From assembly GCF_006345805.1 (NCBI RefSeq), contig NC_043004.1:78616001-78680000 (forward strand): DNA of 64,000 nt, written 5' to 3'. Below the pieces are notes generated by a model, which had not been told where the DNA came from, did not search any database, and saw only the letters and a program-made list of their open reading frames with translations. Position numbers and translations under genes: made by a program. This DNA is from Octopus sinensis (taxonomy: Eukaryota). Below, piece by piece: positions 1 to 64,000 of this stretch (position 1 is its first letter; each line of letters starts with the position of its first letter).

Positions 1-1799
1 GTGTGTGTGTATACACGTTTGTATATTATATACACACACTCCTCTTAACATCACTCATTTACCATATACCCCCCCCCCTCTATATTAATCGTAAATTCGT
101 CATTCACTTACATCACCTCTATCCCCATTCGAACCCCACCACCACCATTCTGTCTCTTCTATTCTGCACTCAGCATCATTCTTTTTTCTTCTCTTACTCT
201 TCATCATGTTACTTTCTTATTCCTTTTTATATAATTTTCTATAATTACATAATTGCTTTACAGGATGGCTGGTTGGTTGGTTGGTTGGTTGGCAGGACAA
301 AATGTTTCGCTGTGTTTAACATTTTACTTCATAGGCGCTCGATGGCTGAATGGTTAAATAAAAAAAATTTTGCTTTGCAGCCACAAGGCTCTGGTTTCGA
401 TTCTGTTGTGTGGTGTCCTGGATGTATATTTATTTTGTATAACCGTGTGTCGACCCATAACTTGTGAATGAGGCTATGTAGAATCTTGTGCAGTGTATTG
501 TGTTAGTAATATTGGTGTGTTTACATTCCTGTAACTTAGCAGTTCAGCAAAAGAGACCAATATAATAAGTACTAGGCTTACAAAGAATATGTCCTGGGAT
601 CAATTTGTTTGACTAAAGGCATTGCTCCAGCATGGCCATAGTCAAATGACTGAAATCAGTAAAAGAATATCTATGTATGTATGTACATAAGTGTGTATAT
701 ATGTATGTGTATACATAGGTGCAGATGTGGCCGTGTGGTAAGAAGCTTCCTTCCTAAGCATGTTTCCAGGTTCAGTCCCCCAGCGTGGCACCTTAGGCAA
801 GGGTCTTCTATAGCCTTGGGCTGACCAAATTGCCCTGCACCCAGTCATGCTGGTTCTTTCTGGGAATTACAACAATGGTACATCACTTGTCTGTGGAATA
901 TTCAGTCATGTTTATTGAATGAACCTGATAGTTTAACTGATAAATCAATTGAACTTGATGCTTGGAAATTCTGACGGATCCATTTTTATTTTAGAGTTCA
1001 AATCCCACCTGGATCAACTGCTCCTGTGGTCTCAGCCTTTTTTTACCACTGTGTGTGTGTATGATATTTATGTTAAATCTAAAAGCTGGTGTTTCAGCCT
1101 GTAAACATCACAGACCATCACGTGCACACACATACACCCGTCACCCCCCCCACTGTCGCACATGCACACATCCGTCACACACGCACACACACATCACACA
1201 CACACACCCTTGTCACACACAGACACACCTCCCTGTCACATACACACATCTCTGACACACTTGTCACTCCCCTTCACACACACACACAACTCTCTCTTCT
1301 CTCATGCAGTTCACAATATGAGATTAAAATGCTTTTATATAATTTTATTGAACTATAAAATTCTTCTCAGGGTAAAAGCATTAAAAAAATCCCCCTCAAA
1401 ATTACTTAACAGTTTAAAACCTTAATATTTTAGAAATTTGGACAAATTTAAACAAAAAATGGTGAAACAATAAATTATTTTCCACTGTAATTTGAAATCA
1501 TGTATCAAGTTTTTGAAGATTTGACTTAAATGTGGAATTGTTTCTAATTAAAGCATGTGGCCAGCTATTTTGGGTGCAGGGTGAGGAGGTCAGTTGGTTA
1601 CATCGGCCCCAGTCCTGACAAGTGCTTTATTTCATTGACCTCAGAGTGATACAAGGTAAAGTTGACCTCAGCAGGATTTGAACTCAGGAGATAAAAAGCT
1701 AGAAGAAATAGGGCAAGGAATTTTGTCCGACTCTCTAATAATTCTATCAATCCACCACTGTATGGAACTTTAATGACCACATTCCTCATAGACTTTCTG

Positions 1800-1871
<72 letters not shown>

Positions 1872-3530
1872 GTATGCATGAGAGAGGGAGTGAGAAATTA
1901 AAGGACTGAGGGGGTAAAATAAAACCAAGTAACAGGTGACACTGATATTTCTAAACTTCACACTAATATTCCTATTCAGCTTTGTCTTTTTTTCATCTCT
2001 TTTCTTTTTCTCATTCCTCTCTTAGTTCAAGGAGACTTTGGCCCCAGGATTTTTTCTTTTCTTTCTTTGCTCATACATTATTCTGGGTTGCATCTGGTTC
2101 ACTTTAGGAAATTTGGTCAGTATTTGAGAATTGGTGATCTTGTATGAGATACTCAAGCTTTGGTACTCTCTTGAATGCTAAGATATGTTATATATGTATG
2201 GAAAATCCTGAAGGGTTATGTTCCAAACTTTGGTATTAGAGAGACTTCTAATGCATCAACTGGTAGACACGATCAGCTTCCAAATATACCATCTTTGAAA
2301 TCACTAGTCTGATATTCAGAGGTTAATCTAAAGAAAGCAGAAATATAAAAAGAACTCTTACTGAAAAAGTAAATAAAAGACAAAAAAAAACATTGGGTAA
2401 ACTACTTACAATGATGCCAGACCAGCCAACCATTCCAAGATACCCCCAGGAAAGATCAGCTTCTTGAAATTCAATCATAGACCAACTTCCAGCTTTAAAG
2501 TGACAACAAAACTGATAGAAAATAAATTAAGGCAGTGCTCCAGTGTGGTCATGGTCCTATGACTGAAACCATTAAAAGAATATTTGATGTATAAACAATA
2601 AGCAAGAATATTTTGGGCCATAGATGGGCCATATATTTTGGTTCATTATATACGGCTGGTTTAAATGCCAAAAGGGTCAAAGCAATGATAATGATATAAT
2701 GTTGTGAGAGCTTCTAGTATGTTTAACCCTTTCCTGTTGAGATGCTGTGTTTCAATTAATTTTAAATATAACAAAGAATTTAGTAAAATAACTTATTTAT
2801 CATTCAGCTAGTGTTAGGAACATAAACTGTGACTAAGGTTTGGTGGAAGAATTTATTCAGAACTTTTGAAAACAAAACATTTGTATTACAGAACCAGAGA
2901 CAGTTTCAGCCAGGTTGATATTGAAAAGATTAAAAATTGTTTCTCTTTTATATATTCTAACCCTTTTGTTACCGTATTTCTGTTGAGATGCTCTGTGTTT
3001 CTTTCAATTAATTTTAAATATAACAAAAAGAATTTAGTAAAATACCTTAGTTATCAATAAGCTAGTGTTAGCAACATAAATTGTGACTAAGGTTTGGTGG
3101 TAGATTTTAATTCAGCTGGGTTGGTATTGAAAGGTTTAATAGGCTCTGTGTGAACTGACTCTACAATCCAAAAATTTCAAATTGTAACTATTTCAGAGAA
3201 ATTCTAATGTTCTTGCAGAAGACCTGAATGTTACACTTCACATTGGTCCCTTTTCTGAAGTCAGTAGTGGAGGGTAATTACCCATCGATGGCTAGCAATC
3301 ATCAAACAACTGCTAATCACATTAGTTCATGGGCAGGGGGTGGGGATTATTATTGTAGGTGTAGCAGTGTGGTAAGAAATTTACTTCCCGGCCACATGGT
3401 TCCGGGTTCAGTCCCACTGTGTGGTACCTTGAGCAAATGTTTTCTGCTATAGTCTCAGGCTGACCAAAGCCTTGTGAGTGGACTTAGTAGATGGAAACTG
3501 AAAGAAGCCTATTGTATATTTGTGTGTGTA

Positions 3531-3561
<31 letters not shown>

Positions 3562-4026
3562 CTGTGTTTGTCCCCCACCACCACTCGACAACTTGTGTTG
3601 GTTTGTTTACATCCCTGTAACTTAGCAGTTTGGCAAAGGGAACTGATAGAATAAGTACCAGGCTTAAAAAATAAATCCTGGGGTTGATTTGTTCAACTGA
3701 AATTCTTCAAGGCAGTGCCCCAGCATGGCCGCAGTCTGGTGACTGAAGCATATGAAAGAGTTAAAAAATAAAAATATAAATCTCCATCTATTAGTGGCAG
3801 ATTTATCTGCAGACCCTTGTTGTTGCTAGTGAAGGACTGCTTGTGTGTGTGTGTGTGTGTGTGTGTGTTGGGGAGCAGGGGCAATTGCATTCCTATGTGG
3901 GAATTCTTGGGAAAGGCCACCAGAATGAATGTCGATGTTAATTTTAAGTGATTGCTGCTTAAAACAGAAAAAATGTGTCTTTTATCTTTTACAAATTGCT
4001 GTAAAATTTAGTGAAGAAATATTGAC

Positions 4027-4256
4027 TTAACCCTTTCCATACCAACCTGGCTGAAACTGCTTCTGGCTCTGTAGTACAAATGTCTTGTTTTCATAAGTTC
4101 TAAATTAAAATCTTCCACTAAACCTTAGTCACAATTTATGTTGCTAACACTTACTGAATGATAACTAAGTTATTTTACTAAATTCTTTGTTATATTTAAA
4201 ATAAACTGAAAGAAACACATAACATCTCAACAGAAATACAGTAACGAAAGGGTTAA
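4027..4256 (-). mobile_element. piggyBac-like MITE copy
   Basis: TTAACCCTTT...AAAGGGTTAA; the body is the reverse complement of 11049-11264. Confidence 0.85.
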
Positions 4257-5044
4257 ACAACAGAAATGATGACAAACAACTGAAGTAAGATTTGAGATAA
4301 GTAAAAGAGCAAAGAGGTAGTGACTCTGAACGACAACAATTCTGAGGAATTGGTAGGAGTGGTCTGCACCATCAAAGCTGATTCTATGAAGTTCATTTGC
4401 TTAGATAAGTTCCTGTGCTGTTTGAGTGAGGAGGGAGTGTAGCTCAGTGGTTAGCGAGCTTGGCTCATGATCGTAAGGTTGTGAGTTTGAGTCCTGGTGG
4501 CATGTTGTGACCTTGAGCAAGAAACTTCACTTCACATTGCACCAGTCCACTCAGCTGGCAAAAATGAGTTGTAATTCAAAAGGGCCAGCCTTGTCATTCT
4601 TTTCTCATGCTTAATCTCTCTGAGAACAACATTAAGGATATGTGTGTCTGTGGTGTACACAGCCACCTGTATGTTAATTTCACAAGCAGGCTGTTCCATT
4701 AATTGGATTGACTGGAATACTTATCGTGACCAATGAAGTACCTGGTCATGATGTATGGGGAGAGGGATCTGATGGTCCAAGAATGACTCTTCATCAGGGA
4801 GGGAACAATTTTTTCCAAAGAAGTAATGAAGCATGAGGATCTAGAATTATATATAAAAGAAGAAAATAGAGACTGGGAAGTCAATAATTGTTTATTATTA
4901 ACATCAAATTAATTGTCATCCCTTACAGCTGTTTCAATTAATACTCAGTAAATATTAAATGTATATAACCTGAGCATAATATCTTCAGAGGGAAAAAAGA
5001 TATACCCTTGGATGTTTTATATATGTTTATGGATTCATTATAAC

Positions 5045-5077
<33 letters not shown>

Positions 5078-5079
<2 letters not shown>

Positions 5080-5620
5080 TCATCATCGTTTAACGTCCGC
5101 TTTCCATGCTAGCATGGGTTGGACGATTTTGACTGAGGGCTGGTGAACCAGATGGCTGCACCAGGCTCCAATCTTTATCTGGCAGAGTTTCTACAGCTGG
5201 ATGCCCTTCCTAACACCAACCACTCAGAGAGTGTAGTGGGTGCTTTTTACATGCCACCGGCATGGGGGCCAGTCAGGCGGTACTGGCAACGACCTCGCTC
5301 GAATCTTTTTACACTTGCCACCAACACAGGTGTCAGTGAAGCAATGTTGGTAACGATCACATTCGAATGGTGCCCTTTTACGTGCCACGGGTACGGAAGC
5401 CAGTTGGCTGCTCTGGCAACGATCATGCTCAGATGGTGCTCTTGGCACCCTACTAACATAGGCACAAGTGCCAGTAAGGCAACCCTGGTAACGATCACAC
5501 TCGAATGGTGCCCTTTTATGTGCCACTGGCATGGAAGCCGGTTAGCCGCTCTGTCAACGATCACTCTCGTATGGTCCTTTTTGCACCCCGCTAGCATGGA
5601 TGCCAGTCATCGAATTAATT
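5078..5620 (-). mobile_element. RTE LINE 3'-UTR-only copy with array order A-B-A-B-C-D
   Basis: Reverse complement aligns unit by unit with 14800-15328. Related UTR-only copies are at about 15604-15927(-), 21539-21895(-), 23205-23665(-), 28094-28465(-), 30460-30828(+), 48370-48610(+), 59375-59700(-) and 61200-61635(+). Confidence 0.88.
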
Positions 5621-5624
5621 TTAC

Positions 5625-5656
<32 letters not shown>

Positions 5657-5662
5657 GTGAAA

Positions 5663-5980
5663 GCACGTGGCTTAGTGGATAAGACATTCAGCACTTGATT
5701 GTAAGGTCATGAGTTCAATTCATGATGACGCATTGTGTCTTTGAGCAAGACAGTTTATTTCACATTGCTCCAGTCCACTCGGCTAGCAAAAATTAGTTGT
5801 ACCTGTATTTCAAAGGGCCGGCCTTGTTACACTTTGTGTCATGCTGAATTTCCCTCAGAACTACATTAAGGGTACACGTGCCTGTGGAGTGCTCAACCAC
5901 TTGCACGTTTATTTTATGAGCAAGCTGTTCGATTGATCGTATCAGCTGGGACCCTCATCGTTGTAACCAACATAGTGCTC
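5663..5980 (+). mobile_element. tRNA-headed SINE family D
   Basis: GTGGCTTAGTGG...GAGTTCAATTC head, then CTTGAGCAAGAC..TTTCACATTGCTCCAGTCCACTC body. Other copies at about 4436-4745, 26980-27360, 33285-33895 and 37330-37600(-). Confidence 0.85.
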
Positions 5981-6644
5981 CTTTATATATATAGACACAT
6001 TAGTGCACCATGCGAAATCTTTGGCGGTATTTCATCTGTCGTTACGTTCTGAGTTCAAATTCCGCCATGGTCAACTTTCATCTTTTCGGGGTCGATAAAG
6101 TACCAGTTTCGCACTGGGGTCGATGTAATCGACTTAATCCCTTTGTCTGTCCTTGTTTGTCCCCTCTATGTTTAGCCCCTTGTGGGCAGTAAAGAAATAT
6201 ATATATATATATATATATATTGTTGATTAAATTGATTCTAGTAACTTACTGGCAGATAAATGGATATGAGCATATTTACCATATTTGATGTTATTAAATA
6301 CACAAGGGTATATTAGATGCACCCTAACTTCAGTGCATATTCAGAAAAAAGAAAAGATTTTAGTGCACTAAAGAATGTAATATAGACCCCAACTTTGCAT
6401 ATAAGGCCCAGGGTGCATTGTACATGGCATCAAATGTAATAATCCATAGATTATCAAAAAAGCTATGATGAAAATTCTTCTGCATCATCCAAATGCATCT
6501 TGCTCTCCATAGTAGTTCTTTTGTAAACTCTTATGAGTTCCAAAAACAATCTTTTTGTTTCTTTTTGTTTTTTGCATGGTACTTTATCCCTTTTGATACC
6601 ATCCTACCTAGGCCCAAATATATGGGAAATTACCACCTGTATCA

Positions 6645-6880
6645 TCTCTTGTGAAAGGTAGAAGAGTCCAGTCTGCTGGACATTGTTGTAGAGCTGAAAA
6701 CGAGGTAATTTCTACTCTTCTCCTCTGGAAGCCATCTGCTTGCGATACTCTTGTACCCTGACATAATCTTCAGGGATACAGGCATCCAGCAACAGGACCT
6801 TCGTAATGCTATGATGGACCGTGAAGTCTGGTGCAACATAGTAAATTCCATTGTCTTGACCACGGTCAAACAATGATGAT
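6645..6880 (+). mobile_element. LINE 3'-end fragment (RTE/RTE-X-like)
   Basis: VKGRRVQSAGHCCRAENEVISTLLLWKPS [frameshift] YPDIIFRDTGIQQQDLRNAMMDREVWCNIV, followed by a (GAT)n tail. Confidence 0.75.
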
Positions 6881-7257
6881 GACAATTTCCAGTTTTGAAG
6901 TGATCAAAATTGAAACCTATCAAAATGTCATGCTGATTTATATTCCAATCACCAACTTGATAGCAACAAAGTTATTTCACTTATACATAAAATATTCTTA
7001 TATTATACATCTTCGTTTTATCATCGTTTTAATGTCCACTTTTCCATACTGGTATGAGTTGGATGGAATTTGTTGGGGTGGATTTTTCTATGGCCAGATG
7101 CCTTTCCTGTCACTAATCCTTATGTGTTTCCAAGCAATGTAGCATTTCCCCATGACCAGAGTGGTTCCATGAAGCATTCTAGGAGGAGGAGGACACTGTT
7201 TGCAAGACAATTACACTCGTTTGCACCTATCACGCAACGTCAAAGCAATGAGGCAGC

Positions 7258-7520
7258 AACACACACACATGCACATACACACATATACATTCACATGCAT
7301 ATGTACATGTACACACATGCACGTGTGCTTGCACACAAGCATATACATACACATTCACACATGCACATACACACACACATAATGCATACACACACACACG
7401 TTCATGCATACACACACACGTTCATGCACATACATACACACACATACATACACACACACATACATAAACGCATATACATACACACTCGGTATGCATATAT
7501 GCAACACACACACACATCCA
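7258..7520. repeat. Complex (CA)/(CATA)-rich microsatellite tract
   Basis: Interrupted ACAC/ATAC runs; a similar tract is at 1120-1290. Many (TA)n, (TG)n, (GA)n, (CAT)n and (AAT)n tracts occur throughout the non-coding DNA. Confidence 0.9.
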
Positions 7521-7995
7521 TCAAATACATTTGAAGCTGTATAGTGAGTGTTGAAAGGTTTTAACCTTGGAAGCGACATACATGACGATCGTAGTCCACA
7601 TGTCAGTGTATCATCGTGTGTGTGTGTGTGTATCCGTGTGTCCGTGTGTCTATCACTCCTCCCACCCTCTTTCCTATGCACAACAATGTTGGGTGAGTGG
7701 ATGGGTGGTAAAAATCACATGACAAGAGTTCTGTTGTTTCCAATCTTTATTAATAAACGTAGGTGGGGGTGGGCGTGAGAAAGAATAAAAAGCCTCAACA
7801 AGCTTATTAGGACACCATCTGTTAAGAGGAATTGTTGATTGGTATTGTCAAGGGTTGACATATATATATATATGTATATATAAATGTATGTATATACATA
7901 CACACGTCAGTTACTGAAGCGACCAAGGGTGCTATTCAACACCAGTATTGCTAGAAGTAAGTGTCAAAACAATTCTTATGCCAACAAGCCACCCT

Positions 7996-8038
<43 letters not shown>

Positions 8039-8213
8039 TTGAGGTATAGGTGCAGTAGTGGCTGTGTGGTAAGAAGCTTGTCTCCCAACCACATGGTTCC
8101 AGGTTCAGTCCCACTGCATTGCACTTTGTGCAAGTGTCTTCTACTATAGCTTCGAGCTGACCAAAGCCTTGTGTGTGTGATATATATATGTATATGTATG
8201 TATATATATATAT

Positions 8214-8910
8214 CATCATCATCATCATCATTTAACATCTGTTTTCCATGCTAGCATGGGTCAGATGGTTTGACTGAGGTCTAGAGAGTCAGTGGCTACA
8301 CCAGACTCCAATCTGATCTGGCAATGTTCCTACAGCTGGATGCCCTTCCTAATGCCAACCACTCTGAGAGTGTAGTGGGTGCTGTTTATGTGCCAACAGC
8401 ACAGGAGCCAGTCAGGTGGGCCTGGCATCGATCATGTTCAAATAGTACTTATTATGTGCCACTGGCACAGGAGCCAGTCAAGGAGTGAAGGCATCAGCTA
8501 TGTTCAGATGGTGCTTTTTATGTTCCACTGGCACAGGGAGCTAGTCAGGGGACACTGGCATCGACCATGTTCAGATGATGCATTTTACGTGCCACCAGAA
8601 TGAGGGCCAGTCAGGTGGCACTGGTCACAGCTGCATTTTTGGTTTTACTAGACTCAACAGGTCTTCTCAAGCATATCATATCACCCCCATGCTTCAAGGG
8701 TACTCTTAAATGGGCCAGACACACAACACTGGCATCGCCCAATGCTGCGATCTCACTTTAGTTGCCGAGTCTTCTCAATCACAGCCTTTCTCCAAAGGTC
8801 TTGGTCTCCTGTCATTACCTCTGTGAGGCCCTATGTTCAATGGTCATGCTTCACCATCTCATCCCATGTCTTCCTGGGTCTACCTCTTTCACAGGTTCCT
8901 TCCACAGTTC
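8214..8910 (-). mobile_element. 5'-truncated RTE LINE (older copy)
   Basis: Minus ...GTCERGRPRKTWDEMVKHDH..LGLTEVMTGD at 8790-8910, then degenerate array and (GAT)n tail. Confidence 0.8.
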
Positions 8911-8918
8911 GGAAAATA

Positions 8919-8968
<50 letters not shown>

Positions 8969-8971
<3 letters not shown>

Positions 8972-9202
8972 TTTATAGCTAGCAGAACCTTGGAAGTAGT
9001 AAATTATCCAAAAGAGGGGTAGACTACAAGCTACTCTTCAGGCTAAGGATTTGGTCTCAAATCCCCAATAAATTTATGCGGCATCTCCTAACGATAATGT
9101 AAACTTCATATAATCAAAGTATCATTGGTCTGAAGGGTAGCTTGCAGTCTTCTCCTTGTTTGGATAATTTGCTATTTCCAATGTTCTGCTAGTTATGAAA
9201 CA
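8969..9202. mobile_element. Older fold-back MITE with ~75-bp imperfect arms
   Basis: AGCTAGCAGAACCTTGGAAGTAGTAAATTATCCAAA... versus the reverse complement of the right end, AACTAGCAGAACATTGGAAATAGCAAATTATCCAAA... Confidence 0.75.
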
Positions 9203-11048
9203 TATGTAGACTGGATTTTATCTACTCCAGTCCCTAAATTTGGAATATATATATATACATATATATATATACATACATACATATATATATATATGTGTGT
9301 GTGTGTATGTCTGTATTTGTCCCCACCACCACTGCTTGACAACAAGTGTTGGTTTTATATTCCCATAACTTAGCAGAATAAATACCAGGCTTAAGAAGAA
9401 AATAAGCAGTGGGGTCAATTCATTTGACTAAAAGTTCTTCAAGCTGGTGCCCCAGCATGGCCACAGCTGGTGCCCCAGCATGGCCACATGTATATGTTGT
9501 GGATGAAATTTCTACCCTGATACATATTTTATATAGCATTTTGTTCCAACAAAAATTTCTTTTGTTTTATTTTTTTTTCAATTGGTTTTATGTTTTTGTT
9601 ATATTTTATTTGTAATCATTAAAAGAACAAAAAAGAAACCCAGCAAAAATTTATAAAAAATGCGAGAAATTTAATCCAGCACATTCATTCATTCCGTTCC
9701 CAAGAGGAGGAGATTGTTGAAAATGTGGGGGAGAGAGGGGAAGGTTATTATTATTATTATTTATTAGAATGATATTTGATTTGTAAAGTGCAAAGTAGTG
9801 TGGGGGTTGGGTGTGGAATGCAGAGACGAGATTGGTGTGGGAGACAGGAAAGGGACTAACAAAAAATGAGAAAAAAAAAGAATTTGGTGGACTGATACAC
9901 ATTAAATGCTAACGAGAATATTCAGATCTATTGACGGGGCCCCTCCTAATAAATTGCGATTTTGGTATTGTTCTTAGTTTTTGACACACGTACAGATATG
10001 TGCACATATATACATATGGATATGTGCATATATGTATATACTTATACATATATATCACATACATACATTCATACACATACAACTATATGCAGATACATGT
10101 CGGCATCACAATTCCATCTTTTTTTGTGTCAGGGTTAGTAATGAGGAATTAATATATCTTAATTAGCCATTCTACTTTGGTCCTTCATTTCCCACATTGT
10201 CAAAGAAAGAAAGAAAACTACCCATAAAGCGGCATATATTCTTTCTGTCTTTGATGGTTCTCTTTTTAATGGTGCCTTACATCCTGTCTATTTTTGCCAT
10301 TATTTCTAAATGGGTTAGTAGTAGATGTTATAAACATTTCTGCTGTACAACACCTCTGTCTTTGGTTGGTTCCAGTACCATATCAGTGTTTCTATGAGAG
10401 GGTGTTGGTAGTTCTTTCGATCCTGTTCTATTTCTCAAAAAGGGACACTTTGAACAGTTCATAGGTCTTAGTCTCTCATCACCTGATGCAAAGCCACATC
10501 CCTCAACTCTGTACCCCAATTCCTTCAAAAGGTCCTGTTTTGAAAGTTATTTGGTCAGCTCATGAAAAAAAGCACTCACTACACATTAAGTGGTTGGCAT
10601 TAGGAAAGGCATCCAGCCATAGAAAACCTTCCTAAACAGATACTGGAGCCCAATGTAGCTCCCTGGCCAGTTCCATCCTGTCGAACCATCCAAATCATGC
10701 CAGCATGGAATATGGAAGTTGAATAACGATGACCATGTGACAGAAGAAAACATACCTGCCCTTACTGATCAAAGGAAAGTGGTGACAAGATCCTTAAAAT
10801 GGATTTCACTGAGAGTCAATCTGTCCTACAGTGTGATAACAGCTGTTTGCCACAATATGACAGATTCCGAGAGGAGGAGGAGAAGGAGGAGGAGGAGGAT
10901 CGTCTCTAGTATTTGGCTGATATTTTATTGACCCTGATAATATGAAAAGCAAAATTGATCTTTATAGGGATTTCAAGTCACTGAGAGCCTGAACAAATCC
11001 CATAAGGCATTCTTTCTAATGCTCCAACAACTTTACCTTCCCTCCTCC

Positions 11049-11264
11049 TTAACCCTTTTCGTTACTGTATTTCTGTTGAGATGCTCTGTGTTTCTGTATA
11101 ACAAAGAATTTAGTAAAGTAACTTCATTATCATTCAGCTAGTGTTAGGAACATAAATTGTGACTAAGGTTTGGTGGAAGATTTTAATTCAAAACTTTTGA
11201 AAACAAGACATTTGTACTAGAGAGCCAGACGTGGTTTCAGCCGGGTTGGTATCGAAAGGGTTAA
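11049..11264 (+). mobile_element. piggyBac-like MITE (TTAA-CCCTTT...AAAGGG-TTAA)
   Basis: TTAA at both ends with CCCTTT/AAAGGG termini. Same family at 4027-4256(-), 11408-11635(+), 33555-33779(-), two head-to-tail copies at about 2722-3138(+), and fragments near 39290-39430 and 51010-51160. Confidence 0.85.
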
Positions 11265-12853
11265 ACACACCTCTACATTTGGGTTGATTGACATTAGAAG
11301 CAGTTGGAAGGGTGTGGATTGAAGGAAATTTAGGCTATTATTTCTAGCATATAGAGTGACCACACTGAGGTCTCCTTCTCTTATGTCTTCTGCTGATTAT
11401 TTTTCTCTGAACCCTTTCGTTACTATATTTCTGTTGAAATTCTCTGTGTTTCTTTCAATTACTTTAAATATAACAAAGAATTTAGTAAAATAACTTAGTT
11501 ATCATTAAGCTAGTGTTAGGAACATAAATTATGACTAAGGTTTGGTGGAAGATTTTAATTGAGATCTTTTGAAAACAAGACATTTGTACTCAGAGTCAGA
11601 GCCGGTTTCAGCCGGGTTGGAATCGAAAGGGTTAATCACACACACACTCACGTGTGCATTGGGGACATGATATTTCTTTACAATTTCCAGCCTGCAACTC
11701 TAGGTTCTTATTTGATACATGCTGCCCAACAATTCCATTTATTTTCTCTCTAAAAACCGTGCCTCTAAATCAAATATATAATTGGACTTCATTTCACTCT
11801 ACACAGACCTTCATCTTTATTTTATATATCCAGTTCTTATTGACAGATGCCATCACAAGTCTATCCTTTCTCCTAACAATATTTTGTACTAATAAAGAAA
11901 AAACAACCAGGCCATAACCATCATCCACAATTAAAAAATGGCTTGTTTTATTCTTCTGTAACTACAAGCAGGCATAGGGGCCATAGACACCTTCTTGCCC
12001 ATCCCAGTGGAACATTCCCAATGTGGTAGCTGGAGATGAGAGAAGACAACACGTTCATTAAGCAAGTGTTCATTTTCAGCTGAGTTGATGGGAAAAAATG
12101 TTAAATCAAGTACCTTGCACAAGTTTACAATGTACCACCTGGCCCTGGAAAAGTTTACACAACCCCCTCTCCCCCAGTACTTGACTGGTATTTTTTTCTA
12201 TTGACCTCTGAAGAGATGAAAAGCAAAATTGACCTCAATGGGATTTGAGCTCAGAATGTAAAGAATTGGAAGAAATGCTGCCGAGCTTGGTAATCATTTT
12301 GCAAGCTCACCTCCTTCATTGTAAAATGTAACCTTCCTTTATAAGACAGTTGAGTGTAATTTGAGAGAATTTAGTTGTTGTTTTCAGCAAATCATGCAAC
12401 TGCTTCAAGGCTTCCTTGCTGACTTGTCTCTTAACTCGATGTTGTTACTAGTGTCAGAGACACACATGGGGATAATAGATTTGTTTGGATTTATAAGATA
12501 GAAGGGGATTAAGGAATGCATTGCCTATGGCTTAATTACATTTGTGAGTAACATATGTTGTGTTACACAGCAGTTTTATATATATATATATATATAGTGA
12601 AACATACCAAAATGTTTGAGTGCAAAGTAAGTTTAGCAAGTGATGATAAAATGGCGGGAAAGATGAGTGTGATGGCTTTCAACCGTTATTTAAATGGCTG
12701 ATGGTTCACTGAATGTAAAGATTAACAGGTAAATGGTGGAAAACATCAGAGATATCAAACCATTTATGTATTCAGAACATACACACACACACACACGCAT
12801 GCACACACATAGGGTGATAAGTACAAAGACATGGATATGTGTATATGTATGTA

Positions 12854-12915
<62 letters not shown>

Positions 12916-13163
12916 TATTTGAAAAAATGAATAGAAATGGCTTTAGTGATATTTCCACTTTAATAATTAGATGTTTATAAATTATTGGGTGTTAATAATT
13001 CATAAATATTTAATTACTAAAATGGAAAAATTATCAGTAAAGCCATCTCTTTCATTTTCATAAATGGATAACCCTGTACCAACGACTCTGCTCCTAATTC
13101 TACTATATATATATATATACACACACACACAGATGAATATATGTGTGGGGTATAAATGTAAAA

Positions 13164-13210
<47 letters not shown>

Positions 13211-13499
13211 TAACAAAGATGTACAGGTGTCAATTCATTATGGGATTGTCTGTTTACCTGCCTATCTCCCATGAATCTACCTGCATTTATTTATCTCTCT
13301 TCCTGTCTGCTTTTCTGCCGGGTTATCCATCCCTGCCTCTCCCTCTGTCTGTGTGTATCTTAATTTTCCTGAGTTTCCTGCCATGATAACATTACGTTTT
13401 CCTCTTTGTTACCTTGAGGATGAGGTAGCAAGGCAGAATACGGAAGCACTGAAGCCTCACCTTTGAATGAATAATAAATTCTACTACACATATTGAGTT

Positions 13500-13690
13500 C
13501 TTATTTCTCATTTTTGTGGTACCAAACATGGGATATACCATTATCATCCTTAACTAGAGGTAGCAGTTTACTCAAAGTCACCACCCTCTGTTCCACCCTA
13601 ACCTCGTAATGGCCCTGGAACCTGGTGCACGTGTTCCTCAGTGTGTCACTGAGAACATCTTCAAATACCTCCTTAATCTTAACCAACAGC
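13500..13690 (-). mobile_element. Tc1/mariner transposase C-terminal remnant
   Basis: KIKEVFEDVLSDTLRNTCTRFQGHYEVRVEQ resembles the terminal helices of Tc1/mariner transposases (I...F..L..D..R.AC.RF..R.E..VE). Confidence 0.5.
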
Positions 13691-13696
13691 TTGGCC

Positions 13697-13742
<46 letters not shown>

Positions 13743-14039
13743 ATGTATGTGTATAATGGTTTCACATTTTGACACAGGGCCAGCAGTTTTTGAGGGTGGG
13801 GTAAGTTGATTATATTGACCCCGATACTTCACTGGTCCTAATTTTATCAACTGCGAAAGGATGAAAGGCATAAGTGACCTGGGCAGAATTTGAACATGGA
13901 ACTTAAAGATGGACAAAATACTGCTAAGCATTTTGCCCAGTCTGCTAATAATTCTGCCACCTTGCCTTATACACACTCACACACATTATATAGATATGTG
14001 TGTGTGTTTGTGTGTATATTATATATATATATATATATA

Positions 14040-14430
14040 TAATCGTTTTATGTTTGTTTTCCATGCTGACATGGGTTGGATGGTTTGATTGAAAACTGGC
14101 AAACTGGGAAGCTTCACTAGGTTTCAGTCTGGTTTGGCATGGTTTCTAGGGCTGGATGCTCTTCCTTAAGCCATCCACACCAAGAGTGTAGTAGGTGCTT
14201 TTTACATGCCACTGGTACAGGTGCCATTGACATGACATTGGTATCAGCCATGTGCTCAAAAGGTTTTCTCAAGCACAGCAGACCACCAAAGGTCTCATTC
14301 ACTTGTCATTGTCTCCATGAGGCTCAACATTCGAAGATCATGCTTCACCACCTCATCCCATGTCTTCTTGGGTCTGCCTCTTCCACAGGTTCCCTTCACC
14401 ATTAGAGTGTGACACTTCTTCACACAGCTA
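14040..14430 (-). mobile_element. Degenerate RTE LINE 3' end, head-to-head with the 14466 copy
   Basis: Minus GTCGRGRPKKTWDEVVKHDLRMLSLMETMTSE at 14295-14420, plus a decayed tail. Confidence 0.75.
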
Positions 14431-14465
14431 TACATACATACATACATACTACATACATATATATA

Positions 14466-15328
14466 TTGTGGTGAGAATGGAGGAGGATGGCTGTGTGAAA
14501 AAGTGCCACACCCTAGCAGTTGAGGGAACCTGTGGAAGAGGTAGACCCAGGAAGACCTGGGATGAAGTGGTGAAGCACAACCTTTGAACATTAGACCTCA
14601 CTGAGGAAATGATTAGCAAGCGAGACTTTTGGAAATATGCTGTCTTGCGAAGACCCAGCAAGCCAAATGAGACCATAACCTGTGGCCCATACCAGGAGCG
14701 TAACCAGCCCGCTTATGCGTACCTTTTCCTTCCTTGGACACTAAACTCTGCTTGCGAAGACCTGTTGAGGCAAGTGAAATCAAAATCATATTTGATGACA
14801 GGCATCCGTGCTAGTGGGGTGCAAAGAGCACCATACGAGCATGATCGTTGACAGAGCAGCTAACCAGCTTTCGTGCCAGTGGCACATAAAAAGGCACCAT
14901 TCAAGTGTGATCATTACCAGCGTTGCCTTACTGGCACTTGTGCCCGTGCTAGTAGGGTGCCAAGAGCATCATCCAAGTGTGATCATTGCCCGAGTAGCCA
15001 AGTGGCTTCCATGCTGGTGGCACGTAAAAGGGCACCATTTGAGCATGATCATTATCAACATCGCCTTATCTGTGCTGGTGGCATGTGTAAAAAGATTCGA
15101 GCGAGGTCGTTGTCAGTACCGCCTGACTGGCACCCGTGCCGGTGGCACGTAAAAAGCACCCACTACACTCTCAGAGTGGTTGGCATTAGGAGTGGCATCC
15201 AGCTGTAGAAACTCTGCCAAATCAAGATTGGAGCCTAGTGCAGCTATCTGGTTCGCCAGTTCTCAGTCAAAATCGTCCAACCCATGCTAGCATGGAAAGC
15301 GGACGTTAAATGATGATGATGATGATGA
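14466..15328 (+). mobile_element. 5'-truncated RTE LINE (ORF end + array-bearing 3' UTR)
   Basis: RMEEDGCVKKCHTLAVEGTCGRGRPRKTWDEVVKHNL followed by the same linker, array and tail as 25075-26245. Confidence 0.9.
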
Positions 15329-17305
15329 TATATATTTCCATTTATCCAACAGAAGTATCAGGTCTCTGAACATCTGCCAGTTCTTTGATTGCACTAATTA
15401 AATCTCCAGCACTAATTTGGAAACAAAAACTACCAATTAAATGTAGGGAGTCATTTGAATAGACCAGAGACTTCTTGTGAACTATTCCTGAATATTTATT
15501 GCGGTTAAATCTTGGATTCTGCTTAGATATCACACTGCATATTTTGTGTACAAATTGTTCGTGCTGAGAACACTATATCAAGTTCCTTTCTACTCATTCC
15601 TTACATCATCATCATCATCGTTTAACGTCCGTTTTCCATGCTAGCATGGGTTGGACGGTTTGACTGGGGTCTGGGAAGCCAGGAGGCTGCACCAGGCTCC
15701 AGTCTGATCTGGCAGTGTTTCTACAGCTGGATGCCCTTCCTAACGCCAACCACTCCGTGAGTGTAGTGGGTGCTTTTTACGTCCCACTGGCACAGGTGCC
15801 AGATGAGGCTGGCAGTGGCCACAATCGGTTGGTGCTTTTTATTTGCCACCGGCACAGAAGCCAGTCAAGGTGGCACTGGCATCAGCTACGTTTGGATGAT
15901 GCTTTTTATGTGCCACCGGCACAGGTATTTTAAAACCATTTTCCACATATATGGCTAGAGATGGGAGTGATGACCTCCTTTGCAAATGGTCAACACAAAC
16001 TGTGTGGCGATGGCCAGCTGGAGAAGATGTTGTCCTGGGGTTAAAACAACAGTAACATTGTCCTCTATAGGACTGCCACTTGATACCTCCACTTCTTATT
16101 TGCTAACAAATAAGAATACACACACACAGTGGGATTATCTGCTAGCTTATCTCTTGTCAGTCTGCATTGTTTTTGCTCATTTAGCAGTTTGATGCTCCCT
16201 TCATTAAACATGTAAACACTTAGCTATTGTTTCTTTTTATTTCTATGCAGATGTCATGTACGATTAATTCTCTAAACAGTTAGGGTTTTCTTTTTGACTA
16301 CACGTAATGATTTTCCCACCATGACTTGACTAAATATGGTGTGTCTATTTTGTTTATGAGGTCATATATGAGGAAAACATGCCTAGTGTTATCTCCTTGT
16401 TGAAGCACTCAAAACAATATTAATAATTAACTAACATTGTTCTTTTATTCACTGGAAACATTTTTGTAGCTAGCATTCTATTTTTTAAAAATTATCCTTG
16501 TATCAAACAGAATTCTTAACACTTAATACGATGTGTATCCATTTGCTTATCTAACCAGTTGTTTACTTCTCTATTTAGCTGTTCCTTCGTTTTTGAGTCT
16601 CAAACTATTCCCTATCCTTTTTCATAATACACACAAAAAATCCTTTTTCTCTCCTCTTTTTCACTTCCACTTTCATTATTTCTTTTGCTGTACCTTTCCC
16701 CTCTCCTCTTTCACCTCCCTTCTTCTCCCTCTTTCCGCCCATCCTCTGTTATGTGTCTATGTCTCTATCAACCCACTCTCTCTCCCCTCTCTCTCTGTGT
16801 CTGTCTGTCTGTCTGTCTGTCTACCCCTATCAGCCTTGAACTACACAAGTGAGGAGACTTCCCTGTTGATTTCTGTCTTACTTTGACACTTTGACAAAAG
16901 GTCAGCCATTTCTGAAGCCTCAATTAAGAGATCGTATGAAAGGAAAGAGTGGGTGGTGTGGCGGTGGTGGAATCGGTGGAAGTTTCTCTCCCTTTCTGCA
17001 AGTTTATTGGTTGATTTATTAAAGGTCAATACCCTTAATTTGAACAGTTTCGTCAGCATATGCAGACGCATGTGCATTCGCAAATACACGTGCTGTAATA
17101 TCTAAGTATACACATACATGCTGTACCTTTTAAAACATATTCATACATAAATATAAGTTTGTGTATGCATACACACACACACATTCCACATAATTGATAA
17201 TTGCTGCCTGCTTGCACCTCCCCATTGCATCTGCACTTGTATATACTTAAACTCAGACATCCACCCATATATACAAAAATACAGGTACATACGTACTTAT
17301 GTGTA

Positions 17306-17347
<42 letters not shown>

Positions 17348-17353
<6 letters not shown>

Positions 17354-17615
17354 CAAAATAAGCAACAAGGATATCCAAGGTAGTGTAGTACAATGTTTCA
17401 TGCTACTTCATTTTATTAAACACTGTATTACATCAGTTTTAAAATCTTGAGTATAAGAATGTGCATTGTCCGTTTTAATTAAATAATTCTATATGTGGCT
17501 GAAGATTGCTCAACATTTTAAAACTGATGTAATACTTAGTTTTTAATAAAATGAAGTAGTATGAAACAATTGTACTACACTACCTTGGATATCCTTGTTG
17601 CTTATTTTGATTATA
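17348..17615. mobile_element. Fold-back MITE with ~105-bp inverted arms
   Basis: TATAATCAAAATAAGCAACAAGGATATCCAAGGTAGTGTAGTACAA... and its near-perfect reverse complement. Confidence 0.88.
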
Positions 17616-17883
17616 ATCACCCCATTTGATTTATATGGATCATACCATACGAAATTCTTGTGCCTTTAACTTAAGTACCATATTCATCTGAATCTAAATT
17701 TTGTTGAACTTACACTCACACACGTACATAGACAGTGGTGGTCTAATTGTTAAGCAGAGTCTGACCACCTTCGTACCTACATCTTAGATCTATCATGCTG
17801 TCTGATGTGGGTTTTTTAAACCAATGTATTGAAAAGACACCCAGATAGATTGCATATCTGATTTGGACCACAAAGAGCTGCAG

Positions 17884-18260
17884 TTAAGTTCTGATCTTTG
17901 TGGATCTTTTCAGGCCTCCATTAGATTTGTAGACCTTATGGCACACACGACATTGAAAGGTGTGCACAGACACATAGGCAGAATAGTTGGGAGAGGTTTG
18001 TTTTTCATGGGTCCATAAATGAGATTTGAGCCCAGCAAAAGAAAGGCATGGCCTGTCACAAACTGTGTACACAGAAGGGTCACTGAGAATCACATTCTTG
18101 GTCACAACATTCTTTAAATCTCTCTTGAGTCTTGCATGTGTCATCCTGGCCCCCTCAAAGGTTTTCACTCCACTCCACACTTTTGTTCACCCTCCAGTTC
18201 AATCTGAAGCAAGGGCTTATATGGCCTTTGGATCCATAGAAAGTCTGTGTGTCTCTGTAT
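17884..18260 (-). mobile_element. RTE-type LINE C-terminal remnant with two C2H2-like zinc fingers
   Basis: MDPKAI*ALASD*TGG*TKVWSGVKTFEGARMTHARLKR...(Y)TVCDRPCLSFAGLKSHLWTH...FQCRVCHKVYKSNGGLKR resembles BovB-like RTE termini (W..LA.DR..WR..V..G...FE..R, then C..C.R......GL.SH..H). Confidence 0.75.
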
Positions 18261-18689
18261 AGATCAGTGGTTCTTAACCTGGGGGGCATGAACCCTTGAG
18301 AAAAAGCAGGAATTTTTTCAATTATATTTGCTATTCCCTTAACGAGAGCATAGGCAAATAATTAGAAGTTTATGAAAAAATGCAGAAGTATCGCCTTAGA
18401 CCTTTAGTTCTCTTATTTTACTATCATAGCGCCGCTTACTATTTACTGTACTTATTGACCCCACTTCATATCCCTCAAAACCCTTACTAATTCTGAATTG
18501 TAGCTTTAAAATTTGCTTTTATTTCATAATTTTTTTCATTACAAGACTTGGATTAAGAACCATTTGTATAAAGCTTAGATATTATAATCGTGTAAAGACA
18601 CTAGTATAAGCTCGTTTTGTGTTGGGCAACTGTGTAAAAGAGGAAATGTTGTTCTGTCACCCAATGGATAGTAATATTTGGTTCTTGTG

Positions 18690-19100
18690 CCTATCCTCAT
18701 GAATTTTGGATAATGACTGAAAGGGTACGACTGTGAATACAAGCAGCTGGAACGGGATTCCTGTGAAAGATATGTGGTGTAACATTACCTGATAGGTTGC
18801 ATGGTACAAAGATTAGTGGCTCTCTTCATGTTACACCACTGCCTCTCCATACTGAGAGACCACAGCTCTGGTTCTAAGGAGATGTGATTTGAATATCACA
18901 GCAAAGAGTTGCAAGATAGATTCTTCAAGCCAAGTCAATTGACAGGAGACCTAGGGGTAGACCAAGAATGATTCAGTTGCATAATATCCGTGGGGTCAGT
19001 TGGTCATACTTGGAAATCCAGCACTGAAAGTACAATGATAGTTGCGCCTGATAGGACCCAATTGGGGATTCTAACCCCATAACCCTCTCAGGAATAGTGG
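18690..19100 (+). mobile_element. Decayed RTE LINE 3' end (third family)
   Basis: QLWF*GDVI*ISQQRVAR*ILQAKSIDRRPRGRPRM...NIRGVSWSYLEIQ. Confidence 0.65.
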
Positions 19101-19227
19101 TGGGGGCGGAGAAGATGGATGAATATCTCTCTATCTATAGTGTTCCAAATGTTTCACATTTTGCCTCAAGGCCAGTAATTTTAGGAGTATGAGGTTGATA
19201 TAATTGACTGTTACTTATTTTATCAAC

Positions 19228-19456
19228 TTAACCCTTTAATGTTCAGATTACTCTGTTAAATGTAATGCATTTTCATTCAAATTGTTTTGAATTAATCATG
19301 CATTATCTTATAGCTTTGAGGTTTCAATGATGTGAATATTTATTTTTAGAATGTCAATGTAGGTTAGGTGTGAGCGGCTAGATATGGCTAGTTCAAATAT
19401 AAAACGTGTAGAATATATTGGGCTGGATGTGGCCGGTTTAAACACTAAAGGGTTAA
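19228..19456 (+). mobile_element. Second piggyBac-like MITE family
   Basis: TTAACCCTTTAATGTT...CACTAAAGGGTTAA with a different body. Degenerate relatives lie near 62040-62255, 20440-20585(-) and 2620-2685. Confidence 0.8.
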
Positions 19457-22400
19457 AGGAATGAAAGATAAGTTGATAAGTTGAAAGATAAGGTGGGGTT
19501 TGAACTGAAAATGCCAGTAATTATTTTGTCCAATGTGCCAACTATTCACTCAGCTTGTTGTCTTACTACTACTACTAATAATAATGATAAATAATAATGG
19601 TTTCAAATTTTTCCACAAGGGCAGTCATTTTTGGGGAGGGGATAAGCCGATCACATTAACCCTGAAAGGATGAAAGGCAAAGTTGACCTCAGTGGAATTT
19701 TAACTCAGGATCTAACAATGGGTGAAATACTGCTAAGCATTTTGCTCGGTGTGCTAGCAATTCTGCCTGCTTGCTGCTTTATCATAATAATAATAATAAT
19801 AATCCTTTCTACTATAGGCACAAGGCCTGAAATTTGGGGAAAGGAATTAAGTCAATTACATCGACCCCAGTGTTTCACTGGTACTTAATTTATTGACTCC
19901 AAAAAGATGAAAGGCAAAGTCAACCTTGGGGAATTTGAACTCAGAATGTTGCAACAAGCGAAATACTGCTAAGCATTCCATCCAGTGTGTTAATGATTCT
20001 GCTAGATCACCACCTTAATAATAATAATGATAACAATAATGACCTTATTGTATGCATAGTTCAGGTGTACTGCAACTTTTCAGAAAAGAGTAGAGGTATA
20101 TAAAGAGCAATTGTTGAATTATGGTGTATATACCCCTAAATCCTTGGAGTTTATGTCATTGATCACCAGGCAACAGCCTCCTTTGAAACAGCCTCAAGAC
20201 CATCTTTTGTATACAGGTATTAAAGGATGAAAACAAGAACACTACAACCAACTCTGGTCAGTCTACCTTCATGTGTAGCCTCTGTGGTCATGTCTGTTTG
20301 TCTCAAACTGGAATTGTCAGGCATCAGCAAACCTGCAACACACGTGGACATCTCCATCTGCAAATCTTTGATTGCCAAGCCTAACCAAGAAGGTGTGTGT
20401 GTCTCCAACCTATGCTGGCATGGAACATGGACATTAATCCTTTAGCATATATATTGGCCATATCTGACCCAGATATTCTACCTGTTTTATGTTCTGTCTA
20501 GATCTGGCCTCTCACACTTATCCGACAATGCCATTTTAAAAGATAAGCATTACATTTGATAGAATAAATTGAATACGAAATGTTTAAATAATGGTGATAA
20601 TGATGATGTTTGAGGTGATAGGAGATATTTAACCAGAAAAGACTAGGCTTTAAAATCTGTAGATTTCATTTGCAATCTTTTTATTGATCTTGGAAGATTT
20701 TACATTGGTAGGGTTTGATCTCAGGATGTAAAGAGACATAACCAAAATACTGCCAGATATTTAGTCTGGTTCTCTACATTTATTATCCATCTTTGGGTCT
20801 TTTATGATTTCATTTAAGTAAAAATAGGATGTATTTCCACCTGTATTTCTCATATCTTACCTTTTATTATTGTTACAAATAGATGGCAATATTACCTGGT
20901 CAGGTGAGGATAAATATAAATCATAAGATTAGATCAGAGGTAGTGGCACTTTTCCAATTTTCAAGAGATGAGAGAAAAAAAAATTATAAATAGATGTGGG
21001 TGTGGCTGTGTGGTTAAGAACCTTGCTTCCCTACTACATAGTTTGGGGTTTCAGTCCCACTGTGCAGCACCTTGAGCAAATGTCTTCTGCTATGGCCCTG
21101 AGCCAATCAAATCCTTGTGAGTGGATTTGGTAAACAGAGACTGAAAGATGCCTCTCATGTGTGTGTGTTTGTTCATTTGTTTCCTTGTCTAGACATCATA
21201 CAAGTGAGTGTGTTTGTTTTTAGTCTTCCATGGGAAACGTGTCTAACTTTGGACAAATATAACCTTACTTGGAAACAGATGAAGGTCAGCAACAGGAAGG
21301 GTATTTGACCTTTGGAAATTAGCCACAACAAATTCTATCTGACCCATGCAAGCATGGCAAAGTGGACATCAAGTGATGATTGTGATGATGATGGTGTCTG
21401 TTTGTTTAAAAACTAGTATTTTTACATTTCAAACAATCCAGAAATCAATTCTAATGTTCTGTGAATGATTTAATTAATCCATGTTGTCAATTCATATATT
21501 GTTCTAGGAGTCAGACTGACCAATCATGTTGAGTTCTTGTCATCATCATCATCATCGTTTAACGTCCACTTTCCATGCTAGCATGGGTTGGACGAATGAC
21601 TGAGGGCTGGCGAACCAGATGGCTGCACCAGGCTTCAATCTTGATTTGTCAGAGTTTCTACAGCTGGATGCCCTTCCTAACGCCAACCACTCCGAGAGTG
21701 TAGTGGGTGCTTTTACATGTCACCGGCATGGGACCAGTCAGGCGGCACTGGCAACGACCTCGCTGGAATCTTTTACACATGCCACCAGCACAGGTGCCAG
21801 TAAGGTGATGCTGGTAACGATCACGCTCGAATGGTGTCTTTTACGTGCCACCAGCACGGAGGCCAGTCATCGAATTTGATTTTGATTTTTGTGCTGTAAG
21901 CTAACGTCTCTCTGTGGACAGAGGATTAATATTCTTTCACTGATGATCATCAAAGAAAACTAGAAACTAATCAAAGCAATTTCACTTTTTTCTACCAAAA
22001 AATAATTTCTGTTGCATAACCTCTCCTTGCAGCCTGGCTAAATTGTACATTAAATAAAACAAATCTACCTTACATTTCACATTATCTAGAAATACCATTT
22101 AATAAATTTTAAATTTACCCTTTAACTGTGAAATGAAATTTCATGGTTCTTCCAGTGATGATCTTTAAATATCCACCAACAAAATAGAATTGGTATTTTC
22201 TACAAGTCATGTTGCCTCAAACTTGACATTCCTCAGCAAAAGATGGAGAAAAGTGCTTTCCATGGTTGGATATTCCTTTATTCTTTTACTCTTTTACTTG
22301 TTTCAGTCATTTAACTGCGGCCATGCTGGAGCACTACCTTTAGTCGAGCAAATTGACCCCAAGACTTATTCTTTGTAAGCCTAGTACTTATTCTATCGGC

Positions 22401-24307
22401 CTCTCTTGCCAAATCACTAAGTTATGGGGGCGTCAACAGATCAGCATCAGTTGTCAAGTGATGGCAGTGGGACAAACACACACACCCACATGATGGGATT
22501 CTTTCAGTTTCCATCTACCAAATCCACTCACAAAGCTTTGGTCGACCCGAGGCTATAGTAGAAGACACTCACCTAAGGTACCATGCAGTGGGACTGAACC
22601 TGGACACATGTGGTTGATAAGCAAGCTTCTTACCACACAACCACTCCTATGCCTATATCGGATTTCTGCAGTAAAAGGGTTGATGTTGTCAATGGCCCAA
22701 AATTTTCATCTAGATGATTACTCTGTTAGACCTGTTACATTTTTTAAGCAGGTATGTGTGTGGTGGGGGTACTTTTATCTCCAAATTAATCCTATTTTCT
22801 TTTGTCTGTGAAGGTGAACCTTTATTTAAAGTATAATGTAATAATTTGTTGCTATTTGTGTGTTGTTAAAAGATTAGGGTCCTTGTCTCTGACTCATGCT
22901 TATTAGATATCAAGTTTTTGGTGTCAGACACATTGCTGCATTTAGCTCAGTCGTTCTAGTTAATGATCAGGTACCACACCCATTGTTTTGGGGACAGTTT
23001 ACCATATTCCAACCTTTTTCAACATATCTAGACTCCCAGCCCTCTTCAATTAATAACTGAGGGAGCCTTTACATGGTTAACTGATAAGCTAGAAATAGCA
23101 GACTGTCTCCCTCAAATCAAACTTTACAATCTTTAAAAAGGTAAACTATTCACTATATGAAGACACCATTACCACTTCTGTAACTTTTCCAGTGTTACAC
23201 CAATCATCATCATCATCATTATTTAACATCCGCTTTCCATGCTAGCATGGGTTGGACAAATGACTGAGGTCTGGCGAACCAGACTCCAATCTGATCTGGC
23301 AGAGTTTCTACAGCTGGATGCCCTTCCTAACACCAACCACTCCAAGAGTGTAGTGGATGCTTTTACGTGCCACCAGCACAAGGGCCAGTTTGGTGGAACT
23401 GGTAACAGCCACACCCAAACGGTACTTTTTATGTGCCACTTGCACAGGAGCCAGCCCAGCGACACTGGCGACAACCTCGCTCGAATGTTTCACGTGCCAC
23501 CAGCACAAATGCGAGTAAGGCGACGCGGTAACGATCACACTCAAATGGTGTGCTTAAGGTGCCATCGGCACGAAGGCCAGCTTGTTGCTCTGGCAATGAT
23601 CTCACTCGTATGGTACTCTTAGCACTCCACTAGCAATGGATGCCAGTCGCCGAGTTTGATTTTGACGACTATGGAAAATACGGGAGGGTTTTGTTGTATC
23701 CTGTATTAAAAAATAATTTTCTATATCTCTGGCTTGTTTTTCTTGTTATTCTAATTAACATCAGTTCATTGTCAAACGACAGCTGCTCTCTGTTCATTAA
23801 TCTTATTTTGTGCATCTCTAAACATCTTAAAACTATGTCTACCTTCAGGCGATGAAACCCAGTACTTTGTCTTGCTTTTTGTTTTTTTCTCCTACCTAAT
23901 CTTGTTTTGCCCCTTTGTCCTTGCTGTTAAGTTCACTTTCATTCCTACATCTATTGTAGTAATCCCTTTAAAACCCCTCACCTTTCTTTCTTTCCTTAAC
24001 ACTTGTTGATTATTCAGAAGTTGTAATTTTCTTTGTTCTTTCTGTTAGAGCCGTTATCTTCACGATACACCACCATCAACCACCGATAGAAAATGTAACT
24101 CTCAAATAAATATTTCACTGAAAATACAAATTTGCTTTAACCTCTGCCTACAGTAACATTATCGCCATTCTGCTGCCGTTCATTCCCTTACATCATTGGT
24201 CATGGGGCTATTGTAGAAGATACTTACCTAAGGTATCACACACTGGGGTTGAACCCAAAACCACGTGGTTGGAAAGCTTAATGAACCTCACAATCATACC
24301 TCCAGCT

Positions 24308-24810
24308 GCTGGCAGAAGCATTAGCATGCCGGGTGAAATGCTTAGCAATATTTCATGTCTTTACATTCTGAGTTCAAATTCTGCCGAGGTCAACTGCCTT
24401 TCATCCTTTTGGGGTCAATAAATTAAGTACCAGTTGCATACTGGGGTCGATCTAATTGACTGGCCCCTTCCCCCAAAATTTTGGGCCTTGTGCCTAGAGT
24501 AGAAACTGATATTTCGTTTGTCTTTACATTCTGAGTTCAAATTCTTTCGGGGTCAATAAATTAAGTACCAGATGCATACTGGGGTCGATCTAATCAACTG
24601 GCCCCTTCCCTCAAAATTTCGGGCCTTGTGCATAGAGTAGAAACGGATATTTCGTTTGTCTTTATGTTCTGAGTTCAAATTCCGCTGAGGTCGACTTTGC
24701 TTTCATCCTTTCAGGGTCAATAAATTAAGTACCAGTTGCATACTGGGTCAATCTAATCGACTGGCCCTCTCCCCAAAAATTTTGGGCCTTTTGCCTAGAG
24801 TAGAAAAGAA
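24308..24810 (+). mobile_element. Head-to-tail triplet of SINE family B
   Basis: One copy with a head, then two headless copies joined at ...GAGTAGAAAC(T/G)G|ATATTTCG at about 24508 and 24646. Confidence 0.85.
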
Positions 24811-25074
24811 TCATACTTGCACCTATCGGAAGTCAGCTTAAACAGAGACAGTCTGCAGATGATCAGTGGTGATAACAATCTTTATCAAATAGATTATTGA
24901 TTTATATCAATGATCTATTTGATCAAAATTGTTACTGTCATGGACACATAAGAGGTGCAGCAATATCAAAGGAAGGCTAACTGGGAAGATAGTTTTTGTA
25001 CGTAGCAGATGCTCAGCAGCAATAAACACTGAAAATGTGCAGAGAACAACTTCCGCCACGTTCCAGTGACAAAA

Positions 25075-26245
25075 ACTAGAAATAGTTCACAGCTTCCATT
25101 ACCTAGGTGACCAAGTCAGTAACAGGGGAGGGTGCAGTGAAAGTGTAGCTGCTAGAATAAGAATAACCTTGGGAAAAGTTCAGAGAGCTCCTACCTTTGC
25201 TGGTGACAAAGGGCCTCTTACTCAGAGTAAAAGGTAGACTGTATGACGTATGTGTATGAACAGCCATGCTACATGGTAGTGAAAATGGGCCGTGACTGCT
25301 GAGGACATGCATAAGCTCGCAAGGAATGAAGCCAGTATGATCCGATGAATGTGTAATATCAGTGTGCATACTTGACAGAGTATTAGTAACTTGAGAGAAA
25401 AAGTTGGACCAAAGAAGCATGAGATGTGGTTTGCAAGAGAGACGACTGCACTGGTATGATCATGTAGAGAGAATGGATGAGGATAGCTGTGTGAAAAAGT
25501 GCCACACCCTAGTGGTTGAGGCAACCTGTGGAAGAAGTAGACCCCGGAAGACCTGGAATGAGGTGTTGAAGCATGACCTTCGAACATTAGGCTTTACCGA
25601 GGCAATGACTAGTGACCAACAGCCTTTGGAAATATACTGTGCTTGAGAAGACCCCACAAGCCAAGTGAGACCATAACCTCATGGCCTATGCCAGGGGTGT
25701 AACCAGCCCACTTATGCGTACCTTTCCTTCATTGGACACTAAACTCTGCTTGCAAAGACCTGTTGAGGCAAGTGAAATTGAAATCGAAATCAAATTCGAT
25801 GACTGGCATCCGTGCTAGTGGAGAGATAAGAGCACCATCTGAGTGTGATCGTTGCCAGAGCAGTTAACTGGCTTCTGTGTCAGTGGCATGTAAAAAGCAC
25901 CATTTGAGCATAATCGTTACCAGCGATGCCTTACTCTCATGCGAAAAAACATTTGAGCAAGGTCGGTGCCAGTGCCACTGGACTGGCTCCTGTGCAAGTG
26001 GCACATAAAAAACACCATTTGAGCGTGACCGTTGCCAGTACTGCCTGACTGGCCCTTGTGCCAGTGGCACGTAAAAGCACTCACTACACTCTCGGAGTGG
26101 TTGGTGTTAGGAAGGGCATCCAGCTGTAGAAACTCTGCCAGATCAGATTGGAGTCTGGTGCAGCCATTTGGTTCGCCAGACCTGAGTCAAATCGTCCAAC
26201 CCATGCTAGCATGGAAAGCAGACGTTAAACAATGATGATGATGAT
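25075..26245 (+). mobile_element. 5'-truncated RTE-clade LINE (decayed ORF end + 3' UTR with hairpin array + (GAT)n tail)
   Basis: Conceptual translation SFHYLGDQVS..GGCSESVAARIRI..KFRELLPLLVTKGL.LRVKGRLY...AMLHGSE...RLHWYDHVERMDEDSCVKKC...CGRSRPRKTWNEVLKHDLRTLG, with stops and frameshifts. It continues into the shared tail ...TTAGGAAGGGCATCCAGCTGTAGAAAC...GACGTTAAAC(GAT)n. Confidence 0.92.
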
Positions 26246-27356
26246 TGTTTGGCTCCAAACTGTCTCTGTTTAAGCTGACTTCTGATCAGAGGTGTTCCAA
26301 CTGTGACCAACCTGTCTTTTTCTAACGTCTACGATTATTGTTCAATGTATCCTTTTTTTTTCTTAAGACTTTGAGTGATTTGAGAGAAATTTAGGTGCTG
26401 TTTCTGGCAGACTCCTTCAAAATACATGTTGAGGAAAAACTTTACTTTGATTATCTAGCTTCTGGCCCCTTAAATCTGTAACCACTCATTTTATCATTAT
26501 TGGTCAACATTTCTTACAGACACTTTCTGGGATTGAATCTGATTTCTTCCTTGAAAAAATGATGCTAAGTAACTGCAGAAACCTCTATATTAAGGGTCCC
26601 CAAACAACTGCACTATCTGACACAAGGTTGCATAGAAAGAAGAGATTTTAAAATTCCAATCCTATTTTATTGACTATTGCAGTCTGCAGGATGTTTTTTG
26701 CATTATGTTAATAAGGAGCTTATTGTGTACAGTGCTCAGGTCAACTACAATACGCATCATATATGCAGTTTATCTATCAACCTTAAATCTTCTCGAAACG
26801 GCTGTAAGATTTTGTACCTATTTAGGATTCCTCATGAATCATATCTCATATGTGTGAATGCATCTTTGTATGCTGTGAAGAATTTTGATAATTTGAAATG
26901 GATTGAATGAATATGTACACTGACTTTTGAAATTTGTTTCTCTCCTTCTTAATTTTATATATATGTGTGTGTGTGTGTGGAGGCACAATGGCCCAGTGAT
27001 TAGGGCAGCTGACTCATGGTCATAAGATCGCAGTTTCGATTCCCACACTGGGTGTTGTGAGTGTTTATTGAGTGAAAACACTTAAAGCTCTACGAAGCTC
27101 CGGCAGGAGGTGGTGGTGAACCCTGCTTTACTCTTTCACCACAACTTTCTCTCACTCTTTCTTCTTGTTTCTGTTGTACCAGTATTTCAAAGGGGCCAGC
27201 CTTGTCACACCCTGTGTCATGCTGAACCTCCCTGAAAACTACATTAAGGTACATGTATCTGTGGAGTGCTCAGCCACTTGCACGTTAATTTCACGAGAAG
27301 GCTGTTATGTTGATTGGATGAACTAGAACCTTTGTCGTCATAACCAACTGAGTGCC

Positions 27357-27404
<48 letters not shown>

Positions 27405-27875
27405 TTTGTGTGTATGTATTATATGTGTAATAATTAAATTATATATAATGCACTTTATTGTGTTTAGGTATGTGTATAATACCCAGATCTGGAAAAAATG
27501 TCTTGAATAAGACCCAGTCTGAGGTTTTATACAAGACATATACAAGTTTGTGGACTGCTGCTCTATATTGTTGCTAACAAAGGGCTTTTGCAAGGTTAGT
27601 CTGTTCCAAATCATAAGATTGTGAAGTGAATTCTTAGACAGAGCAGTGCACTGTATTCTTGAGCAAGACACTTCATTTCACACTGCTTCGTTCCACTCTA
27701 GTGTACGTGAGTAGCAGCTGAGTGCTGGTGCTGCTTTCTCTCCATCCAACTGTCACTTCCTGGGTGTCCAACTTAGTCAAGAGTAGGGGAGGGGCAAGAA
27801 GGTGTCCTTGTGAGTGACAGCTAAGATGAAGTTATTTCATACATCCCTTAAGTTTTGTGTAATAATACTTACATA

Positions 27876-28088
27876 CAGGGTGGCCCAAAAGTAGGTTTAT
27901 AGTCATCACGTAGGCACTTTAAATTTCTTTTAAAACAGTTTATTACATTTTAAATGTCTATCTCACGATTAACTAAATTAGCATAGAATAATGGTTTCAT
28001 ATTTTTTTATAATTAAGATCTAAACTGTTAATATAAGAATGCAAAAGAGATAATTGAATAACTGTAAACCTATTTTTGGGCTACCCTG
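27876..28088. mobile_element. Tc1/mariner-type MITE, 213 bp, 28-bp TIRs, TA TSD
   Basis: Left CAGGGTGGCCCAAAAGTAGGTTTATAGT; right end reverse-complements to CAGGGTAGCCCAAAAATAGGTTTACAGT; TA on both flanks. Confidence 0.9.
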
Positions 28089-31051
28089 TATACATCATCA
28101 TCATCATCATCATCATATGTCCGTTTTCCATGCTAGCATGGGTTGGACGGTTCAACTGGGGTCTGTGAAGCCAGAAGGCTGCGCCAGGCCCAGTCTGATC
28201 TGGCAGTGTTTCTACGGCTGGATGCCCTTCCTAACGCCAACCACTCCGTGAGTGTAGTGGGTGCTTTTTACGTGCCACCTGCACAGGTGCCAGACGAGGC
28301 TGGCAAATGGCCACAATTGGATGGTGCATTTTATGTGCCACTGGCACGGAGGCCAGTCGGGGCAGCGCTGGCAACGGCCATGTTCAGATGGTTCTCTTAC
28401 GTGCCATCAGCACTGGTATCACAGCTACAATTTCCATTGATGTTGATCGATTTCGATTTTGATTTTCATTGTGTGAAATAACTTGAAAATGTATAAAATA
28501 AAAATATTAATGAGCTTATTGCATTCTGTGCTCATGTGCACTACAACTTGTTGGAAACGGTTAAAAGAGGGGGCAGAAAGTAACAAGAAAGACAGCTGTG
28601 AAAGAAGTAGTGGTATAGTAGACCGGATAAAACACACAAAAAAACAGAAAAGTCAACAGTAAAAGAGCCATGAAGTGGAAAGGGTGCATAGGCGTATCAG
28701 GAGTAGCATTGAATTCCAGGGTGCAAGGAATTTTTGAAGGGTACAAAGATTTGATGGTTAACAGCAGACGTGGAATAGTTTAGGTATTTGTTATATTTTG
28801 AATATTTTCAACTTGAATTAGAAAATGTTAACATATTTGTTTTTGTATTAAAACGGATAAATGTTTTGCACCAGAGAATTGTGTGGCGCAGATAATGATG
28901 AAGAAAATGGTAAACAGGGAAATCAGGAAAGGAAGTTCTCAATTTGTAACTTTTTTTTAAAGAGGAAATGGAAAAAGACAGAGATGTAAGTGTGTGCAAT
29001 ATTAACTATGTCACAAGTGTGGAAAAATAAAAAAAATAACAAACAGGATACTCCATTTTAAATTCATTAACTGAAGAATCTCAGGAAAGGAAAAACAAAA
29101 AACTTAAATAAATAAGTCATAGAAATGTCAACATATTCCAGCAGTTAATAAGGTATGAACTTTAATTCTAGAGATAACGAGTTATTTTCCTCCTAACCCT
29201 GCAACGTTTGTGTTGTTTGTTTTGTTGCTCCAGTTAATGTTGTGGGCGAATGTAAGGAGGACGGCCTGAGTGAGTGGATCTACTCTAAGCTTGTACCTAT
29301 AGCTAGGAGAGAACAGATGGAAGAGGGGCTCTTCCCTTGGTAGTTTGGGGTGATCTAAAATCAGTGGGAGTTTTGGGATTGCTCCTGTGTGGTGCTCCCC
29401 CACTCCTTGGGAATTTTGTTTTCAATTTTCTCAATTGTTATTGTTTTATTCCTTATGTTTATGTAAGTCCCCACACTCCTTTGTATTGTCCTAAATGTTT
29501 TTTGTGGCCCTCGTGGCCCATAAAGTATTTGGCAAGCTGGCAGAGTCATTAGAGCATTGGAAGTAGCTTAACATTATTTCTTTCTGCTCTGTACGTCCTG
29601 AGTTCCATTTCTACCAAGGTTGACTCTGCCTTTCATCATTCTGCCATTGATAAAATAGGCCCAAGTTGAACATTGAAACTGATGCATTCAGCATCTTCAT
29701 CCCTTACAAAAATGTTATCTTATGTCAAAATTAGAGAGAATTATTTATTGAGATGACGAACTGGCAGACTCATTAGCATGCTGGGTGAAATGCGTAGTGG
29801 TATTTCTCCTGAGTTCAAATCCTGCTGAGGTCAACCTTATTTTCCATCCTTTCAGGGTTAATCAAATAAGGTACCAGTGAAGTTAAGGGGTGTTGATGTA
29901 ACTGGCTGACCTTCTTCTAAATCTACTGGTCTTGTGTCAAAATTTGAACCAATTATTTTATTGTTAATTTATTTGATGTGAAGTAATGCTAAAGGTTTTG
30001 GTAAAGGTGTCAGTCATGTAGTATTTGTTATTATTATTTGGAATTGGTGAAGTCAGAGGTTTATAATTGGTAACATTATAGAATCCAAAGTCAGAAGTTG
30101 ATACTTGCTAATAAGGTCTCAATTCTTCATTTACAATTCAGGAAAATAATTTACCATTTAACACTTCTTCGTTGAGTTAATGAATCAGCTTCTAAATGTG
30201 AGACATCATCATGAATATTTTGAATGCCAAAAGGTTCCTTTGGTCATGGAAATATATTCATGATTCTTGTCATGAAATAGATATTTTAGTCATCATTGTC
30301 ATTTTAATGTCTCTTTTTCCATGCTTTTATGGGTCAGACAGAACTTGCCGAGGTAGATATCGTATGTCTGGATGCCCTTCCTGTCATCAACCCTCGCCTG
30401 TTTCCAAGCAACGTAATATTTCCGCTTGAAGAGACATGTTTTCACAGAATATTGGAAATGTACCATCCGAGTGTGATCGTTGCCAGAACAGCCAACTGGC
30501 TTCTGTGCCGATGGCACATAAAAGGGCACCATTCGAGCACAATCATTACCAATGTCACCTTACTGGCACCTGTGCTGGTGGCATGTGTAAAAAGAGTCAA
30601 GCGAGGTTGTTGCCAGTACCGCCTGACCGGCCCCTGTGCCGGTGGCACGTAAAAAGCACCCACTACATTCTCGGAGTGGTTGGCATTAGGAAGGGCATCC
30701 AGCTGTAGAAACTCTGCCAAATCAAGATTGAAGCCTGGTGCAGCCATCTGGTTCGCCAGCCCTCAGTCAAAATCATCCAACCCATGCTAATATGGAAAGC
30801 GGACGTTAAACGATGATGATGATGATGATGTACACTGCTTGTATGATTTTGATGCTCATTTTTAACTAGCACATTATGTAAAACCAAGAAGACACAAACA
30901 CATGCACTCACACATCCATGCAGAAATAGACATCATCATCACCATTTAATGTCTGTTTTCCATGCTGACATGGGTTGGACGGTCTGACAGGAGCTGGTAA
31001 GGCCAGTGGACTACAGCAGGCTTCCTTTGTCTGTTTGGCCTGCTTTCTGTT

Positions 31052-31310
31052 GGAAAAATCGTTTTTGGTATTATTTATTCACCATTACATGTGTTTCATT
31101 TGATAATAGGAGCTACAAAATTGAACATGTAATAGAAATCATGTAAGACTTATTTGAAATTCTTCAGAGAGTTAAATGATGATTGATTCTCTGCCTGAAG
31201 AATTTCTGAAAGATGTTTTTCGTAGTTTCTACTACATGTTCAATTTTGTAGCTCCTTTTAGCAAATGAAACACATGTAATGATGAATAAATAATACCAAA
31301 GGTTTTTTCC
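31052..31310. mobile_element. Fold-back element with ~85-bp near-identical arms
   Basis: TTTGGTATTATTTATTCACCATTACATGTGTTTCATTTG...GGAGCTACAAAATTGAACATGTAATAGAAA is mirrored at the right end. Confidence 0.85.
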
Positions 31311-32027
31311 CCCCCAATCTCCTGTTTTGATATGAAATTACTCTGCAAATACTATTTTCCAGTATTTTTCAACTTTAATGCATTCCTCACACAAATATAC
31401 AACCAGCTACCAGTCATCCAACTTTGATTGGTGGTACTATGAGGTTCCAGAATTCCATAGCTTTTTTTCTAAGCAGCTAAAGTGAGTTGATGAGTTACCA
31501 GTTCCATCAACTGGCAGCAATCCACTAACTAGATTGCTTGACCCTAGACTGTTCATTGGATGAAGAGGTTCTTCCACTTAGACTGTGTCCTGTAATTTTG
31601 TTGAATGAAGATCAAAGCACTCTGCTTCACATCTGCCATGCTGCTCCCCATAACTTTGTTGTGTCCCTGGCTTTGGGATTTTTCATCACTGAAGTTAATT
31701 CCTCTCTATATATATACCCTATTGGATGGCCATTAATTCTTGAGTTCCTCTGCCCTTTCATGGATTGTTTTTCATCCCGCAAGGGGTCCAGATCACCTTT
31801 CTCATGAGGTAAGCTTGGTGGGGTTTCTGATTTAGTCACTGATGACCTGACCATGTGACAGGTTATATTGGGTTACATGTTAGCAGCAAAACTCAAGAGT
31901 GACCTGAATGCAAATGTAACATCTACGTACAACCTTTGAAGTACTGGAATATGCAGATGTGCTCCATGAAGACACAGGTTTGATTATAACCCAATCTACA
32001 TACTATATATATATATATATATATATA

Positions 32028-32620
32028 TCATCATCATCATCATTTAGCGTCCGTTTTTCATGCTAGCATGGGTTGGACGGTTTAACTGGGGTCTGTGAAG
32101 CCGGAAGGCTTCATCAGGCCCAGTCAGATTTGGCAGTGTTTCTATGGCTGGATGCCCTTCCTAACGCCAACCACTCCGTGAGTGTAGTGGGTGCTTTTTA
32201 CGTGCTACCGGCACAGGGGCCAGGCGAAGCTGGCAATGGACATGAGCGGATGGTGCTTTTACGTGCCAACGGCACGGGGGCCAGGCGAAGCTGGCAACGG
32301 ACATGAACGGATGGTGCTTTTATGTACTACCAGCACGGGGGCCAGGCGAGGCTGGCAAGGGACACGAGTGGATGGTGCTTTTACGTGCCAACGGCACAGG
32401 GGCCAGGCAAGGCTGGCAACGGACAAACAATCGGATGGTTCGCTTAACCACAGCTGCAATTTCCACTGATGTTGATTTGGTTTGATTTTGACTGTTCTCA
32501 CTGGTCTTGCCGGGTCTTCTCACGCACAGCATACTTCCATAGGTCTCGGTCTCTAGTCATTTCCTTGGTGAGACCTAAAGTTCGAAGGTCGTGCTTCACC
32601 ACCTCGTCCCAGGTTTTCCT
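32028..32620 (-). mobile_element. 5'-truncated RTE LINE, second subfamily, with 4 x 61-bp tandem unit in its 3' UTR
   Basis: Minus strand reads RKTWDEVVKHDLRTLGLTKEMTRDRDLWKYAVREKTRQDQ*, then the array and the conserved tail. Confidence 0.9.
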
Positions 32621-33554
32621 TATATATATATATATATTATATATATATAATTAATGATATCAGGGATATAAAAATTTTAGAAATTTTTACTACGAGTAGC
32701 CTAGCATTTAGAAAAATTAGTCAAGAGACTATATATTATTCATATAAAATAGTGTACATTTAACACATTAAGAGGTTTCCATCATAAGAATCCTCTTAAT
32801 GTGTTTAAATGTACACTGTTATATATATATATATATATATATATTCATACAAACACGTGCGTACACACCCACACACACACACACATGCATATTAGAAACA
32901 TTTGCTTTTCTTTTCATAAAATTTTTCCTCACCTTGCATCAAGTTTACTCATAGACAGGAGGAACTCTGACCTTCATACTCTTCTCATTTACTTAATTAG
33001 TGCTTTCTTTACCCCTAAACATTTTTCCTTCCTTTTTTTTTATTGGGTAAAAAAAAAAAACTTGATGGCCTAAGGCTGGGATTGTCCTAAATTTGTTTGT
33101 CACTAAAATGACTGGTTCTAGAACTACTTTTTGCCTTTGGGCAGAGCAAACTGTTTGGCAGCTGAAAGAACATGGCTGTTTTCTGATTTTACTCTGAAAT
33201 GGCTGTCTCATATTTTTTATTCTCAGCATGACTGTCGAGGAGTGTGATTTTTGCTCATTTCTTTCTTTGCCTTTTTCTGTTCAGGTTATGTGGAGGTGCA
33301 ATGGCCCAGTGGTTAGGGCAGCGGACTTGTGGTCTTAGGATTGATTCCCAGATCAGGCATTGTGAGTGTTTATTGAGCGAAAACACCTAAAGCTCCATGA
33401 GGCTCCGGCAGGGTGTGTGTGCTTACGAACCCTGCTATACTCTTTCACCACAACTTTCTCTCTCACTCTTTCTTCCTCTTTCTGTTGTACCTGTATTTCA
33501 AAAGGGTCAGCCTTGTCACACTCTGTGTCATGCTGAATCTCTCTGAGAACTATG

Positions 33555-33779
33555 TTAACCCTTTCATTACCAACCCGGCTAAAACCGGCTCTGGCTCTGA
33601 GTACAAATGTTTTGTTTTCATAAGATCTCAATTAAAATCTTCCACCAAACCATAGTCACAATTTATGATCCTAACACTAGCTTAATAATAAAGTTATTTT
33701 ACTAAATTCTTTGTAACATTTAAAGTAATTGAAAGAAGCACAGAACATTTCAAAATAAATACAGTAGTGAAAGAGTTAA
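33555..33779 (-). mobile_element. piggyBac-like MITE nested in a SINE at a duplicated TTAA
   Basis: It interrupts the SINE sequence GAGAACTATGTTAA|GGGTGCACGTG, with TTAA on both sides. Confidence 0.88.
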
Positions 33780-33939
33780 GGGTGCACGTGTCTGTGGAGT
33801 ACTCAGCGACTTGCACGTTAATTTCACGAGCAGACTGTTCTGTTGATTGGATCAACTGGAACACTTGTCGTAACCGATGGAGTGCCACCACATGTGACAC
33901 CATTCTAACCTAAAACCATATTATACCACACTGTTTTAA

Positions 33940-34250
33940 TGAAAAAAAAAAACACCATGAGTCCTGAAAGATCTACTATAGTGCCACATTGAGAGGTCAC
34001 AGTGCCAATACTATGGTGATGTGATTAAAATGTCATAGGAAAGAATCATAAGATGGGTTTTTCAAGTTGATCCAACCAGCAGGAGACTTAGGGGTAGATC
34101 AAGAGTAAGATGGTTGGGTAATATCTAGAGTTTCAATTGGTTATCTTTAAGAATCCAGCTGGTAAGTCTAACAGTTGCTTTTGAGAGGACCTTATGGTGA
34201 GATGCCGGAAGACTTTATTTCTGCAACCCTTGAATAGGGGACAGAGAAGA
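33940..34250 (+). mobile_element. Decayed RTE LINE 3' end, same family as 18690-19100
   Basis: HIERSQCQYYGDVIKMS*ERIIRWVFQVDPTSRRLRGRSRVRWLGNI. Confidence 0.65.
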
Positions 34251-34749
34251 TAGGTGGATGGATTTGTGTGTGTGCTTGTATGCATTTATATGTGTGAGTG
34301 TATATGTGTTTGTCTCCTTGTCACGTGCTGCTTAAAAGTGTCTCTTGTCATACATACAGTGTCATTCATTTCCAATGTTCTGCAAAAACATGTCTGGTCA
34401 TGGGGAAAAATTCCCTTGCTTGAAAACAAGTGAGGGTTGGTGACAGGAAGAGCATCTGGTTGTAAAAAAAAATTGCCTTGTGAGCACTCGGTATGCTCTG
34501 TAAAGAGGTTAGCATTAGGGAGGAGGGCATCCAGCTGTAGAAACCAGGCCAAAGCAGACTGTGGAGCTTGGTGTAACCCTTGGCCTTGCCAGCACCTGTC
34601 AAGCCATCAACCCATACCAGCATGGAAAAGGGAACAGTAAAATGATAGTTGCAATGATGGTGATGAACCCTTCAACAATCATTCAGTAACTTAAACACAA
34701 TGAAAAGCATTGTTAGTTTTTAAATGTTTGCCCATGATTGAATTTACCT

Positions 34750-34784
<35 letters not shown>

Positions 34785-35318
34785 TACAAAATTATTCATC
34801 AGTTACTAGCTGAAAACAATACAACTGTGTGTATGTGTGTGTGTTGTTCCATCTGGCCTTCAGCGCTTTAACTGAGCCTCATAATAACTTCTATTGTGGA
34901 GGGCTTCCTAATATGTCCCTGATCTTTAAATAGGTTGAATAATAGTGTTTTTTTTAATGCATGTAGGAGGAGGATGATGAGGAAGTCTATAAGCTGTAGC
35001 AGATGTACTACTACTACTACTACTACTTCTACTACAGTCTGTATATCTTTATGAATAATTGTTTCTTTTTATATATTCTATTTGATCTCTTATAAATATG
35101 TTATCAAAGAGATATTATTTTTAAACAGTTAGGAAGTCCCTCGTTATTTCATCAATTACTCATTTTCATCATCACCATCATCATACCATTGCCATTATCA
35201 TCTTTACTGCCTACATTGCAATCATCATCATCACCACCATCATCATCATCACATCTATTTTTCAAACTGTTTTGTGTTAGGCTAGTGATTCTCAACCACA
35301 GCTCCCAGGGACGCCTAC

Positions 35319-35443
35319 AATCCTCAAGCATACTTCCTCGACCCTCAAGCATGCTTCCCTGACCCCCAAGCATTCTTCCTCGACCCTCAAGCATTCTTCT
35401 TCAACCTTCGAGTATGCTCCCTTGACCCTCAATCATCTTCCCT
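35319..35443. repeat. 21-bp minisatellite, about 6 units
   Basis: GACCCTCAAGCATNCTTCCYY repeated head to tail. Confidence 0.85.
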
Positions 35444-37864
35444 CTCTCTATATATTCTTTAATTGACTTGTATTTCACTCTTTTTGGTGTGGGCCCCTAA
35501 AAATCCTCTAGAGAGTCTGTCATGAACTACAACTAGGTGGTACTTAATAAAGAATGATGGCAATTTGAGGAATTAGAATGGTGAATTTGAAAAGTGAGGG
35601 AATGGAAGAATTAAAATCAGGAGAAGTGAAGAAACAATATATAATGGTTTAAATATGTTAAAGAGGAGAAAATTGTTGAGGAGAATGAGTGGTGTTCATT
35701 AATACCTGCAGGCAGGGATGTTCCAAGAGTAAAGACAAGTCATTTCTCTCTATTACTGTGGGGGCACAGTGTGCCATTGTGTAAGATGACTCTGTACTCT
35801 CAGATGTCCAGTTTTCTTGCAGACATTGACCAATTTTGCAGTCTTCTCTGGAGCAGAGGAAGGTTTGTGAAGTTGTTCGATAAAAGCTAATTCTTTCAAA
35901 TTTCTTTTACTGTTTTTAGGTTAATGGCAACAATGAGACAAAGTCATCAATCTACAGAATTTTAAAACCAAGTATAAATTCAAATTTCCTTTTGATGGTT
36001 GCAAAATGTAGGGTTAGCAAAACTTTGCTAAGGTTATGGACCTTGTCCACTTGGCCCATATCTTATAGACAGTTATTTATTCATTAAAATTGAGGTCCAA
36101 CTCCCTGCTGATCCTTACTGTGCATTTAGAATCTCCATACATTTCTCAGAAACTATTCAATCATATCAGATTCCTCATTACTCGTCAGTAAAAATGTGCA
36201 ATCTTGTAAAAGCTTTCTCTAAATTAATAAATGCAAACTAGAGTTGAATGTGCTTACCATTTTAATTACATTGCTGTTTTCTAACCATATCTTGTATCAA
36301 TTTGTGTTTCCATAGACTAGTATGTCTTATGTAGCTCAATCATCAACATCGTCATTTAACACCCGTCTTCCATGCTAGTATAGATTGGATGGTTTGACAG
36401 CAGCTGGTAAGCCAAAGGACTTACCCAGGTTCCACTGTGTGTTCTACCATGGCTTTTACAGCTGAATGCCCTTCCTAACACCAACCACTTTACAAAGTGA
36501 CCTGAATGCTTTTTACATAACACCAGCACCAGTGATGTCTGTTTTGGCATGGTTTCAACAGCTAGATGCCCTTCCTAATGCTAACCACTTTACAGAGTGG
36601 ACTGGGTGCTTTTTTTTTATGTGATACCAGCATCCTTAATCAATTTTAGTTATAATTTGGTCTCCTAATGTTTGTTTCTTAAGCATATTTCTATCTTTAT
36701 CCCAAGTGGTAGTTCCTCTCAGTTACTAGAGCAAATTTTCATAACCTGAACCACTCTCTATTAATATAAATATCCATTTTTGGAAATCAGAGACATTCAA
36801 AGGCTAGGAAATTTGTGTTCCTGCCTGTGGCACTATTTTAGCTTATGACCTTTCAACTCCACAGCTGTCTAAACTTTTAACCAACAAACGAGCCTCTATG
36901 CAATTTCAATTAGAAATAGCTGTTATATATTTCTCTTGAATCAGACAATCTTTAAAAGAGAGATCACATTTAAAATATGTGATACTAGAAGCCCTTATAA
37001 CATCAGAATGGCCATACCTGTATAACATCAGGATGGCCATACCTGGAATGCCTTTGAGACTAAACAACAACAAAAGGCTAAACCATATTGGTTTTTTAAA
37101 ACTAATGTTAGTTTAAAATTTATATCATTTTAATGTCCACTTTTCCATGCTTGCATGGGTCAGATGGACTTCACATTGACCAGAGGGACATGAATAGTAA
37201 AATAAAATGGGGAAGGATTGGAAATTTGAAATTCTTGTTTTACCTTCTTTAAATTTCTATGAAAACCCAACTGGCACTCTGTTGGTCTTTATGACAAGGC
37301 TCCTTGTTCATTTGCTCAATGGAAGAGCCTACTCATGAAATTAACATGCAAGTGGCTGAGTACTCCACAGACATGCATAACCTGAATGTAGTCTCCTGGG
37401 AGATTCAGCATGACACACAGTGTGACCAGGCTGGCCCCTTTGGATTATAGGTACCATTCATTTTTGCCAGTTGAGTGGACTGGAGCAATGTGAAATAAAG
37501 TGTCTTGCTCAAGGACACAAGGCACTGCCAGGAATCGAACTCCTGGCTTTACAATCATCAGCTGAATGCTCTAACTACTAAACCATGCACCTTCACGCAT
37601 TCTTGTCACAGCATTACAGTCATCCATCATGCGTACATTAACTGATGCATTAAATTCCCTGCCACTTTACAAGATCATGTGTATTCTTAACTTCATTTCC
37701 GTTCTCCTTCTTCTCATTGCAGTATTATCAACTTCATTTTATTTTTATTGTTTGGTAATTGTTCTTCATTTCTAAATGAATTCTCTGTGAATTGTACTCT
37801 GAAAATAAACTACTTGTAACTTTTATTCCTTCAATTAATGTCCAGTTTTTCGCTTCTCTTTCAG

Positions 37865-38054
37865 ATGTCGTTGTCGTTATACAATTCATGTTTGAGGAAC
37901 GACTGATATGGTTTTCTTTGAGTTTGGCTTTTGTGGTGGTTCCTATGGTCTGTATCCAAGTGTTCAGTCTGAAGTGGTTGTTAACTAAGAGGACTATAAA
38001 AATAAGTTGTATTTCTGGTTTCCTTCATTTTATTGGACTTGCTCTTATAAAACG
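37865..38054 (+). CDS. XKR: XK-related protein, first recognisable coding exon (end of TM1 to TM3; internal exon, upstream exon missing)
   Basis: Acceptor tttttcgcttctctttcag|AT (phase 1, G|AT=D) and donor AAA CG|gtaaga (phase 2). Encodes DVVVVIQFMFEERLIWFSLSLAFVVVPMVCIQVFSLKWLL...FLHFIGLALIKR, matching the XK N-terminal pattern (D..V..Y/F....W..L.L......Q.FS..W). Confidence 0.9.
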
Positions 38055-38642
38055 GTAAGATCTTTTTTATCACGTTATTTCTATTTTGGTAAATTTCTAG
38101 AGAATAAGAAAAATCTTATAAAAATGTAAAACTTTATGAAACTGTTGAAGGTACTGGCGTGGTTGTGTAGTCAAGCAACTCCCTTCGAAATCCTGTGCTT
38201 TTAGGTTCAGCCCCACAATGTGACATCTTGGACAATTGTTTTCTAACTATAGCCCCTGTTCAACTAATGCCTTGTTAGTAAATTTGGTCGGTGGAAACTG
38301 TGTGGAAGCGTGTTTTATGTGGGGGTTTGTTCCCCACCCCCAGTGGTTTGGCAAAAAGGGACCAATAAAATATACATCAGATTAAAAAGAAAAAAAATCG
38401 CAAAAGTTAATTTGTGCAACTAAAAACCCTCCAAACCGGTGCCCCAGCATGGCCAGAGTCCAATGACTGAAGCAAAGAGTAAAAAAGTATTTTCCAGAAT
38501 GACTAAAAATAGGGTTCTCTTACAAAGCGAACCCTTGATCCTTTACTATTATTTTGTGCCTTCCTGTTGCCAATCCTCAACTGTTTCCTTATAAGGAAAT
38601 ATTTCCCTTTGGTTCAGAATGTTTTCCTGGAAGACGATAAAC

Positions 38643-38917
38643 CAATGGGTTCTCAACCAGGGTCCGTTTGACCCTTGTGGCTCCATGAAAGATTTTGTTT
38701 TTATAATTTACATGCAATAAATTGGTTATAATTCTGCAAGGCACCAAATAGTTTGACAATTTTCTTTATAAAATTCCTAATAATTATAAAAATATAAAAG
38801 GATTTTTTTAAACATCAAATAGTTGAGAATCCACCTGAATAAAACAGGAATCAAAGAAATCCATAGATAACCACCCCACCCAAAAAAAAGACCAACAAAA
38901 ATGGTTGAAAACCATTG
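38643..38917. mobile_element. hAT-like MITE (degenerate)
   Basis: CAATGGGTTCTCAACC...GGTTGAAAACCATTG termini; the 8-bp flanks match only partly. Similar CAGTGGTTCTTAACC start at about 18265. Confidence 0.5.
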
Positions 38918-40526
38918 CTGTAGACAAACAGCATCACTTGTAGAATGGGGAAACACATAACTATCACATGATCTCATCCACTCTTACAACAGACCATTTC
39001 TGTCGACCGAATTCACTCACAAGGTTTTGTTCAGCCCGGGGCTGTAGCAGAAGACATTTGGCCAACCTACCACACGGTGGGATTGAACCTGAAACCATGT
39101 GGTTGGAAAATAAACTTCTTAATCACATACTGTAATGCCTGTGTTATAGTATTGTGGGAGTATAAACTTATTTGACACAGCAACTTGTTATATCAACATC
39201 ATTGATGCTGATGTTCTTAAAATATCTTCAAATATAAAATTTAGTTCCATAGACTATTAGAGAACCATTGTAGAGGTTTGTATTGATATTTAACTCTCTT
39301 GCTACCAACCTACATGAGACCACCTCCACTGGTTCTATGATATAAACTTCCTGTTTTAAGGTGATCTAAATTTAAACCTTCATCAAAATTTCGTGTTAAT
39401 TTATGCTCCAGATGCTAGTTTAATAATCCTTCCTACTGAAGGCACAAGGCCTGAAATGTGGGTGAGGGGACTAATTGATTACATCAATCCCCAGTACACA
39501 ACCGGTACTTAATTTATTGGCCCTGAAAGGATAAAAGGCAAAGTTGACCTCAGCGGAATTTGAACTTTGAACATAGCAACGGATGAAATACTGCTAAGCA
39601 TTTCGTCCAATGTGCTAACGATTCTGCCAGCTCACTGCTTCCGAATGCTAGTTTAATAATGGCAAAGTCATTATATAAATTCTTCATTATTTAAACAATT
39701 AATTGAAACAAAGGCGATGTAATTTCAAAAGAAATAGGGTGACAAAAAGGTTAAACTGTTGACTATGGCTGAACTTCCAAGCATAAACTTGCAGTTCTTT
39801 TACTTGTTTCACTCATTAAACTGTGGCCATGCTGGGGCAATCAACACCAGTACTTTTTTAAAGCCTGGTACTTATTCTATCGGACTCTTTTGCTGAACCA
39901 CTAAGTTCTGGGGATGTAAACACAACACCGGTTGTCAAGCAGTGGTGGGGGAACAGACACACACACATTTATATATGACAGGCTTCTTTCAGTTTCCGCT
40001 CTTCTAAAGCCATTCATAAGGCTTTGGTTGGCTCGAGGCTATAGTAGAAAACACTTGCCCAAGTTGCCACGCAGCAGGACTGAACCCGGAACCATGTGAT
40101 TGGAAAGCAAACTTCTAACTACAGTCATGCTTAAAATAAACATGGAGGTTTTATTTTTCAGATCTTCCCACTTAGTATTTGTGACATGAATGAAATTCCT
40201 TGATTTAAAATTATGAACAAAAACAACAACAACATCAACAACATAATAGAAAGCTGTAAAATCTGATGTTAAAACATTCATTTAGAATAAGGGACTGTAA
40301 CGTTTTTGAATAAATTATGAAAATCTGTGTAACCAGTTTGCAGGAATGTAAACTTAATGATGGCCAATTACTCTACTTTCTTCTCTTGATGTCTTCCAAA
40401 GCATCAGAAACCAAATATGTTGCTCCACTTTCACATTTTACCCTGAAAGGTTGGACGTAATTTCAAGGAAAATTACATCTATTTAGTTTTATCTGCAGCT
40501 TGTTGAGTGACATCACTCGAGTGGAG

Positions 40527-40573
<47 letters not shown>

Positions 40574-41934
40574 GTATATTTTTGTTGTTGTTGTCATGTG
40601 GTTTGTTATATAACTTTAGTTTTTAGTCTTGTGTTGTTGACTTTCAAATATTTCCTAATGATATTTTATTTTCTTGCTTCCACTTCATTTTGCTGTGAAA
40701 TATTTATTCAGAACATTTTCTGAAAAAAAAAAATCTCTCTGAAATTTTACTGAAGTTCTAAATTGTTTTCTTTGTCTCTCTTTTAATGTTAAGTTTATTT
40801 AGTTCATTTGCTTGATCCATTATTCCTGCTGGTGTTTGAAATAAAGAAAATGGAGAGAGAAGGTGAAATTAAATATCATAATTCAGGACTTAGTATTACT
40901 TAATCACTTTTTAGATTACATGAAAAAGGAAGTTGGATATCTTTAATAAGTTTTTTGTTATGTTATGATATTTCTGTTGAAATGCGGTGCCTTTGTTTTA
41001 ATTAATTTTGAAAATGACAAGGGAGAGTCTATAACCCATTGTAGAACAAATATCACAAGGGACTTCAGTTACAAAGCACTTTTTTTTTTCCAGATTTCTT
41101 GTCTTCTCTTGCTTCAGTCATTTGACTGTGGCCATGCTGGAGCACTGCCTTTAGTCGAACTAATCGACCCCAGGACTTATTCTTTATAAGCCTAGTACTT
41201 GTTCTATCGGTCTCTTTTGCCGAACTGCTAAGTTACGGGGACGTAGACACACCAACATCCGTTGCCAGGTGATGGTGGTGGGGCACAGGCACACAAAAAC
41301 ACACATGTATATACGACAGGCTTCTTTCAATTTCCATCTACCAAATCCACTCACAAGGCTTTGGTCAGCCTTGCCAAAGCTGAGCAGTAGGATTGAATCC
41401 ATAACCTCATTGTTATAAAGAGAACTACTTAACAATATGACCCTAATTTACTAATTTAGCTTCCTACACATGGCTGTGTGGTAAGAAGCTTGTTTCCCAA
41501 CCACATGGTTCCAGGTTCAGTCCCATTGTGTGGCACCTTGGTGTCTTTTACTCTAGCCTTGGGCTCACCAAAGCCTTGTGAGTGGATTTGGTAGATAGAA
41601 ACTGAAAGAAGCCTGTCATATACATACGTACATATATGTGTGTGTATATATATATATATATATATTTGTGTATGTGTCTGTGCTTGCCCCCCCCCACCAT
41701 CACTTGACAACCGATGTTGGTGTGTTTATGTTCCTTTAACTTAACTGTTCCACAAAAGAAACTGATGGAATAAGTACTAGGCTTACAAAAAATAAGTCCT
41801 GGGGTGAATTTGTTCGACTAAAGGTGGTGCTCCAGCATGACTGCAGTCAAATGTCTCCGACAAGTAAATGACTTAATTACTAGTCATCTTCAAATGAAAT
41901 GTGAATTCCAATTTGATCTCCTAACCATTTCCAG

Positions 41935-42125
41935 GTACGCTGATGTATTATTAACCTGGAGTGAATTGAAAACAACCTCTGATCCCCTTCGATTTGAGAA
42001 ATTATTCCAGCAGGTTCACAGTGCTTTTCTGCTTCGACTGTTTCAAACTTTCCTAGAAGCAGCACCACAGTTAATTCTTCAGTCCTATGTGCTTCTAAGC
42101 ACCTGGCATGGATCTGCAGGGACAG
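41935..42125 (+). CDS. XKR: XK-related protein exon with the family signature FLEAAPQLILQ
   Basis: Acceptor catttccag|G TAC completes CG|G=R; donor ACA G|gtgag. Encodes YADVLLTWSELK...LLRLFQTFLEAAPQLILQSYVLL; L..F.TFLEAAPQL.LQ is the XK-domain hallmark. Confidence 0.96.
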
Positions 42126-42464
42126 GTGAGTCTGACTGGAAATATATTTTCAGAAATATTTTCTTCTAATCTGTCTTTAAAAATATTAAAAATCTTGTAA
42201 TCATGTTTTTAACAAATTAACCTATTTGGATACTGAGGACCACTCTATGCAAATATATAATATCAACACTGGGGAATGTATTTTATAATGTTTTGTGGTA
42301 TATTCACACTACTGACTAAAAATATAGCCTTCATTTGTTTCTAGCAGCTCTTGTTTTTGAGATATGATACTTAACCAAGAACCGTGTACTATTGCTATAC
42401 AGAACTGGATTTACTGTTTTTCTTCTCTGAGGAAAATTGTTTTTTAATTAAAAAAATTTTTTTA

Positions 42465-43385
42465 TGTGATGATGTTCATGGCTTGCTGATGAAAGTGGAT
42501 GTATCAAAATATGATGTGCCATGTAAGTGATGGTTTATATGCAACAGCAACAACTATGGATCAATCCCATTTGGTCACTCAACTAAGATGACTGGTCAGC
42601 AGGAAACAAATGCTTTGGTCTTACAGAAGATAGCCATACTACAACCACTACTGTCTAATCTGTGTAGATCTCCAGTGTTAGCAGAGTAGATACACCAAGT
42701 GTTCTTGCTTTATCTGTCCGAGGAGGAGAGCTTGATGAGAAAACAATGGCCTCTGAGAGAAAGCATGGTTATAGGAGAAAAGAATGTAATTTCAGAACAT
42801 TTGTTTGACGGAGATAAGATCATCTTATAATCACTGTATATCAAACTATACTTAATGAAACAGTTTGTGAAGGTTTTGAAGGAAGAAGCAGATTGCTTTG
42901 ATTACAAATGCAGGACATTTTCAGTGCTGAGCATGGAAAGAACTGAAGGCAGGTGTTTTGTAGAAACCACAAATTAGGAAACTCATGAAAGACGTGCATT
43001 TCCAAAATTCAGTGAACAATGTTGAGGCAGATGCAGGGTCTTTGTGCCCCCTGGTTATGAGAGATTTTCTGGGGAATTATAAAGCAAATAATTACTCTGA
43101 CCTGGTTCAGAGCATGCTCTCTTCTTTCCATCAACTTGGCTGTGATATGAGCATCAGACTACATTACACAGCCATTTGGATCGTTTCCTGGACAACTTTG
43201 GTGACCTAAGTGATGAACAGGGTGGACATTTCCACTAAGACTTAAGAACTATGGAAGAAAGGCACTGAGGACATTGCGATACCCATATAATGGTAGACTA
43301 TGGCTGAACCATTTAACAAAATTGTCCTGGGGCAGCTCTCCTCAGGAAGTCTCTGAAACACTGCTTTCAGGAGGAATCTGAATAA
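42465..43385 (+). mobile_element. Decayed DNA-transposon transposase, probably CMC/Chapaev-3-like
   Basis: Frame-shifted pieces CDDVHGLL, NNYGSIPFGHS, ICVDL, LKAGVL*KPQIRKLMKD, FLGNYKANNY..LV..ML..F..LGCDMSIRLH, HLDRFLDNFGDLSDEQG.HFH*DL.TME.R..G..D.H.M.DY. These are co-linear with a widespread invertebrate transposase family. The superfamily name is from memory. Confidence 0.72.
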
Positions 43386-43574
43386 ATGAATATTATATTA
43401 ATGAAGTTTCCTATATTTGTTTTGCTATTATTTGATCCTATGGATGTAATTTATGGAAGATGTACTTGCATAGCAAGTGACCTGATCTCAGATCGTGTGC
43501 TGGAACGAAAACAATTGCAGCATGGAAAGTGTTTATAAGCCATTTAAAAACACACAAAAACCGTTAGATTCACT

Positions 43575-43825
43575 TCAACATTTAAGTGACTTATTTCTTT
43601 ACTACCCACAAGGGGCTAAACACAGAGGAGACAAACAAGAACAGACAGACGGATTTAGTTGATTATATCGACCCCAGTGTGTAACTGGTACTTATTTAAT
43701 CGACCCCGAAAGGATGAAAGGCAAAGCCGACCTCGGCAGAATTTGAACTCAGAACGTAACAGCAGACGAAATACAGCTAAGCATTTCACCCGGCGTGCTA
43801 ACGTTTCTGCCAGCTCGCCGCCTTT
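43575..43825 (-). mobile_element. SINE family B, CpG-rich (young-looking) copy
   Basis: Minus GGCGGCGAGCTGGCAGAAACGTTAGCACGCCGGGTGAAATGC...GAGTTCAAATT...GGCTTTGCCTTTCATCCTTTCGGGGTCGATTAAATAAGTACC. Other copies at about 1580-1780, 6010-6200, 12170-12310, 13770-13965, 19625-20010, 29560-29950, 39435-39640, 48612-49080 and 50350-50565. Confidence 0.88.
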
Positions 43826-44608
43826 GAGACTGATCTGTTCACTGACAAAATTCCATATGCTTAACAATCAGGGCTATAACATATCTTGGTAACTACAGCT
43901 GGTAGAGATAAACTGATGGCATATTTAGAATCAGTGAGTCTGCTGAAATTAATTTACACACATAACATCCAAAGGTACATCTTTTTTCCACTGATGATAT
44001 TAAGCTCATGTCGCATAAATGTAAATTTAATGTTTACTGAGTATTAATAGAAACGGCTGTAAGTGAAGATGACCAATTTGCTGTTAATGATGAACAATTA
44101 TTAACTTCCCAATCTCCAGTTTCTTCTTTTATATGATTATAAACTATATATTTTTATATATACCTATTATTTTAAAGAATCTAAGCTTTTTATATGCAAC
44201 ATATTTTCTGTCTAGGGGACACAACTCGACCTTTTTATCGCCCAAAGGGACAGCTAGGAACATCGTATACACAGAAGTATTCGAGTGAAGAGAAGATATT
44301 GCAACCTACACATGCTCCTTCGTTCCCTAGAGGGAAAGGACTAGATTGGGATTAGTCGTTGCCTACTAGGGGCTCTTACATACACTGGCTATGCTGCTAG
44401 TTTGGTATATTTTTAATTCCATGTTACATGTTTCGTTACAGGATAGAAGATACAAATATAGATATTGAAATGACATGTATAGAATCTCTTACCTGTAATT
44501 CTTTTGACAAAAATTCAAGAACACAACTTCGATATCATAACTCTTGATGTATATTGTGTGTGTGTGTGTTTATAAAAGATTTTAATATACATTTATTTAT
44601 GTTTCCAG

Positions 44609-44818
44609 GTTTTTCTTTAATAATTTCTCTCATATCGTTTTCCTGGGGCTTTGTAACATACTCTGACAATCTCCGACTTCAATCTCGAAATATTCCTCGT
44701 CCAAAATGGCCAAGTTTTCTGCTACAGATTGGTTGGCAGATTGGAATGACATTATCCAGAGTGGCGGCAATTATAATGTTTGCTTTTTGCTTTAAGAGTT
44801 GGATATTTTTCGCTATAG
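44609..44818 (+). CDS. XKR: XK-related protein exon
   Basis: Acceptor gtttccag|GT, donor ATA G|gtaaga, phases 1/1, 210 nt. Encodes GFSLIISLISFSWGFVTYSDNLR...WQIGMTLSRVAAIIMFAFCFKSWIFFAI (S..SLSW..Y and R..A...FA motifs of XK proteins). Confidence 0.95.
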
Positions 44819-45953
44819 GTAAGAATACCACTATTTCTTTGTGTTTATGAAAGCATCACATTCCTGATAATCTTTCTGTATTGTGGAATTTTGTGATGAA
44901 AAACTAATTTCCTATTCACTTCCAAGTTCTTTGATTTCTATGTCACCTGGAAGTCAACGGGAAATAAGTTTCTTGTTACAGAATTCCCTGTTATGGCAAG
45001 TTTTTCAGGAACACAATGTTTCCTTAACGTTTGTATTATGAATCAATTTCTTTCTCCTTTGATATTTTCTTCAAACTTAATTCCTTGTTATATTTGGGTT
45101 ATTTCTGATTTTTTCATCTGAATCTAAAAGTATTTGAATAATTAAGATTTTCTCCACACAATCGGCCTCAAAACTCTTTTGCCTTTTATCAAACTATCTT
45201 CAGAATTCCGTGGGAATATAATACACAAATTTCTTTTAGAAGTTTCTTTGGATCAAAATGTAACTATCATCTGACCATTAGTAAGGAGAGACACACAAAT
45301 AAGAAAGAAGAAAGCAAAGGACCACTGATGAGGTCACAGATATGTGACGAAAGAACTCTGGCCGAAATAAGATTAAGATTAATGTAAAAAAAATAAATAA
45401 CGCTGAAGCAATGTAACACCAAATATATAGTGCGTGTGTTTTTATTGGCTAAACTGGCAAAATGACCATTCCAAAATACAACAATAACTATCATCATTTT
45501 ACGTCAATAACATACTGTTAAATGCACCATTATTTTAATCAAAGGCTGTTTCTTGTGTATGTATTCACTTAATTCAAGCCTGGCCATCTTTCAGACAAAT
45601 CCTGAATGCTATGTTTACTAATTTCTATACCAAAATGAATATCTTTCAGCTGAGCTTTATGACTCATTTTCCTTTCATATTATTGTTCAGTTGTGCAAAC
45701 TCATTTCATTGAACTAAATGAGCTTTGGAAGGGCAACATTACTCCTAATTGTAATATTTCATTACTGAGTCTCTATGATTAGTTTTAGAGAAACTACCCA
45801 GACATAATTAACTTTTGTGAAGCTTTCAGGATAAATAGATTAAAAAAATGCAAGACTCATTTGGAAAAATGGGAAAAAGAATGAGTTTGAGCAGTTAAGA
45901 AATCAGAAGGCTCTATAGATAAGATTGATCGTCACCACAACCACAACAAACAT

Positions 45954-46349
45954 TATTATTTGCATTTGATGGACATTTGTCCTCATCTGGTTTGTTGTTA
46001 ACACGTTTCGGCTGATATACCCTCCAGCTTCATCAGGTTTTCTTGGGGAAGAAATTTCGAACCTGGGTTCTCATTCCTAAGGTATTTTTCAATGTTGTTG
46101 TTATTATTATTCAGGTGACTGCCTAGAATCGAATTCGGAATCCCAAGATTTGGAGTTCAATTCCAGGCAGTGACCTGAATATGAATAATAATAATAAGAA
46201 GAAGAAGAACAACATTGAAAAATACCTTAGCAATGAGAACCCAGGTTCGAAATTTCCCCAAGACACCTGATGAAGGCTGGAGGGTATATCAGCCAAAACG
46301 TGTTAACAACAAACAAGATGAGGACAAATATCCGTCAAATGTAAATAAT
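45954..46349. mobile_element. Two inverted Penelope-like terminal-repeat fragments forming a ~395-bp palindrome, each with a hammerhead-like core
   Basis: 45954-46142 is the near-reverse complement of 46147-46349. CTGATGA-stem-GAAAC occurs on minus at about 46001-46040; CTGATGA-stem-AAAAC occurs on plus at 46263-46303. Confidence 0.75.
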
Positions 46350-46744
46350 GTAAATAGTTCATCTCTTAAATATAGAACTGAACATTATTATTATTGTTTA
46401 ATGACCACTTTTCCATGCATGTGACAGACAAAATGTGTTGAGGCAGATGCCTTTCTTTTGTTGCCAACCAAGGTAATGTTTTTCTCATGGTAAGGTAGTG
46501 AGCTGGCAAAATTGTTGGGCAAAATGTTTACATCTACACATCCACTTCTCTCTTTTTTCTGATGAAGGACCAGCACCTGAAATGTTAAGACACTTCCATT
46601 CTCTTTCCTTTAAAATATTAAGCTAATACTGCATTTTTAAAATCTGTTCTTTCTGTGTTGTCCTTATTGTGATTTATAATATATACGTGTTTTTTCAATC
46701 CTATTTAAAATGTTTGTATACAATCGGATATTCAAAGATATACT

Positions 46745-47229
46745 CTGCAGAAACTGGGTTTTCAAGGTGGTCATTAAGCTCTGCAGTAATTTTGGGAGCT
46801 GTACTTTTGTGATCCTTTCTAACAATTTGCATAAGAGTCTGACAGTCCCTATCTGAAAGTTTTGGTATTCTTCAGGAATTTTGTTTTGACGAGGAGGTTT
46901 TTCCCTTTTTCTCAAAGGCTGTCATTACTTTCGAGACAGTACTTCTTGATACACCAAACATTTCGGCTGTTTTTGTTATGCTAGCGCCTGCCAAAGAAGC
47001 ACCAACAATTTGACCTCTTTGAAAGTCTGATAGATCTGTCATTTTAATGAATTTTAATTACCTTTTTCTGATGATATCTGAAAAGAAACAGAAATTTTAA
47101 CAAAACATTAAGCAACACTAATAATAAATCAAAAACATAAAAATAAACAAGCTTTTTACAGGTTTTATAGATATTTCAAAATTATGATGCTGTGGTGCTA
47201 GGTGTTTCCATTATTTTGTCCAACCCCTG
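46745..47229 (-). mobile_element. Tc1-like element, 5' half: TIR plus paired-like HTH of the transposase
   Basis: TA-flanked TIR CAGGGGTTGGACAAAATAATGGAAACACCTAG at 47199-47229. ATG at 47042 gives MTDLSDFQRGQIVGASLAGASITKTAEMFGVSRSTVSKVMTAFEKKGKTSS..S*RIPKLSDRD..., with one internal stop and no DDE domain or right TIR. Confidence 0.9.
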
Positions 47230-47383
47230 TATATCAGGATATTATTATTTACAATAAAATCAGGCGGCATGGCATGCATAAAAAGCAATTAAGGTAAAAA
47301 GTTAATTAATAATTAACACCTTTATGGTTTTTTATGCATGCTATTCCACTTGATATTATTGTAAACAATAATATCCTTATATA
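47230..47383. mobile_element. 154-bp fold-back at the TA next to the Tc1 TIR
   Basis: GGATATTATTATTTACAATAAAATCAGG..GCATGCATAAAAA versus GGATATTATTGTTTACAATAATATCAAG..GCATGCATAAAAA (reverse complement of the right arm). Confidence 0.8.
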
Positions 47384-47771
47384 TATTTTTATAATTTATT
47401 ATTCACTTCAATCACCTTTTTAAATTTGCTGCGGCATAAAAAAACAGTCATTGCACACATAGTTGAGATGGGCAGTTTCTATGACCCCGGGACAGTAAGA
47501 CACGCTGAGGCTAACTAAGTGACAATTTACACAAAGTTTGAAATTGTGATGGTATGGGTATATCTAGATTTTCAATTTATGATTCTATCCATTATTGGTA
47601 CGAAGGTTTACAATTTCTGCTCATTACCATGATTTCAATTAATGCATATCAATGGAAATTTGTGGCTGTATTCACCTTGTGACTGCTATTTTTAGCATGC
47701 CAGTGCTATTTGTAGCACCCTTAATTATTTATGTGTATATATATATTTTCTCACTGTTTATTTCTGTGTTC

Positions 47772-47807
47772 CTTTCTGCCGAAGAGCATAGGCTCGAAAT
47801 GTAAAAG
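47772..47807 (+). ncRNA. Minimal type-I hammerhead-like motif in a Penelope-type repeat (47750-47930)
   Basis: CUUU-CUGCCGA-A-GAGC(AUAG)GCUC-GAAA-UGUA-AAAG: 4-bp stem I, 4-bp stem II, and a loopless stem III followed by GUA. The core deviates (CUGCCGA, GAAAU), so it may be inactive. Confidence 0.5.
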
Positions 47808-48033
47808 ACTTTCTCACTTCCCGAGCATTAAACTGATACATCTGTTTGTTGTTTACACACCTATCTTCGTCTTTTGTTTTGATTTTTTTTTGTAAATTCC
47901 AACTATATATATACACACACAGATACATACATACGTTTGTGAATATATATCTACCAGTAGAGTTTCTGCACATATTTTAAGCACAATAATTTACTAAAAA
48001 TATTTTTATTCTTCCAAACTTTCTTTTCCATAG

Positions 48034-48318
48034 GAGTTCATTGGATGCTGATGAGTCTATGGATAATTGCTGAGAAACCCAAACTGCGCAGCGTTTGGTG
48101 GCAAGACAAGTTACTTTCCTGTCTGGTTGGATTCATCTACATCTTTTGTTTCTTACATATTCAAAACGGTTCTGGGCGCTGGCGCTTGTTCTTCTTTTAT
48201 GCCCTGCTTTTACTGGAGAATTCTCTTGCAGTTATTGCCTGGTTGTTGACTCCAATTGATATAGCTGAAGCATATCAGTGGCTGTTTACAGCTCTTGTCT
48301 TTACGGGATTTCTCATAG
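48034..48318 (+). CDS. XKR: XK-related protein exon
   Basis: Acceptor ttcttttccatag|GA, donor ATA G|gtgag, 285 nt. Encodes GVHWMLMSLW...GFIYIFCFLHIQNGSGRWRLFFFYALLLLEN (HW..M..W and G.IYIF.F.......R.R..YY.L...EN XK motifs). Confidence 0.95.
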
Positions 48319-50202
48319 GTGAGACACTGGTTATTGTTATTGTTGTTGTTATTATTATTGTTATTACTGTGTAGGTGGCACGTAAAAAACACCATTTGAG
48401 CGTGGCCGTTACCAGTACCGCCTGAGTGTCGGTGGCACGTAAAAGCACCCACTACACTCTTGGAGTGCTGGGCGTTAGGAAGGGCACCCAGCTATAGAAA
48501 CTCTGCCAGATCAGATTGGAGTCTGGTGCAGCCATCTGGTTCGCCAGACCTCAGTCAAATCGTCCAACTCATGCTAGCATGGAAAGCAGGTGTTAAACGA
48601 TGATGATGATAAAGTAGCAAGCTGGCAGAATTGTTGGTGCCCCAGGTAAAATGCTTAGTGGCATTTCATCTGTTTTTATGTTCCGAGTTCAATAACTTTG
48701 TTTTTCTTCCTTTTGAGGTTGATAAAATAAATACCAGTTGAGTGCTGGGATCCATGTAATCAGCTAAGCTCCTCCTGCCAAATCTGCTGGCCTTGTGCCA
48801 AAATTTGGAGTGATTGTTATTAAGGCAGCAAGCTGGCAGAATTGTTAGCACACGAGGTAGTATTTTGTTTGGCTTTTCATTCTGAGTTCAAATTCTGCCA
48901 TGATCAACTTTGTTGTTCGTCCTTTCAGGATTGATAAAATAAGTACCAGTTGAACACTGGGATCAATGTAATCAACTTAACCCTCCCCTAAAATTGCTGG
49001 CCTTGTGCCAAAATTTGAAACCATTATTATTATTATTGTTGTTGTTATTTAGGCAATGAGCTGGTAGAATCTAGAGTATCAGACAAAATGCTCTGTGGTA
49101 TTCCAACCAGTTCTTTACATTCTCTGTTTGAATCCAGTCAAGGTCAACTTAACCAGATGTCCTTTTTGAGTACTAGTCATGTACAGGGGTTGACAGCAGT
49201 GACTATCCCCTTCCCGTTGACACTGTTGAGCCCAGGGTGATAGCTGAAGATGCTTGCCCAAGGTGTTGAACCTGGAACCATGTGGTTGAGAAACAAACTT
49301 CTTTACCACACAGATATACCAGAGTGAATTCTCTCTCCCTTTTGTTATTTTTTTTTTTTTGTAATGCGTCTTGGAAAATTTCATTTTTAAAAAGTGCATC
49401 ACATACAAAATGTTTGGCTATTTCTGAAGCAGTGCTTCCTCATCTGTTCAACAGAATAGAAATTGTCTTAGCCAGCACGGTATAGAATAAGTCTATGAAT
49501 CTCGTTTGGAGAGACATGAATGTTACACTGCTTAAAATACAGGACTTTTTCCTCCTAAAAATTTGTTGCAAACATAAATGAAAAAGGGGCCTTAGGGGCT
49601 GCTATAATGTCTTTGATCCCTAGTCAGCTGAGTGAAGAGTTACCTGGGATTAAACAAATTAAATTCAAGGGATTTCTATAATCCAGTCATTCTAAAACTG
49701 ACTGTGAAAGACTATAACATATTGTTTTAGGCAGAAGTATTTGTCGTATTTTCTCTACAGTAATCAGCAGGCTAACATCATTATTATCTTCATCAAAAGA
49801 TAATTCATTTTTTAAAATTAATGTCAGGTTGGACAAATTATATACACATCATATTTTTCTGTATATTTATGAAAACTTCAAATCTTTAACGGACGATACA
49901 TAACTAATTGTTGAATACATTGTGTTATTTCCAACATCTTTATATATATATATATACAAAAAATCTATCTAATGCTCTTAGCTAGACTTTTTGGTGGGCA
50001 ACCAAACTGAACAGTAACTGCCTGAAACTGTAAGGACGTCTGGTAACTTGACTGATGAAAGAAGGCCACAAATGACCTATCCCTCTAATAGTTGTTTTTC
50101 CTGTCTGCCTTTGTATCATCTATCTGTCCGGATGTTTTATTGTCCTCTATTGCGTTTTTGTTCCATTATATATATAATTTTACTTTTTATTTTTTGCTGT
50201 AG

Positions 50203-50315
50203 GAGTGGTCTGTTTGCTCTTGTTTTATTGCTGCTACCATCCTGACCAAAAGAATTCCACAGAAGATTGTACATCAACAGAAGATAAAACTATAGCCAGA
50301 ATAGAAAGAGCCAAG
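50203..50315 (+). CDS. XKR: XK-related protein exon: last TM helix and start of cytoplasmic tail
   Basis: Acceptor tttttgctgtag|GA, donor GCC AAG|gtaaca (phase 0). Encodes GVVCLLLFYCCYHPDQKNSTEDCTSTEDKTIARIERAK; G....L.YY..YHP closes the XK domain. Confidence 0.93.
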
Positions 50316-51384
50316 GTAACAAATGAATTTTGAAAATACATTTTGCTTTCCAAGGCAGTGAGCTGGCAGAATCGTTAGCATGCTGGGTAAAATGCTTAGC
50401 AGCATTTCATCCGTTGATATGTTCTGAGTTCAAATTCCGCTGAGGTTGACTTTGCCTTTCATCCTTTCAGGTTTGATGAAATAAGTACCAGATGAGTGCT
50501 GGGGTCAATGTAATTGACTCTCTCCCTCAAAATTACTGGCCTTGTGCTAAGATTTGAAATCAAATGTATGTTTTCTTCCTCTTTTGTTTAAAAGGTGCTG
50601 CAGTGTAGTGGCTCTTGCTCCCATTTTCTGAGAATCTCATTTATTTCACTCTGCAAGAATTCACCTGTGATATTACATTTGACCAGATATTTTGTCAATT
50701 AGTTTGAGCTTAACAAACCAAGTTAAAGAAATACTCAACAATCCAATTAGGAAGACCCCTATGTAGTTGCATGATCTGCTAGAAATAGCAGACAAATTCT
50801 TCTCAAATCAAATTCGGCCTAAAAAACAAAACATTGGCTGTTGCTGTCAGAGACTGTGCCATGAAGAAAAAAAAAAAGATTGGACAGTCAAGGCTTTTAT
50901 GACGCATTGAAAGTTCTCCAGGTTTTCAACCTTTGAAGCTGATAGAGAATATTTCTTTTCACTGAGAAAAGGTATCAATTTAATCTTTTGGACACCAAAC
51001 TGCCTGAGACCTACCCACACCTGTGGCCACCTCACTCCTGGTTTTACGATATAATCCTCCAGTTTTAAAGTGATCTAAATTAAAATTTCCCACTAAAATT
51101 TCATGTTATCTTCCAAACCTTAGCTTAATAGCGACAATGGTATTTTTACTATATTCTTCGTTAGGTGTCAGGTGATGCCTGTGAGGTTGCTTTGGCTTTT
51201 CCAATGCCTTATCCTCGCCATTGCTCGTGGTAATGCTGGCTTGCTTCAATAGGTTCCGTTAAACCTTGTGGTGTGCAAACAGTTGCTATGATAAAAAATT
51301 CTCCACAAACTGTTTCAATACAGTTTTAACAGAAAGATTTGGAAGAATTAGATGAAAGTTCTCCGCTTATTTTCTTCCATGTAA

Positions 51385-51730
51385 GCACAGGAGTGGCTGT
51401 GTGGTAAGTAGCTTGCTTACCAACCACATGGTTCCAGGTTCAGTCCCACTGCATGGCACCTTGGGCATGTGTCTTCTACTATAGCCTTGGGCCAATGAAA
51501 GCCTTGTGAGTGGATTTGGTAGACGGAAACTGAAAGAAGCCTATTGTATATGTGTGTGTGTGTCTGTATTTGTCCTCCCCACCATCGCTTGACAACCAAT
51601 GCTGGTGTGTTTACATCCCTGTAACTTAGCGGTTCAGCAAAAGAGACTGATAGAATAAGTACTAGGGTTACAAAAAATAAGTCCTGGGGTCAATTTATTC
51701 GACTAAAGGCAGTGCTCCAGCATGGCCGTC
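51385..51730 (+). mobile_element. tRNA-headed SINE family A (representative full copy)
   Basis: Box A-like GTGGCTGTGTGGT and box B-like GGTTCAGTCCC head, internal (TG)n, and tail ...GAATAAGTACTAGG...GTGCTCCAGCATGGCC. Other copies or fragments at about 470-830, 3360-3760, 8050-8180, 9290-9480, 20995-21180, 22290-22650(-), 38140-38480, 39800-40130(-), 41111-41370(-), 41466-41860, 57575-57900(-) and 63590-63850(-). Confidence 0.88.
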
Positions 51731-52000
51731 GGCTTTGCTTTTTGTCCTTTCAGGATTGATAAAACAAGTGTCAGGTGAGCACTTTGCTTGATATAATCAA
51801 AAGCCAGCATTTGAAACAAATATTTTCAAACAATTGAAATAATGTGTATTTCTACAGAAATATGGTAACAAAAAGATTAACACAAGTCTTATCTGTGAGA
51901 GAACTTAACGAGTTACCATCACAAAAGTTAATTAACAAGTATTTTATTAGTTTCTATTGAAATTGTGTCTATATTCATATTTGTTTATTTCTCATTACAG

Positions 52001-55000
52001 CCTTCATCATCATCACTCACATCCAATCGCTCGTTAATGAACAAACATATAATTGACAGCAGCATCCGACATACTTCGAGTGTGTATCCTTGTCGAGAAG
52101 ATCCAATTGGTTGCTATTCCAAGATGAGTGATAACATACACTTTTTCTCCCGCACTGATAGCAGTCCCAGTATTTCTGGTAGCGTGTCCCCCGCTGTCAA
52201 CCAGGGTGCATTATTTGATGACTCCACATACCCTGAAAGAGCTAACGAACCTACCACAAATAAAATATTTACCTCGTCTGTTATTGAAGAAGAGGTTACT
52301 CCTTACAGTTCAAAATCTATCAAAAGGAAAATAAAGCACGGTTCTTTGACTGTGGATAGATATAAAAGGAAGGAAGATGCAGAAAATGGTTCGCTGAGGC
52401 GCCAACTGAAATGTAATAAATCTGGCGATTTCAAAGATGGCATATCAAAGGCAAAGTTGATGAGTGCTCCATCTGATATGCAAGTCCACCCCAATTATTA
52501 CCCTCAAATATCTCAGATGCCAAACGTAACAGTTTCACCGGTGTACCATTTAACAAAAGGGAGACGTCCTCTAGCAAGACATCATAGTGAAAATGTCAAA
52601 TCCTCCTCCGTTTCGACATTGGATAATCTTTCTGATCAATACCATAACTGGCAGGAATCTAGGGAAGGATCTGACCGTTATCTTGAAATGCTCGAAAAAT
52701 ATCGTGACCCTGGCAATAAACCAGCCAAGTACACCTATTTGAATAGCGTTTACCAACCAACTACGAAACCAATGGAATGTAAAACCAAGGAAGGTCCCTT
52801 AACACGATTACGGTCTTCCTTTCGCCGTCATTTGAATGCTATAAAGACTCCCACTTACAAAGAAATGTCCCCAGTTCTAAATCCAAGTCAGTATTGTACA
52901 AACCAAGAGACTCTAGATTCCAAATCAGGTTCCTTTCAGCAAGGTCATCCCTGGCCAAATTATGAAATACGTCATTATCCAAGGGACCATGCTGGGAGAT
53001 TCTATGACATGCGTAGCCCAAGAGTACATGGCTCCAATTCAGAAGAATTTACCTACCAAAGTTACCTTCAAAGACCTCCATGTCATCAAGTCTATAACGA
53101 GCCAGCTCATTGCCTAAATCGTCAACAGTGTTACAATCCAGTGACTAATTGTAACAATTACTGTTCTCACAAGAGAATGTCCTATGCTGAAAACTGTTCC
53201 CACAGTAATTTGATGGAGAATGCAGCATCGTACCAAATACGTAAAGCTACAAGTCTTGAAAATCTAAACACTTTAAATGACAATCAGGCTTTGAGGAATT
53301 TCTCCACTGCAGATCCTTACAGCTGTAAACAAGTGCCTAATCATGCCGCGTATCGTACATTACCATACAGACCAAACCATTATATTAGTCAGTATCCTTG
53401 CTCTTCAGCTTTTTCTCCTTGCCATGATGGTGTTGTTTATGACAAAGCTAATGTCCGCCCTGAATATAACTGCAAGCAACAACAACCCTCCGATGCTCAT
53501 ACATATGTTGTGTACAGTGACAAACCCTCTGCTAATAGATGTGTGTCAGCACCACCAAATCCATCAGCCAATTACGGATCCTTACGAGGCCGAACCGTAC
53601 TCTCCAGGCAAAATAACCCAAAAGAACCAATTGTCGATCATGACTTTAGGTATTGTACTATTTCTTCAAGACGTTCTGAAAGTGCTCCACCAAATGAAAA
53701 TCTCTTCAGAGCAAGTTTCAAAAATCTTAGAAAAATTCCACCCAGGTCAACCACTTATGGTTCTAATAATGCTACTGAGACAGATTGCTATGACTTCCGG
53801 CAGCTGACCATATCACCAGTGCAGTCCATGTCGGTGCCACCAGATAAAGTAACCAGTATAGAAGCTTTAAGGAATCTCACAGTGTCTCCTGTAAGATCGG
53901 TTTCTGTGATTCCAAATCAATCTCCCAAAGAGCAAGAATGTTACTCTCAATATGGTGAGTCCTCAAACAGACCAACATCAGTTCCACCTGATTACACTTT
54001 CCATGGTAAAACGCAGAACTACCCACAAGGTACTGAGATTTCAGGGATGCCAGGTATAGACTGTAATTATAATAAAGGACAAAGATCAATAACTGCCGCT
54101 CAATCAATTGCTAATGACCGTTGTTTATCACATGGACAATTTACTGTTTATTCTGATTTCAATCTCTCCATTCCACCAGATTCTCAAACAATAAAATCTG
54201 TTGCAGAAATTTGCCCGTCTTACAGGATGGCACCGGCACTTCCTAGTGTCCCACCTAACAGTAATCAGTCTCCGTTGTTCAGCTGTAAGCATCCGTATCT
54301 TCCAGAACGGTCTCTTTCGGTTCCATTTAACTCCTCCCACTCAACTGACACAGATACGGATACAACCTCTGTCACTTCACTTTCCAGTTTCCCAGATTCG
54401 GTTAGTGATGCTCGATCGGCCGAAGATAAAGCAGCCAAACATTTGGAAGCGTTGGACAATTGTTTGAATTCTGAAACAAATAATTTAGAGTCAGAAATGG
54501 AATCGTTGAAGAGTCAATCAACATCCGATGAAGTTGATTCTTCACACGAGCCGACTGAGGTTGATGCTACAAAATCTCAAACAACAAATGAGGAAGACAG
54601 TCCTCAAAACCTGACCAAATTAAAAAAAATGTCCTCACACATTCATTCTGGAATTGCAATTAGTCCAATTTCTCCAGAAATCAAAGAAAATATGACAAAG
54701 AACCAAGAAATTATCAATGAACAGAGAACAGCTGCAGGTACATCTTTTGGTAGGATTCCTAAGGAGGTATGCAAGACCGAAGTGACACAAGAGAAGAAAT
54801 ATAATGGAAACGAATTCAATTCCAACAGTTTTCACGAAAATCACGATGAAACTGATGCAAAAATATTCCAAGAGTTTAAGAAACCTGATTCTGATGATTC
54901 TTATTCACATAATACTATTGTATCCAAAACACTGAATCATAACCAAGACCCTATTAGCTATTCCCAAAATTCTTTGTGTGAATCTGATATTGAAGAACAG

Positions 55001-56779
55001 CCTAGAAGACCACAAGTTCCTAAAGATCTCCCTAAAGAGAAAATAAAACCTGAAGAACTACATAAGGCTTTCCGTTTAAGTCCTTTAACAATTCAACAGT
55101 TGAAGAATTCTCCTCTGAAGCTGGGTCGATCTCAATCAATAAGCATTATGGATAAAAACCGTTTATCAAAATTAAAAGACAAACTAAGCCCACTTCGTAT
55201 TCAAACTTTAGTTAATTCTCCGTTCAAATTTGGACGCAGCATTGATCTTTTTGATCGGAAAAAGTGGCGTAGTGCAAACGATATACTGGATGAGGTGAAA
55301 AGTGAAACACCTGTTTGTAATTTGGTGAAGGTGAAATATTTAGAAGATAAAAACACAGAAAACGTTAAGGATATTCAAGAAGGGAAAAATTCTGCGAAAG
55401 AAGTTCAAAATGAAACCTCGTTAACTGATAGAAAAACAACAGCAAATCTATCAAGTAATTATCTCACGGATAATGAGGTTAATTCTTCAAATTTTGGAAC
55501 TATAGATGATCGTGACTGGGCTCTTGATGTACTGGACCATTTGTCTAGAATATCTGACCACCATACTACCAGTTTCAGTGGGAGCAGCCATGCCTTCTCT
55601 GAAAAATCCAGACAGAGAAATATTACCAAAGATCTTGTACAAGATGGTTCGTCGATGGCAAGTTTGCAGAAAAGGTCTCAAGTCAGTTGTGACCAAATTC
55701 CATTAATTAATCAGAATAACTGTAATGAAGATGTAAATGAATTAATTAGAAAAGATGTTGATGGCAATAATATTGATAACAGTCAAAACACTCTGCGACA
55801 ATCAGAAGGATTTGAGAGTCAAAGCAGTTCTCGGTGTGAGATATCTGGTACCTGTAATGGCAGATTACAACCAAATATTGATTGGAAATGTAATAACGAA
55901 CAGGAGAAAATGGGGCTTGAAGAGAAAGGAATTACTTCAAGAGTTTGTCAGAAAGAGGACTTGGTATTCGAGAAACTTTCACATCTCAAAGATCCGATTG
56001 TTTTGGAGCCTTTAGCTACAGAGAGAAAGGAATGTTCTAGAGAAAGTATTAATATGAATAATAAGTCTGAAAAACATTGTACAGATCAGAGAATATATGG
56101 TGCTGGAGACGATAATTCTTCAAAACTGTCATTGACAGGTAAATACCAGAAAAAACTCGCTAATGTTTATGCTGACGCCAAACCTTCTTACGTTGGAGAT
56201 TTTATTTCTGAAGAAGATATCAAGAACTGGCAAGTGTCAGTCCAGTTAAAAGGGTTAGAATTTGCTGAGAATAATAGCAATGCAAATGATTTTGATAAAT
56301 TAAATAATTCCTTGTTTAGAGAGAAATTGGCAAGAGAAACTAATTATTTATGGGGAAGTCCATTTGATAAATTTAAACCAAATTTCTCAATGGATGATAT
56401 AAGTTATGGCATCAGAAAATTTCCTCTGAGAACCCAGAGTTTTCAGTCAAGATTCCCCAGAACTGTATCCCGACCAGTTGACCCTCAAGTGATGCCAACC
56501 ATCTTTGAGAATAAAATAATGACAGAGCAATTTATATATGATGATGCAATTTCTGACATGTATCTTTACAAAGAACCACAATCACACCATCCACCCTGTT
56601 ATGCATATGATGACCAGAGATATACCAACCCTAAACATCCGTTATACATTTATGATCGGTCACTTGCTTACATGGACAGTGTCCACCCAGATGGTTACAT
56701 GACCATTCCAAGTAAGAAACCTGCTAATTCTTGGAATTTAAAAAAAAAGAAAAAATTATTTTCCAAAAATCCAAAATAA
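52001..56779 (+). CDS. XKR: XK-related protein, giant terminal exon (1592 aa Ser/Pro/Asn-rich, probably disordered tail)
   Basis: Acceptor tttgtttatttctcattacag|CCT is in phase 0 and in frame with the previous exon. The 4779-nt open frame contains no SINEs or microsatellites, unlike all flanking DNA, and ends TAA at 56777-56779. Confidence 0.88.
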   Translation, partial: PSSSSLTSNRSLMNKHIIDSSIRHTSSVYPCREDPIGCYSKMSDNIHFFSRTDSSPSISGSVSPAVNQGALFDDSTYPERANEPTTNKIFTSSVIEEEVTPYSSKSIKRKIKHGSLTVDRYKRKEDAENGSLRRQLKCNKSGDFKDGISKAKLMSAPSDMQVHPNYYPQISQMPNVTVSPVYHLTKGRRPLARHHSENVKSSSVSTLDNLSDQYHNWQESREGSDRYLEMLEKYRDPGNKPAKYTYLNSVYQPTTKPMECKTKEGPLTRLRSSFRRHLNAIKTPTYKEMSPVLNPSQYCTNQETLDSKSGSFQQGHPWPNYEIRHYPRDHAGRFYDMRSPRVHGSNSEEFTYQSYLQRPPCHQVYNEPAHCLNRQQCYNPVTNCNNYCSHKRMSYAENCSHSNLMENAASYQIRKATSLENLNTLNDNQALRNFSTADPYSCKQVPNHAAYRTLPYRPNHYISQYPCSSAFSPCHDGVVYDKANVRPEYNCKQQQPSDAHTYVVYSDKPSANRCVSAPPNPSANYGSLRGRTVLSRQNNPKEPIVDHDFRYCTISSRRSESAPPNENLFRASFKNLRKIPPRSTTYGSNNATETDCYDFRQLTISPVQSMSVPPDKVTSIEALRNLTVSPVRSVSVIPNQSPKEQECYSQYGESSNRPTSVPPDYTFHGKTQNYPQGTEISGMPGIDCNYNKGQRSITAAQSIANDRCLSHGQFTVYSDFNLSIPPDSQTIKSVAEICPSYRMAPALPSVPPNSNQSPLFSCKHPYLPERSLSVPFNSSHSTDTDTDTTSVTSLSSFPDSVSDARSAEDKAAKHLEALDNCLNSETNNLESEMESLKSQSTSDEVDSSHEPTEVDATKSQTTNEEDSPQNLTKLKKMSSHIHSGIAISPISPEIKENMTKNQEIINEQRTAAGTSFGRIPKEVCKTEVTQEKKYNGNEFNSNSFHENHDETDAKIFQEFKKPDSDDSYSHNTIVSKTLNHNQDPISYSQNSLCESDIEEQPRRPQVPKDLPKEKIKPEELHKAFRLSPLTIQQLKNSPLKLGRSQSISIMDKNRLSKLKDKLSPLRIQTLVNSPFKFGRSIDLFDRKKWRSANDILDEVKSETPVCNLVKVKYLEDKNTENVKDIQEGKNSAKEVQNETSLTDRKTTANLSSNYLTDNEVNSSNFGTIDDRDWALDVLDHLSRISDHHTTSFSGSSHAFSEKSRQRNITKDLVQDGSSMASLQKRSQVSCDQIPLINQNNCNEDVNELIRKDVDGNNIDNSQNTLRQSEGFESQSSSRCEISGTCNGRLQPNIDWKCNNEQEKMGLEEKGITSRVCQKEDLVFEKLSHLKDPIVLEPLATERKECSRESINMNNKSEKHCTDQRIYGAGDDNSSKLSLTGKYQKKLANVYADAKPSYVGDFISEEDIKNWQVSVQLKGLEFAENNSNANDFDKLNNSLFREKLARETNYLWGSPFDKFKPNFSMDDISYGIRKFPLRTQSFQSRFPRTVSRPVDPQVMPTIFENKIMTEQFIYDDAISDMYLYKEPQSHHPPCYAYDDQRYTNPKHPLYIYDRSLAYMDSVHPDGYMTIPSKKPANSWNLKKKKKLFSKNPK

Positions 56780-56780
56780 A
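56775..56780 (+). promoter_or_regulatory. AATAAA overlapping the XKR stop codon (candidate poly(A) signal)
   Basis: The sequence AAA TAA A contains AATAAA spanning the stop. Use is unproven and such hexamers are common in AT-rich DNA. Confidence 0.3.
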
Positions 56781-59166
56781 ATTGGTTAATGATAATGTAA
56801 ATCAGTTGTTACAAAGTTTGAAGACTTAAAATGGTTCCAGAATTATTGAGGAAATATTTTTGGACCAAGAAATTTCTTTGAACAATAGAGATTCCTGAAA
56901 TGAGTTGTAAAATGGTGACTTTTTATGAAATTTAAAACTAAATCTGAGATGAATATTAAGATGACGATTACCATACATACATGTGCACATGTGTATAACA
57001 TATATATTATACACATGTATATAATATATATTTATATACATATATATGAGAGAGAGAGAAATTAAGAGTGAAATTGCTGTAGTAGAGTATTGAATGGCAT
57101 AAAATGTGTCCTTCTTTGAGGTAAAGATAACAGAAGGGAAATAAGACAACAAAGTTACTTCATTCTTCATCCTCTTTGAGAAACTGGGTGCTGCTGTTTC
57201 GCAGAGATGATGTAAAACTGCTGACTTTTTAAAATTCCCTCTTGTGTCATCTTTACCCTGCAAAAGGTCTCTGTCCAGGATGGAGGTGTAGAGAACCCCG
57301 CTGCCCCCATGGCAATGTCACTCTTTTGATGTTTGTTTTCAAAAAAATGTCTTATCCATACAGACCACCACCAAGTTCCTTGATTATTTTATCCAACGTA
57401 TGTGTGTGTATGTATGTACGTACATTACATCAAGCTTTTGTCATTTACAGTTGTCTCTTCTTCAGTCTCATGAAAGCTTCTGCAGAATATTGCATGTAAT
57501 ATAGAGATCCAGATGTATAATTTTTTTTCAATGTATATTCATATATATAACATACGTGTCTCTTTCTTTCTTTTGTTTCAGCCATTGGCATGTGGCCATG
57601 CTGGGGCACTGTTCTGCAGAGTTTGGTCAAGCAAACTGAGCCCCAATACTTACATTTTTACAAATTTGCTACTTATTTTATTGGTCTCTTTTGTCAGACT
57701 GCTAGGTTACATCAGCTGTGAAGCAGTGGATAGGGGACGAACACACAAGCTACCAGTTCTTGCCTACAAAATTCACTCACAAGGTTGGCCTGGGGGCGGG
57801 GGGCCATAATAGAAGACATCTATCCAAAGTGGTTCACAATGGGACTGAACCAGAAACCTTGTGGTTGCAAAGTGAACTTATTAACCACATATACATATAT
57901 CTTTATTTTCTGGTTTCAGTAATCAGAATACATCCACACAGGAGCCCCACCTTCAAGTGTTCCAGGTTTTGTCGGATAAAGACGACCAAAAGTGAAGGGA
58001 GATAACTGACGTTCTGCCATTCCTTACTGACACAATATTATATTTGTCTCTGACAACTTTTCACAAAGCTTTAAGCAAGTAAGAGTGTAACAGAGTGCGA
58101 TTGAACTCAGAATAATCTGATTTTACAGCAGATTTATCTACCTGCCACTCATGCACCTGTGTAAATGCACACACACGTATAGCTGGAGGCCTTCCTAACT
58201 CCAACCACCTTCCAGTAAGGACTAGATGCTATTTCTTTTGACACTGGCAATGTTGCTAAGTAACTTGCAATGCAAGAAAAGACCTCACTCTGCCGTTCAC
58301 AAAGTGTAAGGTGAGGAAGAGGCTTTATTCCAAGTATCGAGAAGCTAAAGTAGGCAAGGGCAACTTCTTCCAAGAAGCAGGTTGCTTGAGAGGTGACTCA
58401 TCATCCAGTGGACCATGCTACTAAAAAATAAATTCAAGCTAATTTTTTTGTTAGGTGTGCTGGTGGCATGTAAAAAGCACCCATTACACTCCTGGAGTAG
58501 TTGGTGTTAGGAAGGACATCCAGATGTAGAAACCATGCCAAATCAGCCTGAAACCTGGTGCAGCTCTTTGGCTTACCAGTTCCAGTCAAACCCAGCTAAT
58601 CCATACCCACATGGAAAACAGACTAAGATGATGTATGCTCTTCAGAAAGTCCCGAGGGCTGCAATTTGCATATAACTGGGCAAAAGGAAAAACACAGGGG
58701 GTTTGCTAAAGAAAATATATGGCTATTCTGCATTATACAAATTAAACAACCAAGGAAAACAGCGAAATTAATTTTCCTATCTTTGATTAATATATTTATA
58801 AATAATCTTTGATTAATGCTAATGTATCTCTGCTTGAAATAAGTACTAAAGACTGATCAAACCGTTTACTTTCGTATCTATATTGATCATTGTGAATCAT
58901 GGGTGTTTGGGTTCAATCCAAAGAAATGCAAATCTGAAAAATATGGAACACGATAAATGTGAAGTATTCATGAAATCTCCAAAAGCCATGACATTTTAAG
59001 TTTATTATGGAAAACGAATATTTGTGAATTCAGGAGTAAAGAAATAAGAAATTAAACAGATTGAAGGATCAGTTGTTTATCATCTGGTAAAAATAATATA
59101 TACATTAGCCAGGTGTTTCTCAGTGTTCCAAACAACGAAAGCAGTCACAGTTGTTATAGTGGTGTA

Positions 59167-59172
59167 TTTATT
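59167..59172 (-). promoter_or_regulatory. Candidate poly(A) signal of BSDC1-like gene
   Basis: Minus-strand AATAAA about 30 nt after the stop; further hexamers at 59001-59006 and lower coordinates. Confidence 0.3.
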
Positions 59173-59199
59173 GTTATATACATACATAAAATGATAGTT

Positions 59200-59226
59200 T
59201 TACTCCCAGCTCTCCCATTCTTCTTC
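59200..59226 (-). CDS. BSDC1: BSDC1-like terminal coding exon (EEEWESWE*)
   Basis: Acceptor ctgcttctttctttaatttttcag|GAA GAA GAA TGG GAG AGC TGG GAG TAA in phase 0, matching the previous donor. Vertebrate BSDC1 ends ...EWEDWE as I recall. Confidence 0.87.
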   Translation of the reverse strand, partial: EEEWESWE

Positions 59227-61853
59227 CTGAAAAATTAAAGAAAGAAGCAGTATTAATTAACTGTTTAGTGAAGATTAGGTGGTAAATAGGATATTTTATG
59301 TGAAATAATTAATAAAGAAAAACTTCAATGAAAAAGTGGACAGATCAACATGGAAAAATCAGCTCTGTCAACCCATCATCATCATTTAGCGTCCGTTTTC
59401 CATGCTGGCATTAGTTTGACTGGGGTCTGGGAAGCCAGGAGGCTGCACCAGGCTCCGGTCTGATCTGGCAGTGTTTCTACAGCTGGATGCCCTTCCTAAC
59501 ACCAACCACTCTGAGAGTGTAGTGGGCGGTTTTTACGTGCCACCAGCACAAGGGCCACGATCGGTTGGTGCTTTTTACGCACCACCGGCACAGAAGCCAG
59601 TTATGGTGATGCTAGCATCGACCACATTCGGATGCTACTTTTTACGTGCCCATGGCACAGGGATCACAACTACAATTTCCATTTGATTTTGATGTACTTG
59701 ACTCAATAGGTCTCGAAATAATGAAATCTTAAAAAGCAATAACAAAACTCAATAATCCTTTATATTAAAGGTACAAAGCCTGGAATTTGGGGAGGAAGAG
59801 ACTAGTTGATTACATTGACTCTGAAAGGATGAGAAGCAAAGCTGAACTCAGAATGCGAAGACAGAATGCCACTAAGCATTGGAGCCTGGTGCAAACTTCT
59901 GGTTTGCCAGTCCTCAGACAAATCGTCCAACCCATTGCCAGCATGGAAAGCGGATGTTAAACGACGATGATGTACTGCCTTAATGATAATAATGAAATTG
60001 GATAGTGCTCAGGTGCATACAACTCCTCAGGAAATGTAACTAAAAGCACAGGGACTTTTAGTTACATTTACGTAGGAAGCAAACAAGGAGTCATTAAGAA
60101 AACGTGGAGAGCATCAGATGTACTGTTGACGAATTTCGGGAAGCACTAAAGTTTTGGAGGATGCAATAAAAATATTTGGATGTTTGCCATTGTGAAAGAG
60201 TTTGGTGACACACTCAGGAAGAAGAATATAGAGTTGCTGCCAATGAATCAAAGAAAATCAATTTTTATTGTATTTGGATGCAATGGAAAAATGAATTGAC
60301 AAAGATTCAAGTATCATCATCATCATTTAATGGCCATGTTCCATGTTCAGGTGGTTTTTCTGAACTGTGATGAATACAAGAAACCAATTTGAACAGGAGG
60401 TATAATTTTTAAATAATTATTTTCATAAAGTTTAAACATATCTTGTGAGTTACTTGGTGACCTTCACTAGAGCCAGCCCCATGTGAAATGTACCCAGTTT
60501 ACAGTGTAAAGCGGTTGACATTAGGAATGTCTTCTAATTGTAGAAACCATGCCAAAACAGCTTCAAAAATTGAGTTTGATGCAGTGGTCCAGCTCATCAG
60601 ATCCTGCCAACTGTCCAAACCATACCTCAATGAAAAAACAGACATTAAATGATGATAATGACATCCGATCTTTAGATCTTACATAATATTTTGTCTTTAG
60701 GCGCTTAAAGACATCACACTCTATTACAATAGATAATTTAATGTTTTATAATGCCAGAAAAGTGTATTAACCATTTTGATACCAAACTGTCTGACACTGT
60801 CCCTAATCTTAACCGGATGGCTACTTGGCAGCATTCACTTTTTCATATATCAGAGATGCTAAATTCTTGCCTGAGCATGTGGCTGGTTGCAATTAAGTAC
60901 CATTGTAAATGACTGAGAATGGCTGAAATACATCTTGCATTCTTGCTGGGACAAATCTCCTGGTATTTGAATTTTTAACACAGCACATCCATAAAAGATG
61001 TTATATTAAGACAAATGCTGCAATAACTGGCCTATCCATGCTGTATATACATTTAGTATGATACATGGAGAGCTATTACAAAATACAAGTATTAAAATGA
61101 TTCAAATTGAAACCTATCAAAATTTCACGTCAAATTGTATTCCAAATACCAGCTAAATTCTTTATAATCAAAAAGAGAGGAAGTGAGATAATTAAACTCA
61201 CACCAACCGGCTTCCATGCCAGTGGCACATAAAAGGGCACCATTTAAGTGTGATCATTACCAGCATCGCCTTACTGGCACTTGTGACCGTGCTAGTAGGG
61301 TGCCAAGAACACCATCCGAGTGTGATCATTGCCAGAGCAGCCAACTGGCTCCGTGTCGGCACGTAAAAAGGGCACCATTCGAGCGTGATCGTTACCAACA
61401 TTGCCTTACTGGCACCTGTGCCATGTGTAAAAAGATTCGAGCAAGGCCATTGCCAGTATCGCCTGACTGGCCCTGTGCTGGTGGCACGTAGAAAGCACCC
61501 ACTACACTCTCGGAGTGGTTGGCGTTAGGAAGGGCATCCAGCTGTAGAAAGCCTGCCAGATCAAGACTGGAGCCTGGTGTGGCTGTCTGGTTTGCCAGCC
61601 CTCAGTTATTCGTCCAACCCATGCTATCATGGAAATATGGTAAGAAAAGGGTTGCGCAATCTTCCTCCAAATAATTTTTAGTCACAATATTCCATGTCAT
61701 TTATGGTTATCTCAGAATTCATAGCACAATTTCTTTAGATTAATTAACCTAATAATTGATAAGAAAGGAAATGTTGAAAAAAAAAAAAAAAAATGAAAGA
61801 TTAATCAGGGTTTGACAATAATGTGTGTCGGTAAAATATATTGAACAGAATAC

Positions 61854-62002
61854 CTCAATATCTCCAGATGTTCTGTAAACGTCTTTTAGTGGAGTTGTGG
61901 AGAGATTTTTGAGTGCTTCTTGAGCTTTTCTTAGATCTTCTTCTGTGATATCCACAGCAAAGTCTTGTTCCCATTCATCATCAGGACAGCTACTAGCAGT
62001 AT
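61854..62002 (-). CDS. BSDC1: BSDC1-like penultimate coding exon
   Basis: Acceptor tcttctatattcag|AT, donor GAG|gtattc, 149 nt. Encodes DTASSCPDDEWEQDFAVDITEEDLRKAQEALKNL..., resembling the conserved BSDC1 C-terminal D/EWEKDFDLDMTEEE motif as I recall it. Confidence 0.85.
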
Positions 62003-63018
62003 CTGAATATAGAAGACATACATGTTACAAACAATTATCTAACCCTCTAGGGTTTAGATTACTCTGCCAAATGTATTGCTTATCCATTCCTGTTGTTTTG
62101 AATTTTAATAATGCATTATATCATAGCTTTGCGTTTCAATAATATGATTATCTAGAGAATGACATTGTAGAGTACAAGGCTAGATCTGGCTAGTTTGAAT
62201 GTAAAACAGAATATTTGGGCCAGAAATGGCTGGTTTAAATGCAATAGGATGAAAAGAACAGAGAACCATCCTAAATTCAAAATAGTTATTTTTTTTCCTG
62301 ATTAAAAATTCTCCCAGGGATCCTAAAATACCAGTAATACACCAAGATCGAGTTGATCAACCATAACAAGATCAATTTTATTAACAATACTTCATACTAA
62401 ATTTGAACTTGTGTCCAAGTCATAAGAAATTTATCTGTTTTAGTGTCCACCTTTCCATGCTTGCATAGTCAAATGGAATTTGCTGAGGTAGATTTTTCTA
62501 TGGTTGGATGCCCTTCCTGTTGCCAACACTCATCTGTTTCCGAGCAAAGGTAATATTTCCCCTTCGTCAGACATACTTTCCATGGATGACTCGAAACAAT
62601 TGCTTGTATAATGGTGATGGTTTGGTTGTAAACAACCATTACATGATTACACATACATACAACAAGCTTCTTCCAGTTTCTGTCTACAAAAACCTGGAGA
62701 GCCTGAGACTTGACTAAGGTGCCACACAGTGGGACAGGATCCATGACCACAGAATTGGGAAACAAGCTTCTTAACCAAACACCCATGCCTCATCTGTAGC
62801 TGCAATATTAATGTAAAGTTTTTATTTCAATTTGAAATCAAGACCAAATCATAAATTTGCTTCATCACCGGATATTTTATTGTGATTTCTTATCAACAGT
62901 ATAAAACATGGCAGGCTTCACAATGTTGGCCGTTTGCAATAGCAAAGGACGAAGGACAGCAAAACCCCAAACCCATTCAATCTATGCTAGTATGGAAAAA
63001 TAACTGTGAAATGAGGCG

Positions 63019-63256
63019 CTTACTTTCAAAACCGGTATAAGCATATTTGGTCAATTTCATGATAACCATCAAAACACAATCTACAAGCTGCTGGCTTCAC
63101 ACACGTGAAATATTTTTCAGTCAAACTAACACATATGCCATACAGACAGGAGGCGAATCTTAAGTCTTCCAGTCAAAACCAGATATATTCAAGATGCTGA
63201 ATTTCCTTGATTACTCAAGTGTCATACCAATGCATATATCCGGTTTTGAAAGTAAG
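63019..63256. mobile_element. MITE-like element with a 17-bp perfect TIR
   Basis: CTTACTTTCAAAACCGG at 63019-63035 and CCGGTTTTGAAAGTAAG at 63240-63256; imperfect pairing extends about 15 nt further inward. Confidence 0.7.
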
Positions 63257-63897
63257 GTCTGCAAATAATGATGTGGTACATTAACAGAATTTATGAATGT
63301 ATCATCATTATCCTCAATTAATGTCCGTTTTCCATCTTGGCATTGGTTGGATGGTTTGACAGGAGCTGCACCAGACTCCACTGTCTGCTTTGGTATCCTT
63401 TCTACAGTTGGATGCTCTTCCTAACACCAACCACCCAGGAGGGTGGATTAGGTACTTTTTATGGGTCTCTAATTGTGAATGTTCCTCTCAACATCTCACA
63501 TCAAACCACCACCACCCTCTCAAATATCCTATCTCTTTGTTAAAATGGATCTTTTGTCTGCCTCAGTACTTAGATTTTTTTTTTTTAAGACTGATACTTA
63601 TTCTATCAGTCTCTTTTGCTGAAACGCTAAGTTAAAGAGACATAAACACACAAACACTGGTCGTCAGGTGGTAATGGGAGACAAACACAAAGATACACAC
63701 AGATATAGTTTTTGTCTACCAAATCCACTCACAAGACATTGGTCAGCCTGAGGCTATAGTAGAAGACACTTGCTCAAGGTGTCATGCAGTGGGTCTGAAC
63801 CCAGAACCATGTGGTTGGGAAACAAGCTTCTTACCACTTAGCCACATCTAACGATAATTACAACAATGATGAATTAAAACAGACATTTAAGAATTAC

Positions 63898-64000
63898 CTT
63901 TTATTATATCACTTGCATCGGAACTGGGCGAGCCAGCCAGAGAACCGACAACTATCATGTCTCCTTTACAAGTTGTTTTTAACTCTTTAGACTTGTTAAA
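63898..64000 (-). CDS. BSDC1: BSD-domain-containing protein 1-like, antepenultimate coding exon (partial; runs off the window)
   Basis: Open minus frame FNKSKELKTTCKGDMIVVGSLAGSPSSDASDIIK, then G|gtaatt donor. Phase 1 matches the next exon (G|AT=D). Confidence 0.72.

Follow-up and report, generated by a model that had tools for sequence, protein, structure and literature searches.

Scramblases of the XKR family bring phosphatidylserine to the surface of dying cells and of neurites due for pruning, and to our knowledge all members studied so far are short-tailed. A stretch of 64,000 nucleotides from Octopus sinensis (hereafter the window; CM016866.1:78,616,001-78,680,000, its sequence identical to GCA_006345805.1) raises the question of whether a 4.8-kb open reading frame lying behind a series of XKR exons is part of the same gene and, if it is, which role so long a tail may have. 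A preliminary description, made from the sequence letters, had answered with a lineage-specific XKR carrying a large disordered tail and had seen in it an undescribed system.

In Octopus sinensis, positions 37865-56779 of the window span coding exons 2-7 of the gene LOC118764597 (Table 1), the product of which has 1,950 aa (RefSeq XP_036361400.1). The joined exons comprise 1,921 complete codons and one split codon, with the sole stop at 56777-56779, and their translation matches XP_036361400.1 from residue 30 to residue 1950 with 100% identity. With AG at each acceptor, GT at each donor, an unbroken frame, and identity to the RefSeq protein, the earlier proposal that five exons between 37865 and 50315 join in frame to a terminal exon of 4,779 nt proved correct to the base. 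Exon 1 encodes 29 aa (MSTGRDFHSQDVAIVVLSAIIYLLDVAT) and was not found in the window by tblastn or by a six-frame regular-expression search; it is located 2.46 kb upstream of window position 1, at 6001-6084 of a longer genomic piece in which window position 1 is 8541 (L004). The O. bimaculoides ortholog shows the same exon plan in its DNA, and its 28-kb intron 1 is colinear with window 4-37864. Exon 2 completes the codon of D29 and encodes the end of TM1 together with TM2, its Met36 being the start codon of RefSeq isoform X2, an exact look-up of which among contigs gave no match. Exon 3 carries the TM3 motif TFLEAAPQL with E133, and exon 6 encodes the last TM helix and the beginning of the cytoplasmic tail; reading on past its donor leads to a TGA after five codons.

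Table 1. Features of the octopus XKR gene and of its tail; positions refer to the window, residues to the protein.
Feature	Position	Strand	Evidence
Intron 1, distal part	1..37864	+	Exon 1 upstream of window; colinearity with O. bimaculoides
Coding exon 2 (VVVVIQFMFEERL...ALIKR)	37865..38054	+	AG/GT; Pfam XK-related match; identical to RefSeq protein
Coding exon 3 (YADVLL...SAGTG)	41935..42125	+	AG/GT; aligns to XKR4 TFLESAPQL
Coding exon 4 (FSLIISL...FFAIG)	44609..44818	+	AG/GT; inside Pfam match
Coding exon 5 (VHWMLMSL...GFLIG)	48034..48318	+	AG/GT; inside Pfam match
Coding exon 6 (VVCLLLFYCCYHPDQ...IERAK)	50203..50315	+	AG/GT boundaries
Giant terminal coding exon, 1,592 codons + stop	52001..56779	+	Polypyrimidine tract and AG acceptor
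Longest conserved island, residues 577-656 (ESREGSDRYLEMLEKY...YKEMSPVLNPSQY)	52655..52894	+	Invariant block in four cephalopods
S[AVI][PI]P[ND] array, seven motifs, residues 874-1111	53546..54259	+	Enrichment over shuffles; conservation in cephalopods
Island with duplicated SP-x-K-[LF]-G-R-S unit, residues 1384-1453	55076..55285	+	hmmsearch, hhalign, regular expression
Predicted-helix island, residues 1525-1549 (DRDWALDVLDHLSRISDHH)	55499..55573	+	Conserved in four cephalopods; AF2
C-terminal island, residues 1841-1873 (SRFPRTVSRPVDPQVMPTIFENKIMTEQFIYDD)	56447..56545	+	Conserved in four cephalopods; within low-dS stretch

The terminal exon, which encodes the whole distal tail, stands out from its surroundings. 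Its stop-free run extends over 1,615 codons, compared with 181 for the next longest in six frames of the whole window, and TRF revealed no tandem repeats within 52001-56779. Intra-window repeats make up 0% of the exon versus 32% of the remaining window. The picture of a clean exon in DNA riddled with SINEs and microsatellites was right about the exon and about the interspersed SINE-like copies, which are abundant, but it overstated the microsatellites, as TRF located no more than five arrays between 37 and 64 kb. What lies here is an ordinary protein-coding gene with a correct annotation rather than a system of a new kind; the same model has been public since the O. bimaculoides genome (XP_014775197.1), so the term undescribed does not hold for it.

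For O. sinensis itself, the junction from 50315 to 52001 is based on the RefSeq model, on sequence logic, and on the transcript of a relative. Orthologous models of O. bimaculoides, O. vulgaris, and Argonauta likewise join the XKR exons to the tail, which makes four octopods together with O. sinensis. For a second cephalopod (runs SRR8281677 and ERR12921338), there is a contig without introns (L002) whose 6,588 bp encode the XKR domain and the tail uninterrupted as 2,148 aa, while in a genomic contig (L001) intron sequence runs up to a polypyrimidine tract and AG, exactly after which the similarity to L002 starts; the acceptor orthologous to 52001 is thus used in a spliced transcript of this animal. 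It is extremely unlikely that the reading frame represents a separate gene or a non-XKR transcript, stitched to the XKR exons by a chance fit of phase. Such a view could draw on in-frame Met codons close to the start of the frame and on the Logan cluster containing the tail, which holds mostly tail-only frames on contigs of about 5.6 kb; however, L002 belongs to that very cluster, the tail-only contig L001 carries intron sequence up to the acceptor, more than 30 other invertebrate proteins show the same domain order as the four octopod models, and an exon boundary lies at the matching protein position in Haliotis and Sinanodonta. These data establish that the XKR domain and the conserved tail belong to one protein, in line with what had been proposed.

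Concerning the membrane domain, which is N-terminal and comprises about 335 aa, an HMM search on the joined exons matched the first 329 window-encoded residues to the XK-related family PF09815 with 235.2 bits (cutoff 24.8, E 1.3e-69) and bore out the original family assignment. The window exons cover profile positions 18-337 of 337, the first 17 positions being contributed by exon 1 outside the window. Sequence matches in the PDB were XKR4 (9boj_B, 4e-35), XKR9 (7p14_A, 7e-16, spanning query residues 1-312), and XKR8 (7dce_X, 1e-12). Taken together with the automated names of the O. vulgaris, Biomphalaria, and Holothuria orthologs, all of which read “XK-related protein 6”, this suggests that the domain is closest to vertebrate XKR4/6/7, in a comparison that covered XKR4, XKR8, and XKR9 by sequence. 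Scrambling by Xkr4 needs the TM1 and TM3 residues D123, D127, T307, E310, and S311 (PMC10495444). The octopus protein has D25-V-A-T-D29 opposite D123-V-G-T-D127 of mouse Xkr4 and T130-F-L-E133-A opposite T307-F-L-E310-S311, so that S311, replaced by alanine, is the only one of the five that is not kept.

Human XKR4 (9BOJ; paralogs XKR6 and XKR7) is accordingly the best match of solved structure within the same fold family, sharing the TM1 DxxxD and TM3 TFLE motifs. It differs by a long extension of its N-terminus and by about 85 inserted aa behind TM2, both missing from the octopus protein, and its cytoplasmic tail, longer than those of XKR8 and XKR9, has about 130 aa compared with about 1,615 aa in octopus. 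XKR8 (7DCE) and XKR9 (7P14) align over the whole membrane domain, yet with much weaker similarity; their tails measure tens of residues and carry a caspase site beside the membrane, of which octopus has no conserved equivalent. XK (XKR1) has no giant tail, its large partner VPS13A being a separate protein.

The last 1,592 residues of the octopus tail come from the one terminal exon. The tail revealed no Pfam match and no PDB sequence match at E<=10, contains 66% disorder-promoting residues, and shows no hydrophobic segment. AF2 returned a mean pLDDT of 29 and 35 for its two halves (input alignment of four sequences), and a tail that is almost wholly disordered, as had been supposed, is thus predicted; one amphipathic helix, at tail residues of about 801-838, was predicted with confidence. 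Against O. bimaculoides, dN/dS of the tail is 0.25, rising to 0.3-0.6 in the distal half. Nucleotide identity amounts to 90-97% in the terminal exon versus 87% in the flanks, and dS is 0.039 in 56234-56776 versus 0.11-0.21 elsewhere. No frameshifts or stops occur in the tail among five cephalopod sequences. Though the tail of the second cephalopod is only 40% identical to those of the octopods, 30% of the tail residues are invariant across four cephalopods, where they form 12 short conserved islands with fast-evolving spacer between them. Purifying selection on the tail, previously argued from the clean exon, is demonstrated at the level of these alignments. A transposon or pseudogene origin of the 4.8-kb frame was ruled out by dN/dS, conservation, and the lack of repeat similarity.

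We also find it very unlikely that most of the tail has no function and is expanded low-complexity sequence, tolerated on account of its disorder. The rise of dN/dS in the distal half points in this direction, as does the fact that, one motif aside, tails cannot be aligned between phyla or even between mollusc classes; but the overall dN/dS, the intact frames, the invariant positions, an exon without the repeats that surround it, and the retention of a long tail in nearly every invertebrate lineage sampled all speak against it.

Several of the islands are distinguished by their motifs. The longest one has predicted helices at both ends (AF2 tail residues 209-233 and 266-280), each with a pLDDT <50. 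In the S[AVI][PI]P[ND] array, four of the seven motifs have R at -3, and residues 1128-1134, behind the array, form an eighth copy of variant sequence, RSLSVPF. SxPP[D/N]-type motifs were observed seven times versus 0.03 expected and RxxSxP six times versus 0.72 expected, the latter including RSESAP and RSLSVP; none of 2,000 shuffles matched either count. In four cephalopods, array copies lie in or beside invariant islands in five of seven cases, and RxxSxP sites lie in islands or at their edge in five of six. The RxxSxP sites resemble the 14-3-3 mode-1 consensus RSxpSxP, whereas EB1-binding SxIP motifs are not enriched in the tail (one versus 2.2 expected). A regular-expression search found both the RxxSxP cluster and the SxPP[D/N] array to be absent from non-cephalopod relatives. 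The duplicated unit behaves differently: its second copy, SPFKFGRSIDLFDRKKW, is the sole tail element that the cephalopods share with gastropods and bivalves. The island around it was recovered by hmmsearch in Haliotis (i-E 4e-9), Patella (9e-8), Pecten (2e-5), and Gigantopelta (3e-5), cephalopod and other mollusc tails matched in hhalign with a probability of 94% (E 1.2e-7), and the mollusc-wide SPxKFGRSIDLF, written as SPx[KR][FL]GR[SN][IV]DLF, was found in six non-cephalopod molluscs. The predicted helix at residues 1525-1549 has the second-highest AF2 confidence in the distal tail segment, with a 10-residue block mean of about 52.

To place these features, tail lengths were taken from an exhaustive search of cluster representatives, of which the 60 nearest to the XKR domain were considered. 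Tails of at least 500 aa occur in 35 of these 60, and lengths of 500-1,360 aa are the rule among the nearest relatives from gastropods, bivalves, crustaceans, insects, echinoderms, hemichordates, and amphioxus; examples are Haliotis asinina XP_067679346.1, Sinanodonta woodiana KAL3868628.1, Mactra antiquata KAL4236359.1, Nucella lapillus KAL8598585.1, Palaemon XP_068230219.1, Lytechinus XP_041484029.1, and Branchiostoma XP_019633244.1. These proteins, all of them predicted, are the nearest relatives of the octopus membrane domain (33-38% identity) and share its architecture, an XKR domain at about 30-340 with 550-1,360 aa rich in S/T behind it. In both molluscs examined, the abalone Haliotis and the mussel Sinanodonta, a single giant terminal exon supplies the tail, as in octopus, and exon 1 encodes 29 aa. 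Apart from the mollusc motif, their tails cannot be aligned with the cephalopod tail, each clade having conserved motifs of its own, and profile comparisons among cephalopods, two other mollusc groups, arthropods, invertebrate deuterostomes, and vertebrates gave significance to the cephalopod-mollusc motif only. At the sequence level, it is evident that a small XKR domain with a giant one-exon tail is ancestral in molluscs, that invertebrate bilaterian relatives usually have a tail of 500-1,400 aa, and that the longest tail, almost entirely cephalopod-specific in sequence, occurs in cephalopods. The usual invertebrate XKR thus carries a huge conserved disordered tail, and the reading of the octopus gene as lineage-specific fails because long tails are the rule among its nearest relatives. 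As to the prospect, raised beforehand, of such tails being common and already described, the lengths are common, but we found no papers describing them, and a search for literature on cephalopod XKRs returned nothing relevant.

How XKR tails control scramblases is still disputed. Control of activity by the tail has precedent in XKR8, XKR9, and XKR4: in XKR8 and XKR9 it plugs the C1 cavity, helix 600-622 of XKR4 has been modelled in the same role, and the XKR4 tail is dynamic and regulatory, with disagreement between cell-based and reconstitution results (PMC12334663). XK acts in a complex with VPS13A and relies on this large cytosolic partner rather than on caspase cleavage (PMC9436381, PMC12334663). 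In the octopus tail, DxxD motifs number nine versus 6.1 expected and are not enriched. Only one of them, DLFD at residues 1440-1443, is the same in all four cephalopods. The membrane is 1,100 residues away from it, and by regular expression most other molluscs do not keep its P1 aspartate. As the four cephalopods showed no conserved DxxD in the stretch from the last TM helix to the first of the islands, the best-known route of XKR activation has no visible counterpart here, which speaks against membership in the caspase-activated class (XKR4/8/9, CED-8).

In our opinion, the findings are jointly best explained, with good probability, by an XKR gene with a conserved disordered tail, which would serve the scramblase as a phospho-regulated regulatory and scaffolding arm. 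By analogy with XKR4, the membrane domain would scramble phospholipids, the acidic residues of TM1 and TM3 being kept. The arm would be built of short linear motifs, of which RxxSxP, SxPP[D/N], and the many S-P sites may be phosphorylated by basophilic or proline-directed kinases and then recognised by adaptors that bind phosphosites, for example 14-3-3, as judged from resemblance to consensus sites. Phosphorylation of its tail activates XKR8. Reading of the phosphorylated sites could gate or localise scrambling in the octopus protein, analogous to the plugging of the XKR8 cavity by its tail, and the mollusc-wide GRSIDLF...W element would be the best candidate for docking onto the membrane domain or for binding a conserved partner.

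Two narrower roles have to be weighed against this regulatory and scaffolding arm. If the tail were chiefly an autoinhibitory plug removed by proteolysis, as in XKR8 and XKR9 and, in cells, XKR4, its length would be incidental. The plugging tails of these proteins make this conceivable, and “IDLF + basic + W” in mollusc tails resembles XKR4 IKIDLFRNRYPAW by eye, with DLFD as the only invariant DxxD. We nevertheless hold it to be unlikely: the resemblance has no statistical support, since vertebrate tails, with their conserved C-terminal block (...I[KR]ID[LM][FP]R[KN][KR]YPAW...YE[ST][ST][LV]), gave E values of 0.84-0.87 in hhalign against cephalopod and other mollusc tails and the XKR4 C-terminus (IKIDLFRNRYPAW...YETTL) found no significant match in octopus; the octopus tail showed nothing equivalent to the XKR4 caspase site, the P1 aspartate of DLFD is not kept in most other molluscs, and twelve islands over 1,600 residues exceed the needs of a plug. 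Rather doubtful, too, is a tail that mainly tethers the scramblase to a lipid-transfer protein, the cytoskeleton, or the endocytic machinery and does not control catalysis. The XK-VPS13A complex is a precedent for a bridge-like lipid-transfer partner (PMC9436381), and many conserved short motifs in a long disordered tail, here together with the confident amphipathic helix, are typical of scaffolds; yet no known partner-binding motif was identified in the tail, nor any VPS13-binding element in the octopus protein. On the XK side, the interface with VPS13A is formed by a cytosolic loop within the membrane domain rather than by a tail. Scaffolding and regulation may both be true of the same tail.

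It is a tractable question what a tail of 1,600 residues adds to a scramblase of 335 residues, and which of the 12 islands matter. Beyond the octopus, we tentatively consider, while leaning against it, an ancient invertebrate XKR4/6/7-like subfamily in which a disordered arm from a giant exon would be a phospho-regulated hub for scrambling. An arm of 0.5-1.8 kilo-residues would switch or position lipid scrambling, with GRSIDLF...W as a plug or partner site; cephalopods would have added the multivalent RxxSxP/SxPP[D/N] array, and vertebrates would have cut the arm down to the short tail of XKR4/6/7. If this were true, the regulation by the tail in XKR8, XKR9, and XKR4 would be the remnant of a much larger signalling module.

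The six exons that the preliminary description had assigned to an XKR gene join in phase into 1,921 full codons and one split codon, with one stop only, at the terminus. The terminal exon lies in a stop-free run of 1,615 codons, the runner-up among all six frames of the 64-kb window reaching 181 codons. Tandem Repeats Finder revealed no tandem array within this exon, and in a self-comparison of the window, in which intra-window repeats (mostly SINE-like families) make up 32% of the window outside exons, none of the exon bases was covered by a repeat. Given the splice bounds, the open frame, the stop-free run and the repeat-free exon, both the exon coordinates with their in-phase join and the portrayal of the terminal exon as free of stops and repeats are correct, far beyond chance. 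Over its residues 30-1950, XP_036361400.1 ("uncharacterized protein LOC118764597 isoform X1", Octopus sinensis) matches the joined product at 100% identity, and the window equals GCA_006345805.1 CM016866.1 from 78,616,001 at every base. The first coding exon (29 aa) is absent from the window and located 2.46 kb upstream of it, so that the window opens within intron 1. Three further octopods have models of the ortholog, 1,887-1,962 aa in length: O. bimaculoides (XP_014775197.1, same exon plan confirmed in its DNA), O. vulgaris (CAI9727358.1, whose record calls it "XK-related protein 6") and Argonauta hians (gene model).

Features of the window and their coordinates
Feature	Window position	Strand	Remarks
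Intron 1	1-37864
XKR gene exons	37865-38054, 41935-42125, 44609-44818, 48034-48318, 50203-50315, 52001-56779	+	AG and GT bounds
Isoform X2 start (Met36)	37865-37890		internal Met in exon 2
Exon-6 donor read-through	50316-50333		...ERAK-VTNEF*
GRSIDLF...W element (GRSIDLFDRKKW)	55220-55260		mollusc-wide
Last 181 tail codons	56234-56776		low dS
~380/~320-bp repeats, first set	3354-3747, 41471-41856, 51388-51727		SINE-like
~380/~320-bp repeats, second set	5071-5388, 15608-15925, 21545-21869, 28100-28416, 32024-32412, 59374-59663		SINE-like
Neighbour gene, 3' part	59200-64000	minus	525-aa product

That the tail is joined to the XKR exons, as had been claimed, received direct support from a more distant cephalopod, whose protein is 63% identical to that of the octopus in the membrane domain and 40% in the tail. 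Its Logan contig L002 (run SRR8281677; 6,588 bp) is intronless and encodes a continuous protein of 2,148 aa, the XKR domain being followed by the tail, and contig L001 (run ERR12921338) carries the tail ORF only. The two are 99.85% identical starting at L001:218; directly upstream of that position, L001 but not L002 has a T-rich stretch that closes with AG. The pair is the signature of a genomic intron-exon boundary and its spliced mRNA, and in the protein this boundary coincides with the one at octopus position 52001. XKR domain and tail are one protein from one gene. Read-through of the exon-6 donor meets a TGA five codons on, so that retention of the intron or early polyadenylation would yield an XKR with a short tail, about 363 aa in all and near XKR8/9 in size.

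Membership in the XKR family was confirmed by a Pfam profile search of the joined exons (XK-related, 235 bits, E 1.3e-69). Among solved structures, human XKR4 was the best match to the membrane domain (4e-35), followed by XKR9 (7e-16) and XKR8 (1e-12). Alanine scanning of mouse Xkr4 revealed that D123, D127, T307 and E310 are needed for scrambling (PMC10495444), and in our alignment their octopus counterparts are D25, D29, T130 and E133. As judged by these comparisons, the membrane domain is XKR4-like and bears the residues on which scrambling by Xkr4 depends. Differences are that S311 of Xkr4 is an alanine in the octopus protein, that, unlike in XKR4, just 24 residues stand ahead of TM1, and that TM2 is not followed by the insert of XKR4, about 85 aa long. 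RefSeq isoform X2 (XP_036361401.1) is without the first 36 residues, hence without D25 and D29; if real, it may be inactive or regulatory.

Searches with the tail gave no hit to a Pfam family (E<=1) or to a PDB sequence (E<=10), and it contains no TM-like segment. The disorder that had been suspected was borne out by prediction: 66% of the residues are disorder-promoting, serine accounts for 13%, mean hydropathy is -0.95, and AlphaFold2 runs on two overlapping halves gave mean pLDDT values of 29 and 35, with one confident helix only (tail residues about 801-838), a result that is supportive but not decisive, the alignment having held four sequences only. Purifying selection, previously argued from the exon's appearance, was upheld by comparison with O. 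bimaculoides (dN 0.038, dS 0.152, dN/dS 0.25), the proximal half of the tail displaying ratios of 0.13-0.21 and the distal half 0.3-0.6. At the nucleotide level the exon is 90-97% identical, intron 6 and the 3' flank 87%. Of the tail positions, 30% are invariant in the four cephalopods compared, against 56% of those in the membrane domain, and the invariant tail positions cluster as 12 islands. The last 181 tail codons show a dS of only 0.039 to O. bimaculoides and 97% nucleotide identity, dS in the other seven blocks of 200 codons being 0.11-0.21; this suggests a constraint on RNA or DNA there, e.g., a regulatory element or a substrate for editing.

The notion of a lineage-specific protein did not hold. 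An exhaustive HMMER search with the membrane domain among 1.84 billion cluster representatives (E<=1e-30) yielded 60 proteins, of which 35 have at least 500 aa past the XKR domain, 20 at least 800 and eight at least 1,000. Cluster look-up named gastropods (Haliotis, 1,326 aa; Gigantopelta; Patella; Biomphalaria; Nucella, 1,695 aa), bivalves (Sinanodonta, 1,623 aa; Pecten, 1,541 aa; Mytilus; Mactra, 1,675 aa), the crustaceans Palaemon and Oratosquilla, insects, echinoderms, one hemichordate and amphioxus, all labelled "uncharacterized" or "XK-related protein (6)". Since a single exon holds residues 352-1326 in Haliotis asinina (2.9 kb) and 355-1623 in Sinanodonta woodiana (3.8 kb; exon 1 of 29 aa, as in octopus), the giant terminal exon is at least mollusc-wide. 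Tail-only ORFs of about 985 aa on Logan/ENA contigs of 4.0-5.7 kb (P0031 cluster, P0169-P0177) suggest a similar exon in Mytilus relatives. Cephalopod tails, at about 1,530-1,810 aa, are the long extreme. The architecture is ancient and shared, and the tail content is fast-evolving and clade-specific; profile-profile comparison between tails of different phyla gave no significant match. Arthropod tails (P0034, P0045, P0050, P0057, P0036, P0064) carry their own strongly conserved "HDYENICAVNIAREAWGLRSW...DIE" and "PRRKFSLLRERFE", and those of echinoderms, hemichordate and amphioxus (P0016-P0021, P0026, P0027) a C-terminal "[RK]RSLxRIPxNxVAxKVxxF"; neither could be aligned with mollusc tails.

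Within the octopus tail, S[AVI][PI]P[DN] occurs seven times in residues 874-1111 (0.03 expected from shuffling) and RxxSxP six times in the whole tail (0.72 expected), and an SPx-K-[LF]-G-R-S unit is duplicated at residues 1384-1453. Two of the six RxxSxP sites, RSESAP and RSLSVP, are putative 14-3-3 sites matching the mode-1 consensus. Among the relatives compared, only cephalopods have the SxPP[D/N] and RxxSxP array. In other molluscs, a cephalopod-tail HMM picked up the SPxKFGRSIDLF region and nothing else (i-E 4e-9 to 3e-5), a match upheld by profile-profile comparison (probability 94%, E 1.2e-7). By eye, the GRSIDLF...W element looks like "IKIDLFRNRYPAW" of XKR4, both featuring IDLF, basic residues and a tryptophan (vertebrate XKR4/6/7: P0091, P0094, P0123); because profile comparison with the XKR4 C-terminal region was not significant (E about 0.8), leaving homology unsupported, the resemblance is only a lead. 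The tail is under selection, apparently disordered, cytoplasmic and studded with conserved short motifs.

The membrane domain would scramble lipids, and the tail would regulate or position it. In XKR8/9 a C-terminal helix plugs the C1 cavity, and in XKR4, whose tail is longer and dynamic, a helix of residues 600-622 (the IKIDLFRNRYPAW region) was modelled as occluding it (PMC12334663). The octopus tail may likewise serve as a cleavable plug; comparison of the four cephalopods revealed no conserved caspase site in it. It may also be purely a tether. The most economical reading would be phospho-regulation of the tail, because sites of basophilic-kinase/14-3-3 type and S-P sites are enriched there.

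An "undescribed system", for which the preliminary description had rated it the best candidate, this is not: the XKR family is well known, RefSeq and UniProt already list the gene with its exact exon structure from several species, and the unusual tail is typical of invertebrate orthologs. The octopus gene is an uncharacterised member of that family; a full-text literature search returned nothing on long-tailed invertebrate XKRs, cephalopod XKRs or the motif. What is of lasting value is that the conserved islands are now defined and that the question to put to experiment is clear.

Gene calls on the O. sinensis contig placed the 3' part of a neighbour encoding a BSD domain (PF03909) at the end of the window. 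Introns and flanks contain at least two interspersed SINE-like families, roughly 380 and 320 bp in length, both also present in the O. bimaculoides ortholog, and several copies revealed ORFs with the peptide "...LDALPNTNHS...".
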